Made by a program: the position numbers and the translations under genes
Part shown: positions 1 to 64,000 of the stretch, piece by piece
Position numbering within the stretch: the first letter of the stretch is position 1
How the letters are laid out: each line of letters begins with the position of its first letter
Assembly: GCA_017463125.1 (NCBI GenBank)
Contig: JAFTPV010000013.1
Span: 79,926-143,925 of the forward strand
DNA from: Clostridia bacterium
GTDB taxonomy: Bacteria > Bacillota > Clostridia > Oscillospirales > CAG-272
Reading direction: 5' to 3'
Length of the DNA stretch: 64,000 bases
The notes under the pieces: generated by a model
Told to the model about the DNA's origin: nothing
Seen by the model: only the letters and a program-made list of their open reading frames with translations
Databases searched by the model: none

Positions 1-1269
1 GTCAGAGGGCCTTGTTTTTCCTCGCGGGTGATTATGAGCTATTATAACGCTTTTTGCACCTCGTTTTGCTGCTATCTCCAGCATTTTTCGGGGTATGATT
101 TCAGAGCAATTCACCGTCCCTGAGGCAACCTTATCACAAGCGATAAAGGCAGATTCCTTGTCGAGTGAGATGAGATACACGACCTCGACAGGCTCGTAAA
201 GATAAAGCGCCTTAAGGTAGTCAAGAATCTGTTCGGTTGAATATACCTCGTAGGGTTTATAGCTATCCGTCACGCGTCTGCTCGTTATCGCGGCGAGTAT
301 TTTTATTTGACCGGCTGCACCCTCTCCGACCTCTGCCGACAGCTCGTCTATACCGGACTGGAAAATGTACTCGAGCGTTCCGAAGCGCAATAGCAGCTTA
401 TCCGCAATAGCGCGGCCTTCACCTCTGCAGACAGGCTCGATAAGCTCACCCAGCAGTGCTACGCTCTCGTCCTCCGCACAATAAAAGTCGAGCTTCTCCC
501 CAATAAAATCGGCGTCATCATAGGATGGGCTTGGCGTATCGGATTTTTGCCGAAGATGTAATTTTTGATAAAGTCTGCGCTCGAAATTTTCCATCATGCC
601 GCTAGCATTCTCTCCGCAGACCACGAAATGCTCGATAAGGTTTACACCGACCTCCGAAAGTCCCTTCTTTATCTCATTATTAGTAACTCTGTCAGAGGGG
701 CTTGGTACATCCGGACCAAAGGGGTGGTTATGCGCTATGACTGCAACAGAGGCGCGCTTTTTAAGTGCTATATCAATAAAGTCCTTGGGCTGTACCGCTG
801 ACGAATCAAAGTCGGTATCATAAATATCGCAAAGCTCAATCGGATGCATTGAATTATCAAGATAAAGCACCGACACCTTGTATTCACCGCACTCCTTGTA
901 ATGATTTACAAAAAGGCGCTTTATATCCGCAACTCCCTCAAAGGCACAATCGCCCGAATCGCACTCAAGCTTAAGCTGCAAGGGAATCTCCGCAGCCTTC
1001 CCTATCAGCTCGGCAACTCTTTTTCCGACTCCCTGCACGCTCATAAGCTCTTCTTCAGACGCAGAAAAAACGCCCTCAAGCGAGCCGAAGGCGTAAAGAA
1101 GTCTTTTTGCTATTGGATTTGTGTCCTTATACGGTATTACGCTGTAAAGTAGCATTTCAAGAATTTCGTACGTGTCGAATATCTCAGCGCCATAGGCGGC
1201 GAATTTGGCGCGCATACGTTTCCTGTGACCGAGATGGACCTGATTGTCTTCTAAATGCTTAGGAACCAT
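1..1269 (-). CDS. radC: RadC/JAB-family protein with two tandem RadC modules in one ORF; C-terminus runs off the left window edge
   Basis: My hand translation of the minus strand from ATG 1269-1267 stays open to position 1. N-terminal RadC-like 'HRKRMRAKF..EILEMLLY..KDTNPIAKRLL..FGSLEGVFSASEEEL' region. First JAB motif 'IAHNHPFGPDVPSPSD' lies near 735-690. A second HhH-like region and second JAB motif 'IIAHNHPRGKTRPSD' lie at about 45-1. The start overlaps the trmB stop (TAATG). Confidence 0.8.
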   Translation of the reverse strand, partial: MVPKHLEDNQVHLGHRKRMRAKFAAYGAEIFDTYEILEMLLYSVIPYKDTNPIAKRLLYAFGSLEGVFSASEEELMSVQGVGKRVAELIGKAAEIPLQLKLECDSGDCAFEGVADIKRLFVNHYKECGEYKVSVLYLDNSMHPIELCDIYDTDFDSSAVQPKDFIDIALKKRASVAVIAHNHPFGPDVPSPSDRVTNNEIKKGLSEVGVNLIEHFVVCGENASGMMENFERRLYQKLHLRQKSDTPSPSYDDADFIGEKLDFYCAEDESVALLGELIEPVCRGEGRAIADKLLLRFGTLEYIFQSGIDELSAEVGEGAAGQIKILAAITSRRVTDSYKPYEVYSTEQILDYLKALYLYEPVEVVYLISLDKESAFIACDKVASGTVNCSEIIPRKMLEIAAKRGAKSVIIAHNHPRGKTRPSD

Positions 1270-1988
1270 TAAAGACTTTCCTTTTTATAAAATTCTCTAT
1301 CGTAAAATTCCGGCGAAATCAACGGAGAAAAGCCGGCAGGCTTCGTCGCCTCAAGCATATTTATAAGAACGCCCTGTGAAGAAAAGGCGGTTTCATATTC
1401 CGTCATAATATTGCCCTCATTCCACTCGGACGAGTGAAGGTCACGGGTCATTTTATCAAGACGGAGCTCCATCGCAGAAAAATCCTCAAGAGAAAAATCA
1501 AACAGGGCATCGTTATCAGTCTTGAAGGTTATTTTTCCACCGTCCCTCAAGAGATTGAAATAAACGGCAAGATACCGTCTGTGCGTCAAGCGGCGTTTAG
1601 CATATCCCTTCTTTGACCAAGGGTCAGAGAAATTAAGAAATATTCTGTCAACGCTTCCTTTCGCGAATATTTTAAGCAGGTTGTCGGCTGTGTCAATTAT
1701 GAAACGAAGATTGCCGCCGCCCTCGCCGAAAGCTTCCTTTGCCTTCTCCGCGCCGAGCACTACACAGTCGCTGACGCGCTCCATAGCAAAATAAGCAGCC
1801 TCGGGATAGCGCTCCGCCATCTTACAGGCAAAGCCGCCCTTTCCCGCTCCTATTTCAAGAAAGACGGGGGCGCCGCTCATATTCATAACGGCTCCGGGGT
1901 CGGACATAGGCTCCGTTATATTATCAAGAACAAGCGCAGCACAAGCGTCAAGCCTTGCCTCACCGTTCTTTTTCTTTCTCATTCTCAT
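1269..1988 (-). CDS. trmB: tRNA (guanine-N7)-methyltransferase
   Basis: 239-aa ORF with SAM-binding 'FLEIGAGKGGF' and TrmB signature 'LNFSDPWSKK..RR'. Confidence 0.9.
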   Translation of the reverse strand: MRMRKKKNGEARLDACAALVLDNITEPMSDPGAVMNMSGAPVFLEIGAGKGGFACKMAERYPEAAYFAMERVSDCVVLGAEKAKEAFGEGGGNLRFIIDTADNLLKIFAKGSVDRIFLNFSDPWSKKGYAKRRLTHRRYLAVYFNLLRDGGKITFKTDNDALFDFSLEDFSAMELRLDKMTRDLHSSEWNEGNIMTEYETAFSSQGVLINMLEATKPAGFSPLISPEFYDREFYKKESL

Positions 1989-2008
1989 ATAGGGTCGCCC
2001 CTTCCGTA

Positions 2009-3607
2009 TTAATCGTCGTTTTTGCTGAACTCGGCAAGCTCGAGTCCCGGGTTGTCCTCAAGTACCCAGCGGATAGTCCACTCGCTAGTGAATATAAGAA
2101 GATTCTTTCCTCTGAAGTCCTGAACCCACTTGGTATCATGGGAGAGCTTCAAGGTTTTAGGGTCAAGGTCCTCGTTTGCTATCCAGCGTATCTGGCTGTA
2201 ATTCATATTAGAGCGGCGAAGATCACAGCCGTACTCGTTCTTCAGCCTATATTCGAGCACCTCGAACTGCAGCACGCCCACAACGCCGACGATAACTCTC
2301 TCAAGACCCGAGTTTGGCTCAAAGAATATCTGTATCGCACCCTCTTGGGCTATCTGGTTCATGCCTTTAGCAAACTGCTTACGCTTCATTGAGTCAACCT
2401 GCTCAACAAGAGCAAAATGCTCGGGAGCGAAGGTAGGTATGCCCTCAAACTTTATCTTTTTTCCCTTCTCGCAAACTGTATCACCGATAGCGAAGATTCC
2501 GGGGTCAAATACACCGATTATATCGCCGGCATAAGCCTCGTCTATAACCTCTCTCTCCGCCGCCATCATCTGCTGGGGCTGGGAGAGCTTAAACGCCTTT
2601 TGCCCCTGCACGTGATAATAGTCCTTACCGCGCTCAAACTTTCCCGAGCAGATACGCATAAACGCAATCCTGTCCCTGTGCGCCTTATTCATATTCGCCT
2701 GAATTTTGAATACAAATGCGGAGAAGCCCTCGTCAAAGGGATCTACTGTTGCGCCCTCCGCAACTCTTGGAAGAGGGGAGGTCGTCATCTTAAGGAAATG
2801 CTCGAGGAATGGCTCAATGCCGAAATTGTTAAGTGCGGAGCCGAAGAATACGGGCGAGAGCTTGCCGTGCCTTACAGCCTCTAGGTCAAAGTCAAAGGAG
2901 GCTCCGTCAAGCAGCTCAACCTGCTCAACCAGCTCTGCTCTCTGATACTCGCCGATAAGCTCGTCGAGCTTTGCCGTATCGGTTATCTCGCAGTCAATAC
3001 CGTGTATCCTGTCACGACCCCTGTGGGAGTCGCCAAAGGAGAGTATCGAGCGCCTATCTCTGTCGTAAACGCCCTTGAACTTTTGTCCGCAACCGATAGG
3101 CCAGTTCATCGGATAGGTTCCGATGCCGAACTCGCGCTCCAGCTCGTCAAGAAGGTCGAACGGGTCTCTTGCCTCACGGTCCATTTTGTTTATGAAGGTG
3201 AAGATAGGAATGTCGCGCATAGCGCATACCTTAAAGAGCTTTCTGGTCTGCGGCTCAATACCCTTTGCCGCATCTATTACCATCACTGCAGAATCCGCCG
3301 CCATAAGAGTACGGTAAGTGTCCTCGGAGAAATCCTGGTGGCCGGGAGTGTCAAGAATATTTATACAATATCCGTCGTATTCAAACTGCAATACAGACGA
3401 GGTGATGGAGATACCTCTCTGCTTCTCAAGCTCCATCCAGTCAGATACCGCGTGCTTGTCGTTCTGCTTGCCCTTTACCGAGCCGGCAGACTGTATAGCA
3501 CCGCCGTAAAGCAGGAACTTTTCAGTTAAGGTAGTCTTACCTGCGTCGGGGTGAGATATTATGGCAAACGTGCGCCTTCTTTTTACCTCTGATACAAAAT
3601 CAGCCAT
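2009..3607 (-). CDS. prfC: peptide chain release factor 3 (translational GTPase)
   Basis: 'RRRTFAIISHPDAGKTTLTEK', 'DTPGHQDF', 'NKMDR'. The ORF is open to 3637, but the conserved RF3 N-terminus fits the Met at 3607 (MADFVSEVKRRRTF). Confidence 0.92.
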   Translation of the reverse strand: MADFVSEVKRRRTFAIISHPDAGKTTLTEKFLLYGGAIQSAGSVKGKQNDKHAVSDWMELEKQRGISITSSVLQFEYDGYCINILDTPGHQDFSEDTYRTLMAADSAVMVIDAAKGIEPQTRKLFKVCAMRDIPIFTFINKMDREARDPFDLLDELEREFGIGTYPMNWPIGCGQKFKGVYDRDRRSILSFGDSHRGRDRIHGIDCEITDTAKLDELIGEYQRAELVEQVELLDGASFDFDLEAVRHGKLSPVFFGSALNNFGIEPFLEHFLKMTTSPLPRVAEGATVDPFDEGFSAFVFKIQANMNKAHRDRIAFMRICSGKFERGKDYYHVQGQKAFKLSQPQQMMAAEREVIDEAYAGDIIGVFDPGIFAIGDTVCEKGKKIKFEGIPTFAPEHFALVEQVDSMKRKQFAKGMNQIAQEGAIQIFFEPNSGLERVIVGVVGVLQFEVLEYRLKNEYGCDLRRSNMNYSQIRWIANEDLDPKTLKLSHDTKWVQDFRGKNLLIFTSEWTIRWVLEDNPGLELAEFSKNDD

Positions 3608-3809
3608 CTTCGCCTTTCTTACGCCCCAGCGCATCACGCGGTAGGCGTACTTTCTTTTCGCTTTATTTTAACCAAATTATTTTATCACATATTTTATTTT
3701 TTGTCAAGTACGGTAAATAATATTGTTACGAATTTTACGTACAATGGTGCCTGCCCGTTTGGTATGAATAATCTAATAAAATCACGGCGCCCGAAAAGCG
3801 AGCGCCGCT

Positions 3810-3908
3810 TCAGTTTGTGTTGCAGCAACCGGAATTTGTTTTGTTTCCCGACAAATCAAGTTTGCGTTTATAAGCGATACATAGGCGGTGCTCTTTTTCT
3901 TTTTTCAT
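3810..3908 (-). CDS. candidate 32-aa small ORF (MKKEKEHRLCIAYKRKLDLSGNKTNSGCCNTN), below the ORF-track cutoff
   Basis: ATG at 3908 is preceded by AGGAGA (reverse complement of 3911-3920). The TGA stop at 3812-3810 is followed on the minus strand by the hairpin CGGCGC..GCGCCG (3785-3808) and a T-rich run. Confidence 0.3.
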   Translation of the reverse strand: MKKEKEHRLCIAYKRKLDLSGNKTNSGCCNTN

Positions 3909-4297
3909 ATCTTCTCTCCTTCTTCTTTCATCAAGCGCACCTTATCAAAAAAATAAAAGATGCACCAACCGAGGTCAGCGCACCGAAAAAGCGCCTCTCT
4001 CATTGTTGTCACACAAGCTTAAATCCATTTCGGGCATAAGCAAAAAGAGAAAACGCCTTTTACCAAGGTATAGTTTCCCCAAAATGGATATTATTAACTT
4101 GTGTGACGCGAGTATTATAGCATATTTCAAGAAGATTGTCAACATTTTTATATTTTGCGCTGAACATTATTTTGAGATGAATCTAATTTATTTCTTATTC
4201 TAATGATCAAAGGTGACCCCTATTTTCAAGAAATATTTGCTACTAATAATTCCCCATATCGCGCCAAATACTAATAAAAAATGAAAGGAACAACGGT

Positions 4298-4729
4298 ATG
4301 CAAACCGATACTATAAGGCTCCTGCGAGAATGTAACGCAGGAATAAAAATGGGCGAGGACGCAATAAAGTACGTTCTTCCCCACGCTCACAGCGATGAAC
4401 TGAAGCACACCCTCCAGGTCTGTAAGAACACTCACGCCTCGCTCGGCGACGAAACCCACGAGCTGCTTCTGCGCCATAGCGCTAACACAAAGGACCCCCA
4501 CCCGATGGCACGTGCTATGAGCAGTATGAAGATACGCGCCACAATGGCGGCAAAGGAAAGCGACAGCCGTATAGCCGATCTGATGACGGACGGTTGCGAT
4601 ATGGGCATCAAGTCACTCACGAAGTACCTTAACAGGTACAAAAACGCCGACACCGAAGCAAAAAATATTGCTAAAAGGCTCATCGCATCCGAGGAATATC
4701 TCGAAAGTAAAATGCGTGCTTTTCTTTAA
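4298..4729 (+). CDS. hypothetical helical protein (143 aa), function unknown
   Basis: Only sizeable ORF in this interval. A hairpin lies downstream at about 4750-4785. No catalytic motif recognised. Confidence 0.5.
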   Translation: MQTDTIRLLRECNAGIKMGEDAIKYVLPHAHSDELKHTLQVCKNTHASLGDETHELLLRHSANTKDPHPMARAMSSMKIRATMAAKESDSRIADLMTDGCDMGIKSLTKYLNRYKNADTEAKNIAKRLIASEEYLESKMRAFL

Positions 4730-4882
4730 TTGCACTCATAGCAAAGCGCAAATGTAAATGAAAGTTTTCATTTACGCGCAAATTTGCCGCACTCAACCAC
4801 ACTCACCCGTCCGCGCTACCCTATTTGAGCACCATACTCGAAAAAACATTTGAAAATTATTTGACAAAAATCAAAAAAACTC

Positions 4883-4911
4883 TTGACTTTTGCCAAAACG
4901 AGTGATATAAT
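4883..4911 (+). promoter_or_regulatory. sigma-A type promoter for tRNA-Pro (TTGACT, 17-nt spacer, TGaTATAAT)
   Basis: TTGACT at 4883-4888, 17-nt spacer, extended -10 TG at 4903-4904, TATAAT at 4906-4911. It lies about 50 nt upstream of the tRNA. Confidence 0.7.
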
Positions 4912-4963
4912 ATATTAGACTTTTCGGGAAGGCAATAGCCCTCTAAGCGAAAAAAGTCAATAT

Positions 4964-5039
4964 CTGGGTGTGGCGCAGTTGGTAGCGCGCTACCTTGGGG
5001 TGGTAGAGGCCGCAAGTTCAAGTCTTGTCACTCAGACCA
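4964..5039 (+). tRNA. tRNA-Pro (anticodon GGG), CCA encoded
   Basis: Hand-folded 76-nt cloverleaf. Acceptor CTGGGTG/CACTCAG, D arm GCGC/GCGC, anticodon arm CTACC-TTGGGGT-GGTAG (GGG at 34-36, G37). T arm GCAAG-TTCAAGT-CTTGT, discriminator A, then CCA. Confidence 0.92.
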
Positions 5040-5045
5040 GAAAAA

Positions 5046-5080
5046 GCATAGAAAACAGCCGTTTTCTGTGCTTTTTTCTT
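5046..5080 (+). terminator. rho-independent terminator after tRNA-Pro
   Basis: Stem GCATAGAAAAC / GTTTTCTGTGC (one G-T pair), 4-nt loop, then TTTTTT. Confidence 0.7.
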
Positions 5081-5138
5081 TTGTTTTTAGCGGTTTTTCG
5101 TACTTTTTCGGTCAAACGGCCTCGCCAATAATTCCCTT

Positions 5139-5161
5139 GACCACAATAGCGACCACAATTG
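5139..5161 (+). repeat. tandem GACCACAAT half-sites (GACCACAATAGCGACCACAATT), left copy
   Basis: Near-identical to 31195-31218 (GACCACAATAAACGACCACAGTT), in the same orientation, about 100 nt inside the tRNA-derived repeat. Confidence 0.6.
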
Positions 5162-5346
5162 ATTTTCTACGTCAGAATAAAGGAGAACGTACGTTATAGT
5201 ACTGTATTTTTTATTTTACCTCCATATTTCGTTTTTTAGTTATCATTGATATTGATAATATTCAATAATTAAAGGCGTTAATCGTAGCTTGCGATTAACG
5301 CCTTTAAACTTTCTTCAAAATGCAAATTGCTTGATTTTATTGCCAA

Positions 5347-6477
5347 TTAAACGAAAGCCAATGCTTTATCAGAAATATATTCTTGCACACATCCAAATGT
5401 TTCAATTTTCTCAGATCCGTCAACCGTATTTTTCCTATATCTAAAAACACCAATATCTTGCGGAATCGTTGATATCTTGGTATTAGGCATAACTTTCTTG
5501 ATTTTTAAAGATATATCTTTATCTTTTTTTCCTTTGTTGCCTACCACAAAAAACTTACTCGATAAAGCCTTTATTCTTTCGATATCTTCTTCTGTGGGAA
5601 GCTTGCTGTTTTTATTGTATACCGTCGTTGCTGAAATAGGTTTTTCCTGCAATAATGTAGTCCAGATCTCATCTAAGTGTCCTGTTATGCTACCATGATG
5701 AGGAACCTTAAAAACCGATGATTTGGTTTTCGGATGTGCATATTCATTTACTATTTTCCCCCATCCATCCTCTTTTGAATTGGTAGATTCCATGTCGCTT
5801 CCTAGCAAAAAACCATCTCCATTATATTTCAATAGCAAAACTATGCTTAGCAAATTATCACTTGGAAAACAATACGATGTAGCTTGTTTCGATGACGGCA
5901 ACAGTATCTTATCAAGAAATCTAAATAAATCTTTGTCACTTGGAGACAGAGAATAAACCTCCGCTTCCTCTTCGTGTTCATTGGAATAGATTCTTTTATC
6001 TACTGTAGCAAAAATAACATTTTCCCCATTTCGATCACGAATAAAATCATATACTTTACGGAACTCTTTTGTACTAGGATTGTTCTCCTCAAAACCTCTT
6101 GAGATGTATTGATTGAATTTTTGTTCTCTGATTATCGGACTAATAACCAATTTTACCTCTTTGCTAGCCTCATTTAGTATATCAGAAATGCCAGATATAT
6201 GGTCTTGGTGCCAATGAGTCAATACAACTTCACTAATTGAGGAAATGGGCAAATTCAGGCTGTTCAAATAATCAATAGCTATAGGATTGCTCGTGCTCGA
6301 ATTAACGAAAGAATCTATTACTATAAATTTTTGATTTTTACAGCATAATACGATGCACTCTCCAAATCCACGACCAAAAATGGAGATCTCTATTTCATCA
6401 GCCGTCGGTGGAGTCTGAAACAACGATTGATCTAAAAAACTCTGTCCATTCATTAGCTTTTCTTTCTGCTTCCTCAA
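5347..6477 (-). CDS. ComEC/Rec2-type metallo-beta-lactamase-fold hydrolase (putative nuclease)
   Basis: 'VVLTHWHQDHISGI' (HxHxDH) and a later 'FKVPHHGS' motif, typical of ComEC-like MBL domains. The start may be the internal Met at 6453, because the ORF overlaps the upstream ORF. Confidence 0.75.
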   Translation of the reverse strand: MRKQKEKLMNGQSFLDQSLFQTPPTADEIEISIFGRGFGECIVLCCKNQKFIVIDSFVNSSTSNPIAIDYLNSLNLPISSISEVVLTHWHQDHISGISDILNEASKEVKLVISPIIREQKFNQYISRGFEENNPSTKEFRKVYDFIRDRNGENVIFATVDKRIYSNEHEEEAEVYSLSPSDKDLFRFLDKILLPSSKQATSYCFPSDNLLSIVLLLKYNGDGFLLGSDMESTNSKEDGWGKIVNEYAHPKTKSSVFKVPHHGSITGHLDEIWTTLLQEKPISATTVYNKNSKLPTEEDIERIKALSSKFFVVGNKGKKDKDISLKIKKVMPNTKISTIPQDIGVFRYRKNTVDGSEKIETFGCVQEYISDKALAFV

Positions 6478-7033
6478 TTTTTTGCGAACTCAATGCTCTT
6501 GTTCTTCTTAAAACAATTTTGGATATATTTGTTTGTTGACCTGTTTTCTGTGTTTCTTTTCCTATTAGCCAAACAAAGCTTGCTCCGATATTAATCAACG
6601 CTTTATCCGATGGATACTGCAAATCTTCAAAATCGAATTCTGCTAGAACTTTTTGAGTTTCATCAACAACACTTGTCAATACTGCTGTAAAGGTTTCTGA
6701 TTCAAAGTTTATTGTTTCAACAATACCATTGTATTGCTCTAAATATCTATAAAAAGTATCGGTATCGATCCTTTTATACTCTTTCGCTATATGCCTAATT
6801 GCAACTTCTACATTTTCAGACACTCTAACTTTTCCACCAGAAGAATTTAAATATAACAAATTAGAACTGGTAGCAAATTCATGTTCCGACTGCTTATCTG
6901 TCGTAACTACATTATCGTTCAGTGCAACCATTAAAGCATCCAATTCGTCTTCGTCTCGCAATTTAACAGGATAACTCTTATCCTCTTCACTAGCATCCAG
7001 ATCAATGTATGAAGAGTTTTTATTGTCAAACAT
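6398..7033 (-). CDS. hypothetical acidic protein (211 aa)
   Basis: ORF overlaps both neighbours (8 nt upstream, 56-80 nt downstream). No recognised motif. Confidence 0.5.
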   Translation of the reverse strand: MFDNKNSSYIDLDASEEDKSYPVKLRDEDELDALMVALNDNVVTTDKQSEHEFATSSNLLYLNSSGGKVRVSENVEVAIRHIAKEYKRIDTDTFYRYLEQYNGIVETINFESETFTAVLTSVVDETQKVLAEFDFEDLQYPSDKALINIGASFVWLIGKETQKTGQQTNISKIVLRRTRALSSQKIEEAERKANEWTEFFRSIVVSDSTDG

Positions 7034-7727
7034 CTTCCTTTAACACCTCTATCAATAAATCCTGCTGGAGATTTTTCATTTTATCAAAAGACAATTCAAA
7101 CAACTCATCCAAACGTTCCATTACATTATCAGCCATAGAAGCATCATCTTTAAAATCAGTATGACTATTGCAATTAATAAAAATACCCGGTTTTATGATA
7201 GCGGATGGTTGCAATGTCATTGCAATGTGCTCCGTATCGCTATCGCTATTTTTTTGCATAGTTATAGAAATCAAACCGCTTTTCCTATCATCGCCAGAAA
7301 CCTCGTCCTCTAGCAAAGATTTCCAATACTTTTTGGGAGCTAATCTATCTCCAACCAATTGGTACTTTGATTTATCTCCCACATTATAGTGTGCACTATA
7401 ATTTAGACCCATAGCACTGATAATTAAACCGCTGAATTTTTCAAAAGTCTTAATAACAAAATCTTTCAAAACAACAAACGGTTCTTTTTCTGCTATTACT
7501 TGAAATCTTTTCTGTTCAATACGTATATCCAATTGAGAAGTCTTAAACATAGTAATTTGATTGGAAACTACCATAGGAGAAGTTTTGTTGTTTTCTGCAA
7601 TATTGACTTCTTCAGGAGATATGATCTCATTTCGTTTAAACCATTCTGGTTGAAACATTAACGGATTAAAATCACCAATTAACACAATAGAACATTGATT
7701 TTTTTCAGGAATGTATGCGATTTCCAT
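7026..7727 (-). CDS. hypothetical protein (233 aa), first gene of the three-gene cassette
   Basis: Long ORF in an AT-rich region, co-directional with and overlapping the next ORF. No recognised motif. Confidence 0.55.
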   Translation of the reverse strand: MEIAYIPEKNQCSIVLIGDFNPLMFQPEWFKRNEIISPEEVNIAENNKTSPMVVSNQITMFKTSQLDIRIEQKRFQVIAEKEPFVVLKDFVIKTFEKFSGLIISAMGLNYSAHYNVGDKSKYQLVGDRLAPKKYWKSLLEDEVSGDDRKSGLISITMQKNSDSDTEHIAMTLQPSAIIKPGIFINCNSHTDFKDDASMADNVMERLDELFELSFDKMKNLQQDLLIEVLKEDV

Positions 7728-7963
7728 TATAATTCTCCAATCATATATCTTCCATATTACTTAAATATTAATTTCAAGAAAATTATATCACAAAATTTAA
7801 AGATTTTCAATAATATGGAACAAATTTTATATATTTCATCAAAAAGTCCAAAGGACGCTTTTCAGGCTACCCACTTCTTTTATTTCGCACCCCTGTTCTT
7901 TTTGTCAATTAAATATATCACATATGATATCCAATTAACACGGTAACAGATCCCTCCTGAGCA

Positions 7964-7988
7964 TTTTATTTGCTTTCTGCGTATCAAA
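7964..7988 (+). repeat. 25-bp direct repeat, left copy (candidate attL of the inner element): TTTTATTTGCTTTCTGCGTATCAAA
   Basis: 24/25 identical to 30857-30881. It lies about 220 bp from the end of the integrase genes. Confidence 0.6.
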
Positions 7989-8210
7989 ACTCGAATTTAA
8001 AAATGTCAAGTTTTTTTGAAATTTACTTGACATTTTGGTTATTTCAAATTCGCTATAAGAGTCTTCCATCTAATAAAAATGCCTTTAGCGACAAAAAATA
8101 TTAGATGAGACTATGAGTTGATAAACAGTTGTAACTTATTTAACTTAACCAAAAAGTTAAATAAGTTACAACATCAGCGACAGCCGTTTTTTCGGCTGTC
8201 GCTTTTGCGT

Positions 8211-9641
8211 TTACATGCTCATCTCGAGTCCAAGTGTGCCCTCTTCTCTTTCGCGGTTCATCTTGTCTATGAGCTCCGCAAGCTTTGCTTTGCATTCGTC
8301 TTCTGTTTTACCGTACACGTTCTCTGAGATTCGCTTTCCGTTAACGGTCGGGGTATATCTGCCCTGCCAGCAGTTCTTGCTGAGTTGCTTGACGTAGCCC
8401 GTGCCTGACTTGCGTTTTTTGCCCTTGTACGCCTCGAAATCGGGACGAGGGTATGACTTTCTCTCTTCCTTCTCTTCTTCCTCAAAATCGGCTTCTTCTG
8501 CGTTGCCGAAGGCTTTGTCAATCTTCGCGGCAGCGCTCTTCTGCATCTCGTCAGTGGTATGCGAATATGTATCCAGCGTTTCGCTGACCGAGGCATGTCC
8601 GAGGGTTGCAGACAGTGTCTTGACGTCCATTCCGTAGGCAAGCGACATGGTCGCATACGTGTGTCTCAGCGCGTGGAATTTCACGTGCTTGCATCCTGCG
8701 TGCTCAAGTATTTGCGACAGCTTCTTTCTGCACGCAGTGGGGTCTCTCGGCTTGTCCTCGTACACGGGTGACGGGAAGATCCAACGCGAGTTAACGCTCT
8801 CCTTGTATTCTCTCAGCATATCAAGCAGTGGTTTTTGAAGTATAATCGTGCGGTTTGAGGATTTTGTTTTCAGCGTACTCACTGTCGGCACTTTACCGAC
8901 CATGTTTATCTGCCTTGTAATTTTCACTTCACCGTTCTCGAAGTTTATGTCATTCCATTGAAGACCGAGGAGCTCGCCTCGTCTTAATCCTGTTCCGATA
9001 TCCAGCATAAACATTTCGAAGAAGCCTTCTTCCTTTGCCTGAATCATAAGCCGTTGCATCTCCTCCGGGGAGAGCACGTCCACCTCTGCCGAGCGCTTCG
9101 GAATCGGTGTGCATGCATCGGCAGGGTTTGAGAGTATCAGTCTATCCCTTACTGCGCGGTCGAGAGCTGCCTTGCAATGAAAATGGATACTCCTTATCGT
9201 TGTCATCGACAGTCCCTCTCCGTATATCTCCTGCCTGATGAGTCTTCCGCCATATCTGAGCTCCGCATAGAATCGCTCAAGCATACTTGCAGTAATGCTC
9301 TTTAACGGTATATCACCGATTTTGGGGATTATCTGATCATATATTCTGTGCTCGTAGGTTACACGGGTTGATGCTTTCAGTCCGAGCTTGCAATAGGTCT
9401 GATACCAATGATTCATCCAATCTCCAAACCTCATTTCGGGGCATATTTTGTACGATGCGACCGTGCCTATCTCTTGCTTCAGCTTTTCGAGCTTATCAAG
9501 GCACTCGCTCTTTGTTTTAGCGGTGACGTTTCTGGTCTTTGGATTGCCCTTTGAGTCATATCCTACGAAGACTCTTCCCTCCCATCTGCCGTCACTTTCT
9601 CTGTATCTTACTGTTCCTTCTCCGTTTTTTCTTTTTCCCAT
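8211..9641 (-). CDS. tyrosine recombinase/integrase with an extra C-terminal arm-type (AP2-like) DNA-binding repeat
   Basis: N-terminal 'GEGTVRYRESDGRWEGRV' arm-binding motif. Catalytic 'HALRHTYAT' and 'LGHASVSETLDTYSH'. After an acidic linker, the C-terminal 'GTGYVKQLSKNCWQGRYTPTVNGKR..YGKTEDECKAKL' repeats the N-terminal pattern. Confidence 0.9.
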   Translation of the reverse strand: MGKRKNGEGTVRYRESDGRWEGRVFVGYDSKGNPKTRNVTAKTKSECLDKLEKLKQEIGTVASYKICPEMRFGDWMNHWYQTYCKLGLKASTRVTYEHRIYDQIIPKIGDIPLKSITASMLERFYAELRYGGRLIRQEIYGEGLSMTTIRSIHFHCKAALDRAVRDRLILSNPADACTPIPKRSAEVDVLSPEEMQRLMIQAKEEGFFEMFMLDIGTGLRRGELLGLQWNDINFENGEVKITRQINMVGKVPTVSTLKTKSSNRTIILQKPLLDMLREYKESVNSRWIFPSPVYEDKPRDPTACRKKLSQILEHAGCKHVKFHALRHTYATMSLAYGMDVKTLSATLGHASVSETLDTYSHTTDEMQKSAAAKIDKAFGNAEEADFEEEEKEERKSYPRPDFEAYKGKKRKSGTGYVKQLSKNCWQGRYTPTVNGKRISENVYGKTEDECKAKLAELIDKMNREREEGTLGLEMSM

Positions 9642-10801
9642 ATTTTTAAATCCTTTCCAAATAAATCTGTCATAAAATTGTTTACTATTTTTGATGCATT
9701 TTTCTGCATATCCGTTGTTACGTGTGTGTATGTGTCGAGCGTAAACGAAGCATCCGTGTGCCCGAGTATTGCCGAGAGTGTTTTCGGATCGACTCCGCTT
9801 GAGGCAGCATGCGTTGCGAAGGTGTGTCTCAGATCGTGAAATCTTATATCGGGGAGCGCGGCTTCTCTCAGAAGACTTTTCAGTTTGTTATAAGCCGTTT
9901 GCGGATTCATCGGCTTGTTTAAATCATTTACGCTCGGGAATATCCATTCGCTCGTTGCATTCTTTTTCCTCTCTGAGAGCATTCTAGATACGCTTCTCGG
10001 GAGTATTATTTTCCTTCGGCTTCGCTCAGTTTTCGTTTCGCCTACCGTCACCTTTCCGTCCATATAGGTTGCCGATTTTCTGACCGACAGCTTTCTGTTC
10101 ACCTCATCGTAATCGCTCCATTTGAGAGCACATATTTCTCCTTTTCTAAGCCCCGTCATGCACTCGAGATAGAAGAAGTCGTGCCATCCCACATGCCCCT
10201 TTGCAATCTCAAGCAGTCTTTCCACCTCGGTTTCTTGGAGTATTGTTTTCTCCTTATAATCCGTTTTGGGAATTACCGCACCCTTTGTAGGATTTGAAGG
10301 AATAATCCTTTCCTTCACTGCACCGTCGAGTGCCTCGTGCAGAAGCATGTGCACCGAGCGTACCATTGAATTTGACAGTGCGAATCCGTCCTCGGGATGC
10401 TCTGTTGCTCTTCCCCCTTCTTTAAGTTGGTTATACATTTTCTGAATGTCGGAGGTTCGCAGATTCGTGATTGGCTTTTTACCTATGTAAGGAATCATAT
10501 GCGTTTCAATATAATTCTTGTATCCGCGATATGTTGTCGGTCTAATCATATGCTTTTTATAATTATCGAGCCAATCGATTAACCACTCACCGACTGTCAT
10601 TTGGCATTTTTCAACGAGGTTTGCACCAGCGTATCTGAATTTAAGCTCATTCAGCCTAGCCATTAGTGCTTTCTGTGTTTTCGCGGTGACGGTTTTGATA
10701 ATGCAAGTGCCGTCCTTTTTCTTACCGATGGTAATTCTTCCTTCCCATCTTCCGTCCTTACGCTTTCTTACCGTTCCGTCACCGTTAGGTCTTCTTCCCA
10801 T
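9608..10801 (-). CDS. tyrosine recombinase/integrase
   Basis: 'GDGTVRKRKDGRWEGRI' N-terminus, 'RFHDLRHTFATH', 'LGHTDASFTLDTYTH'. SD GAAGGTG lies upstream of ATG 10801. The 3' end overlaps the next integrase by 34 nt. Confidence 0.9.
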   Translation of the reverse strand: MGRRPNGDGTVRKRKDGRWEGRITIGKKKDGTCIIKTVTAKTQKALMARLNELKFRYAGANLVEKCQMTVGEWLIDWLDNYKKHMIRPTTYRGYKNYIETHMIPYIGKKPITNLRTSDIQKMYNQLKEGGRATEHPEDGFALSNSMVRSVHMLLHEALDGAVKERIIPSNPTKGAVIPKTDYKEKTILQETEVERLLEIAKGHVGWHDFFYLECMTGLRKGEICALKWSDYDEVNRKLSVRKSATYMDGKVTVGETKTERSRRKIILPRSVSRMLSERKKNATSEWIFPSVNDLNKPMNPQTAYNKLKSLLREAALPDIRFHDLRHTFATHAASSGVDPKTLSAILGHTDASFTLDTYTHVTTDMQKNASKIVNNFMTDLFGKDLKIWEKEKTEKEQ

Positions 10802-10900
10802 GTGTGCACCTTCTTTCGTTTTTCAAACCAAACAATACCACAGAACTATGTACATATCCAGACGCACGCGCAAGAGTTATCAAATTGTTATCAATCATAA

Positions 10901-12268
10901 TCATATCAACGTTAGCTCCGCATTCCTTTTATCTTCGATTTCTCTGCGCTGGCGTTTATCAATTGTAGGTAGCTTCTTCGCATCGTCACCGCTGAGCTTA
11001 TCAGAGAATATATTACCGAGGTTTTTAAATAACCTTGTTACTGCCGTTGCGGACACACCTTTCCGCGACTCGTAATATTTAGTCTTCTGCGTATGATATT
11101 CTGAATCCTTTTTCTTATTACCGGGAGGAAGCATTTTGACCGCTTCCCCCTCTTCGTTTAGAAGAATTTTCATTGCTTCTCGAATGATATCATTTTTGAT
11201 ACTGTTGAATTCCTTGTTTTCGGATAACGGTATCTTCGGAGGCACGTTCCGCGAATACATTCTCTGTATTTTATATTTCTCCTCATACCACATATCGTAA
11301 AGCTTTGCTATATCCTCATCCTCTGCAAGCAAATCAACAATTGAATCAATTAAATCCTTCACGTCGCGCTTTAAGTATCCGTATACTTTTTTAGCTTTTG
11401 TATTATGTAATCGAATTGATAATTCAATAAGCTTTTGTCTTATTTCCTCGTTCTCATAAGTACCGTTTTCAATTCTTGATAATATTTCAGCGAGCTTTTC
11501 CTTGAAGTCGGATTTCAATTCATTTCTGATTTTTGTTTGCTCCTCTGCGATGTGATATATGTCATCTTGAAATATTGTATTTACAAGTGACGAGCGCATT
11601 CTTTGAATACCTATTTTTGATAAGTAACCTTCATCGCTTTTACTTGAATAAATAATAACGTGAATATGCGGATGATGGCTTTCGTTATGAAATGCACCGT
11701 ACCATTTTAATTCGCTTAAAGGTATTTTGAAGTTTCTTGCTATTTCTTCGGTTTTAGAGCCAATTACGTCGCGCCATCTTTTTGCATTATTAAACCCGAG
11801 CCGTTCCGCATCTTCTCTTCGAAGCGATACAATCATTGTCCACACGTTTCCGTCGTGATTTGCAATTTCCTCGGAAACCTTTTTGAGATTAATATTTTCA
11901 TCAATCGAAGAGAACAAACCGTGCGAGCCTGATTTCTCAACACGAGGTCTTGTTGCAATATAATCTGCATACGTTGCTTCGGTAATAAAAAGATTATTAT
12001 CCTCTATTGCTCTTGTAATGAATTCACTCGCATTTTTAATTGTCGGTGATTTTAAATAATCATCGTACTCTAGCATTTCTACACTGTCGGGATAATCGCG
12101 AATTATCTTTTCAATTAAATCAATTTGATTTTTAGTTACCTGACTTTCCGAATTGTTTTTCGGTAATTTCTCAACTCCCTCTCGTGTTGCAACGTATTTA
12201 ACGTAATTACCCTTGTGCTTTGCACTCTTCGGTTTATAATATTTGAATTTGGTAATTAAGTTTGCCAT
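10901..12268 (-). CDS. relaxase/mobilisation nuclease (histidine-triad type)
   Basis: 'FHNESHHPHIHVIIYS' metal-binding histidine motif typical of MobA/VirD2-like relaxases. N-terminal 'KYYKPKS..YVKYVATREGV' resembles Firmicute mobilisation relaxases. Confidence 0.75.
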   Translation of the reverse strand: MANLITKFKYYKPKSAKHKGNYVKYVATREGVEKLPKNNSESQVTKNQIDLIEKIIRDYPDSVEMLEYDDYLKSPTIKNASEFITRAIEDNNLFITEATYADYIATRPRVEKSGSHGLFSSIDENINLKKVSEEIANHDGNVWTMIVSLRREDAERLGFNNAKRWRDVIGSKTEEIARNFKIPLSELKWYGAFHNESHHPHIHVIIYSSKSDEGYLSKIGIQRMRSSLVNTIFQDDIYHIAEEQTKIRNELKSDFKEKLAEILSRIENGTYENEEIRQKLIELSIRLHNTKAKKVYGYLKRDVKDLIDSIVDLLAEDEDIAKLYDMWYEEKYKIQRMYSRNVPPKIPLSENKEFNSIKNDIIREAMKILLNEEGEAVKMLPPGNKKKDSEYHTQKTKYYESRKGVSATAVTRLFKNLGNIFSDKLSGDDAKKLPTIDKRQRREIEDKRNAELTLI

Positions 12269-12666
12269 CTGATTGCATCCTCAAAAGAAATCGTACCGTT
12301 AATCTTTTTAACCTCACTTGCACAATCCGCACGCAACTTATCAAGCGGTGCTTGTCCTATTCCGTTGCTATATGCAAGAAGATTTTTAATCATACTTAAT
12401 TCAACCGCAATTCTGAACAGAGAACCGTTATGTCGGTTTTCATTTTCATTCATTAAAGACTTAAGCGTAGTTAATACAATTTGCGGAACGTAATCCTGCG
12501 TTGAGCTTCTGAGATATCCGCAATAGAAGTTAACTGCCTTTTCGATGAATTCGCTTATCCTTTTGCAGTTGCCCTTCTGCATTAGCTCTTCTACCTCTTC
12601 CCTGGTTGACGGCATCATCCATACCGTGTATCTTTCCTTAGTTTCTTTTGTAATTTTTTCTTCCAT
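12256..12666 (-). CDS. relaxosome accessory protein (MobC/ribbon-helix-helix-like)
   Basis: 136-aa ORF directly upstream of the relaxase, overlapping it by 13 nt. N-terminal 'RYTVWMMPSTREEVEEL' looks RHH-like. Confidence 0.45.
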   Translation of the reverse strand: MEEKITKETKERYTVWMMPSTREEVEELMQKGNCKRISEFIEKAVNFYCGYLRSSTQDYVPQIVLTTLKSLMNENENRHNGSLFRIAVELSMIKNLLAYSNGIGQAPLDKLRADCASEVKKINGTISFEDAIRWQT

Positions 12667-12989
12667 TTCTTTTTCCTTTCATAATGTTTTTAATAATGTC
12701 GGTCAATTCCCCTGAATCACTGGGAAAACCCGCACTTCCGGCGCTCCTTCGAGCGTTATTTTATTTTTACAGCGTTCTTGCTCATTTTAGCGTTGCTCCC
12801 GAAAACCCTTTAAAGCTCTCGTAATCTCGTGAATTCGGTCGGCTCTGCCGTCCGATGTGAGACGGGTCGCGGCAACAGCGCTGACCCTTTCTCCTGCTTA
12901 TATATCGACCCTACGCCGCATTGCTCATATTCCTCGCAAAGCGTCGTGACTCGGTCGATTCTATAAGAGCTTTCACAAGCATCGCCTCT
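12667..12989. other. non-coding, GC-richer spacer; candidate oriT region
   Basis: About 320 bp without a credible ORF, upstream of the mobC-like/relaxase genes. Short inverted repeat CCGTC..GACGG (12847-12866) is followed by CTCCTGC (12891-12897), which resembles the RP4-type nic core ATCCTGC. Confidence 0.3.
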
Positions 12990-13211
12990 TTATCTCGGGA
13001 GTGCATCATACCGTGTTTCGCTATCCAGCCACTCCAGAAGCCTATCACGCGGAATTATAATTCTTCCTGCAACCACCTTAAGCTTTGGGAACTCTGCGGT
13101 GCGCACAAGCTCATAAGCACTTGCGCGTGATATTCCGAGTAAATGTGCCACGTCCATCACGTTTAAGAACATTGGCATCTCTTCCTTGTTTTTGAATAAT
13201 GATTTGTTCAA
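12990..13211 (-). CDS. excisionase-family helix-turn-helix protein
   Basis: 'LNVMDVAHLLGISRASAYELVR...FPKLKV.GRIIIPRDRLLEWL' matches the Xis/HTH_17 pattern. Confidence 0.75.
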   Translation of the reverse strand: MNKSLFKNKEEMPMFLNVMDVAHLLGISRASAYELVRTAEFPKLKVVAGRIIIPRDRLLEWLDSETRYDALPR

Positions 13212-13642
13212 TTTAATTTTCCTTTCTTCTTCAATTTGTTATCGTATTTTTCAAGTGCCGCCTGAGCTAACATTTTTGAATTTTGTATTCGAATGAGTTT
13301 ATCGAAGTACGCATCTTCAATCGGCTTCAGCGGTTGAAGAGTATAAAGCAAGCTGCCGTTATGATTTCTGCCGTCCTTCGTTCTTACCATTGTCGGCTCG
13401 GTATAAATAAGACCGCGCCTCTCGAGTCCTTCAACGTATTTCTTGACGGTATTCTTGCTCATTCCGACAGCTGTGCCTATTGTGTTGTAGCTTGGGTAAC
13501 ACTGAAATGTTTTTCTGTCCTCGCAATACATTAAATAGATATATACGAGTATTTCACCCGAGACGAGTCCCAGATTAAAAATTGATTTCGGCACCGGGAA
13601 GTAAGTTCCCGGTATATCTCTCGTGTCATGAGTATATTTCAA
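13208..13642 (-). CDS. winged-helix DNA-binding protein (replication/regulatory)
   Basis: 'YPSYNTIGTAVGMSKNTVKKYVEGLERRGLI' is wHTH-like. It overlaps the xis start by 4 nt. Confidence 0.55.
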   Translation of the reverse strand: MKYTHDTRDIPGTYFPVPKSIFNLGLVSGEILVYIYLMYCEDRKTFQCYPSYNTIGTAVGMSKNTVKKYVEGLERRGLIYTEPTMVRTKDGRNHNGSLLYTLQPLKPIEDAYFDKLIRIQNSKMLAQAALEKYDNKLKKKGKLN

Positions 13643-13741
13643 TAAATCCCTCCTTTTTGAAAAGTTTTAATTACATTTGCATTCATTTGCAAATAAAAAA
13701 GAGTGCCGAGCTTTCACTCGGCACTCACGTGCTTCGGTAGG

Positions 13742-16696
13742 TTAATCTTTTTTGATTTTTGCGCTTTTGATTTGATGAGGATAATCGAAGAGGTTTATCG
13801 CATACGAATGCCCTCTTATTTCCTCTTCATGCTCTTCTACAAATTCAATATCCATAGGATAATAAGAATCGGGAACGATAACCTTTGAAAGAAGTCTTCT
13901 GTTTTTCTCATAAAGCAAACACGCAAATAATAAATGTCTGCACGCTGAGATGTTATAACGAGATTCTTTAGGATTATCTATCTCTTTTAGAAGCATTGCG
14001 AGAATATGATCGTTTACAGCATTTTTTGAGACGGCAGAAAGACAATTGGCGAATGCTTCTTCGGCTTTCTTTACAAGCAAAGCTTTTTCATCATCCTCGG
14101 CTTTTCTTGCACGTGTTTGAAGCGATGTGATTTTTTCATGAGCTGAAATTGCTGTCTCAATAATATTTTGCTTACTGCGGGAATCGTTATCGCCTTTGTC
14201 GCTTTCATCGAGCGCAAAGAGCTCAGCGAGCTTTACGGTGGTGTGCGGTTTTGCTCTGTCGCTTATTCCATTTACAATATCGTATATAAATGACATCGGA
14301 CAGTCAAGCTTTGCTTCATCATTTCCTCTTATTTCATCCTCATTTCCTATCATAAAATTATAGAAATCGGGAAGCTTATCTCCGTTAGCTTTCTTGAAAT
14401 CATTTTTGCGTTTAGAAAGAGAACGGAGAACCTTCGTTGCATCAACCGGATACAATCTTTTTGCTTTATCAATCTCCATGCCCGACATTACTGCGAGCTT
14501 ACATATATCGTAATATATTTCGTATAACTCTTGTTTTGCATTTTCAATTGATTCGGGACTGCTTGTGTCTGCGTTAAAGTAGATATGCCAATGGAGACTG
14601 TTTAGAAACTGCGAGAGATTTACTATCTCACCGATTTTGTTATTACCGATGATTCGGTCAAGCCTTGCGATGTCCTTCGGAGTATTTTTATAATCTGTTT
14701 TACCGCAGGGATCAACCTTGCACACGGGAACGCTGAGAGCATAATAAATATCCGCGAGTCCGTGCTGTATAAATCCGGGATTGTTCGTTACCAGCATCGA
14801 GTCGGAATCATAATCGCAACCGTTTAATCTTTGCTGAATATTATCTCCGATAGCATTTACACAGATGATGTTCTCGGTAAGATTAAAGTATTCGACAAGC
14901 TTTGGCTGGAGCACGTTTCTTACTGCGAAGAGGTTTCCCATAGTTATATGCGGACTTCGCGCTCCGAGCATTACCTGGTTGTGCGGAAATCTCTGTGAAT
15001 GCACCTCATTGTTCTTAAGAAGCAACGGCTCTGCCGGCTCGTATTTCTTAGTTATCGCTGCCGTTAGGAATTCATAAGGATTGCCGAATATCGTTTGGTA
15101 ATTACCCGTAACCGCAATTCTTCCCTTTTTAAGTCTTCTCTTATAATGCTTCAGGGTATCGCTTCGGAAGTTCTTATAAAAATCTGTGTATTGAAACAGC
15201 GGTGTTCTTACCGTCATATCCAAAACTACATCACGTCTGTAAGTATCGAGGGACAGTTCATCCTCGTCATCAATTTGCGCATACTGTGAAGTCATATTGA
15301 TATAGTATCGCAGATATATGGGATCATCGAGAAGCTTTTTGTAAAAGTCAAGGCTTTGTTCAAGAGCCTCTTTCATCTGCTCGCGGTTGATGTTAAGGGT
15401 ATTCATCAACTGATAGTTCGTATATGCCATATTGCCAAACATAGCATGCGAACCCTTGTCCGTTTTAACAACACCGAATGCAGAGGTTTTCTCGCCCTCA
15501 TACACCGCATCAAGCCAAGCCTTGAACGCATCTCCGAGCTTCATACCCTTCGGCATAAACTTGAGATACTTTACACTGCTCTCAGTAATAACGAGCTTGA
15601 TGTCCTCAACCTTTCTTGCGGTTGTATATCCTGCGAGCTGTCTTATCTCGGTGATGTTATTATCCTTAAACCACTTTTGCAGGTTCGTATTGAACGCACA
15701 GGTTTTGAAGAAGCGGTTGCGAAGGAGCATCATACCCTTGTCTTTATATCCGGATCTCTCGAACTCGCTGACATCGAGCAGTGCTTCTCCGTCCCAGATG
15801 ACATTTTCAATCTCGGTTTCTTCCTCGGTCGCTGTAAGTCCTCCGTCCGCATCCTTTTTCACGCATACCGCTTTGGTTTTGAACTTGCTGACCTTATCGG
15901 GAATTATAAGAATTGCTTTTTTCGGAAGCCTGATTACTCTTTCTATACTGCTTAGCGTAAGCGCAATATAGGCCTGCCACGAGGCTTGGTCGGATACGTT
16001 TTCCTCAGCAAGTCCGCAAGAGCTCCAGCGCATCATATCCTCGTATAACTCTTCTATGATGAATAAGCACTTTCCGCTTCGGCTCGCACCTGCGCTTCGC
16101 TTATAACGAACGTAATGTACACCGTCAATATCGAAGCCGTGCGTATATAGGTGCTCGCGTATATCCTCACATTTCACCGAGGAAGGTATTTCCGTTTTAC
16201 TTCGCTTATATACCTTCTTTTCAGCATCGTATGAAAAATGCTTTCCGAGCACGTCTTTATCAAGAGGCTTGTCTACCGGAATATAACTCTTGTCCTTTTC
16301 GTAAGCAATTTCTATTGCCACGAGTAAGTTCTCTCCGCCAACACTCTTTACGCAGACGTGATCTGCCATATCCGCTTCGGTAACGGAATAACCGTATCTT
16401 ACGAATCTGTTGCCTTGTTGCTCATACAGCTTCACAGAATAGTTAAATGCTATGTTAATAAGGGCACGGCAATATTCCTTATCCTCTAGGTAGGGATAAC
16501 CTATATAGTCTGCATGTTTTTCGTAAATCTCTTTAAGAAAATCGGTATCTAAACTCTCGTCCATCAAACCGTTAAAGGTATCCCGATTTAATTTTCCGTT
16601 CTTCTTCGCAGTTGTGAGTTTACCAAGAAAAAGATCTTTTCCTTCCGCTGAAATGATACGCATGTTCCCGTATTCCTTAAACTTTTTAGATGCCAT
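13742..16696 (-). CDS. RdRP-like / YonO-like double-psi beta-barrel nucleotidyl polymerase (984 aa)
   Basis: 'ARSPHITMGNLFAVRNV....ENIICVNAIGDNIQQRLNGCDYDSDSMLVT' matches the R-x-P...G-[DN] strand plus the G-x-D-x-D-x-D metal loop. That signature belongs to cellular RdRPs (QDE-1 DYDGD) and SPbeta YonO. Confidence 0.65.
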   Translation of the reverse strand: MASKKFKEYGNMRIISAEGKDLFLGKLTTAKKNGKLNRDTFNGLMDESLDTDFLKEIYEKHADYIGYPYLEDKEYCRALINIAFNYSVKLYEQQGNRFVRYGYSVTEADMADHVCVKSVGGENLLVAIEIAYEKDKSYIPVDKPLDKDVLGKHFSYDAEKKVYKRSKTEIPSSVKCEDIREHLYTHGFDIDGVHYVRYKRSAGASRSGKCLFIIEELYEDMMRWSSCGLAEENVSDQASWQAYIALTLSSIERVIRLPKKAILIIPDKVSKFKTKAVCVKKDADGGLTATEEETEIENVIWDGEALLDVSEFERSGYKDKGMMLLRNRFFKTCAFNTNLQKWFKDNNITEIRQLAGYTTARKVEDIKLVITESSVKYLKFMPKGMKLGDAFKAWLDAVYEGEKTSAFGVVKTDKGSHAMFGNMAYTNYQLMNTLNINREQMKEALEQSLDFYKKLLDDPIYLRYYINMTSQYAQIDDEDELSLDTYRRDVVLDMTVRTPLFQYTDFYKNFRSDTLKHYKRRLKKGRIAVTGNYQTIFGNPYEFLTAAITKKYEPAEPLLLKNNEVHSQRFPHNQVMLGARSPHITMGNLFAVRNVLQPKLVEYFNLTENIICVNAIGDNIQQRLNGCDYDSDSMLVTNNPGFIQHGLADIYYALSVPVCKVDPCGKTDYKNTPKDIARLDRIIGNNKIGEIVNLSQFLNSLHWHIYFNADTSSPESIENAKQELYEIYYDICKLAVMSGMEIDKAKRLYPVDATKVLRSLSKRKNDFKKANGDKLPDFYNFMIGNEDEIRGNDEAKLDCPMSFIYDIVNGISDRAKPHTTVKLAELFALDESDKGDNDSRSKQNIIETAISAHEKITSLQTRARKAEDDEKALLVKKAEEAFANCLSAVSKNAVNDHILAMLLKEIDNPKESRYNISACRHLLFACLLYEKNRRLLSKVIVPDSYYPMDIEFVEEHEEEIRGHSYAINLFDYPHQIKSAKIKKD

Positions 16697-17136
16697 AGAT
16701 CACCCCTCCTTTCGTAGATAATTATGTGTATTTTATTCTACCATACTGCGTGTCTTTTTTCAAGATATTAGGAACAGAATATACAGTGTTTTACGCAAAA
16801 ATCAGCATTTTTAACCTTCCTACCGTTTATCCAAAATTACAAAATTTGCACCAACAGATAAAAATCCTTGATTTATCTAGGTTTTTACGACTGGATATCA
16901 CATATTGAAAATTTAAAAACGTCAATTTGAAACTGTTTTTTCTCAGTTTATGCAAGTTTTTCAAAGCCTTCATTGCTTTGTTTTCCCGAGGTGCTTATTC
17001 TTTGCTTACAGCGTGCAAATTCTTATTTAAAAAGCAAAAAGGCGGCTCAACTGCCGACAAACTTCAGCAATTGGCCACCTTTTAAGTTGTAAACCGCATT
17101 TTAAAACATTGCTATTGATGTTACTCTAAAATCCCA

Positions 17137-18186
17137 TTAAGGTTTCTTGAACATCACGGGATTTGCTGAGCCTGGTTTTCTGTATTTGAAAGGAATTGTC
17201 TTTCCTATCAAAGCACGCGCCTCTGCATTAGTTGCCGTTCTACCGTGGAATTCATATCTGCCAACCAATTCACCGCTTTGGACTATATTCCATTTATCAG
17301 CAACATAGACCTCTTGGACAACACCTCCAATAACAGAGATAACATAATTATATTGTGTTATGCGCTCACCGGCTCTCCAAGCATATCTTGTTGCTTCATA
17401 CAGACTTCCGTTACACTTTTGTATTCGTTCATGGGATGTTTTAATCATAACATAATTAAAACTCGGCTCTGCATACACACTGCTGTCATCAGGATCATTG
17501 TTATCCGTATTGTCAGTACCAGAATTGCCAGGTTCATCATTGCCGTCGTGAATTATTTCTTCAGAATAATCACGATCTCCGAGTGCGGTCATAATCTCCT
17601 CCTCGGAATAATTCTTTATAAAATAATCTACGATAAGCTGCTTTATAAACTCTTTGGAGATGGTTTCTTTGATTTTTTGCACATTCTCTTTGAATGCTAC
17701 TTTAGAGTCAATAAAGTTCTCTACTTTATCAGCACTGAAACTTCCCTTTTTCATGAGCTCAACAAACTTAACGCCATCGGGATTGTTTTCCGTAAAAGAG
17801 ATTGCCATCTTTTTCAGCTTCGACTTGCTAAAATCATAAACATACAAATAAATCTTTTGGCAAACAAGAACACCAACAGATATATGTAACAAATCCAAGT
17901 AACTCTTTAATTGATTTTCAAATTCAATGGAGAAAGGCATATTATACTGCTTCAATTCCACATCAAACAAGTCACCGTCATCGCCGCGTATTATTATATC
18001 GGGTATAGTACGCTGATGCGAGCCAATATGAATGCTTCTATGCGAATCTATTTCTCCGAAAAAACGACTGTAGTTAAGCAAATCAGAAAAAATTTGCTCC
18101 CAATCCTTTTGAAGCACCTCTTCCTTTGCAGAATAATAATCCTTATAATGCTTAACTATTCTATTCCAAATTTTTACTGAATCCAT
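17137..18186 (-). CDS. PD-(D/E)xK / HsdR-N-like nuclease-fold protein with unknown C-terminal domain
   Basis: 'RTIPDIIIRGDDGDLFDVELKQ' fits a D...(D/E)xK core. An acidic low-complexity linker follows. The C-terminal domain ends '..GRYEFHGR...IPFKYRKPGSANPVMF' and is unrecognised. Confidence 0.45.
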   Translation of the reverse strand: MDSVKIWNRIVKHYKDYYSAKEEVLQKDWEQIFSDLLNYSRFFGEIDSHRSIHIGSHQRTIPDIIIRGDDGDLFDVELKQYNMPFSIEFENQLKSYLDLLHISVGVLVCQKIYLYVYDFSKSKLKKMAISFTENNPDGVKFVELMKKGSFSADKVENFIDSKVAFKENVQKIKETISKEFIKQLIVDYFIKNYSEEEIMTALGDRDYSEEIIHDGNDEPGNSGTDNTDNNDPDDSSVYAEPSFNYVMIKTSHERIQKCNGSLYEATRYAWRAGERITQYNYVISVIGGVVQEVYVADKWNIVQSGELVGRYEFHGRTATNAEARALIGKTIPFKYRKPGSANPVMFKKP

Positions 18187-18209
18187 AACTACCTCGTGTT
18201 GTTTATTGT

Positions 18210-18635
18210 TTAAATCAATATTCCATTGCAGTGATCAATCTCATGCTGAATGATCTGTGCAGTCCATCCAGTGAAGTTCTTAGTGTGTGTTTTCATTTCA
18301 AGTGTTTGGAACTGCACTTTAATTGTTTTATATCTCTTGCACTTACGGGGGCCGCCAAGCAGAGATAGACAACCTTCCTCGGTTTCATATATACCCGACT
18401 TCGCAATAATTTGCGGATTAAGCATTACAGTATATGTAGGAGCAAGTCTGCTCTCGTCGACAAAGGCTATAATTCGCTTTCGCACACCAATCATATTAGC
18501 TGCCATTCCAACGCATCCCTCTCGGTGCGATATAAGCGTATCCAGTAAGTCTTTTGCCAGAGGCAAATCTTCTTTAACTGCCGCTTCCGATTTTCCAGCA
18601 AGGAATATGGGATCATGCATTAACTGCCTAATCAT
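18210..18635 (-). CDS. def: peptide deformylase (short form, 141 aa)
   Basis: Three Def motifs: 'GMAANMIG', 'EEGCLSL', 'QHEIDHCNG'. It overlaps the upstream MTase gene by 4 nt. Confidence 0.85.
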   Translation of the reverse strand: MIRQLMHDPIFLAGKSEAAVKEDLPLAKDLLDTLISHREGCVGMAANMIGVRKRIIAFVDESRLAPTYTVMLNPQIIAKSGIYETEEGCLSLLGGPRKCKRYKTIKVQFQTLEMKTHTKNFTGWTAQIIQHEIDHCNGILI

Positions 18636-19729
18636 TTTCTTTTTCTCCCACGTTGACCATTCTTTATACTAGAAAGATATTTTGTGTGTTCTCCGAGTAC
18701 GTATTCTCCCATAACTTTAGCAAGTAAAACAGGAACAGCATTTCCGATTTGTTTGCCTACTTCCTGCATATTTCCGTAGAACGTGTAGTTATCGTCAAAG
18801 CTTTGCAAAGCAGCCGCCTCTCTTAAAGAAATAGCTCTGTCTTGCTCTGGATGTCCAAAACGTCCATTAGAAAGACTAAAACATTTAACCGTCAAGGTTG
18901 GCGAAGGCTCGTCCCATTTCATTCTTCCATAGACATCGGTATGTCCTTTAAATGTCTTGTGGCATTTCAATACCAATGATGAAGGCCAATCCGTTCGGCT
19001 TCCTCCGTCATGCGGGGTAGCTTTTATGCGTTTTAACAGCAACTTGCTTAAGTTAGCACACTGATGGTTTGGAATTTTTTTGCTGTAGTCGCCGCCAGCT
19101 TGTATCTTAGGGTATTTTGAAATAGTTTGACGAACTGTACAATATGGCAATAAGCCTTCTGCAGTTCCATGTGTAGATTTAGGAACCTTGGGAACAAACA
19201 ATCTTGAAGCAATAAGGATATACCGTCTTCTGTTTTGAGGAACACCGTAATCTTTTGCATAAAGAATCTTTTCATCCCACTGATACCCTGATTCTTTAAG
19301 CATTAGCTTAAATTCATCCAAAACTTCTGAACCTTTGCCCTTTAATCCGGGAACATTTTCCACTAAGACATGCGCTGGCTTTATTGCTTTAACAAATCTG
19401 CCGAATTCAGTCAACAAATTTACTGATTTATGAGGTATAGGATTGCCGTTCTCGTCAAGCTCTTCCCTTCTTAGCAAACTGAACGGCTGACATGGAGCGC
19501 AACCAACCAGCATTACATCATTTCTGTTTTTTAACAGAGGGAACTTGTCCACTAGTGCCTTTGGCGTTAATTCGCAAATATCACATTGTAAATATGTATT
19601 ATGATTATTATTTTCGTAAGTTTCACGGCAAAGGGGATTAGAATCTATTCCCGCTAACACTTGAATTCCTGCATCAAGTAAACCGCGGGTCATTCCTCCG
19701 CCACCGCAAAAGAAATCAATTGCTATCAT
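18632..19729 (-). CDS. DNA (cytosine-5)-methyltransferase
   Basis: Motif I 'DFFCGGGGMTRG', IV 'GCAPCQPFS', VI 'VLVENVPGL', VIII 'QNRRR', X 'GNAVPV'. Confidence 0.92.
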   Translation of the reverse strand: MIAIDFFCGGGGMTRGLLDAGIQVLAGIDSNPLCRETYENNNHNTYLQCDICELTPKALVDKFPLLKNRNDVMLVGCAPCQPFSLLRREELDENGNPIPHKSVNLLTEFGRFVKAIKPAHVLVENVPGLKGKGSEVLDEFKLMLKESGYQWDEKILYAKDYGVPQNRRRYILIASRLFVPKVPKSTHGTAEGLLPYCTVRQTISKYPKIQAGGDYSKKIPNHQCANLSKLLLKRIKATPHDGGSRTDWPSSLVLKCHKTFKGHTDVYGRMKWDEPSPTLTVKCFSLSNGRFGHPEQDRAISLREAAALQSFDDNYTFYGNMQEVGKQIGNAVPVLLAKVMGEYVLGEHTKYLSSIKNGQRGRKRK

Positions 19730-21428
19730 TTTGGGTATCCCCTATATTAATAAACGTATCTTTAAGTGCTGATGTCTTGCCGAACAATTCTTCAACACCT
19801 ATTTGTTTAATATATTCGGAAAACAATTCTACAACTTTATGAATGTACTCAATGTGCAAAGAAAATAACCTTACATATTTCTGGTATTTATCAGCATGAG
19901 TACCATCACTCATATCTATGACAACTGGATCAAAGAAAGAAATCTTTACTGGCACAACTTTGTTCATCTCTTTATTGAGCAAACTTATTTCATAATATTG
20001 CTTTTGATTCTCATTTGCAGATGAATCAATAGTTCCCTTTAAAAACATATAGCAATGATTAATTTTCTTTGGCCGCATCAATTGACACGAGGGAGATACG
20101 CAAATCAGATAATTATTTTCATCATCTATAAACACGTCGCCTTGACAAAGAGTATTACATCTAGATGCGTCAAAGCACTCTTTAATAGAAAATTTTTTAT
20201 CGTCCTTATATTCGGACAACTTAATAAGTTTATACAATTTTACATAATTAAATAAAAAGTTTTCATCATTAGAAATACTCAAAATCAAAACAAAAATGTA
20301 AACCTTTTCTCTATCATAATTGCTTAATACTGTTATTTCCTCTGGCTTAGCAGTGCAAACACTTCCTTTAACAAACAAATGTGCTGATAATTTCAACGCT
20401 GGCAAAAGCTCTAAATCCATGTAATTTAAGGTGAGAACTTGAGAACAACGTTCTTGATATTCCGCATAGGTCAACACGATTGGAACTTCGCGGTTTATAT
20501 TACAAATTGACAAAGCTTTTTCAAATGCTGTTTGAGAGACTTGCTTACTCAATAATCTTCTAATAGAGTTTTTTATGTACGATTCTGATGAATTGTCCGT
20601 AATTTTCAAATCATCACGCAGTTTATTCATTATAAAAGTTTTTAGCAACTCGTCTTCAAGTCCATTATAGCTATACGCCTCATCAGTAATTAATTGAGGA
20701 AGCATCATTGTATCAAGCCCCATGAATTCATTGTAAAGAGCTGCGGTTTTGTTTTCAATTTGCTGTTTAACACTCAAGAACAATTGCGGTAAATAGCCAT
20801 AGTTGTCAATAGTAAAATTCTCAAGAGCTTCTATTATTTCATTCAAATTTCTTGTGCGTTTGTTTGCAAACATTACTATTGCATTATCAAGAGCAATTAC
20901 ACCGTTTTCCTTTATCTCACCTATTTTCACATCGTTAAATTTCTGTGAAAACGAGGTCATCGCACTAGAAATCTCATTCGAATATATGACATAGTAGTGC
21001 AATATTTCATTGTTTTGAATTATTGTTTCTAAAACATCAATACCAGTTCTTTTAACATCTTTTTCCTCTAACTGCCAGTCTATAATTATAAGTGGGAAAT
21101 GTGATAGTTTTTTCTTCAAAGAATCAGTCTGATTCCAAAACGCACTCGCATCATAATAATAAGGCAATATATTAATATCCGCTGCCTTTCTTTGAGCCAT
21201 ACCAAAAAAATCACTTAATGAACCGCTTTTGTTATCTACACTTGTTTCGTCGACTGAAGCTTGACTAGCAACTGCCGAAGGTGGTTGCCTCATGTCAATT
21301 GCATCCTCAAAATTTTCTAATCCACCCCGTTCAACTTCAACTTTGGACTTGAACAAATCAAGTCCAAAGTTGTTTTCGATATAGATAACATTACTTAGAT
21401 GATTCCTCAATGCTGTAATGTTAGTCAT
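19716..21428 (-). CDS. receiver(REC)-like domain protein with uncharacterised C-terminal region (570 aa)
   Basis: 'PLIIIDWQLEEKDVKRTGIDVLETIIQ' resembles the phospho-acceptor Asp strand and helix of response-regulator receivers. It overlaps the upstream kinase gene (ATGA) and the downstream MTase gene. Confidence 0.45.
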   Translation of the reverse strand: MTNITALRNHLSNVIYIENNFGLDLFKSKVEVERGGLENFEDAIDMRQPPSAVASQASVDETSVDNKSGSLSDFFGMAQRKAADINILPYYYDASAFWNQTDSLKKKLSHFPLIIIDWQLEEKDVKRTGIDVLETIIQNNEILHYYVIYSNEISSAMTSFSQKFNDVKIGEIKENGVIALDNAIVMFANKRTRNLNEIIEALENFTIDNYGYLPQLFLSVKQQIENKTAALYNEFMGLDTMMLPQLITDEAYSYNGLEDELLKTFIMNKLRDDLKITDNSSESYIKNSIRRLLSKQVSQTAFEKALSICNINREVPIVLTYAEYQERCSQVLTLNYMDLELLPALKLSAHLFVKGSVCTAKPEEITVLSNYDREKVYIFVLILSISNDENFLFNYVKLYKLIKLSEYKDDKKFSIKECFDASRCNTLCQGDVFIDDENNYLICVSPSCQLMRPKKINHCYMFLKGTIDSSANENQKQYYEISLLNKEMNKVVPVKISFFDPVVIDMSDGTHADKYQKYVRLFSLHIEYIHKVVELFSEYIKQIGVEELFGKTSALKDTFINIGDTQNDSN

Positions 21429-24400
21429 TTTTTCTCGTCTTTCTTTTTGAAAATAATTTTAAAGCATGCACCGTTTAGCATCTTATGATTGGATGCTTCA
21501 ACAACGCTTATATCGTGCCCATCCTTCTGCAATACTCTTTTTGTTATAGTTAATCCAAGACCTCTGCCATTTGGTTTTAGCGAATAGAATGGATTAAAAA
21601 TGTCTTCTTTTCTTGCTGCTTGAATACCTTTTCCATTATCCTCAATATACAGAGCATTTTCTTCGGTTACAAAATGTATCCAAATTTTCTTGTTCTCAGT
21701 ACCGGCAAGCCAATAAACAGCGTTAGAAATAATATTGGAAAGCGCAGGATACAAATGCGATGGCAATACGTTGACAGTAACATTTGACGGTATTTTCTCT
21801 GTACTGACATCTATTTCTTCCACATCAAAGGTGTGTTCAAACAACTTGATAGCACCCTCAACAATTTCAAGCAATGAATGTTCTTTTACTTTTTCTGATT
21901 TTATTTTGTACATTGGCGAAAGCATGCTATGCCTTGAATAAATGGCATCAAATGCAATCTGTATTTGCTTTAACCAGTACCTAGAAGTATTATCAAACAG
22001 ATACGATCCAAGCTGCGTTATTGCATCATTCGCTTTAGTATAGAACTGATTAAATTCATGGTTAAGAATTTCAGATGCCATTCCGAAATTAGCCAAGTCT
22101 TCATACAAATCTACTTCTTCGCGTAAAACCATATTTTCAGACTTTAGAGAACCAATGATTTTATCATCTTGACCAATTAAATCTCTGTTGTTGAGCAGTT
22201 GGTTTACGCTCTGAACAACTGCATTGGTTGCCGATAAATCATCGTTGAACTCACCGTATAATTGATCGACCAGCTTTTCGATTTCGTTTTGCAATTGCTC
22301 GATATCTGTATCGATTTGACTATAATCTTCGTCAGAAAAATTCTCAAACGTTATAGTATCCAGTTTTCTATACATAGAATCCAACTTAGCTTTAAACAGT
22401 TCTCTGCTATTCAAGCAATTAATATTCTCTTTAACAGCGCTTAAAGCCGCATCTAAATCTGAAATTACATCATTACGCCTAGCGAAATAATCATCAAAAA
22501 CCTGTGACACAAAAGACGAAATTCCGTTTACCTTTTGTTTCAATACTTCTATCTGTTTCTCTACAGTTTTTCTTTCTTCTAGCACTATTTGGAATTCGTT
22601 CTCTTTTATCGCAACCGCTTCGTTAACAGTTTGAAGAAAACTTGCTAATCCTACTTTTGCAATTTCTACAGATTTATTAAAATTTACAACCTCTAGATAT
22701 AGTTTATCCTCTTTTTCAAGCAGATCTGCTTCAAATCGCTCTGGAACATTAATAACAAGGCTATTGAGCATATCTGTCACACTGCGTTCTCTTGATTGTA
22801 AATTCTGCTGGAACAATAGGAATTTTTCTAACAAATCAATGCCACTTAATTTTTCCATACCAGTGACAATATTTGATATTTCGCTCTCAAGATTTTTTAT
22901 AAATTCTAGCTTTTGGGATGAATAGTGTATTTTTGATTTTAATTCTTGAACTGCTTTTTTAAAGCGTTCTCTCTCTTGTTTCTCATACTCCTCTTTCTCG
23001 CGTTGCCTTTCTATCTCCTTGGCATAATATTCAACCATATAGGTTCTGATATTATATGAGTCCTTGCGCGCATCAGACAGAAAGTCCATGGCTATTTTTA
23101 TCAGAAGATTTTTTAGTGTGTTTATAAAGTAATGATAGTAGTTATTTTCAATAAATCCTTCTCTGCTAGACTTATCTTCGAGTTTAGGATTTTTTTCAGC
23201 GGAGATATCTACTCGTCCAAAAATATTTCTATGGCTGAAAACATAAACACCAGCTTTATTTGTCCTTCTTCTCTCTATCTCAAGATAATCATTTTCTAAT
23301 TCTCCATAAGGTAAGACCCTTACTCCGTCCCTGTAAACACCGATACCTCCGAGTACATCTATCTTATCTCTGATATACTTAAATCTCTCTTCGGTCAAAG
23401 ATGAGTGGTTTTTTTGACCTTCTATATGACAAACTTTTAATCTAATTGGACCGCAGTCATATTTTGATAGATTTTCAATTCCGCCAGAAATATCTATTCC
23501 GCTTGCTAAAGCCTTGTTCGCGTTAGCTAACGCTTCTTGGTTTGTGTTGTTTGCATAAAGCTTTCCAGTAAACACTCCTTTGTCAATTACACCTTCAAAT
23601 TTGATATCGTATATTTCAAAATCTTCCTCAGTGTAATCGTCATGGAATCGCATAACTTGACCATTTTTGAATATCTCGACAAAATCGTTTTTAAGCTTTT
23701 CCTGTTTTTTATACGCAGAATTAAGCGTTGATACAAAATTTGCGAATCGCTTGTAATTTTTATCTGCTGTCAAATCGTCCCCGAGTTTTGAAATATCTTG
23801 TACTAAGATACTGTTCCAATCATCTCTCAATTCACTCATGAAAAGAAGCGTTCCTTTTTCATTAATGAGACCGAGATACTTTATGATGTTTTGCGCGTTT
23901 TCCCTCGCCTTGACAATAGATTTCTCTAAGTATTCTCTGTCAAAAGGATTGAAGGTTGCATTTACATACACTTCTACATTTTTAAGTTGTATGTTTATCA
24001 ATTCATCCAATATAGATGTAAAAGAAGACATTAAGGCTTGTTTTTCTACATTGTAACGAGTTGGAATTTCTATTTCATCCAAAGAAACAGTTGTATCCTC
24101 AAACAAATCCCAGAACAAATACGCAATATTATAATTGCTATTCTCAGTTTTGGTTATCATAAAGTAATGTTTGCCCAAACTAGCCGCCGCAAGACGACCG
24201 ATTCCTTTAGCACCCATGTAAGGACGACCTTTAGGAGAAACTCTTTTAGAGGTATTTTTGGAGGGTGTTCCCAAAACAAGCCACTTATCCTCTATATCTG
24301 CTTGAGACATACCCATACCATTGTCAACCAAAACAATATTATCTTTGTTTGAATTAAAGTATGCTCTAACCCAATCAGCATCGGCATCGTATGAGTTTTT

Positions 24401-24490
24401 CATAAGTTCTGCCAATGCAGTGACGGAATCCCTGATCTGCTTTCTTCCAAGCAGCTCTATCGTTCTTGCTTTTGTTTTGAATTTTGACAT
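21425..24490 (-). CDS. histidine-kinase-like protein with two GHKL ATPase modules and a long coiled coil (1021 aa)
   Basis: N-terminal Bergerat motifs 'ELMKNSYDADA', 'VDNGMGM', 'GAKGIGRLAA'. Central K/E/Q/L-rich region. C-terminal 'SEILNHEFNQF' (H-box-like), 'SNIISNAVYW', 'IEDNGKGI', 'GRGLGLTITKRVL'. Confidence 0.7.
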   Translation of the reverse strand: MSKFKTKARTIELLGRKQIRDSVTALAELMKNSYDADADWVRAYFNSNKDNIVLVDNGMGMSQADIEDKWLVLGTPSKNTSKRVSPKGRPYMGAKGIGRLAAASLGKHYFMITKTENSNYNIAYLFWDLFEDTTVSLDEIEIPTRYNVEKQALMSSFTSILDELINIQLKNVEVYVNATFNPFDREYLEKSIVKARENAQNIIKYLGLINEKGTLLFMSELRDDWNSILVQDISKLGDDLTADKNYKRFANFVSTLNSAYKKQEKLKNDFVEIFKNGQVMRFHDDYTEEDFEIYDIKFEGVIDKGVFTGKLYANNTNQEALANANKALASGIDISGGIENLSKYDCGPIRLKVCHIEGQKNHSSLTEERFKYIRDKIDVLGGIGVYRDGVRVLPYGELENDYLEIERRRTNKAGVYVFSHRNIFGRVDISAEKNPKLEDKSSREGFIENNYYHYFINTLKNLLIKIAMDFLSDARKDSYNIRTYMVEYYAKEIERQREKEEYEKQERERFKKAVQELKSKIHYSSQKLEFIKNLESEISNIVTGMEKLSGIDLLEKFLLFQQNLQSRERSVTDMLNSLVINVPERFEADLLEKEDKLYLEVVNFNKSVEIAKVGLASFLQTVNEAVAIKENEFQIVLEERKTVEKQIEVLKQKVNGISSFVSQVFDDYFARRNDVISDLDAALSAVKENINCLNSRELFKAKLDSMYRKLDTITFENFSDEDYSQIDTDIEQLQNEIEKLVDQLYGEFNDDLSATNAVVQSVNQLLNNRDLIGQDDKIIGSLKSENMVLREEVDLYEDLANFGMASEILNHEFNQFYTKANDAITQLGSYLFDNTSRYWLKQIQIAFDAIYSRHSMLSPMYKIKSEKVKEHSLLEIVEGAIKLFEHTFDVEEIDVSTEKIPSNVTVNVLPSHLYPALSNIISNAVYWLAGTENKKIWIHFVTEENALYIEDNGKGIQAARKEDIFNPFYSLKPNGRGLGLTITKRVLQKDGHDISVVEASNHKMLNGACFKIIFKKKDEKK

Positions 24491-24564
24491 ATTCCTTCTT
24501 CTCCTTATATCTACTAGGATAATACATACCGAAATTACAGTACCTTGATACTGGTATTTTATCC

Positions 24565-24591
24565 ATTATAGCTTTGATCGATCATTGTCAA
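24565..24591 (-). promoter_or_regulatory. candidate promoter of the kinase operon (TTGACA, 15-nt spacer, TATAAT)
   Basis: Perfect hexamers on the minus strand (reverse complement of 24586-24591 and 24565-24570). The spacer is only 15 nt, which is suboptimal. Confidence 0.4.
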
Positions 24592-24669
24592 TTTGATTTT
24601 TCTTTTTTATAATAGATGTTTTTATCATGAATTCATTTTTATTACTGGTTTAAGACACTCATAGCTCAG

Positions 24670-25398
24670 CTATGTTTTATCTTTGTTTAAATCCCCGGAT
24701 GTTTCCGTTTTAATGGGAATTCCAGACAGAATGTAACTGTACATATTTACATCAGGTGAATTATCTATCATCCTATATTTAGCATCTTCGGGAATATCTA
24801 AATCATCTGGAATATAATCTTCCGGATATCCCTTAAGCAATAAGAGTTCTTTAACCGTTAAAAATTTCAAATTAATATTGCTTGATAAAATATTATCATC
24901 TAAACAAATCTTGAACTTATTTTTTACTTCATCAATGAACTCCGAACAAATCATTTTTAAAATAAGATTATACACAATATCGGAGATTTTATCATAAATG
25001 AGCAACGAGGTAGCGTCCTCGGTTAATGGATTAAGTATTTCTCTGCCGTTTTCAATAGTTATATAATTTATTGCTGCGATATTCTTATGTGCATAGTAGT
25101 TTCTTATTTTCCTAACACAATTGTCTCCTTGATTCAAGAAATCATGTTCAATTTGTGTAATAATGCCCTTATCAAACAGTTTTCGATAAATCTCATATGT
25201 GTTTGAATTATAATCGTTAACTATGGACTTAGAAATGTTTTCTAGACAATTAAACAACACAGTAATGGCCGCAAACCCTTTATCCAATTTAAAAAGCTCT
25301 TCGCTCTGATCTAGACAAAGTGCACTAAACCTTGAGTGCTGCCATAAATAATCTAAGACTGTACTTTTGTCGTACAAAGGATTCATATATTTCTCCAT
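24670..25398 (-). CDS. HEPN-motif protein (possible Abi-type RNase), 242 aa
   Basis: 'VRKIRNYYAHKN' contains R-x4-H (RNYYAH). The protein looks all-helical. It lies inside the defence cluster. Confidence 0.45.
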   Translation of the reverse strand: MEKYMNPLYDKSTVLDYLWQHSRFSALCLDQSEELFKLDKGFAAITVLFNCLENISKSIVNDYNSNTYEIYRKLFDKGIITQIEHDFLNQGDNCVRKIRNYYAHKNIAAINYITIENGREILNPLTEDATSLLIYDKISDIVYNLILKMICSEFIDEVKNKFKICLDDNILSSNINLKFLTVKELLLLKGYPEDYIPDDLDIPEDAKYRMIDNSPDVNMYSYILSGIPIKTETSGDLNKDKT

Positions 25399-25473
25399 AT
25401 TTTAAGATTTTATAAGTTAAAACTACATCTCACAAAAATGCAGCCATTTGGAAACATTTTTCTGCAAAACGTA

Positions 25474-25502
25474 TTGATTTTTATTTGTTTTTGTGTTATA
25501 AT
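25474..25502 (+). promoter_or_regulatory. sigma-A type promoter for the HTH-methyltransferase gene (TTGATT, 17-nt spacer, TGtTATAAT)
   Basis: TTGATT at 25474-25479, 17-nt spacer, extended -10 TG at 25494-25495, TATAAT at 25497-25502. Confidence 0.65.
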
Positions 25503-25522
25503 AAGTGCCATGGAGGTGCGCC

Positions 25523-26827
25523 ATGGGCAAAATTGGAGAATTTATTACACGCGAACGGGAAAAGCAGGATATTTCCATCAGAGGCCTGTCGAAAATAACC
25601 GGAATCAGCCATAGCGAGATTAATAAAATCGAGAGCGGAGAGAGAGCAACACCTTCTCCGCATCATTTAAAAACCATTGCCGATGCTCTGGGTATTAATC
25701 AAATTGAATGTTTTAAGATAGCTGGCTATATTGATGAATCACAACATGAGGGTTCATCGTCCAGAACATTAATTCTTTCGGATTTTACAAACGACGAATT
25801 TAACCAAATCCAGCAGTATGCCTCATTTATCAGAGCACAACGAGTTTCAAATCAAGGAGAAGAACCTACTGTGAAGAAAAATAATTTAAAAGTTGCAAGT
25901 TTGTTTGCCGGTATCGGCGGCATATGTTATGGCTTTAAACAAGCAGGTGCCGAGATTGTTTGGGCAAATGAGATTGACAAAGACGCTTGCAAAACTTACA
26001 GACACAACTTTGGAGACGAATATCTTGTTGAAGGCGATATTAAACTTGTCGATCCTAGCGATATTCCTGATATTGATATCTTAAACGGCGGATTCCCCTG
26101 CCAAGCCTTTTCCGTAGCCGGCTACAGAAAGGGATTTGAAGACGAACGAGGAAACCTTTTCTTCGAAATTGAAAGATTGCTTAGAGTTAAGCGTCCGCGC
26201 GCTATCCTTCTTGAGAATGTTAAGAACCTCGAAGGCCACGACCACGGAAATACTTTTAAAGTAATCAAAAGCCGTCTTGAAGACCTTGGCTATCACGTGC
26301 ATCACAAAGTTCTGAACACTATGGAATACGGAGATGTTCCCCAGCACCGCGAACGTATCTATATTGTAGGCTTCCTTTCGGAAGAGGCCTATAATAAGTT
26401 CAGATATCCCGATCCTATTCCTTTAACCAAAACCATACATAGCATCATCGATGTTACCGAAAAGAAACCGCTAGGAATGTACTATAACAATTCAAAGTAC
26501 TATCCCGAACTTGAAAAAGCCATGGTGAATCCCAATACAGTATATCAGTGGCGCCGCGTTTACTGCAGAGAAAACAAGAGCAATGTATGCCCTACTCTTA
26601 CAGCAAACATGGGTACAGGAGGACACAATGTTCCCCTCATTATTGATAACTACGGATTCAGAAAATTAACTCCCGAAGAGTGCGTTGGATTCCAAGGCTT
26701 CCCTGAAGAGTTTGAGTTCCCTGCTGATATTTGCAATGCTAGTAAGTATAAGCAGGCTGGTAATTCAGTATCTGTTCCTGTTATCAAGAGAATTGCCGAA
26801 GAGATGGTAAAAGTATTAGTTGATTAA
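25523..26827 (+). CDS. C5 DNA methyltransferase with N-terminal XRE-type HTH domain
   Basis: HTH 'ISIRGLSKITGISHSEINKIESGER'. MTase motifs 'LFAGIGG', 'GGFPCQAFSVAG', 'LLENVKNL', 'QHRERIYIVG', 'GNSVSVPV'. ATG 25523 is preferred because of the GGAGGTG SD at 25512-25518. Confidence 0.9.
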   Translation: MGKIGEFITREREKQDISIRGLSKITGISHSEINKIESGERATPSPHHLKTIADALGINQIECFKIAGYIDESQHEGSSSRTLILSDFTNDEFNQIQQYASFIRAQRVSNQGEEPTVKKNNLKVASLFAGIGGICYGFKQAGAEIVWANEIDKDACKTYRHNFGDEYLVEGDIKLVDPSDIPDIDILNGGFPCQAFSVAGYRKGFEDERGNLFFEIERLLRVKRPRAILLENVKNLEGHDHGNTFKVIKSRLEDLGYHVHHKVLNTMEYGDVPQHRERIYIVGFLSEEAYNKFRYPDPIPLTKTIHSIIDVTEKKPLGMYYNNSKYYPELEKAMVNPNTVYQWRRVYCRENKSNVCPTLTANMGTGGHNVPLIIDNYGFRKLTPEECVGFQGFPEEFEFPADICNASKYKQAGNSVSVPVIKRIAEEMVKVLVD

Positions 26828-26858
26828 CCCAAATGCCGATCGCAAGGTCGGCATTTTT

Positions 26859-28019
26859 TTATTCCGTTTCTTCCTCGTCAATTCCGTGGAATTGTTCATA
26901 CGTACCGATTTCAGCAAAATCAACCGAGTAATCCAGATCTCCGTGCTTTGTGAAAATAACACTGTCTATGCCGAAACGCTCGAGCATTTCATAAGTAACC
27001 AAAGTTCTCTCGGGAAGCTCAAACACATTTCTAAGGAGCCATTCACCGAGAATCTTGTTAGGATTACTCATTATCGCCTTATTATCTTGCTGACATACCT
27101 TAGCGGGAATCACTGTTCCGTCAGGCATTCTAAGATCGAAAACGGTATCGCGGTCTGGGAAGAATCCGCGCGTTCTTTCTCTGTCTTCAGCCGGATACGG
27201 AATGTAAACTTCATCGGGATGCCTTTTGCGTCCTCCTGCATTCCACTGGTTCAAACCGCTTTTTTCTGCAACGAACTTAGTACCGTCAGATTTGGTAGAA
27301 TACAGACGCAGGCAAACCTGATTTTCTTTAGGAACTACGGGCTGCGGTATGACCTGCTCAGCAACAGTTTCTGCGCTGACTCCGGGCATAAGATTCATCA
27401 AACACGTGTATGGATCGTCCATAATCTCAACATTGAAATTATCGAGCAATTCCATATCCTCAAATATCATATAAAGTGTATTCTTGGATGTGCTGAAGTG
27501 ATAGGTATGGCGGCCGTCAGTGAAATATGTGTTGTTCACGTTTCCGCGGTTTGTTATCAAGGAAATGTTTTCAATATCAATGTAATCGAAAGCACACTCG
27601 AGAACCTGCATCGCACCTGGAACTCTTTTGATGACATGGTAGATCATATCATCAATACCGTTCAAATTCTTGGTAACTCTGATTCTTTCGTTTCTATACT
27701 CTGCAATCTTCTTAACAAGTTCCAAGCCGGCAAGGCCTGCAAATGTTTCGCGAAGCTTTCCAAACTCAGCTACTTTCTGATCGTCCTGCCCTGTCCATGT
27801 TTTCAGACCTATTCCTATACGGTTTTTCTTGGCATCTGCAGAGCAATCAAGCCTTGCAAGATTCTCCGCTTCGAAGTATTTGCAAAAGATATTTTCATGC
27901 GCTCTGTAAGCCAAATACGGACAGTCGCTTTCGGAAAACAACTGCGTCAGACTTCCTACAATAGAGAGCATCTTCTTATAATTTTCTCTTTGGATTTGAG
28001 GCTGTAATTCGTAAAACAT
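26859..28019 (-). CDS. putative type II restriction endonuclease (386 aa)
   Basis: Convergent with the HTH-MTase gene and last gene of the C-protein/vsr operon. Possible '..D..IGIGLKT' nuclease core. No confident family assignment. Confidence 0.5.
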   Translation of the reverse strand: MFYELQPQIQRENYKKMLSIVGSLTQLFSESDCPYLAYRAHENIFCKYFEAENLARLDCSADAKKNRIGIGLKTWTGQDDQKVAEFGKLRETFAGLAGLELVKKIAEYRNERIRVTKNLNGIDDMIYHVIKRVPGAMQVLECAFDYIDIENISLITNRGNVNNTYFTDGRHTYHFSTSKNTLYMIFEDMELLDNFNVEIMDDPYTCLMNLMPGVSAETVAEQVIPQPVVPKENQVCLRLYSTKSDGTKFVAEKSGLNQWNAGGRKRHPDEVYIPYPAEDRERTRGFFPDRDTVFDLRMPDGTVIPAKVCQQDNKAIMSNPNKILGEWLLRNVFELPERTLVTYEMLERFGIDSVIFTKHGDLDYSVDFAEIGTYEQFHGIDEEETE

Positions 28020-28034
28020 ATTCTTCCTGCCTAA

Positions 28035-28913
28035 CTAAAAATATTTTCTTAAAGAGTTAATATCCCGCATATCTCCCGCCTGAACATAATAATTGTCAGC
28101 GTCCATTCTGACTCTGCCGTTCAGCATTGCGTTTTGGGGGATAATATATTGATTTTCAATAATATACCTTAGATCATCTCTTGTAATATATCCAACGCAA
28201 TTATACGTCCACTGACGGCTCATAACCAGCTCTTTCAAATAAGAATAATCCGTTATGTCCTGGTTTAGCAATCTGGCATCGCGCAAAATATCTTCGCAGC
28301 TAGGATCTAATCGGACAAAAATAACAATGTCATATATTCCGTTACCAAAATCTTTGTTCGGAATGTATACAGCATTCTCGTCCCAGTCATTTGCTTCTAA
28401 AAGCAAAAGCTGCCCGAACCGTTTTGTAGACTTAATAGATATCTCGTAACCGTTTACGGAAAGATCTGCTGAATCCCATTTTCCTAGATCATATGTGGCA
28501 AAATCCGGCGATACATCATATCCGAGGCCGTGAAACAGATTGCTTACTGCACACTCCGCCAGTTTCCCTTGAAATGTATTTGCAAAGATTTCTCCGTTTC
28601 TGCGTGAATGTGTTCCTCCGCTTCGGTGGTCTCTGTGAGCACCCGCTCTTCCGAAGGTCATTTTATAAGCAAATTCAAAAACAGTTTCAACCGTTTCTGT
28701 TTTAAATGATCTGTCTGCACAGTACGGCACTTTGCGCGTGGTGTAATAGCTGTTTCCCTCGCGCCGCAAATATTCAAAATTGACATCGCATGCACCGTAC
28801 GGGGCAACAGGGTAATTTCTCTCTTTACGCTCTGTGCCAGTTACTGTCCGACGCGTTGTATCTTTATTTATAAATGCATCAATGGCATCAATTATTTTCT
28901 TCCAAAAGCTCAT
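28035..28913 (-). CDS. hypothetical protein, possible second nuclease/subunit of the R-M locus (292 aa)
   Basis: 'DSADLSVNGYEISIKSTK' is (D/E)xK-like. It overlaps the vsr stop by 4 nt (ATGA) and ends 15 nt upstream of the next ORF. Confidence 0.4.
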   Translation of the reverse strand: MSFWKKIIDAIDAFINKDTTRRTVTGTERKERNYPVAPYGACDVNFEYLRREGNSYYTTRKVPYCADRSFKTETVETVFEFAYKMTFGRAGAHRDHRSGGTHSRRNGEIFANTFQGKLAECAVSNLFHGLGYDVSPDFATYDLGKWDSADLSVNGYEISIKSTKRFGQLLLLEANDWDENAVYIPNKDFGNGIYDIVIFVRLDPSCEDILRDARLLNQDITDYSYLKELVMSRQWTYNCVGYITRDDLRYIIENQYIIPQNAMLNGRVRMDADNYYVQAGDMRDINSLRKYF

Positions 28914-29332
28914 AGCGCTCCCTGTTTTGCAATAGCGTCTAGTATTGTCTGTATGCAGCCACCCGTATTTTTACGTATTTCTTTTTCCCAAAAGCGTAAA
29001 ACCGTCCAACCGTCTTTAGTTAGTTGTTCGGTTACCTCTTGATCCCGTTCTATGTTCCTCAGAATTTTCTGTTTCCAGTAAGCAGCATTTGTACCTATCC
29101 TGTCAGTACTTTCATGATAGTTTTTTCCGTGCCAAAACTCACTGTCACAGAAAACGGCAATTTTATATTTGGTCAAAGCTATATCGGGTTTTCCGATTAG
29201 TTTTTTATAATTTTTTCTATATCGGTATCCGCGAGACCATAATTCTTTGCGAAGGATAATTTCTATTTCAGTATCCTTGCTTTTTATGGCCTGCATGTTC
29301 TTTTTTCTCTGTTCAGGTGTATGATTGTCCAT
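28910..29332 (-). CDS. vsr: very short patch repair endonuclease
   Basis: 'TPEQRKKNMQAIKSKDTEIE..LR..LWSRGYRYR...GKPDIAL...AVFCDSEFWHG' is the typical Vsr pattern. Confidence 0.88.
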   Translation of the reverse strand: MDNHTPEQRKKNMQAIKSKDTEIEIILRKELWSRGYRYRKNYKKLIGKPDIALTKYKIAVFCDSEFWHGKNYHESTDRIGTNAAYWKQKILRNIERDQEVTEQLTKDGWTVLRFWEKEIRKNTGGCIQTILDAIAKQGAL

Positions 29333-29338
29333 AAAAAG

Positions 29339-29554
29339 TCAATTTTTAGTGTCAGGAACAATTTCCATTATATCATTAACCGTACAGTCCAAAGCGGTGC
29401 AGATTTTCACCAATACATCACTGGAAATAGTTGCACCGTCTCTCTTCATCTTAGCAAGCGTTGCCGGACTGATCCCCGCTTTTTCAGCAAGATCTTTGCT
29501 TTTCATTTCACGGTCTATCAGCATTTTGAATAGCTTCTTATAGCTTGCAGCCAT
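29339..29554 (-). CDS. XRE/Cro-type HTH regulator (candidate R-M controller protein)
   Basis: 'MKSKDLAEKAGISPATLAKMKRDGATISSDVLVKICTALDCTVNDIM'. ATG 29554 is preferred because of the GAGGTGG SD. It lies directly upstream of vsr. Confidence 0.8.
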   Translation of the reverse strand: MAASYKKLFKMLIDREMKSKDLAEKAGISPATLAKMKRDGATISSDVLVKICTALDCTVNDIMEIVPDTKN

Positions 29555-29718
29555 TTTCCACCTCATAAAAATAAATATTTTTATACATTTAACATTGTAC
29601 CACTTTTATTAATAAAAATCAAGTAGGGGGTCTAAAAGAAATTACAAGAGCGTTGATTTTTTTACAAAATCATACATTTATCGCTTATAAAAACAAGGGG
29701 ATGTTTTTCCCCTTGCTT

Positions 29719-30834
29719 TTACCTTATAGTTATTTTTCTGCAATTCAACTTGTGATTCAATGCAAACCGCATCTCATTCTCATCGCAAAACAGTATTTTA
29801 GTTCCATCCTCACAAAAAACCGAATTAAATTGCTGAAACACAAATTTCGGCAAGACATTAATTTTTACTGTTGCTTTACTAACGGTATTTCTAGTTAGAT
29901 ACGTCTCTTTGACATGGACGCAAGATCTCACTCGGTAGTATGAGCAAAACAATGCATCCTCTGCATCGTATATTTTAGAGCTTCCCATAATAACTGAAAG
30001 ATATTGATCAGGAATTCCTGAGCCGTATTTCTCACCGAAACGTACTTTTGTCCTATCAAAAGTTTCTTGATCCATATAATATTTGCTTTTGACCAAGAAT
30101 AGCGCAGTTTTTGGCGAGATAGGAACATATGAATACAAAAAGTCGGAATCCATAGTGTTTTCTATAATGCAAAATCTATCTGAAATACAAAGCATGGGAG
30201 AGTCGGCTCTTCCTATAGCAATATGCAATCCCACGGTATATGTCGAATATACGTATTGCGGATCAATCATCCAATGCGAAATTTGCGATTCTATATTTTC
30301 ATCTAAAGAAAGTATCTTTTCAAAATCCCGCATTATTTGTTTAGTTATGCCGACAGCCTGGTCCTGACTTTCCGCGCGGTGCAATCCCCACAAATAATTA
30401 TTGCTTTGATAAATGCCCGACTCGTCTTCTTTTATGACCTCGCTTGTAAAACTATGCCTGCTTCCGCACAGGACACAATATAACTTTAGCAATTCCAGCT
30501 CTTTGCCTGTAAGAACAACCTCCGACTCAGCTTCATCAATTTTCAATATAATCGGTGCAATATATGTTTCGAATCTCGAAATCCTATCTTCCAATTCGCT
30601 GTTTTCTTCGCCCAAAGAGTAATAGTATTTCAATGTGTAATCTTTAGAACTATCCCATTTCCTTATATTTTCGATTTCCTTGTCGTATATCTTTCCTCCG
30701 GAGTTGATCCATTTCTTGATATGAAACTTCGGATATAAGTGATTGTTCTTTTTAGGCCTATGTTTTGTCATATAATAAAGTCCTTCTATTAGCACGGTTT
30801 GATTTATTATATCATAAATTTTTAGTGCTTTCAA
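29719..30834 (-). CDS. DUF4238-like protein (candidate single-gene defence protein)
   Basis: The N-terminal 'NHLYPKFHIKKW' resembles the DUF4238 'HyvPqfyLknF' signature. The true start may be the Met at about 30771 (MTKHRPKK). Confidence 0.45.
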   Translation of the reverse strand: MKALKIYDIINQTVLIEGLYYMTKHRPKKNNHLYPKFHIKKWINSGGKIYDKEIENIRKWDSSKDYTLKYYYSLGEENSELEDRISRFETYIAPIILKIDEAESEVVLTGKELELLKLYCVLCGSRHSFTSEVIKEDESGIYQSNNYLWGLHRAESQDQAVGITKQIMRDFEKILSLDENIESQISHWMIDPQYVYSTYTVGLHIAIGRADSPMLCISDRFCIIENTMDSDFLYSYVPISPKTALFLVKSKYYMDQETFDRTKVRFGEKYGSGIPDQYLSVIMGSSKIYDAEDALFCSYYRVRSCVHVKETYLTRNTVSKATVKINVLPKFVFQQFNSVFCEDGTKILFCDENEMRFALNHKLNCRKITIR

Positions 30835-30856
30835 TTATTTCGAATTAATTTTATCC

Positions 30857-30881
30857 TTTTATTTGCTTACTGCGTATCAAA
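30857..30881 (+). repeat. 25-bp direct repeat, right copy (candidate attR of the inner element): TTTTATTTGCTTACTGCGTATCAAA
   Basis: 24/25 identical to 7964-7988. Confidence 0.6.
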
Positions 30882-31194
30882 TTTTGCACCTTAAGGCAGA
30901 AGCACTTTTTATATTTTCAGCACCGATATGCTTTTTGTACCGTTTGGATATTATGAAAAGGTAAAGCCGATGGGGATTTGAGTGATTCCTCATCGGCTGT
31001 TTTCTTTGTATATAGCGGCGTAAATTTTGAAAAATATTATTGGGAAAAGACTTGATTTTTTATGGATTCAGAGCTACAATATAGCAAACTCGAGTGAATA
31101 TTATGTTTTCTTTTGTTTACATTTTAATGTTCGTTCGTTTGGTGTATTAGCACAAAATTCTCCGCCATTATTCGTTATATTTGAGTTTAGAAAA

Positions 31195-31218
31195 CGACCA
31201 CAATAAACGACCACAGTT
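31195..31218 (+). repeat. tandem GACCACA half-sites (CGACCACAATAAACGACCACAGTT), right copy
   Basis: Matches 5139-5161. It lies about 112 nt inside the degenerate tRNA fragment. Confidence 0.6.
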
Positions 31219-31329
31219 ATGCTTGGATTACTTGGATTTAAGAGCATACCGTGCGAAATTCAGCAGAGTTTTCCTACACAAAAGCACCGAAAAGCACTAA
31301 ATTATAATGTAAACAATTGTTTACCCGCG

Positions 31330-31374
31330 TTGGGGTGATAGAGACCGCAAGTTCAATTGTTGTCGTTTGGAGCA
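31330..31374 (+). repeat. degenerate copy of the tRNA-Pro 3' half (candidate outer attR / relic att site)
   Basis: TTGGGGTGATAGAGACCGCAAGTTCAATTGTTGTCGTTTGGAGCA against tRNA 4995-5039: 36/45 identical by hand alignment. No 5' half is present, so it is not a functional tRNA. Confidence 0.65.
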
Positions 31375-31721
31375 TATCGAGTGTTCATAACAGATTAAAG
31401 TTATGGGGGCTCGGTGTTTTTTGCTTGTTCCAGATTTTGCCACGAATTTGGGATTTACCATAACGATATATGTAGAAATTCGTCCACCAAAAAGATTATA
31501 TGTTTAATAAAAAATCATATTCGAGGCCGTGCTTGCACATCTTTAGCTGTGTGCCATTAGCATATAATGCAAGTCCTATGCAACAAACAAATCTTCTTTC
31601 ATCGCGACCTCCGACTTCCTTACCGAGAATATCGGATCATATATTAATTCTTCGTGAGAATTATTTTTAATTTCTCGATTTGTGTAATACACTTCTTACG
31701 AAAGAAGCATCTTTCTTGTGA

Positions 31722-31904
31722 TTACAGTATTAAACTCAATTGTGCATTTGTAAAGAAACTGTTCTTCATAAAGATTTCACGGATCTCTCGTTCTGAAATA
31801 AAACGATTTTCTTTATCACAATAACAGACGAGTTTTTTATCATTATCACATGCGAAATTGTGCAAAATAAACTGTGGAATATGACTTATTGGTTCTTTTG
31901 GCAT
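31722..31904 (-). pseudogene. N-terminal fragment of a DUF4238-family gene
   Basis: The 60-aa ORF starts 'MPKEPISHIPQFILHNF', the DUF4238 N-terminal signature, and stops early. Downstream sequence (about 31440-31721) has no continuous frame. Confidence 0.5.
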
Positions 31905-31922
31905 AATTTTACTCTCCCAATG

Positions 31923-32666
31923 TTAATCACTCGTTTTATTTTTCATCGAAAGTGCAAGATACAGAGCGTACGAGGCGGTTATCATGGTAAGGAAGAGTGC
32001 GGTGAGTATACGCATCTCGTCAGTCACATTTGCTTCATTGGCAAATACGCCGAGCGCATTGAAAACGCCGTGAGCGGCAATGCAGATGAGCAGACTTTTT
32101 GATTTGTAGTACATCATCACGAACATAAAACCTGCGGCGGTGGCATATACCACCTGGAGCAGATTGGGTAGAAGTTCGGTGCCCGAGCCGTTAATCAGAT
32201 TGATGATATGTCCGATGCCGAAGGTCACGCTTGAAACAATAATGGCAGCCTTTACGTTGTCTTTTCGCATAGCCTCAAAGAGAAGTCCCCGGAATATCAC
32301 TTCCTCAAGAAAGCCAACGCAAAGCATTGCCAAGATGTAGAGCGCGAACTCAAGCGCACCGTAATTTAATGTCGCACCATACCAAAGGTTTGCCGTGAGC
32401 ATTATAAAGATCGGCACATAGTACAGCATGGACTTGGCGGAAGCCTTAGGCGCGCAAAGACCGTAATCTAAAAAAAGTCCGTTTTTCTTCAAAAACAGTA
32501 AGAGCGTTGCCGAAAGGATAACTCCTATGGCAAGTGTTACTGATTTGTCTATGCCTATCCATGCGGACAGCGCATCACTCGCGGACATCAACACGCAATA
32601 GGCGATGATCCATGCGAGAGCAAACCATATTTCGCTCTTATCGTATAGCTTCTTCAAAACGTTCAT
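31923..32666 (-). CDS. CPBP-family intramembrane glutamic endopeptidase (CAAX protease-like)
   Basis: Multi-pass membrane ORF with 'GFLEEVIFRGLLF', 'FGIGH' and 'AAHGVFN' motifs. Confidence 0.85.
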   Translation of the reverse strand: MNVLKKLYDKSEIWFALAWIIAYCVLMSASDALSAWIGIDKSVTLAIGVILSATLLLFLKKNGLFLDYGLCAPKASAKSMLYYVPIFIMLTANLWYGATLNYGALEFALYILAMLCVGFLEEVIFRGLLFEAMRKDNVKAAIIVSSVTFGIGHIINLINGSGTELLPNLLQVVYATAAGFMFVMMYYKSKSLLICIAAHGVFNALGVFANEANVTDEMRILTALFLTMITASYALYLALSMKNKTSD

Positions 32667-32744
32667 TACTTAAATCTCCCGTTTCTACTTTTTACTTAAG
32701 AAAAGGTCTTTGCTTTTCTTCAAAGTTTTCGGTGCTTTTGATTA

Positions 32745-33209
32745 TTATTTTGCTTTCTTGATTTTCTGATAGAGTTTCTTCCGTCCCGCTGTTTTCGGCG
32801 AATGTCTTTTTGCCGAGAGGAATTTTTTGTTATGCTTGTTTGTGCAAGCATTAAGAGCTACGCCGGTCCACAATTCCGAAAAGTCATAGTATTCGTTAGT
32901 AGCTTTCATAATGGTGGTAGATGCCGCCATAGTTGCGGCAAAATTCCAGCAATATCCGTGCTTGTCCTGATCTTGCGCATAAACGATGTATTCATCTCTC
33001 ATGCAATACTGCGAGGGTAGCGGTTGGTCCTCTGCTGTGTCTATCAGCTCACCGCTCTGCGCGTAAACATAAAGTCCGTGAACCGTTGTAAATAAAAATG
33101 TGCTCAAAATCATAAATACGGTAAGCAAGCGAGCGGCTGATTTTGCTTTAATGAAAGGTGTTTTCTTCTTGGAATATGTATTTTCATTTTTATTATAGCT
33201 TGCAGCCAT
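32745..33209 (-). pseudogene. truncated papain-like (C1) peptidase-like ORF with N-terminal membrane anchor
   Basis: 'DKHGYCWNFAATMAA' resembles the catalytic-Cys region (CGSCWAF) of C1 peptidases. The ORF ends about 60 aa later in a Lys-rich tail, with no His/Asn region. Confidence 0.4.
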
Positions 33210-33369
33210 TTTGTTATCTCTTAATTCATATATAAAATTCAACATAATTTTATCTGCACGGAATATTTATTTTAATTATATCAAACTTTCATTACTATGT
33301 CAAACCAAATTTATTCATAACTTGTACGAAGCCACATACAATATACCAAAACTTAAACTTGGAGAGGTT

Positions 33370-33894
33370 ATGAAAAAATCTGTTGGTCTTTGGCAGCTTG
33401 TGGGGTTTTCCACAACGTCGTTTTTGGGTACGATGTTACACTTCTTATACGAGTGGCTTGATGAGTCTGTGTGGATAGCGCCCTTTTCGGGAGTTAATGA
33501 GTCTACGTGGGAGCATATGAAGCTGCTGTTTTGGCCGATGCTGATATTTGCTGTTGTGCAGAGCTTTTTCTTTCGTGAAAGAGATGACTTTTGGTGCGTG
33601 AAAACAAGAGGTATTCTTCTTGGGCTTTTGTTAATTCCGCTGCTCTTTTATACATATAACGGTGTTATTGGTAAATCGCCCGATTGGCTTAATATTGCTA
33701 TTTTCTTTGTTTCGGCAGCGGTCGCATACATTTACGAAGCACGGCTCTTTAATTCCGAAAAAGTGATTTGTAAGTCCTCTAAATTGGCTCTCGCAGTGAT
33801 ATGTGTGATTGCTCTGCTATTTATTGTATTTACCTTTGTAACTCCCGAGATTGACATATTCAAAGATCCCCTGACAGACACTTACGGCATTTAA
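33370..33894 (+). CDS. integral membrane protein (DUF6512-like)
   Basis: SD GGAGAGG precedes ATG 33370. 'HFLYEWL...FSGVNESTWEHMKLLFWP' and several hydrophobic segments. Confidence 0.6.
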   Translation: MKKSVGLWQLVGFSTTSFLGTMLHFLYEWLDESVWIAPFSGVNESTWEHMKLLFWPMLIFAVVQSFFFRERDDFWCVKTRGILLGLLLIPLLFYTYNGVIGKSPDWLNIAIFFVSAAVAYIYEARLFNSEKVICKSSKLALAVICVIALLFIVFTFVTPEIDIFKDPLTDTYGI

Positions 33895-34001
33895 TCTGAG
33901 TCCTCTGCCATACAAAGCGACCGGCCTTGAAACCGCATAGCTACGATACGGTTGGTTCAAACAATTCCCTTCTGACATATCCTGTAAAGAGGTGATATGC
34001 A

Positions 34002-34181
34002 ATGAATTCTTTAGAACTGACGTCTGCCATAACCGTATTGGCAAATGCTATCGCGTGCAATCTGACGTCGAGCGAGCTTGCTTTGGTTGCGAGCCTGTTT
34101 GTTCAGATTGGTGATAGTCTTGCGACAATTGGGGCTCAGAGAGCCTTGCGCGAGGAACGAAGGTTAGAAGATAGCCGATGA
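34002..34181 (+). CDS. 59-aa small conserved-looking protein (below ORF-track cutoff)
   Basis: SD AAAGAGGTGA precedes the ATG at 34002-34004. Product 'MNSLELTSAITVLANAIACNLTSSELALVASLFVQIGDSLATIGAQRALREERRLEDSR'. The stop is embedded in a terminator hairpin. Confidence 0.5.
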   Translation: MNSLELTSAITVLANAIACNLTSSELALVASLFVQIGDSLATIGAQRALREERRLEDSR

Positions 34182-34214
34182 GGTTTCGTAAGATTCCTCA
34201 TCGGCTGTTTTTTA
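34172..34214 (+). terminator. rho-independent terminator (AGCCGATGAGG..CCTCATCGGCT plus T-run)
   Basis: An inverted repeat followed by TGTTTTTT. A paralogous hairpin lies at 30964-31005. Confidence 0.6.
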
Positions 34215-34231
34215 GTTAGAATTTTTTCTAT

Positions 34232-34666
34232 TTATGGATTCTGTTGTTTCTTCTTCAGCATTTCATTGAGCTTTGCCGTATTCCTTTTTATTATAGAATA
34301 AATGATAGCCCAAATTACTATATAGCCAACAATAAAAATCACCGAGAATACGATAACAGGTATTATGCCCAACTCAAGCCAATCGTTTATTAGATAAGTA
34401 CAGAGGTAGCTGATATATAAAACGCTGCCGTGAATCAAGATTGCTACCATAAGCGGCAAGCGTTCAATTTGATAGATAGCATTCATACCGCCCGCAATAA
34501 AGGCAAGCGCGGAGAGCGAAAATATACCGATGCATACTTGATTGACTGTTAAGGTATCTACGGCAGCAGACTGTTGTAAAATCAGATAGACGATTGCCAA
34601 AATAATCGGTCCGATACCCGAGGCAATCAAACCGCGACGCAAAAACTCCATAACAAACCTTTTCAT
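34232..34666 (-). CDS. DUF3021-like membrane protein
   Basis: Four hydrophobic segments. It overlaps the upstream LytTR gene by 4 nt, the usual LytTR-DUF3021 pairing. Confidence 0.6.
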   Translation of the reverse strand: MKRFVMEFLRRGLIASGIGPIILAIVYLILQQSAAVDTLTVNQVCIGIFSLSALAFIAGGMNAIYQIERLPLMVAILIHGSVLYISYLCTYLINDWLELGIIPVIVFSVIFIVGYIVIWAIIYSIIKRNTAKLNEMLKKKQQNP

Positions 34667-35106
34667 ATTCCCTCATACCTCCTTCTGATTTCTGAAAAGC
34701 ATCGTCTTGAAACATACTCCTTATATCCGCAATGAAACACGGCATCCACGCCGCCGCTGAACACTGCATCAAAGCGAAGAATGCGATGTTCATTGGCAAG
34801 GGTAGATTTGTTAATGCGAATAAAATAAGAGGGCATAATATCCTCTAAATCACGAAGCCTGTTTTTAAGCGAATAGTGATTGCCTTCCGTATCAATGGCA
34901 ATTACTTTTCTGTTAAGAACGGTGATACATTCGATTTCCCCAAATGCCAGCTTTCTAATCTCGTCATCTCTATATCCAATAATGCTGTCCGCGCCCGAAA
35001 AGCTACATACAAGATTTTCTATTTTCTCGGTCAGATAGGAAGGTGCGTGGACTACTGCAATTATTTCTTCTTCTGCATCCTTGTCAATAATAAGTTTGTA
35101 TTTCAT
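34663..35106 (-). CDS. LytTR-family DNA-binding protein
   Basis: 'FIRINKSTLANEHRILRFD' is a LytTR-type C-terminal pattern. Confidence 0.8.
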   Translation of the reverse strand: MKYKLIIDKDAEEEIIAVVHAPSYLTEKIENLVCSFSGADSIIGYRDDEIRKLAFGEIECITVLNRKVIAIDTEGNHYSLKNRLRDLEDIMPSYFIRINKSTLANEHRILRFDAVFSGGVDAVFHCGYKEYVSRRCFSEIRRRYEGI

Positions 35107-35118
35107 CTTCTAAAATCC

Positions 35119-35850
35119 TTACTGTTTCTTCATTTGTCGGAGAAAGCAGAACACAGATGCCGCCGTTATAATTGCACTGTACAGAAAAATCGGCAGAACG
35201 TGTTCTCGGGCAAGCTCGAAGCTTCCGCAAAACAACGCTTTTTCCATTTTCGCCGCGTGAAAGAATGGGAGCGCGTTAGCTATTTTCTCAAAGAAGCCGC
35301 CAACAAGCGCTAAATCAAACCACACGCCCGAAAGCCATGCGCAGAGATTAGTAAGTAATGCTCCGCAAATACCGCCAACCTGCTTAACACCCAAAATACT
35401 GCCACACAAAAGCCCGAGGGCGATATTGAAAACAGCCATAGGTATCATACCGATAACTGCATAAATAATATTTACGCTAAAGGTCAGACCCAAGCAACAC
35501 GCAAACAGATAGCAGATAACTGTCTGTGCGAGAGAAATCGGCAAAAGCGGGAGCATATATCCTATGATAAAGTCAAATGCCGTAAGCGGTGTTGTATATA
35601 ATCTCTGTAAGAGTGCACTTTCACGGTCTTTTGCAATCAGAGTTGCGGAAAACAGAGTCATAAACGACAGTCCGAATACAGTAATTCCAGGAGTTAGTGT
35701 ATCAATCTCAAACAGACTCACGGGTATGTTTGTCTGCATAGCACTGAGAAGCAATAATAAAGCCAAAGGGAATCCCAAGCCGAAGCAAAGATTAATTTGA
35801 TCGCGCAAAATCTCTTTCGTACATCTTTTAGCAAAAGTCATCATTCTCAT
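35119..35850 (-). CDS. ABC-2 type transporter permease
   Basis: Six hydrophobic segments. It overlaps the upstream ATPase gene by 4 nt. Confidence 0.75.
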   Translation of the reverse strand: MRMMTFAKRCTKEILRDQINLCFGLGFPLALLLLLSAMQTNIPVSLFEIDTLTPGITVFGLSFMTLFSATLIAKDRESALLQRLYTTPLTAFDFIIGYMLPLLPISLAQTVICYLFACCLGLTFSVNIIYAVIGMIPMAVFNIALGLLCGSILGVKQVGGICGALLTNLCAWLSGVWFDLALVGGFFEKIANALPFFHAAKMEKALFCGSFELAREHVLPIFLYSAIITAASVFCFLRQMKKQ

Positions 35851-36575
35851 ACCGCGCCCTCCTTTACAATAGAAACGAAGGCAGCTTCAAAACCTCTTGT
35901 CCCTGCGCTATTGATTAGTTCTTCTGCCGTTCCGACGGCAAGAAGTCTGCCGCTTTTCATTATGCCTATGCGGTCGGAAAGCGCCTCGGCTTCTTCCATA
36001 TAGTGTGTAGTCAGGATAATCGTAACTTTGCCTTTCAAGGATCTAATCGTTTCCCAAAGCTCGTTCCTTGCAATGACGTCGAGTCCCAAAGTGGGTTCGT
36101 CCAAAAAAAGAATTTGAGGTTCGCTGATGAGAGCCATCGCAATGCTGACACGGCGCCCGTAACCGCCTGATAGCTTTCCGGCTTTTCTTTGTAAAACGGT
36201 ATCCAGAGCAAGCCTGTAGCAAATCTCTGTAATCTTTGCTTCCGTTTTTTCTTTAGAGAAGCCGTGAATACCGCACATCATTTCGAGATTTTCTTTTACT
36301 GAAAGATTCGGAGCAATGGCGGTTTCTTGTGGAGATACACCGATCAGGCGCTTTACCTGCCTCGATTCCTTCGTAATACTGTACCCACCTACAATAGCAT
36401 CACCGTCCGTAGGCTTTGTTAAGCAGGAAAGCATTTTGATAGTTGTGGTCTTTCCTGCGCCGTTTACACCAAGCAGAGAAAACAATTCACCTTGGCGGAT
36501 TTCCAAATTCAGCTTATCTACGGCAGTCAGATTTTTATACTGCTTAATAAGCCCCGTCGTTTTAATTGCGTACAT
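35847..36575 (-). CDS. ABC transporter ATP-binding protein
   Basis: Walker A 'GVNGAGKTT', signature 'LSGGYGRR', Walker B 'ILFLDEPT'. Confidence 0.93.
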   Translation of the reverse strand: MYAIKTTGLIKQYKNLTAVDKLNLEIRQGELFSLLGVNGAGKTTTIKMLSCLTKPTDGDAIVGGYSITKESRQVKRLIGVSPQETAIAPNLSVKENLEMMCGIHGFSKEKTEAKITEICYRLALDTVLQRKAGKLSGGYGRRVSIAMALISEPQILFLDEPTLGLDVIARNELWETIRSLKGKVTIILTTHYMEEAEALSDRIGIMKSGRLLAVGTAEELINSAGTRGFEAAFVSIVKEGAV

Positions 36576-36862
36576 TTGTATTATTCTCCATTTCGTTTTG
36601 TTTACGGGTATTATTATAGCATATAAAAAAGGAAAAATGTTGATTTTTGTCTGTTCGGTCGCATTCCACGTCTTATCGGTTATAGCATAAAAGAAAAATA
36701 TGCAAGCCCGCTTTATATTCCAACGCTTAAAACCGTATTTTTGAGTTAACCATAAATCACAGGGATATAACGGCGCGCCGCTCTTCGTTCGCGTTATTGA
36801 CTTTGCGCCTTATTTATGCTACAATTATATATTATAAACGTATAAAAGTCAGAGGACTGAAA

Positions 36863-39736
36863 ATGGAAATAAACGAAAGCTATTTTGGATTTAATCTGAA
36901 ATCAAAAAGAGTAATATACGAGGTGTCGGGAACGCTTAATGTTTTCGAGCATGAAAAAAGCGGGGCGCGCCTTTGCTACCTTGAGCGAGAGGACGAGAAT
37001 AAGACCTTTGCCATAGCCTTCAAGACTCCTCCGAAGGACAGCACGGGCGTGTTTCATATAATAGAGCATTCGGTTCTCTCCGGATCGAGAAAATTTCCGG
37101 TAAAGGAGCCGTTCGTTGAGCTTCTCAAGGGGTCGCTCAACACCTTTCTCAACGCCCTGACGTACGAGGATAAAACGGTTTACCCCGTAGCATCCCGTAA
37201 CGAAAAGGACTTTTTTAATCTGACGGAGGTATATCTTGACGCGGTATTTCACCCGCTTATGCTTGAGGACGAAGCGATTTTTTACAACGAGGGCTGGCGT
37301 TACGAATACAGCGAAGGAGGCGAGCTGACCTATAACGGCGTCGTATATAACGAGATGAAGGGGGCGTACTCCTCCCCAGACGAGCTTGCGGTGTCATCGC
37401 TCAACAAGGCGCTGTTTACCGGCAGCATATACGAGTACGACTCGGGCGGCGACCCCGAAGAAATAACCCGGCTGTCATACGAGGACTTCGTCAACACACA
37501 CAAGCGCTATTATCATCCCTCAAATTCATATATTTTCCTTGACGGCTCACTTGATATCGAAAAGGCGCTCGGTCTTATAGACTCCTACCTCTCGGAATAT
37601 GAAAGAAAAGAGATGAATATTGCCGACACACCTGCCGCACCGCGCGACGCCGGTGTTATAAAAATCCCGTTTGAGCCTACGGGTGACGGCGAGGAGGCTC
37701 GGGTTATCTCGGCAAGCGTCTTTGCCGATTGTAACAAACCGGAAATGCTCGTAGCGACCTCAGTACTCCTTAATTCCATTGCCGGCGCAAACGACTCACC
37801 GCTGAAAAAGGCGATGATAGACGAGGGGCTTTGCGAGGACGTTTCGGTATTTACGAATACGGCTCTTATGCAAACGGTTATGCTGGAATATCACGGTGTT
37901 AGACCCGAATATGCCGAAAAAATTCTCGCACGTCAAAACGAAATACTGACCACACTTGCGGAAGGCGGACTTGATATGCAGACGGTAAGGGCAAATCTCG
38001 ACCGGCTAAAATTCAGATACAGAGAAAAGGACTACGGCTCTCTTCCAAAGGGCGTTGCATTTGCTTTTTCGGTATACGGGGTTTGGCTTTACGGGATAGA
38101 TCCCGCCGCCGCTCTATGCTACGAGGACACCCTCGAATATCTCTACTCAAGGCTTGATAGTGATTTTTATTTTAGCGTCCTTCGGGATATGCTTATAAGC
38201 ACGCACCACAGAGCTACGGCAATACTCGTACCCGACAAGACGTGCAGAGAAAGAAAAGAGGAGCTACTAAAAAATTCTCTTGCAAAAATCGATAAGGAGA
38301 TGAGCCGAGAGGATAAGGATAAAATCAAACGCATCGAGTGTCTTGTCAAAGAGAGAAACGAGTCGGAGGACTCCCCCGAGGCTCTTGCAAGTCTTCCAAC
38401 ACTCAAGCTCTCCGATATTAATCTGTCTGAAAAGGAAAATTTCACTCACGTTATTTCTAAAGACGGAGCAAAAATTTTGCACCACAAGCTCGAAACAGAA
38501 GGCATAATGTACACAGAACTTTACTTTTCCGTGCACGATCTTGATGAAAACGAGCTTTCTTTGCTCCCCGTTCTATCCTCGGTTTTAGCCAATTCCGACA
38601 CGGAAAATTATACCGAATCCGAGCTGAAAAACAAAATCAGATCCTCCCTTGGCAGCTTCAGCATTATTGCATCGGCAATTCCCGACGCACATGACACGTC
38701 TCTGGCAACACCATACGTTACCATACACACCAGCGCTCTTATAGAAAACCGAGATGAGCTTATTCACCTTATCGGTGAGGTTCTTACTAAAACGAAATTC
38801 ACGGACGTAAGGAATATCAAAAAAATCCTTCTTCAGATACGCTCTATTACAGAGGAATCTATCCTGCTTGGCGCAGACGGGGTTGCTATGGAGCGCGTAG
38901 ACTCGGCTCTTTGCGCCTGCGGTGCGACACAGGAAAAGATTTCAGGGCTTTTTGCGTATGAAAAAATAAAGGAATATATTCGTGATTTTGACAGTCGGGG
39001 CGAGACCTTTGCAAAAAGGCTATCAGAGCTTTCGGAGCGGATATTTATCAAAGAGCGACTGACCGTCGGATGCACAGGCTGTGACGAGCAGACGGGACGG
39101 GATATTGCAGAGCTTTTCCCCTCGGGCAATATCGGTAACAGAATAAAATTCGAGCCGAGCGGCATACGCATGGAAGGAATCTCTCTGCCCCTTGAAATTT
39201 CGCACACGGCATTTGGAATTTTCTCCGAAAAAATACCTTCTCACATAGGTGCCTTGAGAGTTGCGAGAAATATACTCTCATACGAATATCTGTGGGGCGA
39301 AATAAGGGTAAAGGGCGGAGCATACGGTACAGGCTTTACGGCAAGGCGTCACGGAACTGCCATCTTCTACTCCTACCGTGATCCGTCACCCGATGGTTCT
39401 CTAAAATGCTTTCTCAAGGCTGCTGACTTTTTGACCGATTTTGCTATGGGAGAGCCCGACCTCGCCAAATATATCATAGGCGCTATCGGGGAATACGATA
39501 TAATACAAACACCGAGAGCAAAGGCGACGGCTGCTACGATAAATCATCTTGCCTGCCGAGATGCGATGGATGAGAAGAAAATACGCGAGGATATTCTTAC
39601 AACGAGCTGTGCTTCTCTTCTTGAGGTAGCGGAACTTATCAGAGAGGCTCTGGTTCACTCATCCTTCACGGTAACGGCAAACGACGGTATACTAGATAGC
39701 GTTTGCGGGATAGGCGACAATATAATTATCCCGTGA
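36863..39736 (+). CDS. M16-family (insulinase/PreP-like) zinc metallopeptidase
   Basis: 'HIIEHSVLSGS' (HxxEH) and a length near 957 aa. ATG 36863 (MEINESYFGF) is preferred over the upstream alternative start. Confidence 0.85.
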   Translation: MEINESYFGFNLKSKRVIYEVSGTLNVFEHEKSGARLCYLEREDENKTFAIAFKTPPKDSTGVFHIIEHSVLSGSRKFPVKEPFVELLKGSLNTFLNALTYEDKTVYPVASRNEKDFFNLTEVYLDAVFHPLMLEDEAIFYNEGWRYEYSEGGELTYNGVVYNEMKGAYSSPDELAVSSLNKALFTGSIYEYDSGGDPEEITRLSYEDFVNTHKRYYHPSNSYIFLDGSLDIEKALGLIDSYLSEYERKEMNIADTPAAPRDAGVIKIPFEPTGDGEEARVISASVFADCNKPEMLVATSVLLNSIAGANDSPLKKAMIDEGLCEDVSVFTNTALMQTVMLEYHGVRPEYAEKILARQNEILTTLAEGGLDMQTVRANLDRLKFRYREKDYGSLPKGVAFAFSVYGVWLYGIDPAAALCYEDTLEYLYSRLDSDFYFSVLRDMLISTHHRATAILVPDKTCRERKEELLKNSLAKIDKEMSREDKDKIKRIECLVKERNESEDSPEALASLPTLKLSDINLSEKENFTHVISKDGAKILHHKLETEGIMYTELYFSVHDLDENELSLLPVLSSVLANSDTENYTESELKNKIRSSLGSFSIIASAIPDAHDTSLATPYVTIHTSALIENRDELIHLIGEVLTKTKFTDVRNIKKILLQIRSITEESILLGADGVAMERVDSALCACGATQEKISGLFAYEKIKEYIRDFDSRGETFAKRLSELSERIFIKERLTVGCTGCDEQTGRDIAELFPSGNIGNRIKFEPSGIRMEGISLPLEISHTAFGIFSEKIPSHIGALRVARNILSYEYLWGEIRVKGGAYGTGFTARRHGTAIFYSYRDPSPDGSLKCFLKAADFLTDFAMGEPDLAKYIIGAIGEYDIIQTPRAKATAATINHLACRDAMDEKKIREDILTTSCASLLEVAELIREALVHSSFTVTANDGILDSVCGIGDNIIIP

Positions 39737-39903
39737 CAGTTAAAATTAAAACAAATTAAAACAAAAATTTCAGGAAAGATTGACATTTTCCGCAGAACAG
39801 TGTATAATAATATGATGTAAATAAATGCTTTTTTGTATTGCGAATAAGAGAAAAGCCACAGTACAAAATAAGTGTAAGCAAAAAAATAAGAAAGGCAAAT
39901 TTT

Positions 39904-42003
39904 ATGGATTACAGGTACGAAGGCTGGGAAGGCTTTGAAGACGGTAAATGGACTAAAGAAATCCATGTCAGAAGCTTTATAACCCACAACTATACTCCCT
40001 ACGACGGCGACGATAAATTCCTCGTAGGCCCAACAAATGATACTCTAGAGCTTTGGGACCAGGTTCTTGAGCTTTCAAAGCAGGAAAGAGAGGCCGGCGG
40101 CGTTCTCGATATGGATACAAAGATCATATCCACGATAACCTCTCACGGCCCCGGTTATCTCAATAAAGAAAAAGAAAAAATCGTCGGCTTCCAGACAGAC
40201 AAGCCCTTCAAGCGTGCGCTTATGCCCTACGGAGGTATAAGAATGGCGGAGAAGGCATGCAAGGACAACGGCTACGAGATCGACCCCGAGGTGAAGGAAT
40301 TCTTCACCCTTCACAGAAAGACGCATAACGCCGGCGTTTTTGACGCATATACTCCCGAGATGCGCGCCTGCCGTTCAAGTCATATTATAACGGGTCTTCC
40401 CGATGCTTACGGCAGAGGCAGAATTATCGGCGACTACCGACGCGTTGCCCTCTACGGCGTTGACCGTCTTATCGAGGACAAGAAACAGCAGAAGGAAACC
40501 ACCCGCTCTACGATGCTTGCGGACGTTATCCGTGACAGAGAGGAGCTATCCGAGCAGATCCGCGCTCTTGAGGATCTTAAGAAAATGGCACTCGCCTACG
40601 GCTATGACATTTCTCTTCCCGCAAGAGATACCAAGGAGGCTATTCAGTGGCTCTATTTCGGATATCTTGCGGCAGTTAAGGAGCAGAACGGTGCGGCAAT
40701 GTCCCTCGGACGTACCTCAACCTTCCTCGATATTTATGCAGAGCGCGACCTTGCGCGCGGTACGTATACGGAAAGTGAGATTCAGGAGCTCGTCGACCAC
40801 TTCATTATGAAGCTGAGGCTCGTTAAATTTGCCCGTACTCCTGAGTACAATTCTCTCTTCTCCGGAGATCCCCAGTGGGTTACCGAGTCTATCGGCGGCA
40901 TGGCGGTTGACGGACGTCATCTCGTAACAAAGATGTCCTACCGTTATCTGCATACCCTCGAGAATCTCGGCGCGGCTCCCGAGCCAAACCTCACGGTTCT
41001 CTGGTCCACAAGACTTCCGGAGAATTTCAAGCGCTTCTGTGCAAGAATCTCTATCGAAACCTCGTCCGTTCAGTATGAGAATGACGACCTTATGCGCTTT
41101 ACACACGGCGACGACTACGCTATCGCCTGCTGCGTTTCATCTATGCGAGTTGGTAAGGAGATGCAGTTCTTCGGTGCTAGAGCAAACCTTGCAAAATGTC
41201 TGCTTTATGCTATCAACGGCGGTGTGGACGAAATAACCGGTAAGCAGATAGGCCCCGAATACAGAGCCGTAACTACCGAGTATCTCGATTACGACGACGT
41301 TATGAAAAAGTACGACGATATGATGAGATGGCTCGCAGGCGTTTACGTAAACACGCTGAACATCATTCACTATATGCACGACAAGTACTGCTACGAGAAG
41401 ATACAGATGGCCCTTCACGACAAGAACGTGACCCGCTGGTTTGCGACCGGTATCGCAGGTCTTTCGGTTGTGGCAGACTCGCTCTCGGCTATCAAGTACG
41501 CAAAGGTTAAGACTGTCAGAAACGATGCGGGAATCGTAGTAGACTACGAGATTGAGGGCGATTTCCCGAAATACGGCAACGACGATGACAGAGTTGACTC
41601 TATCGCGTACGAGATCGTCCATCGCTTCATGGAGCACGTGAGAAAGAACCACACGTACAGAGACAGTATTCCGACCACCTCTATCCTTACCATCACCTCA
41701 AACGTTGTTTACGGTAAGAACACCGGTGCTACTCCTGACGGACGTAAGCAGGGCGAGGCCTTTGCTCCCGGAGCTAACCCGATGCATAAGAGAGATACTC
41801 ACGGCGCTATTGCGTCCCTTGCCTCTGTATCAAAGCTCCCCTTCCGCGACGCGCAGGACGGCATTTCCAACACCTTCTCTATTATTCCCGGAGCGCTCGG
41901 TAAGGACGACGCTATCTTCGTTGGCGACATTGAGGTTGATATGGAATGCACGAGCGGCGCTTGCTCATCTCCCACACTCTTTGAGGGTCTTGACGCAAAA
42001 TAA
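39904..42003 (+). CDS. pflB: pyruvate formate-lyase, large fragment lacking the glycyl-radical domain
   Basis: Catalytic 'IACCVSSM' Cys-Cys, '[10 protein letters not shown]' and '[12 protein letters not shown]'. The ORF ends after a non-conserved 30-aa tail, before the glycyl-radical motif. Confidence 0.9.
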
Positions 42004-42026
42004 AGAACAAGAAAGGAAAAAACAAA

Positions 42027-42269
42027 ATGGCAGCAACAGAAAACCAGATAGATAATCTTGTATCACTTCTTGACGGATACGTTGAAAAGGGCGGACACCA
42101 CCTGAACGTCAACGTTTTTACCCGCGAGACGCTTCTTGATGCACAAAAGCATCCTGAAAAGTATCCACAGCTTACCGTCAGAGTCAGCGGCTATGCAGTT
42201 AATTTCATCAAGCTGACGAAGGAGCAGCAGGACGAGGTAATATCCCGTACCTTCCACGACAAGATATAA
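42027..42269 (+). CDS. stand-alone glycyl-radical domain (GrcA/YfiD-like), 80 aa
   Basis: '[17 protein letters not shown]...[35 protein letters not shown]' carries the RVSGYAV glycyl-radical motif. Its own SD (GAAAGGAAAA) and ATG lie 23 nt after the pflB stop. Confidence 0.85.
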
Positions 42270-42425
42270 TTTAATATCTATTACCGTAAAACCGCGTTGG
42301 CAGACACTCTGTCGGCGCGGTTTTTATTTCGCTATGCTCATGTGAGGGTCGAATTTGCTAAAAAATATTGATTATTGCGCGATTAAGTGATATAATAAAA
42401 GTAAATATAACCGTGAGGAATTACA

Positions 42426-43175
42426 ATGAGTAAGGATATAAAGGGTAAAATACACTCCATAGAGAGCTTCGGTACGGTTGACGGGCCCGGTATCCGCTTC
42501 GTTATCTTCTTGCAGGGCTGTCCTATGCGCTGTCTTTACTGTCACAACCCTGATACGTGGAATATGTCGGACGGAGATGAGATGAGCGCCGAGGAGCTTA
42601 TCAAGGAATATGAAAAAAACCGCGCCTTTTATACAAAGGGCGGCATTACCGTTACAGGCGGCGAGCCTCTTTTACAGGTTGATTTTGTTACAGAGCTTTT
42701 CAGACTTGCGAAGAAAAAAAATATCCATACCGCTATCGACACCTCGGGTATTACTTATACCAACGGCGGAAGGTCGCTCGATGAGCTTATGAAATATACT
42801 GATCTCGTGATGCTTGACGTAAAGCACATTGATTCTGAAAAGCACAAGGCTTTGACGGGACACTCAAACGAGCGCATACTCGCCTTTACAAAATATCTTG
42901 AAGAAAAAAATATACCCGTATGGATAAGGCACGTGGTAATTGAGGGATACACGGACGGTGAGGCAGACCTCTACGAGCTTGGCAGATTTATCGGAGGACT
43001 AAAAAACCTAAAAGCGCTTGACGTTTTGCCCTATCATACTATGGGCAAGGCAAAATACGAGGAGCTGGGGCTTGAATATCCACTCGCCAACGTCCCGCCT
43101 CTCACAGCCTCTGCCGCAAGGGTGGCAAAGGAGCATATTCTCCGAGGTGTGAGGGACGTAAGGGAGAATGTTTGA
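42426..43175 (+). CDS. pflA: pyruvate formate-lyase activating enzyme (radical SAM)
   Basis: 'GPGIRFVIFLQGCPMRCLYCHNPDTW' (CxxxCxxC cluster) and 'GGITVTGGEPL'. Confidence 0.92.
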   Translation: MSKDIKGKIHSIESFGTVDGPGIRFVIFLQGCPMRCLYCHNPDTWNMSDGDEMSAEELIKEYEKNRAFYTKGGITVTGGEPLLQVDFVTELFRLAKKKNIHTAIDTSGITYTNGGRSLDELMKYTDLVMLDVKHIDSEKHKALTGHSNERILAFTKYLEEKNIPVWIRHVVIEGYTDGEADLYELGRFIGGLKNLKALDVLPYHTMGKAKYEELGLEYPLANVPPLTASAARVAKEHILRGVRDVRENV

Positions 43176-43187
43176 AGGGAGAGCTTT

Positions 43188-43799
43188 ATGAAATATGACC
43201 TGTCGGAGCTTGATGCAAGAGTCAGGGCAAAAAAACGCGATTTTCTGACAAGGTTTACCGTAACGGCCGTCCTCGGACTTATGCTTATAGTGCTTGCCTT
43301 TGTAAATATTGCGGGCGACACTATGCGCCTTGCCTGCGGGATTACGGCTGCGGTAATGCTCTTTTACTTAAAAAATCTCTATGATGCATACGACGCAAAG
43401 ACTCTTTTCTCAAAGGAAATGAAGGGTGAAAACATAAAGGAGCATCTTTACACGGTATCCAAGGCGTACGGTCCGGGGTTAAGGTATAAGCAGGTGGGCT
43501 CCTCGGGCCTTCAGCCTTTTGCGCCGAACACCGGAGCGAATAAAAGAAAGCATTATCCAAATCTTAAAAGCTCGGTGTACTTAAGGCTTGAGGACGGTGA
43601 CGTCACGGAAATCAGAGGACTTAATAAGGAGCATATAGAGCTTTACGAGGAAGGTGACACCCTCTTTAAGCCGGCAGGCGCTAAATACCCGATAATTGTG
43701 AGCCGCTCCGTCACAAGACAGCCCTGCCCGCTCTGCGGCACGGTGAATGACGCCTCCGACACGGAATGTCTGACCTGCGCCCTGCCCTGCAATAAGTAA
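43188..43799 (+). CDS. hypothetical membrane protein with C-terminal zinc-ribbon (CPLCG...CLTC)
   Basis: Two hydrophobic helices near the N-terminus, and the Cys pairs 'CPLCGTVNDASDTECLTCALPC'. Confidence 0.5.
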   Translation: MKYDLSELDARVRAKKRDFLTRFTVTAVLGLMLIVLAFVNIAGDTMRLACGITAAVMLFYLKNLYDAYDAKTLFSKEMKGENIKEHLYTVSKAYGPGLRYKQVGSSGLQPFAPNTGANKRKHYPNLKSSVYLRLEDGDVTEIRGLNKEHIELYEEGDTLFKPAGAKYPIIVSRSVTRQPCPLCGTVNDASDTECLTCALPCNK

Positions 43800-43847
43800 A
43801 ATCTACACAAAATGTAAGAATTATTTTCTGAAAAGGAAGCCACTAGG

Positions 43848-44810
43848 ATGAAAAGAGTTTTGTCCACAACTCTTGTGTTATTTACTATAATACTTTTGAT
43901 TTTTGGTGCTGTGATGTTTTTCACAATTACCAATTTCACATCATATAACACCTCGCTGACCGTAGACGAGGACAATCGTCTGCTCTCGAGCGACGGAGAA
44001 AGCATTACTATCCTTCAGCTCACGGACGTACAAACGGCAAATCTTATAGAGTGCGCTATGGCGTACCCCTCCGTCAAGCGAATGGTTGATAAATGCAAGC
44101 CGGATATGATAGTTCTTACTGGTGACAACATCTCCGATAATTCGGACACTATGGTTTTATCGGCTTTTATAAGTCTTATGGACAGCTTTGAGCTTCCTTG
44201 GGCGCTTGTGTTCGGTAATCACGACAGAAATTCCGCCGTTTCTATGGAGGATATTTGTTCTTCAATTGAAGCAAGCAGGTACAGCCTCTTTAAGACAGGG
44301 TATCTTGATGACAGATACGGAAATTATTACTATAATATAGAGCTTCAGGGTGAAACTGTTCGTACTCTGATATTTATGGATTCTGCAAAATCTAATTTTA
44401 CCGAGGAGCAGGTCGAGTGGTATGAGAATACAGTAAGCTCGATTTCAAAGAGAGAGGGCGAGGTTATCCCCTCGTTTGTATTCTTCCATATTCCGATACA
44501 GCAGACCGAGGCAGCACATCAGATATACGCTGAAAACTCCTCCGTAGGCTCGGGAATACAGGCTGATAAGGTGGACGTTCAAGACGAGGACACGGGATTT
44601 TTTGACACCGCGAAGACTCTCGGCAGTACAGACGCGCTTTTCTACGGACACGACCATAGGAACAATACCTTCATAGAATACGAGGATATTCTTTTCTGCT
44701 ACGGAAGAAAAACGGGTACTACGGTTTACTTCGAGCCGGGAATGACGGGTGCAAATCTTATCACCGTTACGGCAGATGATTTTACCGTAGAACGCGTAGA
44801 TTGGAAATAA
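43848..44810 (+). CDS. calcineurin-like metallophosphoesterase with signal-anchor
   Basis: 'ILQLTDVQ', 'VLTGDNISD', 'VFGNHD', 'FFHIP', 'FYGHDH' motifs. Confidence 0.8.
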   Translation: MKRVLSTTLVLFTIILLIFGAVMFFTITNFTSYNTSLTVDEDNRLLSSDGESITILQLTDVQTANLIECAMAYPSVKRMVDKCKPDMIVLTGDNISDNSDTMVLSAFISLMDSFELPWALVFGNHDRNSAVSMEDICSSIEASRYSLFKTGYLDDRYGNYYYNIELQGETVRTLIFMDSAKSNFTEEQVEWYENTVSSISKREGEVIPSFVFFHIPIQQTEAAHQIYAENSSVGSGIQADKVDVQDEDTGFFDTAKTLGSTDALFYGHDHRNNTFIEYEDILFCYGRKTGTTVYFEPGMTGANLITVTADDFTVERVDWK

Positions 44811-44831
44811 TTATTTACATTTGTCAATAAA

Positions 44832-44861
44832 TATCCCCTGTATAACAGGGGATTTCATTTT
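44832..44861 (+). terminator. rho-independent terminator (ATCCCCTGT-ATAA-CAGGGGAT plus T-rich tail)
   Basis: A perfect 8-9 bp stem directly after the phosphoesterase gene. Confidence 0.7.
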
Positions 44862-44965
44862 CGGGCATAGCCCTGCCTGTTGTCAGTGCGCACGGGCGTG
44901 TTCCAGATTTGCCTGCCAGCCATGCAGTTGTTGCTTGCTACCCGTAAACGTGTTTCACCATAAGC

Positions 44966-45093
44966 CTCCCTTGTGTAAAGGGATGTGGCAAGCAGATGCT
45001 TGCATCTGCGACGGAGGGATTGGAGGATATTTTTTAAATTCCTTTGCCAATCCCTCACCCGACTTTGTCGGGAGCTCCCTTTACACAAGGGAG
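44966..45093. repeat. REP-like nested palindromic element (about 128 bp)
   Basis: Perfect 18-bp closing inverted repeat CTCCCTTGTGTAAAGGGA (44966-44983) / TCCCTTTACACAAGGGAG (45076-45093). It encloses GAGGGATTGG/CCAATCCCTC (45014-45023 / 45048-45057), GCAAGCA/TGCTTGC and CCCGAC/GTCGGG hairpins. Confidence 0.6.
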
Positions 45094-45268
45094 CCTTCGG
45101 AACAATAACATTCTGCGTTTGTTTTTTATTTGCTCTCTGTTCATCGGCAAAGCCTTCTCATTCATGATTTTTCCAAGCTATATAGACCGAATTTGGTTAA
45201 TTGTCAAAAGACAAATTATGAGTTATAATATATATAGCCGTTTTCGGATTATAAAAAGGAGAACACAA

Positions 45269-45532
45269 ATGGAAAATTTTTTAAGCCAACTGTATTGCGG
45301 TCAAATCCACCCTGCCGCAAATGAAGGAAAATACATAAAGGAGCTGACGGCTCTTGAAAAATTAAGTGAAAATATACTTAAAAAGCTCGAGTGTCGGCTA
45401 GACGATAACGCAAAAGCCGAGCTAAAGAAATTTATTGATTGCAGGCAGGAGTTGGAATTTATTATGGAGGAGGACGCTTTTGCAAAAGGTGTCAGCTTCG
45501 CGGCTGAATTTCTCGTATCAGCCTTGGGTTAA
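45269..45532 (+). CDS. hypothetical small helical protein (87 aa)
   Basis: SD AAAGGAGAA precedes ATG 45269 (MENFLSQLYCGQIHP...). The upstream part of the tracked ORF crosses the palindromic element and is unlikely to be coding. Confidence 0.45.
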   Translation: MENFLSQLYCGQIHPAANEGKYIKELTALEKLSENILKKLECRLDDNAKAELKKFIDCRQELEFIMEEDAFAKGVSFAAEFLVSALG

Positions 45533-45561
45533 TCGCTCTGATAAAATAGCATACAATACTT

Positions 45562-45685
45562 GGACAGTCGAGACGCCTGTCCCTACGGTTGTACGTTCAA
45601 ATTGCGATAAGAATTTGTAATTGCTTATAAAACAATTTCGTAAAATGTGTACGCTGTTTGTAGGGACAGGCGTCCTCGACTGTCC
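45562..45685. repeat. 25/26-bp inverted repeat flanking a 73-bp AT-rich spacer, between convergent genes
   Basis: GGACAGTCGAGACGCCTGTCCCTAC (45562-45586) against GTAGGGACAGGCGTCCTCGACTGTCC (45660-45685). They are complementary except for one extra C. Confidence 0.65.
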
Positions 45686-45764
45686 GTAAAATTCTCGTCC
45701 TTGATAAATCTATTTTCACCTATGTAAAAAAGGGTAGCCCCGCAGGACTACCCTTATTATTTTT

Positions 45765-48374
45765 TTAGATACTTGCAAGAATTTCCTCTGCCTTTGCAAG
45801 CGCTTCGGGAATCTTATCAATATCACGACCGCCGCCCATAGCGCTGTCGGGACGTCCTCCGCCCTTACCTCCGCAGATGGTTGCTACCTCGCGCAGAATA
45901 TTTCCTGCGTGAGCGCCCACCTTAACGGCTTCGGCACCTGCCGCGACGACAAAATTCAGCTTGCCGTCATTTACTACCGCGAGAACGGCTACCGCATCGG
46001 GATACTTCTCCTTGACGGTATCGGAGAGCGCTCTTGCCTGATCGGCGCGCATCTCCACCCTTGCGGCAAGAAGTCTTACCTTACCGACGGTTTTAAGTCC
46101 GGAGAGTAGCGCCTCTGCCTTTGCGTTTGCTATCTGGGAGTTTGCACTCTCAAGCTCGCGGCGAACCTCCTTTATCTCGTTCTGAAGACTTGCGGCCTTC
46201 TTCGCGATAGCGTTGACGTTAGGAGATTTAAGCTCTCTTGCAGCTTCTGCGATAAGCGAGTCACGCTCGGAAAGAAGCGCAAGTACGCCAAGGCCTGTCG
46301 TTCCCTCAATTCTTCTGACACCCGCTGCAACGCTGGACTCGGAAATAACCTTAAACAGACCGATATTTCCTGTGTTAGACACGTGAGTACCGCCGCAAAG
46401 CTCGGTTGAGGACGAGCCAATCTTAACGACTCTTACCTCGTTGCCGTATTTCTCTCCAAAGAGCGCCATAGCGCCCATCTTCTTTGCCTCATCGGGAGTT
46501 GTTACTATCGTTTCAGCCTGCTCGGCAAGAAGGATATTAGCGTTTACTATTGCCTCGACCTTTGCTATCTCCTCGTCAGTCATAGCCGCAAGATGAGTGA
46601 AGTCAAAGCGAACTCTATGCTCGTCAACGTAAGAGCCTGCCTGCTCAACGTGAGTGCCGAGAACTGCACGCAGTGCCGCCTGAAGAAGATGCGCCGCCGA
46701 GTGATTTCTTCTTATAGCATTACGTCTTTCTGTATCAATTTTAAGCGTTACGGTATCACCTACGCTGATAGGCGCATCAAGAGTAAGCTCGTGAATATAA
46801 ATACCGTTTGTTTTCTTGGTGTCGGTTATAGTGCCTATTCCTACGATAACGCCGCTATCACCAACCTGACCGCCGCCCTCGCCGTAGAAGGCAGTTTTGT
46901 CAAAGATGACGGAGCATTCGCCCTCGGAGGCGCACTCGACAGCCTCGCTGTCAACGATGATGGACAGAACCTTCGCTTCACACTCGTTCTCGGTATAGCC
47001 TACGAAGTCGGTTGCGGGAAGATTTTCAAGAAGAGATTTAGAGCTATCCGACCAGCCCGAGATATTGCCTCTTGCGGCTCTTGCTCTCTGCTTCTGCTCC
47101 TCCATAAGAGCCTTGAAGGCGTCCTCATCAATAGAGAGTCCTGCCTCCTCCGCAATCTCGCGGGTGAGGTCTACTGGGAAGCCGAAGGTGTCGTAAAGCT
47201 TGAACGCATCAGCACCGGATATAACCTTATCGCCCTTTTCCTTAGCGTCGGCAATAACACCCGAAAGAATTCCAAGGCCCGCGTCAATGGTTGCGTTAAA
47301 GCGCTCCTCCTCGAGAGTGATAACCTTGAGAATATAGTCGTATTTTTCACGAAGCTCGGGGTATGCACCCTCATTCTGACCGATAACTATTTCAACAAGT
47401 CCTTTGAGGAACATTCCTTCAATACCGAGAAGCTTTGCGTGTCTGCAAGCACGGCGGATAATTCTGCGGAGAACGTAGCCGCGTCCCTCGTTTGAGGGAA
47501 TAACGCCATCGCTTATCATAAAGGTTGCAGACCTCGTATGGTCGGTGATAACGCGAATGGAAATATCGTCGTTCTTCTCCGCACCGTAGGTCTTACCGGC
47601 AATTTCACAAACTCTGTCAAGAAGCGCACGTACGGTATCAACCTCAAAGAGATTGTCCACACCCTGCATAACGCAGGCAAGGCGCTCAAGTCCCATACCT
47701 GTATCTATATTCTTCTGTGCAAGCTCGGTATAGTTTCCGTTACCGTCATTATTAAACTGGGAGAATACGTTATTCCATATCTCCATAAATCTATCACAGT
47801 CGCAGCCGGGCTTACAGTCAGGTGAGCCGCAGCCGTACTTTATGCCTCTGTCGAAATATATCTCCGAGCAGGGACCGCAAGGGCCGCTTCCGTGCTCCCA
47901 GAAGTTGTCCTCCTTGCCGAGTCTGACTATATGAGCCTCGGGAACGCCTATCTTATCGCGCCAGATAGCGTAAGCCTCTTCATCATTTTCATATACCGAG
48001 GGCCAGAGAAGGTCGCCGGGAATCTCGAGCGTTTCGGTCAAGAACTCCCACGCCCAAGGAATAGCCTCCTCCTTGAAATAATCGCCAAAGGAGAAGTTAC
48101 CTAGCATCTCAAAATAAGTGCCGTGACGCGCCGTGTGTCCAACGCGCTCGAGGTCGGGCGTTCTGATACATTTCTGGCAAGTGCAGACTCTGTTACGAGG
48201 CGGCATCTCCTCTCCTGTGAAGAACTTCTTCATCGGTGCCATGCCCGAGTTTATCAGAAGAAGAGATTTATCGTTATTCGGAATAAGCGAAAAGCTGGGA
48301 AGGCGAAGATGCCCCTTGCTCTCAAAGAAGGAGAGATACTTTTCACGAAGGTCGTTAAGCGATGTCCATTTCAT
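45765..48374 (-). CDS. alaS: alanine--tRNA ligase
   Basis: 869 aa. 'FFESKGH..LPS.SLIP..D.SLLLINSGM', 'RHGTYFEMLGNFSFGDYFK', and editing-domain 'HSAAHLL' and 'CGGTH' motifs. Confidence 0.95.
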   Translation of the reverse strand: MKWTSLNDLREKYLSFFESKGHLRLPSFSLIPNNDKSLLLINSGMAPMKKFFTGEEMPPRNRVCTCQKCIRTPDLERVGHTARHGTYFEMLGNFSFGDYFKEEAIPWAWEFLTETLEIPGDLLWPSVYENDEEAYAIWRDKIGVPEAHIVRLGKEDNFWEHGSGPCGPCSEIYFDRGIKYGCGSPDCKPGCDCDRFMEIWNNVFSQFNNDGNGNYTELAQKNIDTGMGLERLACVMQGVDNLFEVDTVRALLDRVCEIAGKTYGAEKNDDISIRVITDHTRSATFMISDGVIPSNEGRGYVLRRIIRRACRHAKLLGIEGMFLKGLVEIVIGQNEGAYPELREKYDYILKVITLEEERFNATIDAGLGILSGVIADAKEKGDKVISGADAFKLYDTFGFPVDLTREIAEEAGLSIDEDAFKALMEEQKQRARAARGNISGWSDSSKSLLENLPATDFVGYTENECEAKVLSIIVDSEAVECASEGECSVIFDKTAFYGEGGGQVGDSGVIVGIGTITDTKKTNGIYIHELTLDAPISVGDTVTLKIDTERRNAIRRNHSAAHLLQAALRAVLGTHVEQAGSYVDEHRVRFDFTHLAAMTDEEIAKVEAIVNANILLAEQAETIVTTPDEAKKMGAMALFGEKYGNEVRVVKIGSSSTELCGGTHVSNTGNIGLFKVISESSVAAGVRRIEGTTGLGVLALLSERDSLIAEAARELKSPNVNAIAKKAASLQNEIKEVRRELESANSQIANAKAEALLSGLKTVGKVRLLAARVEMRADQARALSDTVKEKYPDAVAVLAVVNDGKLNFVVAAGAEAVKVGAHAGNILREVATICGGKGGGRPDSAMGGGRDIDKIPEALAKAEEILASI

Positions 48375-48480
48375 TTTTTAGTTTGCTCCTAAAATTACAT
48401 TGTAATAACTAATTATAGCACATTAAAATACATAAAGTCAATAAATATATCAAAATTTTCAAACAAACGCACTTACGGGA

Positions 48481-48509
48481 TTGACTTTTGTCGGATTTGG
48501 GTATATAAT
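48481..48509 (+). promoter_or_regulatory. sigma-A type promoter for pepT (TTGACT, 17-nt spacer, TATAAT)
   Basis: TTGACT at 48481-48486, 17-nt spacer, TATAAT at 48504-48509. It lies about 35 nt upstream of ATG 48544. Confidence 0.7.
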
Positions 48510-48543
48510 CTTAATGTTAAAATCAAGAAAGAAACGGATAATT

Positions 48544-49758
48544 ATGAAAATAGAAGAGAGATTTCTTAATTACGTGGGTTATCCCACGATGTCCGACGAG
48601 GAGAGCGAAAGCACGCCCAGCACACAAAAGCAGACGGTGCTTGCCAAGGCTCTTGCAGAGGAGCTACGCGAGATTGGCGTATCCGACGCCGAGGTAGACG
48701 GACACGGCTACGTTTACGGCTCAATTCCTGCTACGGCAGAGGGATTTTCTTCCGTAGGATTTATCGCGCATCTTGACACCTCTGACGCTATGCCCGACTC
48801 TCCGATAAAGACTCGCGTGGTTGATTACGGCGGCGGGGATATCCTGCTGAATGAAGAAAAAGGTATAGTTATGAGAGAGGCGGACTACCCTGCACTTTCA
48901 AGACGGGTTGGCGAGAGGCTTATCGTTACGGACGGCACGACTCTGCTCGGAGCTGACGACAAGGCGGGTATTACCGAGATAGTTTCTGCTGCGGAGCGCA
49001 TAATCAAGGGTAATTTCCCTCACGGTAAAATATCCATCGCCTTTACTCCCGACGAGGAGATAGGCAGAGGAGCTGACCTCTTTGACGTTAAAAAATTCGG
49101 CGCTGACTACGCCTACACCCTTGACGGCGGCGAGATTGGCGAGCTTGAATACGAGAACTTTAACGCCGCCTCGGCGAAGGTTTCGGTTAAGGGATTTTCA
49201 ATCCACCCAGGCTCCGCTAAAGGAAAGATGAAAAACGCATCTTCTATCGCGGCGGAGTTCAATTCGCTCCTCGACCCCGAGGCAGTACCCGAAAAAACCG
49301 AGGGATACGAGGGCTTTTATCATCTGATTTCAATGTCGGGCGAGTGTGAGTATGCGAGCCTTGACTACATTCTCCGCGACCACGACGGTGAAAAGCTGGA
49401 GGCTCTCAAGTTGAGCTTCGAGTCTTTGGCGCATACTCTTAACGAAAAATACGGTGAGGGTACGGTAACGCTGACAGTCAAGGACTCGTACCGTAATATG
49501 CGCGAGATAATAGAGGCTCACCCCTACACGATAGAGGGCGCCAAGTCGGCTATGAAAAAGCTGGGAATAGAGCCTATCGTCAATCCTATCCGAGGAGGTA
49601 CGGACGGTGCGCGTCTGTCCTTTATGGGTCTGCCCTGCCCCAATCTCGGCACGGGCGGTGCAAATTTCCACTCCGGCTTCGAGTACGTTTCCATCGATGG
49701 AATGGAAAGGGCTGTGGATTTGATTGTTGAGATAATCAAGGGCGCAAAATCCGTATAA
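48544..49758 (+). CDS. pepT: peptidase T (tripeptide aminopeptidase, M20B)
   Basis: 'MKIEERFLNYV...PTMSDE', 'IAHLDT', 'GADDKAGI', 'FTPDEEIGRGA', 'GGTDGA' motifs. Confidence 0.9.
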   Translation: MKIEERFLNYVGYPTMSDEESESTPSTQKQTVLAKALAEELREIGVSDAEVDGHGYVYGSIPATAEGFSSVGFIAHLDTSDAMPDSPIKTRVVDYGGGDILLNEEKGIVMREADYPALSRRVGERLIVTDGTTLLGADDKAGITEIVSAAERIIKGNFPHGKISIAFTPDEEIGRGADLFDVKKFGADYAYTLDGGEIGELEYENFNAASAKVSVKGFSIHPGSAKGKMKNASSIAAEFNSLLDPEAVPEKTEGYEGFYHLISMSGECEYASLDYILRDHDGEKLEALKLSFESLAHTLNEKYGEGTVTLTVKDSYRNMREIIEAHPYTIEGAKSAMKKLGIEPIVNPIRGGTDGARLSFMGLPCPNLGTGGANFHSGFEYVSIDGMERAVDLIVEIIKGAKSV

Positions 49759-49800
49759 CCGCAGATTTTGACAACTTTATTTTACATTTAGGAGTTTTTT

Positions 49801-50796
49801 ATGATAGTTGCAGACGTAATTTATAATGTTGCTCTTTTATTCATTTTGATGATACCGGGCGTTATTCTGAGAAAATGCAAGATGGTATCTGATAGCTTCG
49901 GTAAGGGGCTTTCTAACCTTGTTTTATATATCGCGCAACCCGCGCTGATATTCCTCGCATACGTTAAGCCGTTTGATATGGATATTCTGATAAACTCGGC
50001 GTACGTGCTGATATTCTCGGTAATAGCTCACGCTCTCTTTGCCGTAGTTGCTATGCTACTCTTTAATGGAGCAGAGGACGCAAGACGCAGAATGCTCCGC
50101 TTTGCCACCATATTCTCAAACGCGGCGTTTATGGGTATTCCTCTTATCGCGGCAGTGCTTGAGGACAAGTTCCCCGGCGCGACACTCTTTGCCTCAATCT
50201 ACAACATCACCTTCAACCTCTTCCTGTGGTCGCTCGGCGTTATGATATGCACCAAGGACAGAGATAATGACAATAATGGGGTTTGCGACCACGAGGACGC
50301 AAAAAAGAATGGTGCTTCTATCGTGAAAGCACTCGTTCATCCTGTAACAATCGCGGCGGCTATAGGTCTTATATTCTTCATATTCCCTGTCACAAGCTAT
50401 ATTCCCGAGGTGGTCTGGGGTCTTGTTTCCGACACGGCAACGCATCTGAAAAACCTCGTTGCTCCGCTCTCTATGATAGTTATCGGATTGAGGCTTCCTG
50501 ACATCAGCTTCAAGGGAGTTCTCCGCGATAAATATATGTATCTCTTCCTTGCGCTTCGCCATGTTCTGCTGCCCGTTGCGGTGGTAGCTATTCTCAAGCT
50601 CGTATCGCTCACAGGTCTTGAAATGCACGGCGCGGTAGCTCCTGTTGTTGCAATACTCGCCTCCGCACCCGCAGCTACGAGCGCTACTATGTTTGCGGAA
50701 AAATACGACTGCGACTCGGCTTACGTTTCAAGGCTGGTAACCATTTCCACCCTTCTATCAATCGTAACGATGCCGCTGATACTTATGCTCGTATAA
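49801..50796 (+). CDS. AEC (auxin efflux carrier) family transporter
   Basis: About 10 hydrophobic segments in two halves with a central hydrophilic loop, plus an 'FSNAAFMGIPL' type motif. Confidence 0.75.
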   Translation: MIVADVIYNVALLFILMIPGVILRKCKMVSDSFGKGLSNLVLYIAQPALIFLAYVKPFDMDILINSAYVLIFSVIAHALFAVVAMLLFNGAEDARRRMLRFATIFSNAAFMGIPLIAAVLEDKFPGATLFASIYNITFNLFLWSLGVMICTKDRDNDNNGVCDHEDAKKNGASIVKALVHPVTIAAAIGLIFFIFPVTSYIPEVVWGLVSDTATHLKNLVAPLSMIVIGLRLPDISFKGVLRDKYMYLFLALRHVLLPVAVVAILKLVSLTGLEMHGAVAPVVAILASAPAATSATMFAEKYDCDSAYVSRLVTISTLLSIVTMPLILMLV

Positions 50797-50804
50797 TTCT
50801 ACAT

Positions 50805-51545
50805 ATATGTCATGACCACCGGCCGTGCCGGTGGCATGCACAAGCCCCCTTAGGGCATAACACCGGCTCGGTGAGCCTATAGGCTCATCGAAAAGTCTGC
50901 CAACCGCGCAGATTTTACCGGCTTGCCCCTAAAGGGGCTTTCTTATTTGCCTTCTTTTGCCGGCTCACCCGTAAACGGGTCAATATATTCTTTTATGCTT
51001 AGTTGCTCAGCCTCATGGTCTTCGTATAATTGATTCCTTATGTATTCCGCTATTGCCTTTTTATTGCGTCCTACTATATCTACGTAAAATCCTCTGCACC
51101 AAAAGTGTCTGTTTCCATATTTATACTTTAAGTTCGCGTATTTCTCAAAGATCATTAAACTGCTTTTTCCTTTGAGATACCCCTTCACTTGTGATATACT
51201 GTATTTTGGTGGTACAGATATGAGCATATGAATGTGATCTTTGCAGGCTTCTGCTTCGAGTATCTCTATTTGTTTGTACTCGCACAGTTTTCGTAGCATC
51301 TTTCCTATATCTACTTTTATCTTTCCATAGATCACTTGTCTCCTATATTTTGGTGCAAAAACGATATGGTACTTGCAATTCCATTTTGTATGTGCTAAAC
51401 TATTTGTGTCAAGTTTCACGACTTGATCCTCCCTTGGTTTTTAATTTTGTTGGTTGGCAGACCGACTCTATTATACACCAAGGGAGGTGCTTTTTCTACG
51501 CATAGCTAAAGCTTTTTTGAACCACCAGCCGGACTGGTGGTTTTC
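50805..51545. mobile_element. IS200/IS605-family insertion sequence (tnpA only)
   Basis: A Y1 HUH transposase gene is flanked by subterminal hairpins CCACCGGC-cgt-GCCGGTGG (about 50814-50833) and AACCACCAG-ccgga-CTGGTGGTT (about 51520-51543). The exact ends were not determined. Confidence 0.7.
50943..51419 (-). CDS. tnpA: IS200/IS605 family transposase TnpA (Y1, HUH)
   Basis: 'HTKWNCKYHIVFAPKYRR', 'DHIHMLISVPPKYS', '..AIAEYIRNQ'. GTG start with GGGAGG SD. Confidence 0.92.
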   Translation of the reverse strand: MKLDTNSLAHTKWNCKYHIVFAPKYRRQVIYGKIKVDIGKMLRKLCEYKQIEILEAEACKDHIHMLISVPPKYSISQVKGYLKGKSSLMIFEKYANLKYKYGNRHFWCRGFYVDIVGRNKKAIAEYIRNQLYEDHEAEQLSIKEYIDPFTGEPAKEGK

Positions 51546-51575
51546 CTGCGAAGACTTTTTTCCAAGTCTTCGCTA

Positions 51576-51617
51576 TACAAAAAGTACGTTTTCTGCCCGA
51601 AAGGCAAAAAACGTACT
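51576..51617 (-). terminator. rho-independent terminator after the EEP-family gene
   Basis: Minus strand: AGTACGTTTTTTGCC-TTTCG-GGCAGAAAACGTACT followed by TTTTT. Confidence 0.7.
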
Positions 51618-51643
51618 CTCTGCCAATATTTTTATATTTTGTT

Positions 51644-52360
51644 TCAGAGCTCAAGCTCTGCTACGTGGGGTCTATGATCCGAGGCAATCAGCGCGGGTAT
51701 GTCGGCTGATATTACCTCGACGTCCGGTGAAACGAAGATATAGTCTATCTTTAACGTTGGATTATCGGAGGGGAAGCTGAACAGCTCTCCGCAAAAAAGG
51801 TCTGCCGTATCCTTCATTCTCTCGCGTATGGGAGCGAGGACGGAATCGTCGGGCGTTACGTTAAAATCACCCATAAGTATGCACCTTTTGTCCTCGATGT
51901 TTTCAAGAACGGTACGCACCGCATTTTCCTGCTCGTCAGTATTAAGACCGAAATGAGTTACCAGAACCGTTATGTCCCCCTCGAGCTTTACCTTAAGGAC
52001 GGCGCGGGTTTCGTAATACTTGTTTCCCACTTTGACGTCAGGGTCGGGGATTGGAATCACCTCGGAGGAAATTATAGGATAGCGGGACAGAAGCGAGTTG
52101 CCGTAAGGACCAAGTCCGTCAAAGTAAATAGCCCTACCGAAGCGATAGTGAGCAAGCCCTGAAAGCTCGGATAGTATCTCCGTCTGCTCCTCGTAATCAG
52201 GGGCTATTCCGCACCCTCTCATCTCCTGAAGTCCTACTACGTCAGCGCCGACACTCTTTATCGCATCTGCCATTATCTCAAAATCTATTCTCTGCTCGAG
52301 GTAGTTCAGGCAATGCTGTGTGTTAAAGCTTACAAACTTCAAATTTATCACTCTCCTCAA
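51644..52360 (-). CDS. endonuclease/exonuclease/phosphatase (EEP) family protein
   Basis: 'VVGLQEM', 'THFGLN', 'GDFNVTPDD', 'SDHRP' motifs. The tracked start is TTG. A downstream TTG at 52342, preceded by GAGGAG, is a plausible true start. Confidence 0.75.
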   Translation of the reverse strand: MRRVINLKFVSFNTQHCLNYLEQRIDFEIMADAIKSVGADVVGLQEMRGCGIAPDYEEQTEILSELSGLAHYRFGRAIYFDGLGPYGNSLLSRYPIISSEVIPIPDPDVKVGNKYYETRAVLKVKLEGDITVLVTHFGLNTDEQENAVRTVLENIEDKRCILMGDFNVTPDDSVLAPIRERMKDTADLFCGELFSFPSDNPTLKIDYIFVSPDVEVISADIPALIASDHRPHVAELEL

Positions 52361-53168
52361 GTCCGAGCATATTTATTGCTCTCTCGAATATTTCTTTTGC
52401 ATTTTCAAAATTCTTCGGGTGGTGTGCGTCCGTACCGAGATAGAATTTACAGCCCTGCCACTTTGCAATTCTAAACATACGTAGCACCCGTTCTGCCTCC
52501 GAGTCTGAAAAGCGCATATCTGCCTTGTTAAGCTCTATTCCGATGCCCACCTCTTTTGCTTTTGCGAAAAGGCGTTCCATTTCGCCCGACGGTATAAGGT
52601 CAAGTGTGGAAAGATATTTTTCTCTATCCCTTGCGCCGTTGTTAATCAGAGGGCAGGCGAGATGAGCAACGCCGGTCTTGTAAAACGGGAGATCGGCTGA
52701 AAGAAGCTTGTCGAATCTCTCTACCCAAAGCCTAGCTCGTGCCTCGTCACTCTCAGCGTCCTCCGGGTGTATGGTAAACTCGCTCATCTGCAGGTGAGTC
52801 GTCGGAACTATAATGAAGCCAAAATCGTCAAAACGCTCCTTCGGAATTCCTATAGTAAAATCCCAATTCATATCGGTTTCACAGCCGAAAAGGAACTTTA
52901 TCCCCTCCGAGCTTGGAAGCGGCAGGCATTTTGCCAAATTATCAAAGTTTTGCGGTCTATACCAATTTGACGGTGTGGGAACAGCGCCGTCCCAATAATG
53001 ATCGGTGACGGCTACTGTGTTAAGGCCGTTTTTCTTTGCGTACTCAAGAATATACTTTGGTGTCTGTTTAGGATCCTGTGAGCACTCCGAAAGATATGTA
53101 TGTATATGCAGGTCGTGGTCTATCTTGTATTTCATAACTTTCGCCCCTTTTCCGTTGTTAAGGAGCAT
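52323..53168 (-). CDS. PHP-domain (histidinol-phosphatase-like) metal-dependent phosphoesterase
   Basis: 'DLHIHTYLSECS', 'VAVTDH', 'GTDAHHP'. The start may be the Met at 53135 (MKYKIDHDLH). Confidence 0.75.
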   Translation of the reverse strand: MLLNNGKGAKVMKYKIDHDLHIHTYLSECSQDPKQTPKYILEYAKKNGLNTVAVTDHYWDGAVPTPSNWYRPQNFDNLAKCLPLPSSEGIKFLFGCETDMNWDFTIGIPKERFDDFGFIIVPTTHLQMSEFTIHPEDAESDEARARLWVERFDKLLSADLPFYKTGVAHLACPLINNGARDREKYLSTLDLIPSGEMERLFAKAKEVGIGIELNKADMRFSDSEAERVLRMFRIAKWQGCKFYLGTDAHHPKNFENAKEIFERAINMLGLEESDKFEVCKL

Positions 53169-53224
53169 TATATCACATAATGATCCTTAAGTCGGCTTTA
53201 AGTCAATATATAAGGCATCTAAAG

Positions 53225-54436
53225 CTATATCTTTACGACTTTTCCGGTGAGTCTGGATTTCTCTGCTCCAAACGACATACGGTGGCTGTCGATTGAAACG
53301 TCAATATAGGTTATACCGGGAGCGGGCTTACCATTGCGCTCAAGGTAGAGGCTATGCATCATTGAGATGTCGCCGCCGCCGTGATTGCCGGAGGTATTTG
53401 CGTCAGAAAAGTCGTATCTTACGACATCGCTGCCGAAGGGACGAAGCTCAAGGTAAAGAGCCTCCATATTACCGACAAGCTCTGCCTTCGTTCCGTGAAT
53501 CTTAATGTCCCTGTATATTTCCTTTGAGAAGGCGTTCATCGTGTGGCTAACGGTCACTCCGTTCTCGAACTCAAATATGCACACCTGATGGTCTACGACG
53601 TCATTGTCGCACTTGTATACACATCTGTCGTACGGAGAATGTACGAGCTTTTCGCGCCAATTTCCCTCATTGGATACATCAGTGGTAAAATAGCCTCTGA
53701 AGAACTCTTCTCTTTCGTAGATGGTCTGCGCCTTATATACGCAGTCGGTGCAGCCACAGTCCGAGCAATAGTCGGCACTGCCCTCCGGCGCATTATTCCC
53801 GGTAAAGTGGGTAAGACCGCCGAAGGAGGATACGGAAAGGCATTTTTTACCAAGTATGTATCTTATCATATCCATATCGTGACAGCATTTTGCAAGAATC
53901 ATAGGGCAAGCCTCGTAGCTGTTTCTCCAAGGACCTCTGACAAAGGAGTGCGCCTGATGATAATAGCCAACGCATTCTGTTGTATTCATTGTAACTATTT
54001 CGCCAAGGACACCCGAGTCAACGACCTCTTTAAGCTTTGAGTAAAAGGGAGTATAGCGGAGCACGTGGCAAACGATAATCTTTCTGCCGTATTTGACCGA
54101 TGCCTCGTATATAGCCTCGCAGTCCTCAAGGCTCGTTGCAATAGGCTTCTCAAGCAGAAGGTCATATCCCGCCGCCATACAGGCAATTGCGTGCTCTCTG
54201 TGATCCTTGTCCTGTGTCGCAACGGCAACTATATCTGCCTCAATGCCTGCGGCAAGAAAATCCTTATAGTCCGAGAAGGTAGGACAGGTGTGTAAGCTTT
54301 TTGCTAAATCAAGTCTGTCGGGGTCGTTGTCAACGATGGCTGTAACAACAAATTCTTCAGGTTTTTGTAAAGCATAATTTGCATAAATACTACCTCTTTG
54401 GCCGTATCCCACAACTGCTATTTTCTGTGTTTTCAT
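53225..54436 (-). CDS. Gfo/Idh/MocA family oxidoreductase
   Basis: N-terminal Rossmann 'KIAVVGYGQRG' and 'EKPIA' motif. Confidence 0.85.
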   Translation of the reverse strand: MKTQKIAVVGYGQRGSIYANYALQKPEEFVVTAIVDNDPDRLDLAKSLHTCPTFSDYKDFLAAGIEADIVAVATQDKDHREHAIACMAAGYDLLLEKPIATSLEDCEAIYEASVKYGRKIIVCHVLRYTPFYSKLKEVVDSGVLGEIVTMNTTECVGYYHQAHSFVRGPWRNSYEACPMILAKCCHDMDMIRYILGKKCLSVSSFGGLTHFTGNNAPEGSADYCSDCGCTDCVYKAQTIYEREEFFRGYFTTDVSNEGNWREKLVHSPYDRCVYKCDNDVVDHQVCIFEFENGVTVSHTMNAFSKEIYRDIKIHGTKAELVGNMEALYLELRPFGSDVVRYDFSDANTSGNHGGGDISMMHSLYLERNGKPAPGITYIDVSIDSHRMSFGAEKSRLTGKVVKI

Positions 54437-54467
54437 CTTATTTTCCTCATTATTTGCAAATCATTAT

Positions 54468-56768
54468 TTACTTTTCAACATAATTGCATATTACGTTATG
54501 CTCGCTTCCCGCAGCGGAAAGAGGAAGAATGCCAACCTCCTTGCCGTCGGCTACAATATACGCGCGATCCGATGCTTTGAAGGTTATATTATAGGTTTCG
54601 CCTCGGAATCTTCTCGTGACGGTAACTCCGGACCAGCCGCGCGGCATAGCGGGAGAGAGCGTCAAACCCTTGTAGGTCGGCTTCACTCCTAGCATATACT
54701 CTGTTATAGCCCTATATATCCAGCCTGCCGTTCCCGTTATCCAGCTCATAGGCGCATAGCCCGCAAGATAGGGGCTGTCGGGACCGATAAGCATATTGGT
54801 AACTGCGTACGGCTCAACACCCGAGTCGGAATTTTTGGGGTTATCTACCGAAATACTCTTAAGAGTTCTGTAAGCTCTCTCTCCCTCACCGAGTATACAG
54901 TCTGCCGCAATCTTGAAGGCAACTCCGTGATTGTATACGCTTCCATTCTCAAAAACGCCCTTGACAAAGTAGGAAACTCTGCCGATGTCCGGATCTCCCT
55001 TAAGGTAGCTCGGGGAGCACTGTGTATATCCCCAATCGCATTTGAGTCTCTTCTCAACCTCTGCCATAGCCGAGAGCATATCCTCTTTTTCGTCCATACC
55101 CGCAAGAACAGACCATGACTGAGGATTTAAGAATATTCTGTCCTCATCGCCTATTCTCGTGCCCTTGTCGTTTATGCCGTAGATATAGTGCTTTCCGTTA
55201 TAGCCGTGAGTCTTTATCGCCTTCTTAAGCTCGTTTTTCTTATCCTCGTAGTAGCCGATAAGCTCCTCGCCCTCGCCTGCTATTCTGAGAATTTCTTGAG
55301 TTTCGTTAATAGCCTTCACTGTAGCGATACTCAGCCAGACGCTCTCGCCCTTATTTTCAAGTCCGACATTGTTCATACTGTCGTTCCAGTCGCCGCCTCG
55401 CCACAAAACGAGGTTGTGCTCTCCTCTAGAGCCAAGCAGGTAATCTATCGCTGCCCTGACGTGCATAAGCACGCTGTCACGGCGCTTGCCTGCCGCGTAC
55501 GGCTCCTCGATGAAGCTGTCCTCAATTGACGCGCGCTCGTAGCTGTCACCTACAAGATACGGAAGCTCAACGTCGAGAATAGACGTATCACCGCTCTCAT
55601 TGAGATAAGAAAGCACCGCGCTGGGAATCCAAGCGCCGCCGTCATTATAAGGATAACGGAAGTTCGGCTCAAACATACGGATTGGGTTACCGTCCTCGTA
55701 CTGATAGGTAAGCGCGTGCATAATTCTCTTCTTTGCAAGGTCTGGGTCAAAGGAAACGAATGCGGTTATATCCTGACAAACATCCCTAAAGCCCTTGCCG
55801 TAAAGTCTGCCCCATGTCTTGCCGAGAGAAACCTGACGCTTGAGCCAAACGTTTATCTGATGGTTCATATAGTCGTCGGGGGTGTTTATTGTTATAACGC
55901 TCGAGGTCTTCTCGCCAATCTCTCGCTGAGTAGCCATTTCGCGCTCAAACGCTCCGTCAGAGAGCAGCTTTGCTCTTATTTCAGCGCACTCATCCTCGTT
56001 TCTTGCCGCAAAGGAGCAGAAATAGTTTTCAAACTCCTCGCCTGCCCCGAGTGTAACGTTAAACTGAAGAGCCGCGATATAATTTGACTCAAAGGTTGTG
56101 CCGTCACAGGCAAGCCTGTCTGTCTCAACGCCTATGGGAGCGTGGTTTCCGCTATAACTGCCGATAAAGCGCTGGGGCGCTACGTCGTAGGCGTCGGGAG
56201 CTTTTACCGTTCCTACGAAAACCTTGGTGTAGTCGTTTGGCAGACGGAAGCCGTCGTGTGAATAAAGAAGGCCGCCGAGTGTGTCTGAATAATCACCCGT
56301 GCCATAGGAGTCGTGACCCGAAAGCGCGGGCTTCGGATAAAGGGAGAAATAGACGCCAAGACGCTTTACGCCCTCGGTAGTATTCTTTACCTTAACCTTA
56401 TAGAGTACTGCGGGGGTTTCCTCGGGAACGAGAAGAGTCAGCTCTGCCGAAATCCCCTTGTACTCCGAGAGGACGGTATGATAACCAAGTCCAACGTGTG
56501 CCTCGTGCTTATCAAAGGGCAGACGGTTATAATTACGGTTTGCCGAATAGTATTCTCCCGAGTCAAGATCCTTTATGTAAAGGTTGCGGTCGCCCGCCTC
56601 GATCTTTCTGCGTTGTGTTCCAATGGACATCCAGGCGTAGCCGTTACCGAACTGGTCGGTTTCGCAAACCGCCTCCTCGTTCCACAGATAGTTGAGAAGA
56701 GGTCTTCTCGGATACATATCCGTTATAACGAATTCTCTTTTCTCACTGTCGAAATATCCGTTTTTCAT
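54468..56768 (-). CDS. GH94-like glycoside phosphorylase (cellobiose/chitobiose phosphorylase family)
   Basis: The N-terminus 'MKNGYFDSEKREFVITDMYPRRPLLNYLWNE' follows the GH94 'GYFDDxxREYVITxPxTPxPWxNYL' pattern. Length 766 aa. Confidence 0.7.
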   Translation of the reverse strand: MKNGYFDSEKREFVITDMYPRRPLLNYLWNEEAVCETDQFGNGYAWMSIGTQRRKIEAGDRNLYIKDLDSGEYYSANRNYNRLPFDKHEAHVGLGYHTVLSEYKGISAELTLLVPEETPAVLYKVKVKNTTEGVKRLGVYFSLYPKPALSGHDSYGTGDYSDTLGGLLYSHDGFRLPNDYTKVFVGTVKAPDAYDVAPQRFIGSYSGNHAPIGVETDRLACDGTTFESNYIAALQFNVTLGAGEEFENYFCSFAARNEDECAEIRAKLLSDGAFEREMATQREIGEKTSSVITINTPDDYMNHQINVWLKRQVSLGKTWGRLYGKGFRDVCQDITAFVSFDPDLAKKRIMHALTYQYEDGNPIRMFEPNFRYPYNDGGAWIPSAVLSYLNESGDTSILDVELPYLVGDSYERASIEDSFIEEPYAAGKRRDSVLMHVRAAIDYLLGSRGEHNLVLWRGGDWNDSMNNVGLENKGESVWLSIATVKAINETQEILRIAGEGEELIGYYEDKKNELKKAIKTHGYNGKHYIYGINDKGTRIGDEDRIFLNPQSWSVLAGMDEKEDMLSAMAEVEKRLKCDWGYTQCSPSYLKGDPDIGRVSYFVKGVFENGSVYNHGVAFKIAADCILGEGERAYRTLKSISVDNPKNSDSGVEPYAVTNMLIGPDSPYLAGYAPMSWITGTAGWIYRAITEYMLGVKPTYKGLTLSPAMPRGWSGVTVTRRFRGETYNITFKASDRAYIVADGKEVGILPLSAAGSEHNVICNYVEK

Positions 56769-56783
56769 AAAATTCCTCCGTTA

Positions 56784-58033
56784 TTACATCACGTTTGACG
56801 TGAAATTTTTATTAAAGTCATTATAATAGGTACTCTCGCTCTCTGCCATAAAGGGAAGTATATCCTCGCAAAGCTCGGGAATGTCGGATATTTTTCCCGA
56901 AGCATAATCCAGAAGTCTTTTCTTGCAGGAGGCTATTCTCGTAATAAGACCGCCGAGCCTATATTCGTGAACCTCAAGTCCAAAAGGCTTATTTTCTTTT
57001 AGCCACTGCTTCTCGAAGGCGCGCATAAAAGCTCTGGTATTTCCTTCTACACGAGTGTATTCCTCTCTTGCAAGCCTTGAAAGCTCGGCGGTATCCCCTG
57101 CCCTGTACGCCTCTCGCGTCTTTACACCCAACTCGTATTTATCTGAAAGAACTCTACAGAGCTTTGCCGCTGTATCAAAAAGATAGCCGTATTTTTTAGT
57201 TTTTTTGCTAACCTTGAAAAGCTCATCGGCATATTTTACGTAAAGACTACCGCCCCCTAACTTGACCGTAGAGTCAAGGAAGCCTAAGAAGCAATCCGAG
57301 TAAAGCATATATTTGCAGGGATGTATATAGGGTCGTCTGACACCTCGGGGTGAGCAATATTGTTAGGCAGGTCAAGGAGCATAAAATCGTCAAAATCAAC
57401 GCCGAAGATTTTCTTAAAGCGCGACTTTATCAAATCTACATCCTCATTCCCTCTCGCAAGCTCGGCGATATAGAATAGAGATGGCAGAACCGCGTATCGC
57501 GAGCATTCGCCACCGTTATCTCACCACATAGTTATTATAACGTTCTCTATCCCGTGTGCTTTTGCCTGCTTTATTGCAGGTATTGAATTTTCAAGGGTGT
57601 GCTGATTAAGCGGCATAAATCCGCCCCACGTCCAAGCGCCGCCCGCAAACCAGGTCTTATCCGAGAGCTGCTCGTGATTTGAGAGCATATCGTCGTAATG
57701 CTCTTCATTGCTGAAATAATAGTCCCAATAAACAGGTATTACGCCCTCGGGCAGCGCCCTTACGTACTCATCGGGAATAGTTGCCTTACCTTTCGTATAA
57801 TAGTCACCGCCGTTCCAAGGACGGAAGAACATATCCGACCATATTATAGGGGTATATCCGTATTTTTTTGCAATCTGATGTACTCTATCAAGATGGCGGC
57901 GCATTATATCGCTTACCTTTTCATAACCGTGTACGTCAAGATGCTTTCCTCTTCCGAGATTGTGCGCCTCGTCCATACCGATATGTATTTTTTTGGTATT
58001 AAAGCAGGCGCCGAGGGTCTTAAAAGTATTCAT
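56784..58033 (-). pseudogene. GH20-like beta-N-acetylhexosaminidase gene disrupted by one nonsense codon and one frameshift
   Basis: 'HIGMDEAHNLGRG' catalytic region. An in-frame TGA at 57523-57521 interrupts '..ITMW*DNGGEC' (family consensus W-G-D). The frame switches near 57300-57330 into the ORF 56784-57308. Confidence 0.7.
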
Positions 58034-58056
58034 ATAAGCACTCCCTGATTAAGTAA

Positions 58057-58173
58057 TATTTTACACCCCAATTTTCTTTTTGTAAATAGTCAAATCCGTC
58101 AATTAGGTGATTTTTTTATCATATTTTACACCCAATTTTAATTTTTGTAAATATGGATTTATCAATTAGGGAA
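58057..58173 (+). repeat. two imperfect direct repeats of about 53 bp in a divergent promoter region (candidate operator sites)
   Basis: ATATTTTACACCCCAATTTTCTTTTTGTAAATAGTCAAATCCGTCAATTAGGTGA (58057-58110) and ATATTTTACACCCAATTTTAATTTTTGTAAATATGGATTTATCAATTAGGGAA (58121-58173). Confidence 0.6.
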
Positions 58174-58511
58174 AATAGTTACTCTTTATGGAAAAGATAG
58201 TTACAAAAAGCCCGGCGCCCCTCGGATAGCGTCGAGCCATATTTTCCGTAACGGTTTGCTGTTTCTTAAATCAGTATATATTAATTATTTAATCTTTTCA
58301 ATCAACAATTTAACATTTCTTTATATTTTTTAGCTTTTATAAGAAAAAGTCGTAGTTAAAAGTCGGAAAAGACCATTGCTGACCTGCTCGTTTTTAATTA
58401 TAATTATTATAGGCAGACTTGTACGAAAAGCTGACTCAATTTATCGACTTTCATATCAAGTTTGTATATAACTTTTATCACAACTATATTTTGTTTTGGA
58501 GGAATACTTAA

Positions 58512-59543
58512 ATGAAGGTAGAAAAACTCGTAGTAGGCGTAATAGGACTTGGAATGGGACACGCACATCTCGGCGCGGCACTCGATTACGGAGCAGAGGT
58601 TGCTCTTGCGTGCGACCCCTTGGAATCAAAGTATGAAAGATGCGAGAAGCTGTATAACTTCCCTCGCGAAAAGTGGATTACCGACTGGAAAGAGATAGTT
58701 AATAATAATGATATAAACGTTGTTATTATAGCAACTCCCGACCAGCTTCACAGAGAGATGATACACGAGTGCCTCGAGGCAGGAAAGCATATTCTCTGCG
58801 AGAAGCCCCTAGCTCTTACAAGAGAAGACATAGAGGCGATAGTCAAGGACGTTGAAGCGCACCCGGAGTGCAAATTTATGATTGGTCAGATATGCCGATT
58901 CACCCCCTCGTTTATGCTTGCAAAGCAGTATATAGAGGAAGGAAGAATGGGCGAGCTTTACTACGTTGAGTCAGAGTATGCCCACGACTATATGCACATG
59001 TTCGATAAGCCCGGCAACTGGAGAGCAGACCCCGTACGTAACGGCGTTGTTGGCGGCGGCTGTCACGCGGTTGACCTTCTCCGCTGGCTCGTAGACGCTG
59101 ATCCCACAGAGGTTTACGCTTATGGAACTCACAAGCTCTTGCCCAAGGTTACATACGATGATGCAAATCTGGCAATAATGAAATTCCCCGGCGACGTAAT
59201 GGGCAAGGTGTTCGTTTCCACCGGCTGTAAGAGAAATTACACGATGAGAACCTGCGTATACGGCACGAAGGGAACTATGATATTCACAAACGGCAAGGAA
59301 CCCGTACAGATATTTGAGATTGACGAGAATGGCAACGCTCCCGCAGAGCCTGTTGAAATAGACGCAACGGTAAATAACCACAACGCCGTAGCGGAATTTA
59401 AGGAGTTTGCAGACTGCCTTGTAAACGATACTCCCGTAGTAACCACAGTCTACGAAGGCGCAAAAACTGTCGAGGTCTGCCTCTCCATCGTAGAATCTGC
59501 AAATACAGGAAAGATTGTAAACCCGAATTACGATTTCACCTAA
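58512..59543 (+). CDS. Gfo/Idh/MocA family oxidoreductase
   Basis: 'VGVIGLGMGHAH' Rossmann motif and 'CEKPLA' motif. Confidence 0.85.
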   Translation: MKVEKLVVGVIGLGMGHAHLGAALDYGAEVALACDPLESKYERCEKLYNFPREKWITDWKEIVNNNDINVVIIATPDQLHREMIHECLEAGKHILCEKPLALTREDIEAIVKDVEAHPECKFMIGQICRFTPSFMLAKQYIEEGRMGELYYVESEYAHDYMHMFDKPGNWRADPVRNGVVGGGCHAVDLLRWLVDADPTEVYAYGTHKLLPKVTYDDANLAIMKFPGDVMGKVFVSTGCKRNYTMRTCVYGTKGTMIFTNGKEPVQIFEIDENGNAPAEPVEIDATVNNHNAVAEFKEFADCLVNDTPVVTTVYEGAKTVEVCLSIVESANTGKIVNPNYDFT

Positions 59544-59587
59544 TTTGGTTATGCGCCAAAACCCAAAAATATAAAGGGGATACGACC

Positions 59588-60493
59588 GTGAAGGATAATG
59601 ATAAAATATTACAATTATCAAAAAATGGCTTCTTAAAGGATAACGAAAATATTCATATACACATGTCTAACGAATATCCGAGCTATGCCGGAGTTTTACA
59701 TTCCTGCAACTTTATGAAGATCAACTATATCATTTCCGGCAAGGCTAGATTTGAATTCGGAAATCAGGTATACGAGGCGCAAAAGGGCGATCTCGTTATG
59801 GTCAATAAGGATATAGCGTACAAGTTCACTGAAATAGAGGATACTGACGAAACGCTTCTTTTCTACGAGCTTATATTCAACGACGGCATCTTAAGAAGAG
59901 AACCGCTGCCAAGCTATCCTTACAGGCTTCTTGAGGGCTCTTTTGCCTTTTACTCTCTTCGTGATAAAGAAAGCCATCCTTTTATATTCTTTAATTTTTC
60001 AAAGACCTCTCACTCTATGTACGGAGAATTTTTCAATAAAATGTATATGGAGTACAGGAGAGCAAAGAGCGGATACAATGACGTTATGATGGCGTATTTG
60101 ACTTTAATTATTATTAACGCCGTCAGGCTTAACGAAACGCTTGGAAACTCTGACGAAAAAATCTACAGGAAGCAGGCTGTGGAGTTTGTTCAGAACTACA
60201 TTAACCGCTGCTTCTGCGATAACAATATTTCAGTAAGAGGTCTTGCGGATCTTGTGTATCTCAACACCGATTATTTAGGCAGGATATTCAAAAAGGATAC
60301 CGGAAAAACCATAAACGAAGCAATTCAGGAAAAGAGGATAGAAAACGTCTGCCGTCTGCTTGCAACCACCGACCGTTCTATAAATGAAATTGCAAACGAA
60401 AGCGGATTTACCGATATGCACTTTTTCTACAAGGTGTTTAAGAACCGCATGGGCGTTCTGCCAAGCGAGTACAGAGAAAGCACGAAGCATTAA
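59588..60493 (+). CDS. AraC-family transcriptional regulator (cupin sensor plus HTH)
   Basis: C-terminal 'INEIANESGFTDMHFFYKVFKNRMGVLPSEYR' is an AraC HTH. The N-terminal region is cupin-like. Confidence 0.85.
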   Translation: MKDNDKILQLSKNGFLKDNENIHIHMSNEYPSYAGVLHSCNFMKINYIISGKARFEFGNQVYEAQKGDLVMVNKDIAYKFTEIEDTDETLLFYELIFNDGILRREPLPSYPYRLLEGSFAFYSLRDKESHPFIFFNFSKTSHSMYGEFFNKMYMEYRRAKSGYNDVMMAYLTLIIINAVRLNETLGNSDEKIYRKQAVEFVQNYINRCFCDNNISVRGLADLVYLNTDYLGRIFKKDTGKTINEAIQEKRIENVCRLLATTDRSINEIANESGFTDMHFFYKVFKNRMGVLPSEYRESTKH

Positions 60494-60749
60494 GAAAAAT
60501 AAAGAGCCTTCCCCAATAAATTATGTTGGGCAAGGCTTTTTTGTTTATTTTTCACAGTATAATTTAATAAAAAGGAAGCAAATTGAACAACTCCCACCAA
60601 GAAAAACACAAAACAAGTCGGAAAATTCCATTGTCGGAAGAGAAATTATTATATATAATTTAAGCAGAAGAGTTGCAAGATTCTTTCTTAAAACCTTTTT
60701 CAGCCCTTTGGTACGTGCTTTTGAAAAAATGAAAAACGGAGGAGAAAAA

Positions 60750-60869
60750 ATGAACAAAGAGAAAAAAGAGTACCAGCCCGCAGAGCTTTTGCTTATCAGA
60801 TTCGATACGTCAGACGTGATTGCAACGTCGTCTACGTACAGAGATCCTGATGAAAACGCCTGGGTCTAA
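60750..60869 (+). CDS. candidate 39-aa small ORF (MNKEKKEYQPAELLLIRFDTSDVIATSSTYRDPDENAWV)
   Basis: Strong SD GGAGGAG at 60738-60744 precedes ATG 60750. It lies just upstream of two paralogous secreted-protein genes and is below the ORF-track cutoff as an independent ORF. Confidence 0.4.
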   Translation: MNKEKKEYQPAELLLIRFDTSDVIATSSTYRDPDENAWV

Positions 60870-60909
60870 TCAAACCATAGCTTCAAAATTTACCGGAAAG
60901 GAAGAAACA

Positions 60910-62436
60910 ATGAAAAACACGAAAAATTTATTGAAAATCATGCTCGTTTCCGCTCTGCTCGTATGTGCAGCAGCGCTAGGCGGAATATCCGCATTTGCAG
61001 AAGCGGACACCACGCTATCAATTACAACCGCTAACGTTGCGTATAACGAAAATACGCATCTCGCGTTTACAATTGAAGGTTCTGTCGCTGACGGTAACGA
61101 GATCGGCCTTGCAGTCTGGGATAAGGACGTTGCCGAGCCAAATGCCGATAACGTTTCATATTACAGCTTTGAAAGCTACACTCTAAAAGGTGTAACGTAC
61201 TATAAGACAGAGGGCATTCCCGCCTCAGAGATGAGCGCTACAATATATGTTGCTCCAGCTACGAGAGCTACGGGAGATGATTCCACAGCTACGGTTGCAG
61301 GCAAAATCATTGATTACAGCATTTATAAGTACGTAAACAGCAGACTCGCTCAGGACGGCTTGACCGACGCACAGCTTAAACTCTATACAAACGTTGTTAC
61401 ATACGGCAACTATGCCGAGAAGATTATTAATAACAGCGTAAACACCCGTATACTTGTCGCAAAGAACGGCTACGCAGGTAAGGGCGCAAAGTACGGCCTT
61501 GCTCTCACCGAGGGTGATACCGCTCTCATCACCGCAAGCACAGTAAACGCAGACGGCGAATATTTCCTATACTGGACTGACGCCGAAGGAAACCAAATCT
61601 ACGACAGAGTTACAAACGTTACTCTTAACGATAACAGCACCGTTTATACCGCAAAATATGGCTCAAAGACTGAATCGGCTTATGCAGGCCGCTTTGATTT
61701 TGACAGTCTGACCGTTGGAGCTCTCGATTTCGGGACACCCTCCACAACGAATGCTCCCACCCTTCATAGCACAGGTATATATTACCACTTCCAAGAGAAG
61801 CTCTTTGCCAACAACAAGCTGAGATTTGCAGCAATATATCAGGTAAACTCCGCTGACGACCCCACTGTCGTTAAAACCACATCTGCCGAGATTAAAGAAG
61901 ATAACGGTGTAAATTACCTCTCATTCGACAAGGCGTTCAGTGGTGTAACCGGCACCGAGGTTGAGTTTAAGAGTTCTGCTACCAACACCGAGCGTATCGA
62001 GGTTGATATGTGCTTTACCAACGTTGACAGCAACGAAGATTTTGCGCTCTATTTCACGTTTAGTGACGGTACCACGTCTAAACGATGCCGCATAAACGCC
62101 CATTATCAGCAGGGCGGTGATTTATATCTGAGAGATTCTACCGATACAAATCCAGAAGCTACTCAAAGATACGCAGGAAATATCGCCTTAGGTGAGAAAT
62201 TCACTCTGACCGCAGAGAGAAACGACAACGGTCTTGTGGTGGTAAAAATAAACGGAGTAGCGATAACAAATGCGTATAACGGTGACTATATGGGCGACGG
62301 TTTCTCCTTAAATACAGAACTTGACACTACCAAAGAAATCTATGGTAATAACTTCAAACTGGAAATTTACTCTTACGCATACCTTGCGGCAGATTTCTAC
62401 ACCGTCAACTTCGTTGACACCGACAAATTTAACTAA
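60910..62436 (+). CDS. secreted protein of unknown function (508 aa, signal peptide)
   Basis: 'MKNTKNLLKIMLVSALLVCAAALGGISAFA' signal peptide, with SD GGAAAGGAAG upstream. The N-terminal half is paralogous to the next ORF. Confidence 0.7.
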   Translation: MKNTKNLLKIMLVSALLVCAAALGGISAFAEADTTLSITTANVAYNENTHLAFTIEGSVADGNEIGLAVWDKDVAEPNADNVSYYSFESYTLKGVTYYKTEGIPASEMSATIYVAPATRATGDDSTATVAGKIIDYSIYKYVNSRLAQDGLTDAQLKLYTNVVTYGNYAEKIINNSVNTRILVAKNGYAGKGAKYGLALTEGDTALITASTVNADGEYFLYWTDAEGNQIYDRVTNVTLNDNSTVYTAKYGSKTESAYAGRFDFDSLTVGALDFGTPSTTNAPTLHSTGIYYHFQEKLFANNKLRFAAIYQVNSADDPTVVKTTSAEIKEDNGVNYLSFDKAFSGVTGTEVEFKSSATNTERIEVDMCFTNVDSNEDFALYFTFSDGTTSKRCRINAHYQQGGDLYLRDSTDTNPEATQRYAGNIALGEKFTLTAERNDNGLVVVKINGVAITNAYNGDYMGDGFSLNTELDTTKEIYGNNFKLEIYSYAYLAADFYTVNFVDTDKFN

Positions 62437-62457
62437 ACCGAGAAAGGAAAGGTAAAA

Positions 62458-64000
62458 ATGATGAAAAATAAGTTTAAGATTATAACCGTTATTCTCTCTT
62501 GCCTGCTCCTTATCGGAGCTGCGGTTGGAATCTTCGTTTCGGCAGAAGGCACCGACCCTTCGGTTTCTATTTACAAAAAGAGTGTCAACTACGACGGCGC
62601 GCTGGGAATCCATTACGCAATTGACGCAAATCTCGCAGAAGGCCAGCAAGTTAAGGTTCTCTTCTCTTACGACGAGATAGCAGTCCCCACAGGAGCTATT
62701 GACGAGAGCGCATACGAGAAGGTTGGCACTATTGCAGCAAATGATGAAATAACTATTAACAATGTAACTTATCCCCTCGTCTACTCTCCCGGAATTGCTC
62801 CCGTTGATATGACGAAGCCGATATACGCTCTTCCTGTCATCGTTGACGCTAGTAACAACGTTGTTGCGACAGGTGATTTAGACAAGTTCTCTATCTTTGA
62901 TTACTGTATGGAACGCTTTAGCGGCACGTCCACACCAGACCAGTACCAGCTTTACAAGGCACTTCTTGCATACGGTGCGTCGGCACAGGAGGTTATGCTC
63001 GAGAGCGGTCTTTACACCGAGGAGCAGCTTAACGAGTACGGATATGCCGATGCTTACTACATTGTAAACGCTACTATAAAGGTTGACGGCGAGGTTGCCT
63101 CTACCGAGAAGGTATGTTACAGAGAGGCTGACGTTACTATCGAGGCTCCCAAGACCTACGGCGGCACAATCTTCGCAGGATTTGAGAATGCGGACGGAGA
63201 AAAGGTCGGCGCTTACGGCAATAATACCGCTTCATCTTGGAATTACTACGACACAACCCTTAAAATCGGTCAGAATAGCTTTACCTACAATTACGCAGGC
63301 GGCAACGTGCAGACGTGGACAGATGCTAACGGAAATGACCTAACACTTACAAGCGAACACACAGCGCCCTACGCTACAGGGTCAAACCTTGCGTTTAACG
63401 AAGTTATAGAAGGAAGAAAATCCCTCTATGTTAATAATGGAGAGTTAGTTCTTGCTACACCAGAGTTTGCAAGCAGAACTGACAGTCACTGGCGTCCCAT
63501 AGAAATAGTTAATCAGAACGAAAGAACCGGTGAAGCTGGAAAAACTTACGTATTCGAGACCGATTTGCAGATTGACTTTGCACCCGAAAATCAGTTGAGC
63601 CAGACAGTTCTCGCAGACTTCGGTATGACTTCCAGAACTGATTACGGCAGCAATGAAACATTCTTCCTCTTCTTAACATTCAACAGAACTTCAACAACCC
63701 AATTCAAAATTCAAAGCATGGACTCCACCAAAGGAGATTGGAGCAACTTGATTACAGGATTGAATTTTGGCGAAAAATACAATCTTCGTATTGAGTACAA
63801 AATAAATTCTATTGGAACCTGTGGTTCGAGTACGGAATCAACAGCAAGAGGAACAGTTAGTATCTATATAAACGGTGAACTCAAAACGACGTATGAGGCA
63901 ACAGGATATTCAGGCAACACAAGTGCAAGCAACAGCCAGTTTGGCGGTGTAGGACTTCTCTCTTGGGATTATAAGGCTACCGGCGCTCACACTTGGTACT
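62458..64000 (+). CDS. secreted protein of unknown function, paralogue of the previous gene; 3' end beyond the window
   Basis: SD AAAGGAAAGG precedes ATG 62458. Signal peptide 'MMKNKFKIITVILSCLLLIGAAVGIFVSA'. My hand translation is open for the first 900 nt or so. The frame is absent from the ORF track, as expected for an ORF with no stop inside the window. Confidence 0.7.
   Translation, partial: MMKNKFKIITVILSCLLLIGAAVGIFVSAEGTDPSVSIYKKSVNYDGALGIHYAIDANLAEGQQVKVLFSYDEIAVPTGAIDESAYEKVGTIAANDEITINNVTYPLVYSPGIAPVDMTKPIYALPVIVDASNNVVATGDLDKFSIFDYCMERFSGTSTPDQYQLYKALLAYGASAQEVMLESGLYTEEQLNEYGYADAYYIVNATIKVDGEVASTEKVCYREADVTIEAPKTYGGTIFAGFENADGEKVGAYGNNTASSWNYYDTTLKIGQNSFTYNYAGGNVQTWTDANGNDLTLTSEHTAPYATGSNLAFNEVIEGRKSLYVNNGELVLATPEFASRTDSHWRPIEIVNQNERTGEAGKTYVFETDLQIDFAPENQLSQTVLADFGMTSRTDYGSNETFFLFLTFNRTSTTQFKIQSMDSTKGDWSNLITGLNFGEKYNLRIEYKINSIGTCGSSTESTARGTVSIYINGELKTTYEATGYSGNTSASNSQFGGVGLLSWDYKATGAHTWY

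What the first reader, a model, noticed from the sequence alone, without database searches (positions are those of the whole stretch)
4964..31374. tRNA-Pro(GGG)-associated island bounded by a degenerate copy of the tRNA 3' half
Seen: positions 4995-5039 of an intact tRNA-Pro recur at 31330-31374. I count 36/45 identical positions by hand alignment, starting in the anticodon loop, with no 5' half. Everything between is visibly more AT-rich than the flanking radC-trmB-prfC and PFL/alaS regions. It encodes recombinases, mobilisation functions and defence genes.

Established: tyrosine-recombinase elements integrating into tRNA 3' ends regenerate the tRNA and leave a displaced partial copy at the far end.

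Inference: 5040-31374 was acquired by site-specific integration. The divergence of the distal copy suggests either an old event or a different donor attP.
Basis: partly seen in the sequence, partly recalled or inferred. Interest (0 to 1): 0.55.

Follow-up and report, generated by a model that had tools for sequence, protein, structure and literature searches.

The report
Mobilizable island at a tRNA-Pro hotspot
A 26-kb mobile DNA element carrying two integrases, a relaxase and several phage-defence gene sets sits in the 3' end of a proline tRNA gene, next to the decayed remains of an older element; this is an ordinary kind of genomic island, now mapped precisely.

Summary
tRNA-Pro(GGG) lies at 4964-5039. 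Its 3' part (4995-5039) recurs at 31330-31374 (36/45; core 25/27; none expected by chance).

Both junctions are recombination junctions:
- Other strains match the window up to the tRNA 3' end, then carry a different element.
- Sister-species contigs share the right flank, including an orthologous degenerate copy. Homology stops at 31329|31330, and a different island follows.

The enclosed 26.3 kb is an integrative mobilizable element. It has an overlapping tyrosine-recombinase pair (IntB-IntA), a MobL relaxase, an Xis-like gene, no detected mating-pore genes, and defence cargo. Relatives of the pair lie 1-7 kb from tRNA-Pro genes in many genomes. GACCACA repeat pairs sit inside both ends.

Refinements:
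- The distal copy is an old displaced tRNA 3' half that predates the present island.
- DNA beyond it (31375 to at least 31904) is a decayed older island of the same kind, with deformylase and DUF4238 pseudogenes. The locus is a tandem array.

Unexplained: a family-specific motif on the gene strand occurs three times, at module borders (7964-7988, 16998-17018, 30857-30881).

Verdict: a new member of a known kind. Interest is modest.

The parts
4964..5039 (+). Intact tRNA-Pro(GGG). This is attL; its part 4995-5039 is the direct repeat.
   Evidence: ARAGORN. Rfam tRNA, 62 bits. The 76 nt are identical in L007, L097 and L100; L101, whose contig ends inside the tRNA, holds only the identical 3' part.
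5040..5200 (+). Element arm next to the tRNA: terminator hairpin 5041-5076, a T-rich tract, and two GACCACA repeats at 5139 and 5151.
   Evidence: The same motif occurs 2-3 times at 110-160 nt from the tRNA in relatives L097, L100 and L101. It is absent from the unrelated element in L007.
5347..7727 (-). Cargo 1: a three-gene operon. The genes are 233 aa (7026-7727), 211 aa (6398-7033) and an MBL-fold protein (5347-6477). It is a candidate defence system.
   Evidence: Pfam Lactamase_B. PADLOC and NCBIfam give weak MBL-type hits (LmuA, Avs1a, 6A-MBL). The same trio occurs elsewhere, next to a pPIWI_RE operon and in another element.
7964..7988 (-). Family motif, copy a (TTTGATACGCAGAAAGCAAATAAAA), 220 nt after the IntA stop codon.
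   Evidence: Homology to relative L091 ends here. In L104 the motif lies 8 nt after the stop of an IntA homologue.
8211..9641 (-). IntA, a 476-aa tyrosine recombinase. Its C-terminus repeats its N-terminal arm-binding-type domain.
   Evidence: Pfam Phage_integrase 1.8e-26. Catalytic R, HxxR, H and Y are invariant in the family alignment. The N/C repeat is 38% identical.
9608..10801 (-). IntB, a 397-aa tyrosine recombinase. Its end overlaps the IntA start by 34 nt.
   Evidence: Pfam 4.4e-29. It is 38% identical to IntA. The pair is conserved in tandem wherever enough upstream sequence was held for relatives down to 47% identity.
10901..12666 (-). Mobilisation module: MobL-family relaxase (10901-12268) and a 136-aa accessory gene (12256-12666).
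   Evidence: Pfam MobL 1.8e-27. The same gene order is seen in L095 and L100.
12667..12989 (-). Intergenic region upstream of the mob operon. It holds a conserved inverted-repeat block (CACATCGGACGGCAGAGCCGACCGA) and is the candidate oriT.
   Evidence: The block is shared by the window, L095, L096 and L100. The oriT role is an inference.
12990..13642 (-). Xis-like HTH_17/AlpA gene (12990-13178) and HTH_36 gene (13208-13642).
   Evidence: Precomputed Pfam on identical contigs. Pfam HTH_36 8.9e-11.
13742..16696 (-). 984-aa backbone protein of unknown function.
   Evidence: No Pfam, NCBIfam or PDB match. phrog_8308, 7.6e-90, unknown function. Partly held on relative L095, where it runs off the contig start.
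16998..17018 (-). Family motif, copy b (TTGCACGCTGTAAGCAAAGAA), between cargo 2 and the backbone.
17137..25398 (-). Cargo 2a. It holds a 349-aa protein with a PD-T4-3-like C-terminus; a peptide deformylase (18210-18635); a C5 methyltransferase (18632-19729); a Response_reg_2 protein (19716-21428); a GHKL ATPase/HEF_HK protein (21425-24490); and a 242-aa protein.
   Evidence: The deformylase recurs in related elements L097, L100, L105 and L108.
25505..30834 (.). Cargo 2b. It holds an HTH-C5 methyltransferase (25505-26827, + strand); an NgoFVII-type restriction enzyme (26859-28019, - strand); a 292-aa protein; Vsr (28910-29332); an HTH_26 gene (29339-29554); and a DUF4238 gene (29719-30834).
30857..30881 (-). 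Family motif, copy c (TTTGATACGCAGTAAGCAAATAAAA), 449 nt inside the distal repeat.
   Evidence: A similar motif lies about 375-400 nt inside the scar in L105.
30882..31329 (+). Element arm next to the distal repeat. It is non-coding and holds two GACCACA repeats at 31196 and 31209.
   Evidence: L105 has the reverse-complement motif (two TGTGGTC and one GTGGTC) 115-165 nt from its scar.
31330..31374 (+). attR: a displaced, degenerate tRNA-Pro 3' part (36/45).
   Evidence: An orthologous copy with shared derived changes is present in L105-L107, and homology begins at 31330.
31393..31904 (-). Remains of an older island: a deformylase pseudogene (31393-31653, residues 3-93) and a DUF4238 pseudogene (31639-31904, internally deleted).
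   Evidence: tblastn 1e-15 and 4e-19. The DUF4238 gene is intact (296 aa) in L105.
31923..32666 (-). CAAX/CPBP protease gene. It probably belongs to the older island.
   Evidence: Pfam Rce1-like. In L108 the homologue lies inside an island bounded by a pseudo-tRNA-Pro with an attL-type hairpin.

Best explanation
Positions 5040-31329 are one intact integrative mobilizable element of about 26.3 kb. It entered the chromosome by tyrosine-recombinase site-specific recombination at tRNA-Pro(GGG). Strand exchange most likely took place in the 7-nt anticodon loop (TTGGGGT). The element supplies a perfect replacement for the tRNA from the anticodon loop to the 3' end (attL, 4995-5039). The previously resident 3' part was pushed 26 kb away (attR, 31330-31374), where it is no longer selected and has decayed. 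The recombinase is probably the overlapping, co-conserved pair IntB-IntA, helped by the Xis-like protein and bound to the GACCACA repeats found about 100-135 nt inside each end. Transfer would use the MobL relaxase and another element's mating pore. The rest of the element is cargo: two restriction-modification sets, a GHKL/two-component-like methylase system, a Vsr, a deformylase and a three-gene MBL-fold operon. The locus is a hotspot with layers. The DNA right of attR is the deleted remnant of an earlier element of the same family, and other strains and species carry different occupants. Shown here: the repeat, both junctions, the gene content, the association of the family with tRNA-Pro, and the older remnant. 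Inferred: the crossover position, which integrase does what, the role of the GACCACA repeats, and present-day mobility.
For: - Repeat: 36/45 overall, 25/27 core, none expected by chance.
- Left junction: L006 and L007, from other samples, are identical to the window up to the tRNA end, then carry a different element.
- Right junction: L105-L107 share the flank and an orthologous scar. Homology stops at 31329|31330, and a different island with the same arm motif follows.
- Family link to tRNA-Pro: IntA relatives at 58-59% identity have IntB-IntA, then 2-7 kb of variable cargo, then tRNA-Pro(GGG) in the same orientation, in different host flanks. Among 39 IMG/VR loci at about 44-55% identity, 25 have tRNA-Pro(TGG) 1-4 kb downstream.
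- Arm repeats: there are only 7 GACCACA in 64 kb. Four of them form two same-strand pairs just inside the two ends.
- Integrases look intact: Pfam hits and invariant catalytic residues.
- Mobilisation: MobL relaxase and an Xis-like gene are present, and no mating-pore or coupling-protein family appeared in the Pfam scan or the precomputed gene calls.
- Older remnant: deformylase and DUF4238 pseudogenes lie directly right of attR.
- Composition: GC is 0.381 in the island against 0.468 and 0.463 in the flanks.
Against: - No empty site and no circular junction was found in any collection. The genome scan gave no tRNA-Pro and no similarity to the window's right flank upstream of prfC in the nearest species.
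- attL and attR differ at 2 of the first 27 positions and are very different after position 27. Excision would rebuild a damaged tRNA, which may select against it.
- The distal ends of the relatives at tRNA-Pro could not be fetched, so the attR structure is known only for the window and L105.
- In the tRNA-Pro(TGG) relatives the GACCACA clusters lie on the 5' side of the tRNA. The arm-site reading does not explain this.
- A 24/25 direct repeat (7964-7988 and 30857-30881) brackets the integrase-bearing part and could mark a different element boundary.
Confidence: 0.8

Rival explanations
1. Nested (matryoshka) model. The integrase-bearing element is only 7964-30881, bounded by the 25-nt repeat TTTGATACGCAGWAAGCAAATAAAA. 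It sits inside a separate, integrase-less islet at tRNA-Pro, made of 5040-7963 plus 30882-31329.
For: The repeat is 24/25 identical and far beyond chance. Copy a lies just past the IntA stop codon, where element ends usually are. Homology to the 94%-identical relative L091 ends at this repeat. In L104 the motif is 8 nt after an IntA homologue, and the DNA beyond it ends with an integrase of the other (L007) type. Nested elements are common in Firmicutes (PMC12084326).
Against: The motif is not a two-copy boundary. The window has a third copy at 16998-17018. Relatives hold 1-3 copies each, all on the gene strand, including one 60-180 nt from the tRNA. Homology breakpoints among close relatives fall at several places, not only at the motif. 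The pair lies within 1-7 kb of a tRNA-Pro gene in all three GGG cases examined and in 25 of the 39 tabulated IMG/VR loci; in most of the rest, 10 kb downstream of IntA was held and no tRNA gene was found there. GACCACA pairs occur at both tRNA-derived ends together with this integrase family, and are absent from the L007-type element.
Confidence: 0.08
2. The island is a fixed fossil. Its present content arrived by homologous recombination between conserved anchors (the tRNA on one side, the old scar and flank on the other) with DNA from related elements, not by its own integrases, and it can no longer excise.
For: Among close relatives the cargo between IntA and the tRNA is swapped wholesale, with breakpoints at conserved sequences, including exactly at the tRNA 3' end. 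attR is degenerate, and excision would damage the tRNA. The scar is older than the island.
Against: Both integrase genes, the Xis-like gene and the relaxase are full length with conserved catalytic residues. Arm repeats are kept at both ends. The 8 nt at the start of the repeat, which include the anticodon loop, are identical in attL and attR, which is what strand exchange needs. The island is present or replaced among strains with more than 99.5% identical flanks.
Confidence: 0.1
3. The element is a phage satellite or defective prophage rather than a conjugatively mobilised element.
For: Relatives are filed in IMG/VR and as 'Bacteriophage sp.' from human faecal samples. The 984-aa backbone protein matches only a phage protein family of unknown function.
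Against: No capsid, terminase, portal or tail family was found among the ORFs scanned. A MobL relaxase with an accessory gene is present and conserved in the relatives examined (L095, L100 and L115).
Confidence: 0.02

Closest known systems
Genomic islands and integrative elements that insert into tRNA genes through a tyrosine integrase, with crossover in the anticodon loop (sublocation classes of Williams 2002; from my own knowledge)
   Same: An intact tRNA at one end. A direct repeat running from the anticodon loop to the tRNA 3' end at the other end. The element restores the tRNA. Integrase-family-specific repeats lie in both arms. Occupancy varies between strains.
   Different: The integrase is a conserved overlapping pair, not a single gene. 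The integrase genes are 3 kb from the tRNA, with cargo in between. The distal repeat is only 80% identical because it is an inherited old scar.
Integrative and mobilizable elements of Firmicutes and their composite forms: tandems, matryoshkas and remnants (PMC5704250, PMC5357655, PMC12084326)
   Same: Integration and excision module plus a relaxase, with no mating pore. Defence and restriction-modification cargo. It lies side by side with a decayed remnant at the same att site.
   Different: I could find no description of this family (IntB-IntA pair, MobL relaxase, deformylase, tRNA-Pro target) in the papers searched. It is also absent from the annotated phage and plasmid collections.
Accretion of elements at one att site, as for ICESt1/ICESt3 and their cis-mobilizable elements in Streptococcus thermophilus (from my own knowledge)
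   Same: A newer element integrates into the att site that flanks a resident element. The internal att copy then separates the newer element from the older, decaying one.
   Different: Here the older element has lost its own integrases and its arm; a deletion runs from the scar into its deformylase gene. No third, outermost att copy was found.
Paired tyrosine recombinases: XerC/XerD (PMC2731167) and TnpA/TnpB of Tn554 (from my own knowledge)
   Same: Two paralogous tyrosine recombinases are encoded side by side and kept together through evolution, which suggests a heteromeric enzyme.
   Different: There is no evidence here that both are needed or that they bind different half-sites. The target is a tRNA gene, not dif or att554. 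IntA has an extra C-terminal copy of the arm-binding-type domain.
Variable defence hotspots flanked by conserved genes in P2/P4-like phages and satellites (Rousset et al. 2022; from my own knowledge)
   Same: A conserved backbone has slots in which unrelated defence gene sets replace one another between close relatives.
   Different: The carrier is a relaxase-bearing element in Clostridia. The slots are bordered by a short motif on the gene strand, which has not been reported for those phages.

Membership tests
tRNA-integrating tyrosine-recombinase element | An intact tRNA gene at one end | tested here: met
   tRNA-Pro(GGG) at 4964-5039.
tRNA-integrating tyrosine-recombinase element | A direct repeat of the tRNA 3' part at the far end, without a 5' half | tested here: met
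   31330-31374, 36/45; core 25/27 with none expected by chance.
tRNA-integrating tyrosine-recombinase element | A tyrosine recombinase with catalytic residues, encoded between the repeats | tested here: met
   IntA and IntB hit Pfam PF00589. R, HxxR, H and Y are invariant in the 20-sequence alignment.
tRNA-integrating tyrosine-recombinase element | The junctions coincide with breaks in synteny against relatives that lack the element | tested here: met
   Left junction: L006 and L007. Right junction: L105-L107. In each case the alternative is another occupant, not an empty site.
tRNA-integrating tyrosine-recombinase element | The integrase family is specifically associated with the same target gene elsewhere | tested here: met
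   tRNA-Pro(GGG) in L097, L100 and L101. tRNA-Pro(TGG) in 25 IMG/VR loci.
tRNA-integrating tyrosine-recombinase element | Excision to a circle and repair of attB | not testable with these tools
   No read data are available, and no empty site or circle was found in the collections searched.
Integrative and mobilizable element (IME) | Encodes a relaxase | tested here: met
   MobL PF18555, 1.8e-27, residues 1-374.
Integrative and mobilizable element (IME) | Lacks a type IV secretion system (VirB4-type ATPase, mating-pore proteins) | tested here: met
   No such family appeared among the ORFs scanned or in the precomputed Pfam hits on the gene calls of identical contigs. Several proteins remain of unknown function.
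Integrative and mobilizable element (IME) | An oriT recognised by the relaxase | tested here: inconclusive
   A conserved inverted-repeat block lies upstream of the mob operon. No nick site is known for this relaxase family.
Integrative and mobilizable element (IME) | Transfer with a conjugative helper | not testable with these tools
   This needs an experiment.
Tandem (accretion) array of elements at one att site | Remains of a second element of the same kind directly beyond the internal att copy | tested here: met
   Deformylase pseudogene at 31393-31653 and DUF4238 pseudogene at 31639-31904. The deformylase is a recurrent gene of the family.
Tandem (accretion) array of elements at one att site | A further att copy at the outer end of the older element | tested here: not met
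   No other copy reaches 60% identity in the window. The extent of the older remnant is therefore unknown.
Heteromeric paired tyrosine recombinases (Xer-like or Tn554-like) | Two adjacent paralogous recombinase genes kept as a pair across the family | tested here: met
   IntB-IntA occur in tandem wherever enough upstream sequence was held, down to 47% identity. They overlap by 34 nt in the window.
Heteromeric paired tyrosine recombinases (Xer-like or Tn554-like) | Both proteins are required and bind different half-sites | not testable with these tools
   This needs genetics or biochemistry.

The most novel reading that the evidence does not exclude
The orientation-locked motif (about 25 nt; consensus in relatives TCAAAATTTG-N5-GCAGTARRCAAAGAA) marks every module border of this element family. 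It could be a recombination site that one of the two tyrosine recombinases uses to capture and swap cargo modules. That would make these tRNA-Pro elements an integron-like cassette platform for defence genes in gut Clostridia. The second integrase and the extra DNA-binding domain of IntA would then have a dedicated role.
Probability: 0.1. Interest if true: 0.7.

Novelty: new member of a known kind. Interest (0 to 1): 0.33.

Why it matters
The locus gives a cleanly delimited example of how one tRNA gene in an uncultured gut Clostridia lineage (Acutalibacteraceae-like) serves as a landing pad that is used again and again. A current element, the scar of the tRNA half it displaced, and the wreck of an older element all lie in a row. 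It defines a widespread, apparently undescribed element family with paired integrases that targets tRNA-Pro genes and carries interchangeable defence cargo. This is useful for annotating metagenomes, where relatives are currently filed as viruses. It also points to a portable three-gene MBL-fold operon and to a family-specific border motif as things worth testing. As a genomic island, though, it is ordinary.

Tried and rejected
- **Empty site through synteny.** A genome-contig scan with prfC found nearest species at only 90-91% amino-acid identity. They keep prfC-trmB-radC but have no tRNA-Pro and no similarity to the window's right flank upstream of prfC. This gave no empty site.
- **Exact-protein look-ups.** Look-ups of the CAAX protease, PFL and the 143-aa gene returned only contigs with the same island or contigs that end at the tRNA. 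The last look-up (P0122) ended 130 nt after the CAAX gene.
- **The motif as element boundary (nested model).** Considered seriously, then downgraded once a third window copy and many same-strand copies in relatives were found.
- **The motif as oriT.** Rejected as the main idea, because a different conserved inverted-repeat block lies upstream of the mob operon.
- **The motif as a plain terminator.** Strong hairpins lie next to it, but on different sides in different copies, and the upstream hairpins lack a following T-run.
- **The motif as a scar of serial integrations.** No tRNA-like sequence lies beside the window copies.
- **Cassette exchange at the motif.** Breakpoints between close relatives fall at several positions, not only at the motif.
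- **Other checks.** The Rfam gathering scan found only the tRNA. A single-protein scan of viral contigs with IntA found nothing, and a profile was needed. The PDB sequence search for the 984-aa protein found nothing.

Full report
**1. The observation**

The window holds one tRNA gene, tRNA-Pro(GGG), at 4964-5039 on the + strand. Its last 45 nt (4995-5039) recur at 31330-31374 with 36 identities. The first 27 nt match 25/27. A search allowing three mismatches finds only these two sites, and none of 100 shuffles gave any match.

The repeat starts at the first base of the anticodon loop. No 5' half accompanies the distal copy.

GC is 0.381 between the repeats, 0.468 to the left, and 0.463 beyond 36.7 kb. 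The drop is uneven: the backbone is 0.417. The DNA just right of the distal copy is also low, at 0.411 for 31375-36700.

**2. What lies between the repeats**

Nearly all genes are on the - strand. The order below runs from the distal repeat towards the tRNA.

| Feature | Coordinates |
|---|---|
| Non-coding arm | 30882-31329 |
| DUF4238 gene | 29719-30834 |
| Small HTH gene | 29339-29554 |
| Vsr | 28910-29332 |
| 292-aa protein of unknown function | 28035-28913 |
| NgoFVII-type restriction enzyme | 26859-28019 |
| Its HTH-C5 methyltransferase (+ strand) | 25505-26827 |
| 242-aa protein | 24670-25398 |
| GHKL ATPase/HEF_HK protein | 21425-24490 |
| Response_reg_2 protein | 19716-21428 |
| C5 methyltransferase | 18632-19729 |
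| Peptide deformylase | 18210-18635 |
| 349-aa protein | 17137-18186 |
| 984-aa protein of unknown function | 13742-16696 |
| HTH_36 gene | 13208-13642 |
| Xis-like HTH_17 gene | 12990-13178 |
| 136-aa gene | 12256-12666 |
| MobL relaxase | 10901-12268 |
| IntB | 9608-10801 |
| IntA | 8211-9641 |
| Three-gene operon ending in an MBL-fold protein | 7727-5347 |

IntA and IntB are both full-length tyrosine recombinases and are 38% identical to each other. The catalytic residues are invariant in the family alignment. No mating-pore or coupling-protein family was found. The element therefore fits an integrative mobilizable element rather than a conjugative one.

**3. The left junction is real**

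Contigs from two other samples (L006, L007) are 99.5-99.96% identical to the window from prfC to the tRNA 3' end, then diverge. L007 carries a different element there. Its two integrases are only 23-29% identical to IntA and IntB. The same species therefore has alternative occupants at this tRNA.

**4. The right junction is real, and the distal copy is an old scar**

Homologues of the CAAX protease gene on the right flank led to sister-species contigs L105-L107 (87% amino-acid identity). They align with the window from the M16 peptidase gene through DUF6512, CAAX and DUF4238 to a degenerate tRNA copy. The alignment stops at 31329|31330.

The L105 copy shares the window's derived changes (GTGATAG; GTCGYTTGGA) and the following 60 nt. 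The two copies are therefore orthologous.

Beyond the scar L105 has a different island (HTH_26, McrBC-like genes, DUF5343, HEPN, TipAS, deformylase, ResIII). That island has the reverse-complement arm motif (two TGTGGTC and one GTGGTC) 115-165 nt from the scar.

Three things follow:
- Position 31330 is a recombination junction.
- The scar predates the split of the two lineages.
- The islands beside it have turned over since.

The divergence reflects the age of the displaced tRNA half, not necessarily the age of the present island.

**5. The integrase family goes with tRNA-Pro**

IntA has thousands of homologues. Close relatives (92-93% identity) have the same backbone, from the HTH_36 gene to IntB-IntA.

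Relatives at 58-59% identity (L097, L100, L101) have IntB-IntA, then 2-7 kb of unrelated cargo, then tRNA-Pro(GGG) on the opposite strand. That is the geometry of the window, but in different host flanks. The tRNA is identical in all of them, over the part each contig holds.

A profile search of IMG/VR gave 80 loci. Of the 39 tabulated (best IntA identity about 44-55%), most show the tandem pair and 25 have tRNA-Pro(TGG) 1-4 kb downstream of IntA.

**6. Arm repeats**

GACCACA occurs seven times in the 64 kb on both strands. Four copies form two same-strand pairs:
- at 5139/5151, which is 100-112 nt inside the tRNA end;
- at 31196/31209, which is 121-134 nt inside the scar.

The same motif occurs 2-3 times at 110-160 nt from the tRNA in L097, L100 and L101, and near the scar in L105. 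It is absent from the L007 element.

I read these as arm-type integrase sites. If so, both ends belong to one element of this family. That is an inference. In the tRNA-Pro(TGG) relatives the clusters lie on the 5' side of the tRNA, among ~203-nt repeats that each hold a tRNA 5' half. I cannot explain this.

**7. Mechanism**

The repeat begins at the anticodon loop, and homology with L105 begins at the same base. The simplest reading is strand exchange within the loop TTGGGGT, with the anticodon stem arms as core sites. This is the anticodon-loop class known for tRNA-targeting integrases (my own knowledge).

After integration the working tRNA is host 5' part plus element 3' part. The old 3' part sits at the far end.

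The scar's acceptor-strand changes are all transitions that would still pair by G:U with the 5' strand. Its anticodon and T stems each have a mismatch, and CCA reads GCA. Excision would therefore rebuild a poor tRNA, which may hold the element in place.

**8. The right flank is an older island**

tblastn finds two pseudogenes right of the scar:
- a deformylase pseudogene at 31393-31653 (residues 3-93, 42% identity, 1e-15), which ends 19 nt from the scar;
- a DUF4238 pseudogene at 31639-31904, which has lost about 620 nt relative to the intact 296-aa gene of L105.

The deformylase is a recurrent gene of this element family. In L108 the CAAX homologue lies inside an island. That island also holds a deformylase gene and ends at a pseudo-tRNA-Pro with an attL-type hairpin.

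The locus is thus a tandem array: the tRNA, the current element, the scar, then an older element cut down by deletion. Such tandems and remnants are common in related bacteria (PMC12084326). I found no outer att copy, so the extent of the older remnant is open. Low GC suggests it may reach about 36.7 kb.

**9. The second repeat**

A 24/25 repeat (7964-7988 and 30857-30881) brackets the integrase-bearing part. Homology to a 94%-identical relative (L091) ends at the left copy. In L104 the same sequence lies 8 nt after the stop codon of an IntA homologue. This suggested a nested element.

Further work argued against a simple boundary:
- The window has a third copy at 16998-17018; three hits against 0.04 expected.
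- A loose pattern finds 29 copies in 626 kb of related loci, all on the integrase strand, and none in 1.25 Mb of unrelated loci.
- Copies lie after IntA, 60-180 nt from the tRNA, and upstream of IntB.
- Breakpoints among close relatives are not confined to the motif.

The motif marks module ends and lies beside strong hairpins. It is not the probable oriT. Its function is unknown. A recombination role in cargo exchange is the most interesting reading left open.

**10. Comparison with what is known, and novelty**

The thing is a tRNA-integrating integrative mobilizable element in a tandem with a remnant, which is a known kind. I found no description of this particular family in the literature searched. 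Annotated phage and plasmid collections hold only unannotated faecal 'Bacteriophage sp.' contigs at about 50% identity.

Three features may be new within the kind:
- the conserved overlapping integrase pair;
- the C-terminal repeat of the arm-binding-type domain in IntA;
- the border motif.

**11. Verdict**

The island is a new member of a known kind, and interest is modest (0.33).

Noticed in passing
window 7964-7988, 16998-17018, 30857-30881 (all - strand): A family-specific motif (core CGCWGWAAGCAAAKAA) occurs three times at module borders, against 0.04 expected. In relatives 29 of 29 copies lie on the integrase strand, and there are none in 1.25 Mb of control loci. Its function is unknown.
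   Followed up: partly
window 8211-9641 (-), IntA residues 3-54 and 408-457: IntA carries a C-terminal repeat of its N-terminal arm-binding-type domain (38% identity). The extension is conserved across the family, and IntB lacks it. The IntB end overlaps the IntA start by 34 nt.
   Followed up: partly
window 5347-7727 (-): The trio of a 233-aa protein, a 211-aa protein and an MBL-fold protein is a portable operon. It is also found beside a pPIWI_RE operon (L199) and in another element (L194-L197). It matches no defined defence system beyond weak MBL-type hits, so it is a candidate uncharacterised defence system.
   Followed up: partly
L114 4629-4668, 4832-4871, 5036-5075; L138 12563-12602, 12766-12805: In the tRNA-Pro(TGG) relatives, units of about 203 nt lie just beyond the tRNA 5' end, together with TGTGGTC clusters. 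Each unit holds an identical 40-nt tRNA-Pro 5' half. This is not explained by 3'-end integration.
   Followed up: no
L007 about 1996-2026; L105 7697-7725: Further degenerate tRNA-Pro-like fragments (about 19/23) lie inside other occupants of the same hotspot. The one in L105 is in inverted orientation. They suggest more layers of past integration.
   Followed up: no
L142 3345-3508: A second copy of the IntA 3' end plus the motif lies between two cargo blocks. It looks like the scar of a tandem pair of elements fused by deletion.
   Followed up: no
L104 8148-8924 (-): An IMG/VR contig has an IntA homologue, the motif and 6.5 kb of defence-like cargo. It then has an integrase of the other (L007) type, so the two element families can lie side by side.
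   Followed up: no
window 18210-18635 (-): A peptide deformylase gene is a recurrent component of this element family (window, L097, L100, L105, L108). Its role on a mobile element is unclear.
   Followed up: no
window 29535-29557 and 33190-33212: A 23-nt near-identity covers the shared first codons (MAASY) of the HTH_26 gene in the island and of the 166-aa gene in the older remnant.
   Followed up: no
window 30965-31003 and 34173-34211: Two terminator-like hairpins are 85% identical over 39 nt. One lies inside the island arm and one in the right flank.
   Followed up: no
window about 50943-51419 (-): An IS200/IS605-type Y1 transposase gene lies beside a GC dip at 51-52 kb. Further GC dips at 58-59 kb and 60-61 kb were not examined.
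   Followed up: no

Follow-up and report, generated by a model that had tools for sequence, protein, structure and literature searches.

We analyzed a 64-kb stretch of genomic DNA (the window) that carries a locus for pyruvate formate-lyase (PFL) in which the canonical sequence is divided between two adjoining genes (Table 1). The large ORF runs from an ATG at 39904 to a TAA at 42001–42003 that closes a 30-residue C-terminal tail. The small ORF runs from an ATG at 42027 to 42269, lies in a different reading frame (offset +2 relative to the large ORF) and contains the motif RVSGYAV, in which the radical glycine is Gly55. The coordinates and sequences of both ORFs and of the spacer between them, as well as the start of pflA at 42426, were read from the sequence and are as reported in a preliminary description of the locus. 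GenBank already annotates exactly this pair, as formate C-acetyltransferase (MBQ8321462.1) and GrcA (MBQ8321463.1). The preliminary description included neither this annotation nor the curation of the small protein as GrcA3 in NCBIfam.

Table 1. Features of the split PFL locus (positions are those of the window).
Feature	Position	Strand	Basis
Sigma-70-type promoter-like site, TTGACA-17 nt-TATAAT, 5' of large ORF	39780..39808	+	12/12; consensus match only
PFL large (catalytic) subunit, 699 aa, without glycyl-radical hairpin	39904..42003	+	Profile matches; identical to GenBank MBQ8321462.1
Codons of catalytic Cys409-Cys410 pair (E. coli Cys418/Cys419)	41128..41133	+	IACCVSS in large ORF
30-aa C-terminal tail of large ORF	41911..42000	+	Conserved within split family
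xIFxGDIxVD segment, N-terminal part of tail	41911-41940	+	Tail sequence
Cys-loop module of tail, starts C-x4	41947-41994	+	Tail sequence
23-nt intercistronic spacer containing GAAAGGAAAA; Shine-Dalgarno-like AAGGA at 42013-42017	42004..42026	+	Read from sequence
Small glycyl-radical subunit, 80 aa, GrcA3 class	42027..42269	+	Profile matches; identical to GenBank MBQ8321463.1
Gly55 codon of small ORF	42189-42191	+	RVSGYAV motif
Intrinsic terminator, 17-bp hairpin then UUUUUAUUU	42288..42333	+	-25.5 kcal/mol; z = -5.06 vs shuffles
Promoter-like site, TTGATT-17 nt-TG-TATAAT, 5' of pflA	42368..42396	+	Consensus match only
pflA, PFL-activating radical-SAM enzyme, 249 aa	42426..43175	+	TIGR02493, 309.7 bits (cut-off 231.75)

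Profile matches place the division precisely. The PFL model TIGR01255 (744 positions) matched the large ORF with 1101.7 bits (cut-off 994.2) over positions 2–666 and the small ORF over positions 663–744. The Pfam PFL-like model (PF02901) matched the large ORF with 740.5 bits, and the Pfam Gly_radical model was itself split, with positions 1–50 in the large ORF and 49–106 in the small ORF. In the alignment with E. coli PFL (PDB 1H16), large-ORF residue 671 corresponds to residue 680 and small-ORF residues 9–77 correspond to 683–756, which equates Gly55 with Gly734 and Cys409/Cys410 with Cys418/Cys419 (an offset of 9). Cys409 and Cys410 are invariant across a 24-sequence alignment of relatives. 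No canonical PFL sequence is missing from the pair; approximately 140 nt (the tail, the stop codon, the spacer and the eight N-terminal codons of the small ORF) replace approximately six codons of canonical PFLs. The radical glycine and the catalytic barrel are found on separate polypeptides and not on the same chain, and no second PFL was found within the window.

Structure prediction for a single chain in which the large ORF was fused to the small ORF gave unusable models, both without an alignment (mean pLDDT 33.7) and with an unpaired alignment of homologs that were all at least 87% identical (mean pLDDT 46.0, with the C-terminal half below 50). Foldseek with the low-pLDDT model, run on a structure library to 2026-04-08 that does not contain PDB entries 38la and 38lb (see below), returned E. 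coli PFL again and nothing else.

The large and small genes appear to share a transcript that is bounded by a single promoter and a single terminator, with pflA following behind a promoter-like site of its own (Table 1). The region contains 5 promoter-like consensus matches where 4.9 are expected, which is no enrichment. In 61 of the 80 related genomes the small ORF is followed directly by a pflA homolog.

The arrangement is conserved and occurs in many bacteria of the gut. Among the 80 closest species-level genomes, which served as the comparison set, 78 have a separate small ORF and only two have a fused form. In 74 of the 78 a truncated PFL lies directly 5' of the small ORF, and the carriers include a complete isolate genome (Sellimonas caecigallum JCM 35759). 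At least 10 metagenome contigs, independent of one another, carry the same 80-aa protein beside a 699–700-aa PFL. The best 120 homologs of the large ORF are 697–721 aa long in 118 cases; the remaining two owe their greater length to duplications in the assembly and also end in the tail. Split lineages include Oscillospiraceae, Lachnospiraceae and Ruminococcus, and also Coriobacteriia-like, Melainabacteria and Spirochaetales metagenome-assembled genomes. The preliminary description had read the locus as a natural two-piece PFL followed by pflA and not as a simple frameshift, and both points are borne out by the ~140-nt insertion, by a frame offset and spacer that vary among relatives, and by the distribution of the split and of pflA. 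Split PFLs are common in Ruminococcus, Blautia, Dorea, Sellimonas and relatives in the Oscillospiraceae.

With the small ORF as the query, a search of cluster representatives returned 4914 matches at E ≤ 0.001. Of the best 150 of these, 149 are 67–391 aa long and one is 756 aa, lengths that are not a count of split versus fused forms because the representatives include fragments and alternative start calls. A homolog search with the last 66 residues as the query returned contig-end fragments only. In a rough, midpoint-rooted neighbor-joining tree without outgroup or support values, the two fused forms (L053 and L083) are placed inside the split clade. The tree served only to show that tail types track clades, and not to count fissions or re-fusions.

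The preliminary description had called the tail of the large ORF non-conserved, a view that does not hold. Within the split family the tail is under purifying selection, though it is absent from canonical PFLs: pN/pS is 0.20 over the tail and 0.07 over its PTLFEGLD segment, compared with 0.09 in the 60 codons immediately 5', where the core of the large ORF is under strong purifying selection. About a third of the relatives (approximately 27), among them Ruminococcus sp. 210702-SL.1.03, carry a third small ORF between the large and small genes, which encodes a separate protein of 57–91 aa, and the tail is homologous to the C-terminal half of this middle ORF. An HMM of that half gave the tail 22.8 bits, against a maximum of 10.4 among 1620 shuffled tails. 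The Cys-bearing module is placed differently among relatives, as the tail of the large subunit here and as part of a separate middle protein in about a third of them. The N-terminal half of the middle protein would mimic the helix and β-10 strand of the small subunit.

Comparison of the tail and the related middle ORFs with Pfam and NCBIfam identified no family, except for a weak match to the N-terminus of GrcA3. The tail and middle ORFs contain only 2–3 cysteines. A reading of these elements as Fe-S small subunits was rejected on this cysteine count together with the lack of homology to the β and γ subunits of benzylsuccinate synthase (BSS) or to HpdC. The tail is a family-specific add-on, and we infer that it helps to hold, recognize or time the binding of the small subunit.

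The small ORF falls within the GrcA3 family of NCBIfam (NF038360; 170.5 bits, cut-off 158, model positions 2–78 of 78). It scored below the cut-offs for GrcA (TIGR04365; 94.0 bits against 170, model positions 67–125 only) and GrcA2 (NF008341; 104 against 145). Only eight residues of the small ORF precede the PFL homology, the ~60-residue N-terminal region of GrcA is absent, and the alignment to the GrcA structure (PDB 6OWR) begins at GrcA residue 68. GenBank names close relatives of the small ORF GrcA3, and the NCBI family name is rad_fix_GrcA3. Some GrcA3-class genes stand alone: they were found in one Gastranaerophilales genome and, adjoining nrdD/nrdG, in large phage-like contigs. Such genes make sense only if the small protein is able to associate with a partner produced elsewhere.

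We propose, with a probability of roughly 75%, that the large and small ORFs together encode an obligate two-subunit PFL. In this enzyme the 699-aa protein would supply the Cys409/Cys410 finger and all but one of the ten strands of the barrel, and the 80-aa protein would supply the remaining helix, barrel strand β-10, the Gly55 radical hairpin and the C-terminal helix. The small subunit, translated from its own Shine-Dalgarno site and ATG, would dock non-covalently at the site occupied by the covalent C-terminus in E. coli PflB, and PflA would place the radical on Gly55 in trans. With the radical carried on a 9-kDa chain of its own, a copy cut by oxygen could be replaced by a new one, and the 78-kDa body would not have to be remade. 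Such an exchange of the radical subunit, which the preliminary description had suggested, is plausible, and the stand-alone GrcA3-class genes lend it a measure of indirect support.

A bolder extension, which we put forward only tentatively, is that split PFLs form a widespread system in gut and rumen anaerobes in which the 9-kDa subunit serves as a consumable 'radical cartridge', inserted after activation and replaced once oxygen has destroyed it, that the Cys module governs its loading or exchange, and that phages bring their own cartridge. The middle protein could in that case be a placeholder or decoy in the barrel slot, or a thiol or metal switch.

The two-piece enzyme might instead be the product of neutral gene fission, a stable heterodimer that works like a fused PFL, whose chains never exchange and which gains no repair advantage. 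Adjacent, translationally coupled genes imply synthesis at about 1:1, and the position of the two fused forms inside the split clade of the rough neighbor-joining tree suggests that fission and fusion are easily tolerated. We nevertheless consider this account doubtful, in view of the retention of the split across many lineages, the dedicated and conserved add-ons (the tail and the middle ORF), and the stand-alone GrcA3-class genes in phage-like contigs and in genome L052.

A second alternative takes the small ORF as a classical spare part, a GrcA-like protein that repairs a full-length PFL encoded elsewhere, with the adjoining truncated PFL being inactive or having another role. The names rad_fix_GrcA3 (NCBI) and GrcA (GenBank) would suit this role, as would the separation of the small gene from a truncated PFL in L052 and in the phage-like contigs. 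The large ORF, however, keeps the catalytic Cys-Cys pair, is under strong purifying selection and scores above the PFL equivalog cut-off; the partition point is exact, the genes are adjacent in 74 of 78 genomes, and the 64-kb window holds no other PFL. Also absent from the small protein is the N-terminal region of GrcA (~60 residues), which efficient activation in E. coli requires (PMC8683613). These observations make the spare-part explanation improbable. The GrcA3 name implies a repair factor, but because the usual partner is a PFL without a radical domain, the most likely role of the small protein is that of an obligate subunit, as in the two-subunit enzyme proposed above.

It is very improbable that the two pieces end up as one polypeptide, through programmed frameshifting, readthrough or post-translational ligation (for example by a split intein). 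The 23-nt A-rich spacer could in principle be slippery, but the frame offset between the ORFs is 0, 1 or 2 among relatives and the spacer ranges from −26 (an overlap) to ~400 nt, sometimes with a whole extra ORF inside. With offset and spacer length this variable there is no conserved recoding signal, and recoding is ruled out. An Rfam scan of 39000–44000 found no RNA family, neither an intein nor any other domain was found in the tail or at the N-terminus of the small subunit, and conservation is lacking at the junction residues; the split intein and programmed frameshifting were both rejected. Finally, a continuous pflB broken by an assembly or sequencing error, or a pseudogene, might be suspected from the metagenome-type assembly of the window, an extra internal stop in one relative (L011) and the assembly duplications in two database proteins, but is effectively refuted by the identical arrangement on the independent contigs, the separate small ORF in 78 of 80 genomes (a complete isolate genome included), the insertion of ~140 nt in place of an indel, the purifying selection on the tail, and the Shine-Dalgarno site and ATG that precede the small ORF.

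No glycyl radical enzyme is more widespread than PFL, which converts pyruvate and CoA to acetyl-CoA and formate by way of its glycyl radical, a central step of anaerobic pyruvate metabolism. A two-piece PFL would give a clean system for studying how the activase gains access to a glycine that lies buried once the enzyme is assembled, would bear on how strict gut anaerobes handle transient oxygen, and would offer a template for engineering glycyl radical enzymes that can be repaired. Annotation is affected as well: pipelines label the truncated body a complete formate C-acetyltransferase, and give the name of a repair factor to what we propose to be an obligate subunit. Part of this is known, in that GrcA3 is curated in NCBIfam, the pair is annotated in GenBank and a related large subunit is in the PDB. 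Our literature search found no paper describing a split PFL, and a review of June 2026 lists no kind of spare-part protein other than E. coli YfiD/GrcA and leaves split PFLs unmentioned (PMC13450708).

Among the closest known systems is E. coli PflB with its activase PflA (PDB 1H16, 2PFL), which shares the fold family, the catalytic Cys-Cys pair, the RVSGYAV motif and the activase family and aligns end to end with the pair described here. PflB carries its glycyl-radical domain covalently, as the C-terminus, whereas the equivalents of residues 683–756 are here a separate gene product, and the large ORF carries a 30-aa tail that PflB lacks. Benzylsuccinate synthase (αβγ) and 4-hydroxyphenylacetate decarboxylase likewise combine a large glycyl radical enzyme with small Cys-containing polypeptides; in those enzymes, however, the radical glycine is on the large subunit, and [4Fe-4S] clusters are bound by small subunits of unrelated sequence.

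Two PDB entries named 'Formate acetyltransferase', 38lb (739 aa) and 38la (687 aa), represent a related large subunit of the truncated type with and without the tail. The end of 38lb (...ALGKSGNVMFGECDMCEM...PDCACAADASAKEGCED) is a tail of the same family as that of the large ORF, and 38la ends at ...ALGK with the tail removed. The tail subtype in these entries differs from that of the large ORF, being Atopobium-like, as in L085. No small-subunit chain has been deposited for either entry, and we found no associated paper.

The small subunit is paralleled by GrcA/YfiD (TIGR04365; PDB 6OWR) and phage T4 Y06I, likewise small stand-alone homologs of the PFL C-terminus that are activated by PflA and act in trans with a PFL body. 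E. coli GrcA/YfiD rescues PFL that has been cleaved by oxygen (PMC8683613; PMC13450708). GrcA has 127 aa with a disordered N-terminal region of ~60 residues and repairs full-length PFL after cleavage, whereas the small ORF has 80 aa, starts ~10 residues upstream of where the GrcA homology begins and has as its partner an adjoining PFL without a radical domain of its own, the only PFL found within the 64-kb window.

An engineered counterpart also exists. A PFL truncated to residues 1–695 (tPFL) and combined with a truncated YfiD(61–127) was still activated, at a low level, and binding was not measurable (Andorfer et al., 2021; PMC8683613). Like the natural pair, this construct complements a PFL body that lacks strand β-10 and the Gly loop with a minimal radical domain. 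The poor binding and activation of the engineered E. coli pair indicate that simple fission is not automatically functional, though the natural cut lies further upstream. A natural two-piece PFL would show by which additions nature has made such a pair work, namely the shift of the cut in the upstream direction, the conserved tail and, in some relatives, the middle protein. The natural cut lies ~13–20 residues upstream of the engineered one, so that the small subunit retains the preceding helix, and the natural body has the conserved tail as well.

The locus has the layout claimed in the preliminary description, and the coordinates and sequences of the two ORFs, the spacer and the start of pflA (the gene for the PFL-activating radical-SAM enzyme) agree with both the list of ORFs and the raw sequence. 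The large and small ORFs lie in different reading frames. Pfam places the PFL-like domain and Gly_radical positions 1-50 on the large ORF and Gly_radical 49-106 on the small ORF; TIGR01255 is divided into positions 2-666 (large ORF) and 663-744 (small ORF). In the alignment to Escherichia coli PFL, residue 671 of the large subunit matches residue 680, and residues 9-77 of the small subunit match residues 683-756, so that Cys409/410 correspond to Cys418/419 and Gly55 to Gly734. The canonical PFL sequence is complete across the two ORFs, with ~140 extra nt replacing about six codons of fused PFLs. No second PFL was found within the 64-kb window. A separate promoter-like site (a consensus match) precedes pflA.

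The window and its closest contigs share a gene order: peptidase, PFL large, PFL small, pflA, ORF203 and metallophosphatase. The 203-aa ORF is predicted to have hydrophobic segments at its N-terminal end, and its C-terminal CPLCG...CLTCALPC motif resembles a zinc ribbon; the ORF matched no Pfam or NCBIfam family, and homologues were found in the five closest contigs only.

Features of the split PFL locus in the window and of related loci (L-numbers) from the database scans
Feature	Position	Strand	Details
M16-family (PreP-like) peptidase, upstream neighbour	36797-39736	+	~960 aa
Promoter-like match, 5' of the pair	39780-39808	+	perfect TTGACA-17-TATAAT, consensus match
Large ORF	39904 (ATG) to 42001-42003 (TAA)	+	699 aa, carries IACCVSS; ORF list and raw sequence
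Spacer between large and small ORF	42004-42026	+	23 nt, includes GAAAGGAAAA
Small ORF	42027 (ATG) to 42269	+	80 aa, carries RVSGYAV
Terminator hairpin, 3' of the pair	42288-42324	+	strong; -25.5 kcal/mol, z = -5.06
pflA	start 42426	+	ORF list
203-aa ORF	43188-43799	+	immediately 3' of pflA
Large ORF with one in-frame stop	L011:1879-3975
Fused PFLs	L053:1841-4225, L083:1997-4231
Split PFL without tail	L097:920-3228
Middle ORF examples	L037:3730-3984, L059:3728-3961, L060:3755-3979, L029:3748-3978, L065:3762-3971
Lone GrcA3-like gene	L052:4001-4243		80 aa; Gastranaerophilales MAG
Phage-like loci	L101:800-3793, L102:230-3225, L093:207-3733, L092:2989-3225, L096:2995-3228		stand-alone GrcA3-class gene

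At least ten independent metagenome contigs encode an identical 80-aa protein adjoining a PFL of 699-700 aa. Scanning one genome for each GTDB species turned up at least 595 relatives, and among the best 80 of these, which we examined, 78 have a separate short ORF and two have a fused PFL. A truncated PFL lies immediately 5' of the small ORF in 74 of the 78; three of the other loci are at contig ends and in one (L052) the small ORF stands alone. A pflA homologue directly follows the small ORF in 61 of the 80 genomes. Among the carriers are MAGs assigned to the Oscillospiraceae, Acutalibacteraceae, Ruminococcus, Lachnospiraceae (Blautia, Dorea, Drancourtella, Enterocloster), Atopobium-like bacteria, Melainabacteria and Spirochaetales, and the isolate Sellimonas caecigallum JCM 35759 carries the split in a complete genome. 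Large-ORF homologues are 697-721 aa long in 118 of the best 120 database matches; the two longer ones, P0244 (805 aa) and P0245 (821 aa), contain internal tandem duplications of ~100-120 residues, probably assembly artefacts, with the tail (the last 30 aa of the window's large ORF) still at the end.

Among the relatives the frame offset between the ORFs is 0, 1 or 2 and spacer length runs from a 26-nt overlap up to ~400 nt, which excludes a conserved frameshift or readthrough; an Rfam scan of the locus region matched no family. Together, the independent contigs, the relatives and the varying frame and spacer show that the split is neither an artefact nor a pseudogene, and that no recoding site is involved. 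It is a real, conserved feature. The preliminary description had proposed a natural two-piece PFL rather than a simple frameshift, to be checked against orthologues, and the inserted ~140 nt and the conservation among relatives uphold it.

Individual loci depart from the common arrangement. One large ORF (L011) is interrupted by an in-frame stop, and the gene order is reversed in L098 and L106, where the small gene lies 5' of the large gene. The fused PFL of L083 has a short canonical linker; that of L053 (a Treponemataceae MAG) has a ~40-aa linker with a C-x2-C motif and without the IFxGD motif. In an unrooted tree without support values the two group within the split clade, and re-fusion is possible.

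The tail had been called non-conserved, but past GKDD the sequence of nearly every split-type large subunit runs on as x-[IV]-F-x-G-[DE]-[IL]-x-[VIL]-[DE]; in the window's clade the tail then goes on with LDC-x4. Nei-Gojobori counts over 19 distinct relatives, with synonymous sites saturated, gave pN/pS of 0.20 for the whole tail, 0.07 for PTLFEGLD and 0.09 for 60 upstream catalytic-core codons; choosing these sequences by motif pattern introduced only a small bias, since nearly all closest relatives fit the pattern. Tail types track clades in a rough tree of catalytic cores: type A is the window's form, type B carries ELEPDCACCEPN and type C is short and acidic. One split locus (L097) lacks the tail, its large ORF ending ...SLGKDED, followed by the stop, 14 nt with AGGAGG and the small-ORF ATG.

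Where 190-400 nt separate the two genes, the gap encodes a third, conserved middle ORF, 57-91 aa long, that has a ribosome-binding site of its own and frequently overlaps the large-ORF stop. We collected 27 such ORFs; about 27 of the 80 related genomes have one. In its N-terminal half (e.g. IDELVKMIDSFMENNGGHMNI) this ORF carries a diverged version of strand beta-10 and the N-terminal helix from the small subunit: a profile HMM built on the start of the small subunit scored up to 30.6 bits, hhalign gave 91% probability (E = 1e-6; confident over the N-terminal segment only), and there were weak matches to GrcA3 positions 2-34 and Pfam Gly_radical positions 49-83. The C-terminal half (...V-x-T-V-x-S-T-D-C-G-x-K-G-A-C-x-x-P-T..., with a C-x(3-5)-C-x-x-P-T motif) is homologous to the window's tail. 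With an HMM of this half, type-A tails scored 18-29 bits, the window's tail 22.8 bits and the best of 1620 shuffled tails 10.4 bits. On these scores the window's tail is the fused form of a module kept as a separate small protein in other lineages. Neither Pfam nor NCBIfam has a family for this module, and the middle ORF, apart from the weak matches above, belongs to no family of either database. As a working guess, the tail may help to dock or recognise the small subunit, or its two cysteines may form a thiol or metal site.

The small ORF belongs to NCBIfam NF038360, 'autonomous glycyl radical cofactor GrcA3' (170.5 bits, cut-off 158), and scores under the GrcA and GrcA2 cut-offs. Phage-like IMG/VR contigs of 140-330 kb carry stand-alone GrcA3-class genes (77-86 aa; 154-159 bits), with no PFL body within 3 kb; in three of these loci the gene is sandwiched between complete nrdD and nrdG. 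No PFL lies in the 4 kb upstream of the lone L052 gene; this stretch contains a ferritin-like gene along with a divergent Crp/Fnr-like regulator. A further ~30 IMG/VR contigs of ~104-122 kb, a T5-like size (L107-L136, including IMGVR_UViG_638276020_000001, 121,750 bp), encode GrcA-type proteins of 128-152 aa that match query residues 21-76/80 only and have a longer, unrelated N-terminal region.

In PFL the radical passes from Gly734 to Cys419, then Cys418, then pyruvate. Judged by sequence, the large subunit is unable to carry the radical and the small subunit is able to. Given this mechanism and the partition of the sequence, both chains would be needed to build the enzyme, and we put the probability of an obligate two-subunit PFL at about three in four. 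Strand beta-10, the Gly hairpin and the C-terminal helix would come from the small chain, and PflA would activate Gly55. The split may in addition be exploited for repair through subunit exchange, as suggested by the precedent of GrcA, by the fact that the split, with its dedicated add-ons, has lasted across phyla, and by the stand-alone GrcA3-class genes of phage-like contigs and L052.

GenBank already lists the exact pair, from a Clostridia MAG, as MBQ8321462.1 (formate C-acetyltransferase) and MBQ8321463.1 (autonomous glycyl radical cofactor GrcA), and the 90% cluster of the small protein has 1685 members. Two PDB entries named 'Formate acetyltransferase', 38lb (739 aa, with a Cys-rich tail) and 38la (687 aa, without it), are solved structures of a truncated, split-type large subunit of the Atopobium-like subtype (cf. 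locus L085); the PDB sequence file contains no small-subunit chain. Both are missing from a structure library ending 2026-04-08 and so are probably recent. We found no paper on them, and evidently structural work on split-type PFL by others is under way, apparently unpublished. Together with the existing annotation, this makes the split less surprising. Full-text literature searches returned no description of a split PFL, and according to a glycyl radical enzyme review of June 2026 YfiD/GrcA is the sole spare-part protein (PMC13450708). Three points are absent from the literature searched and make the split PFL worthwhile for experiments: the probable obligate nature of the small subunit, the very wide spread of the split among gut and rumen Clostridia, and the tail/middle-ORF module. 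Of published systems, the engineered pair tPFL(1-695) and truncated YfiD(61-127) comes nearest; its binding was too weak to measure and its activation about six-fold below that of cPFL with YfiD (PMC8683613). We regard the split PFL as a variation on the PFL/GrcA theme and not as a system of a new kind.
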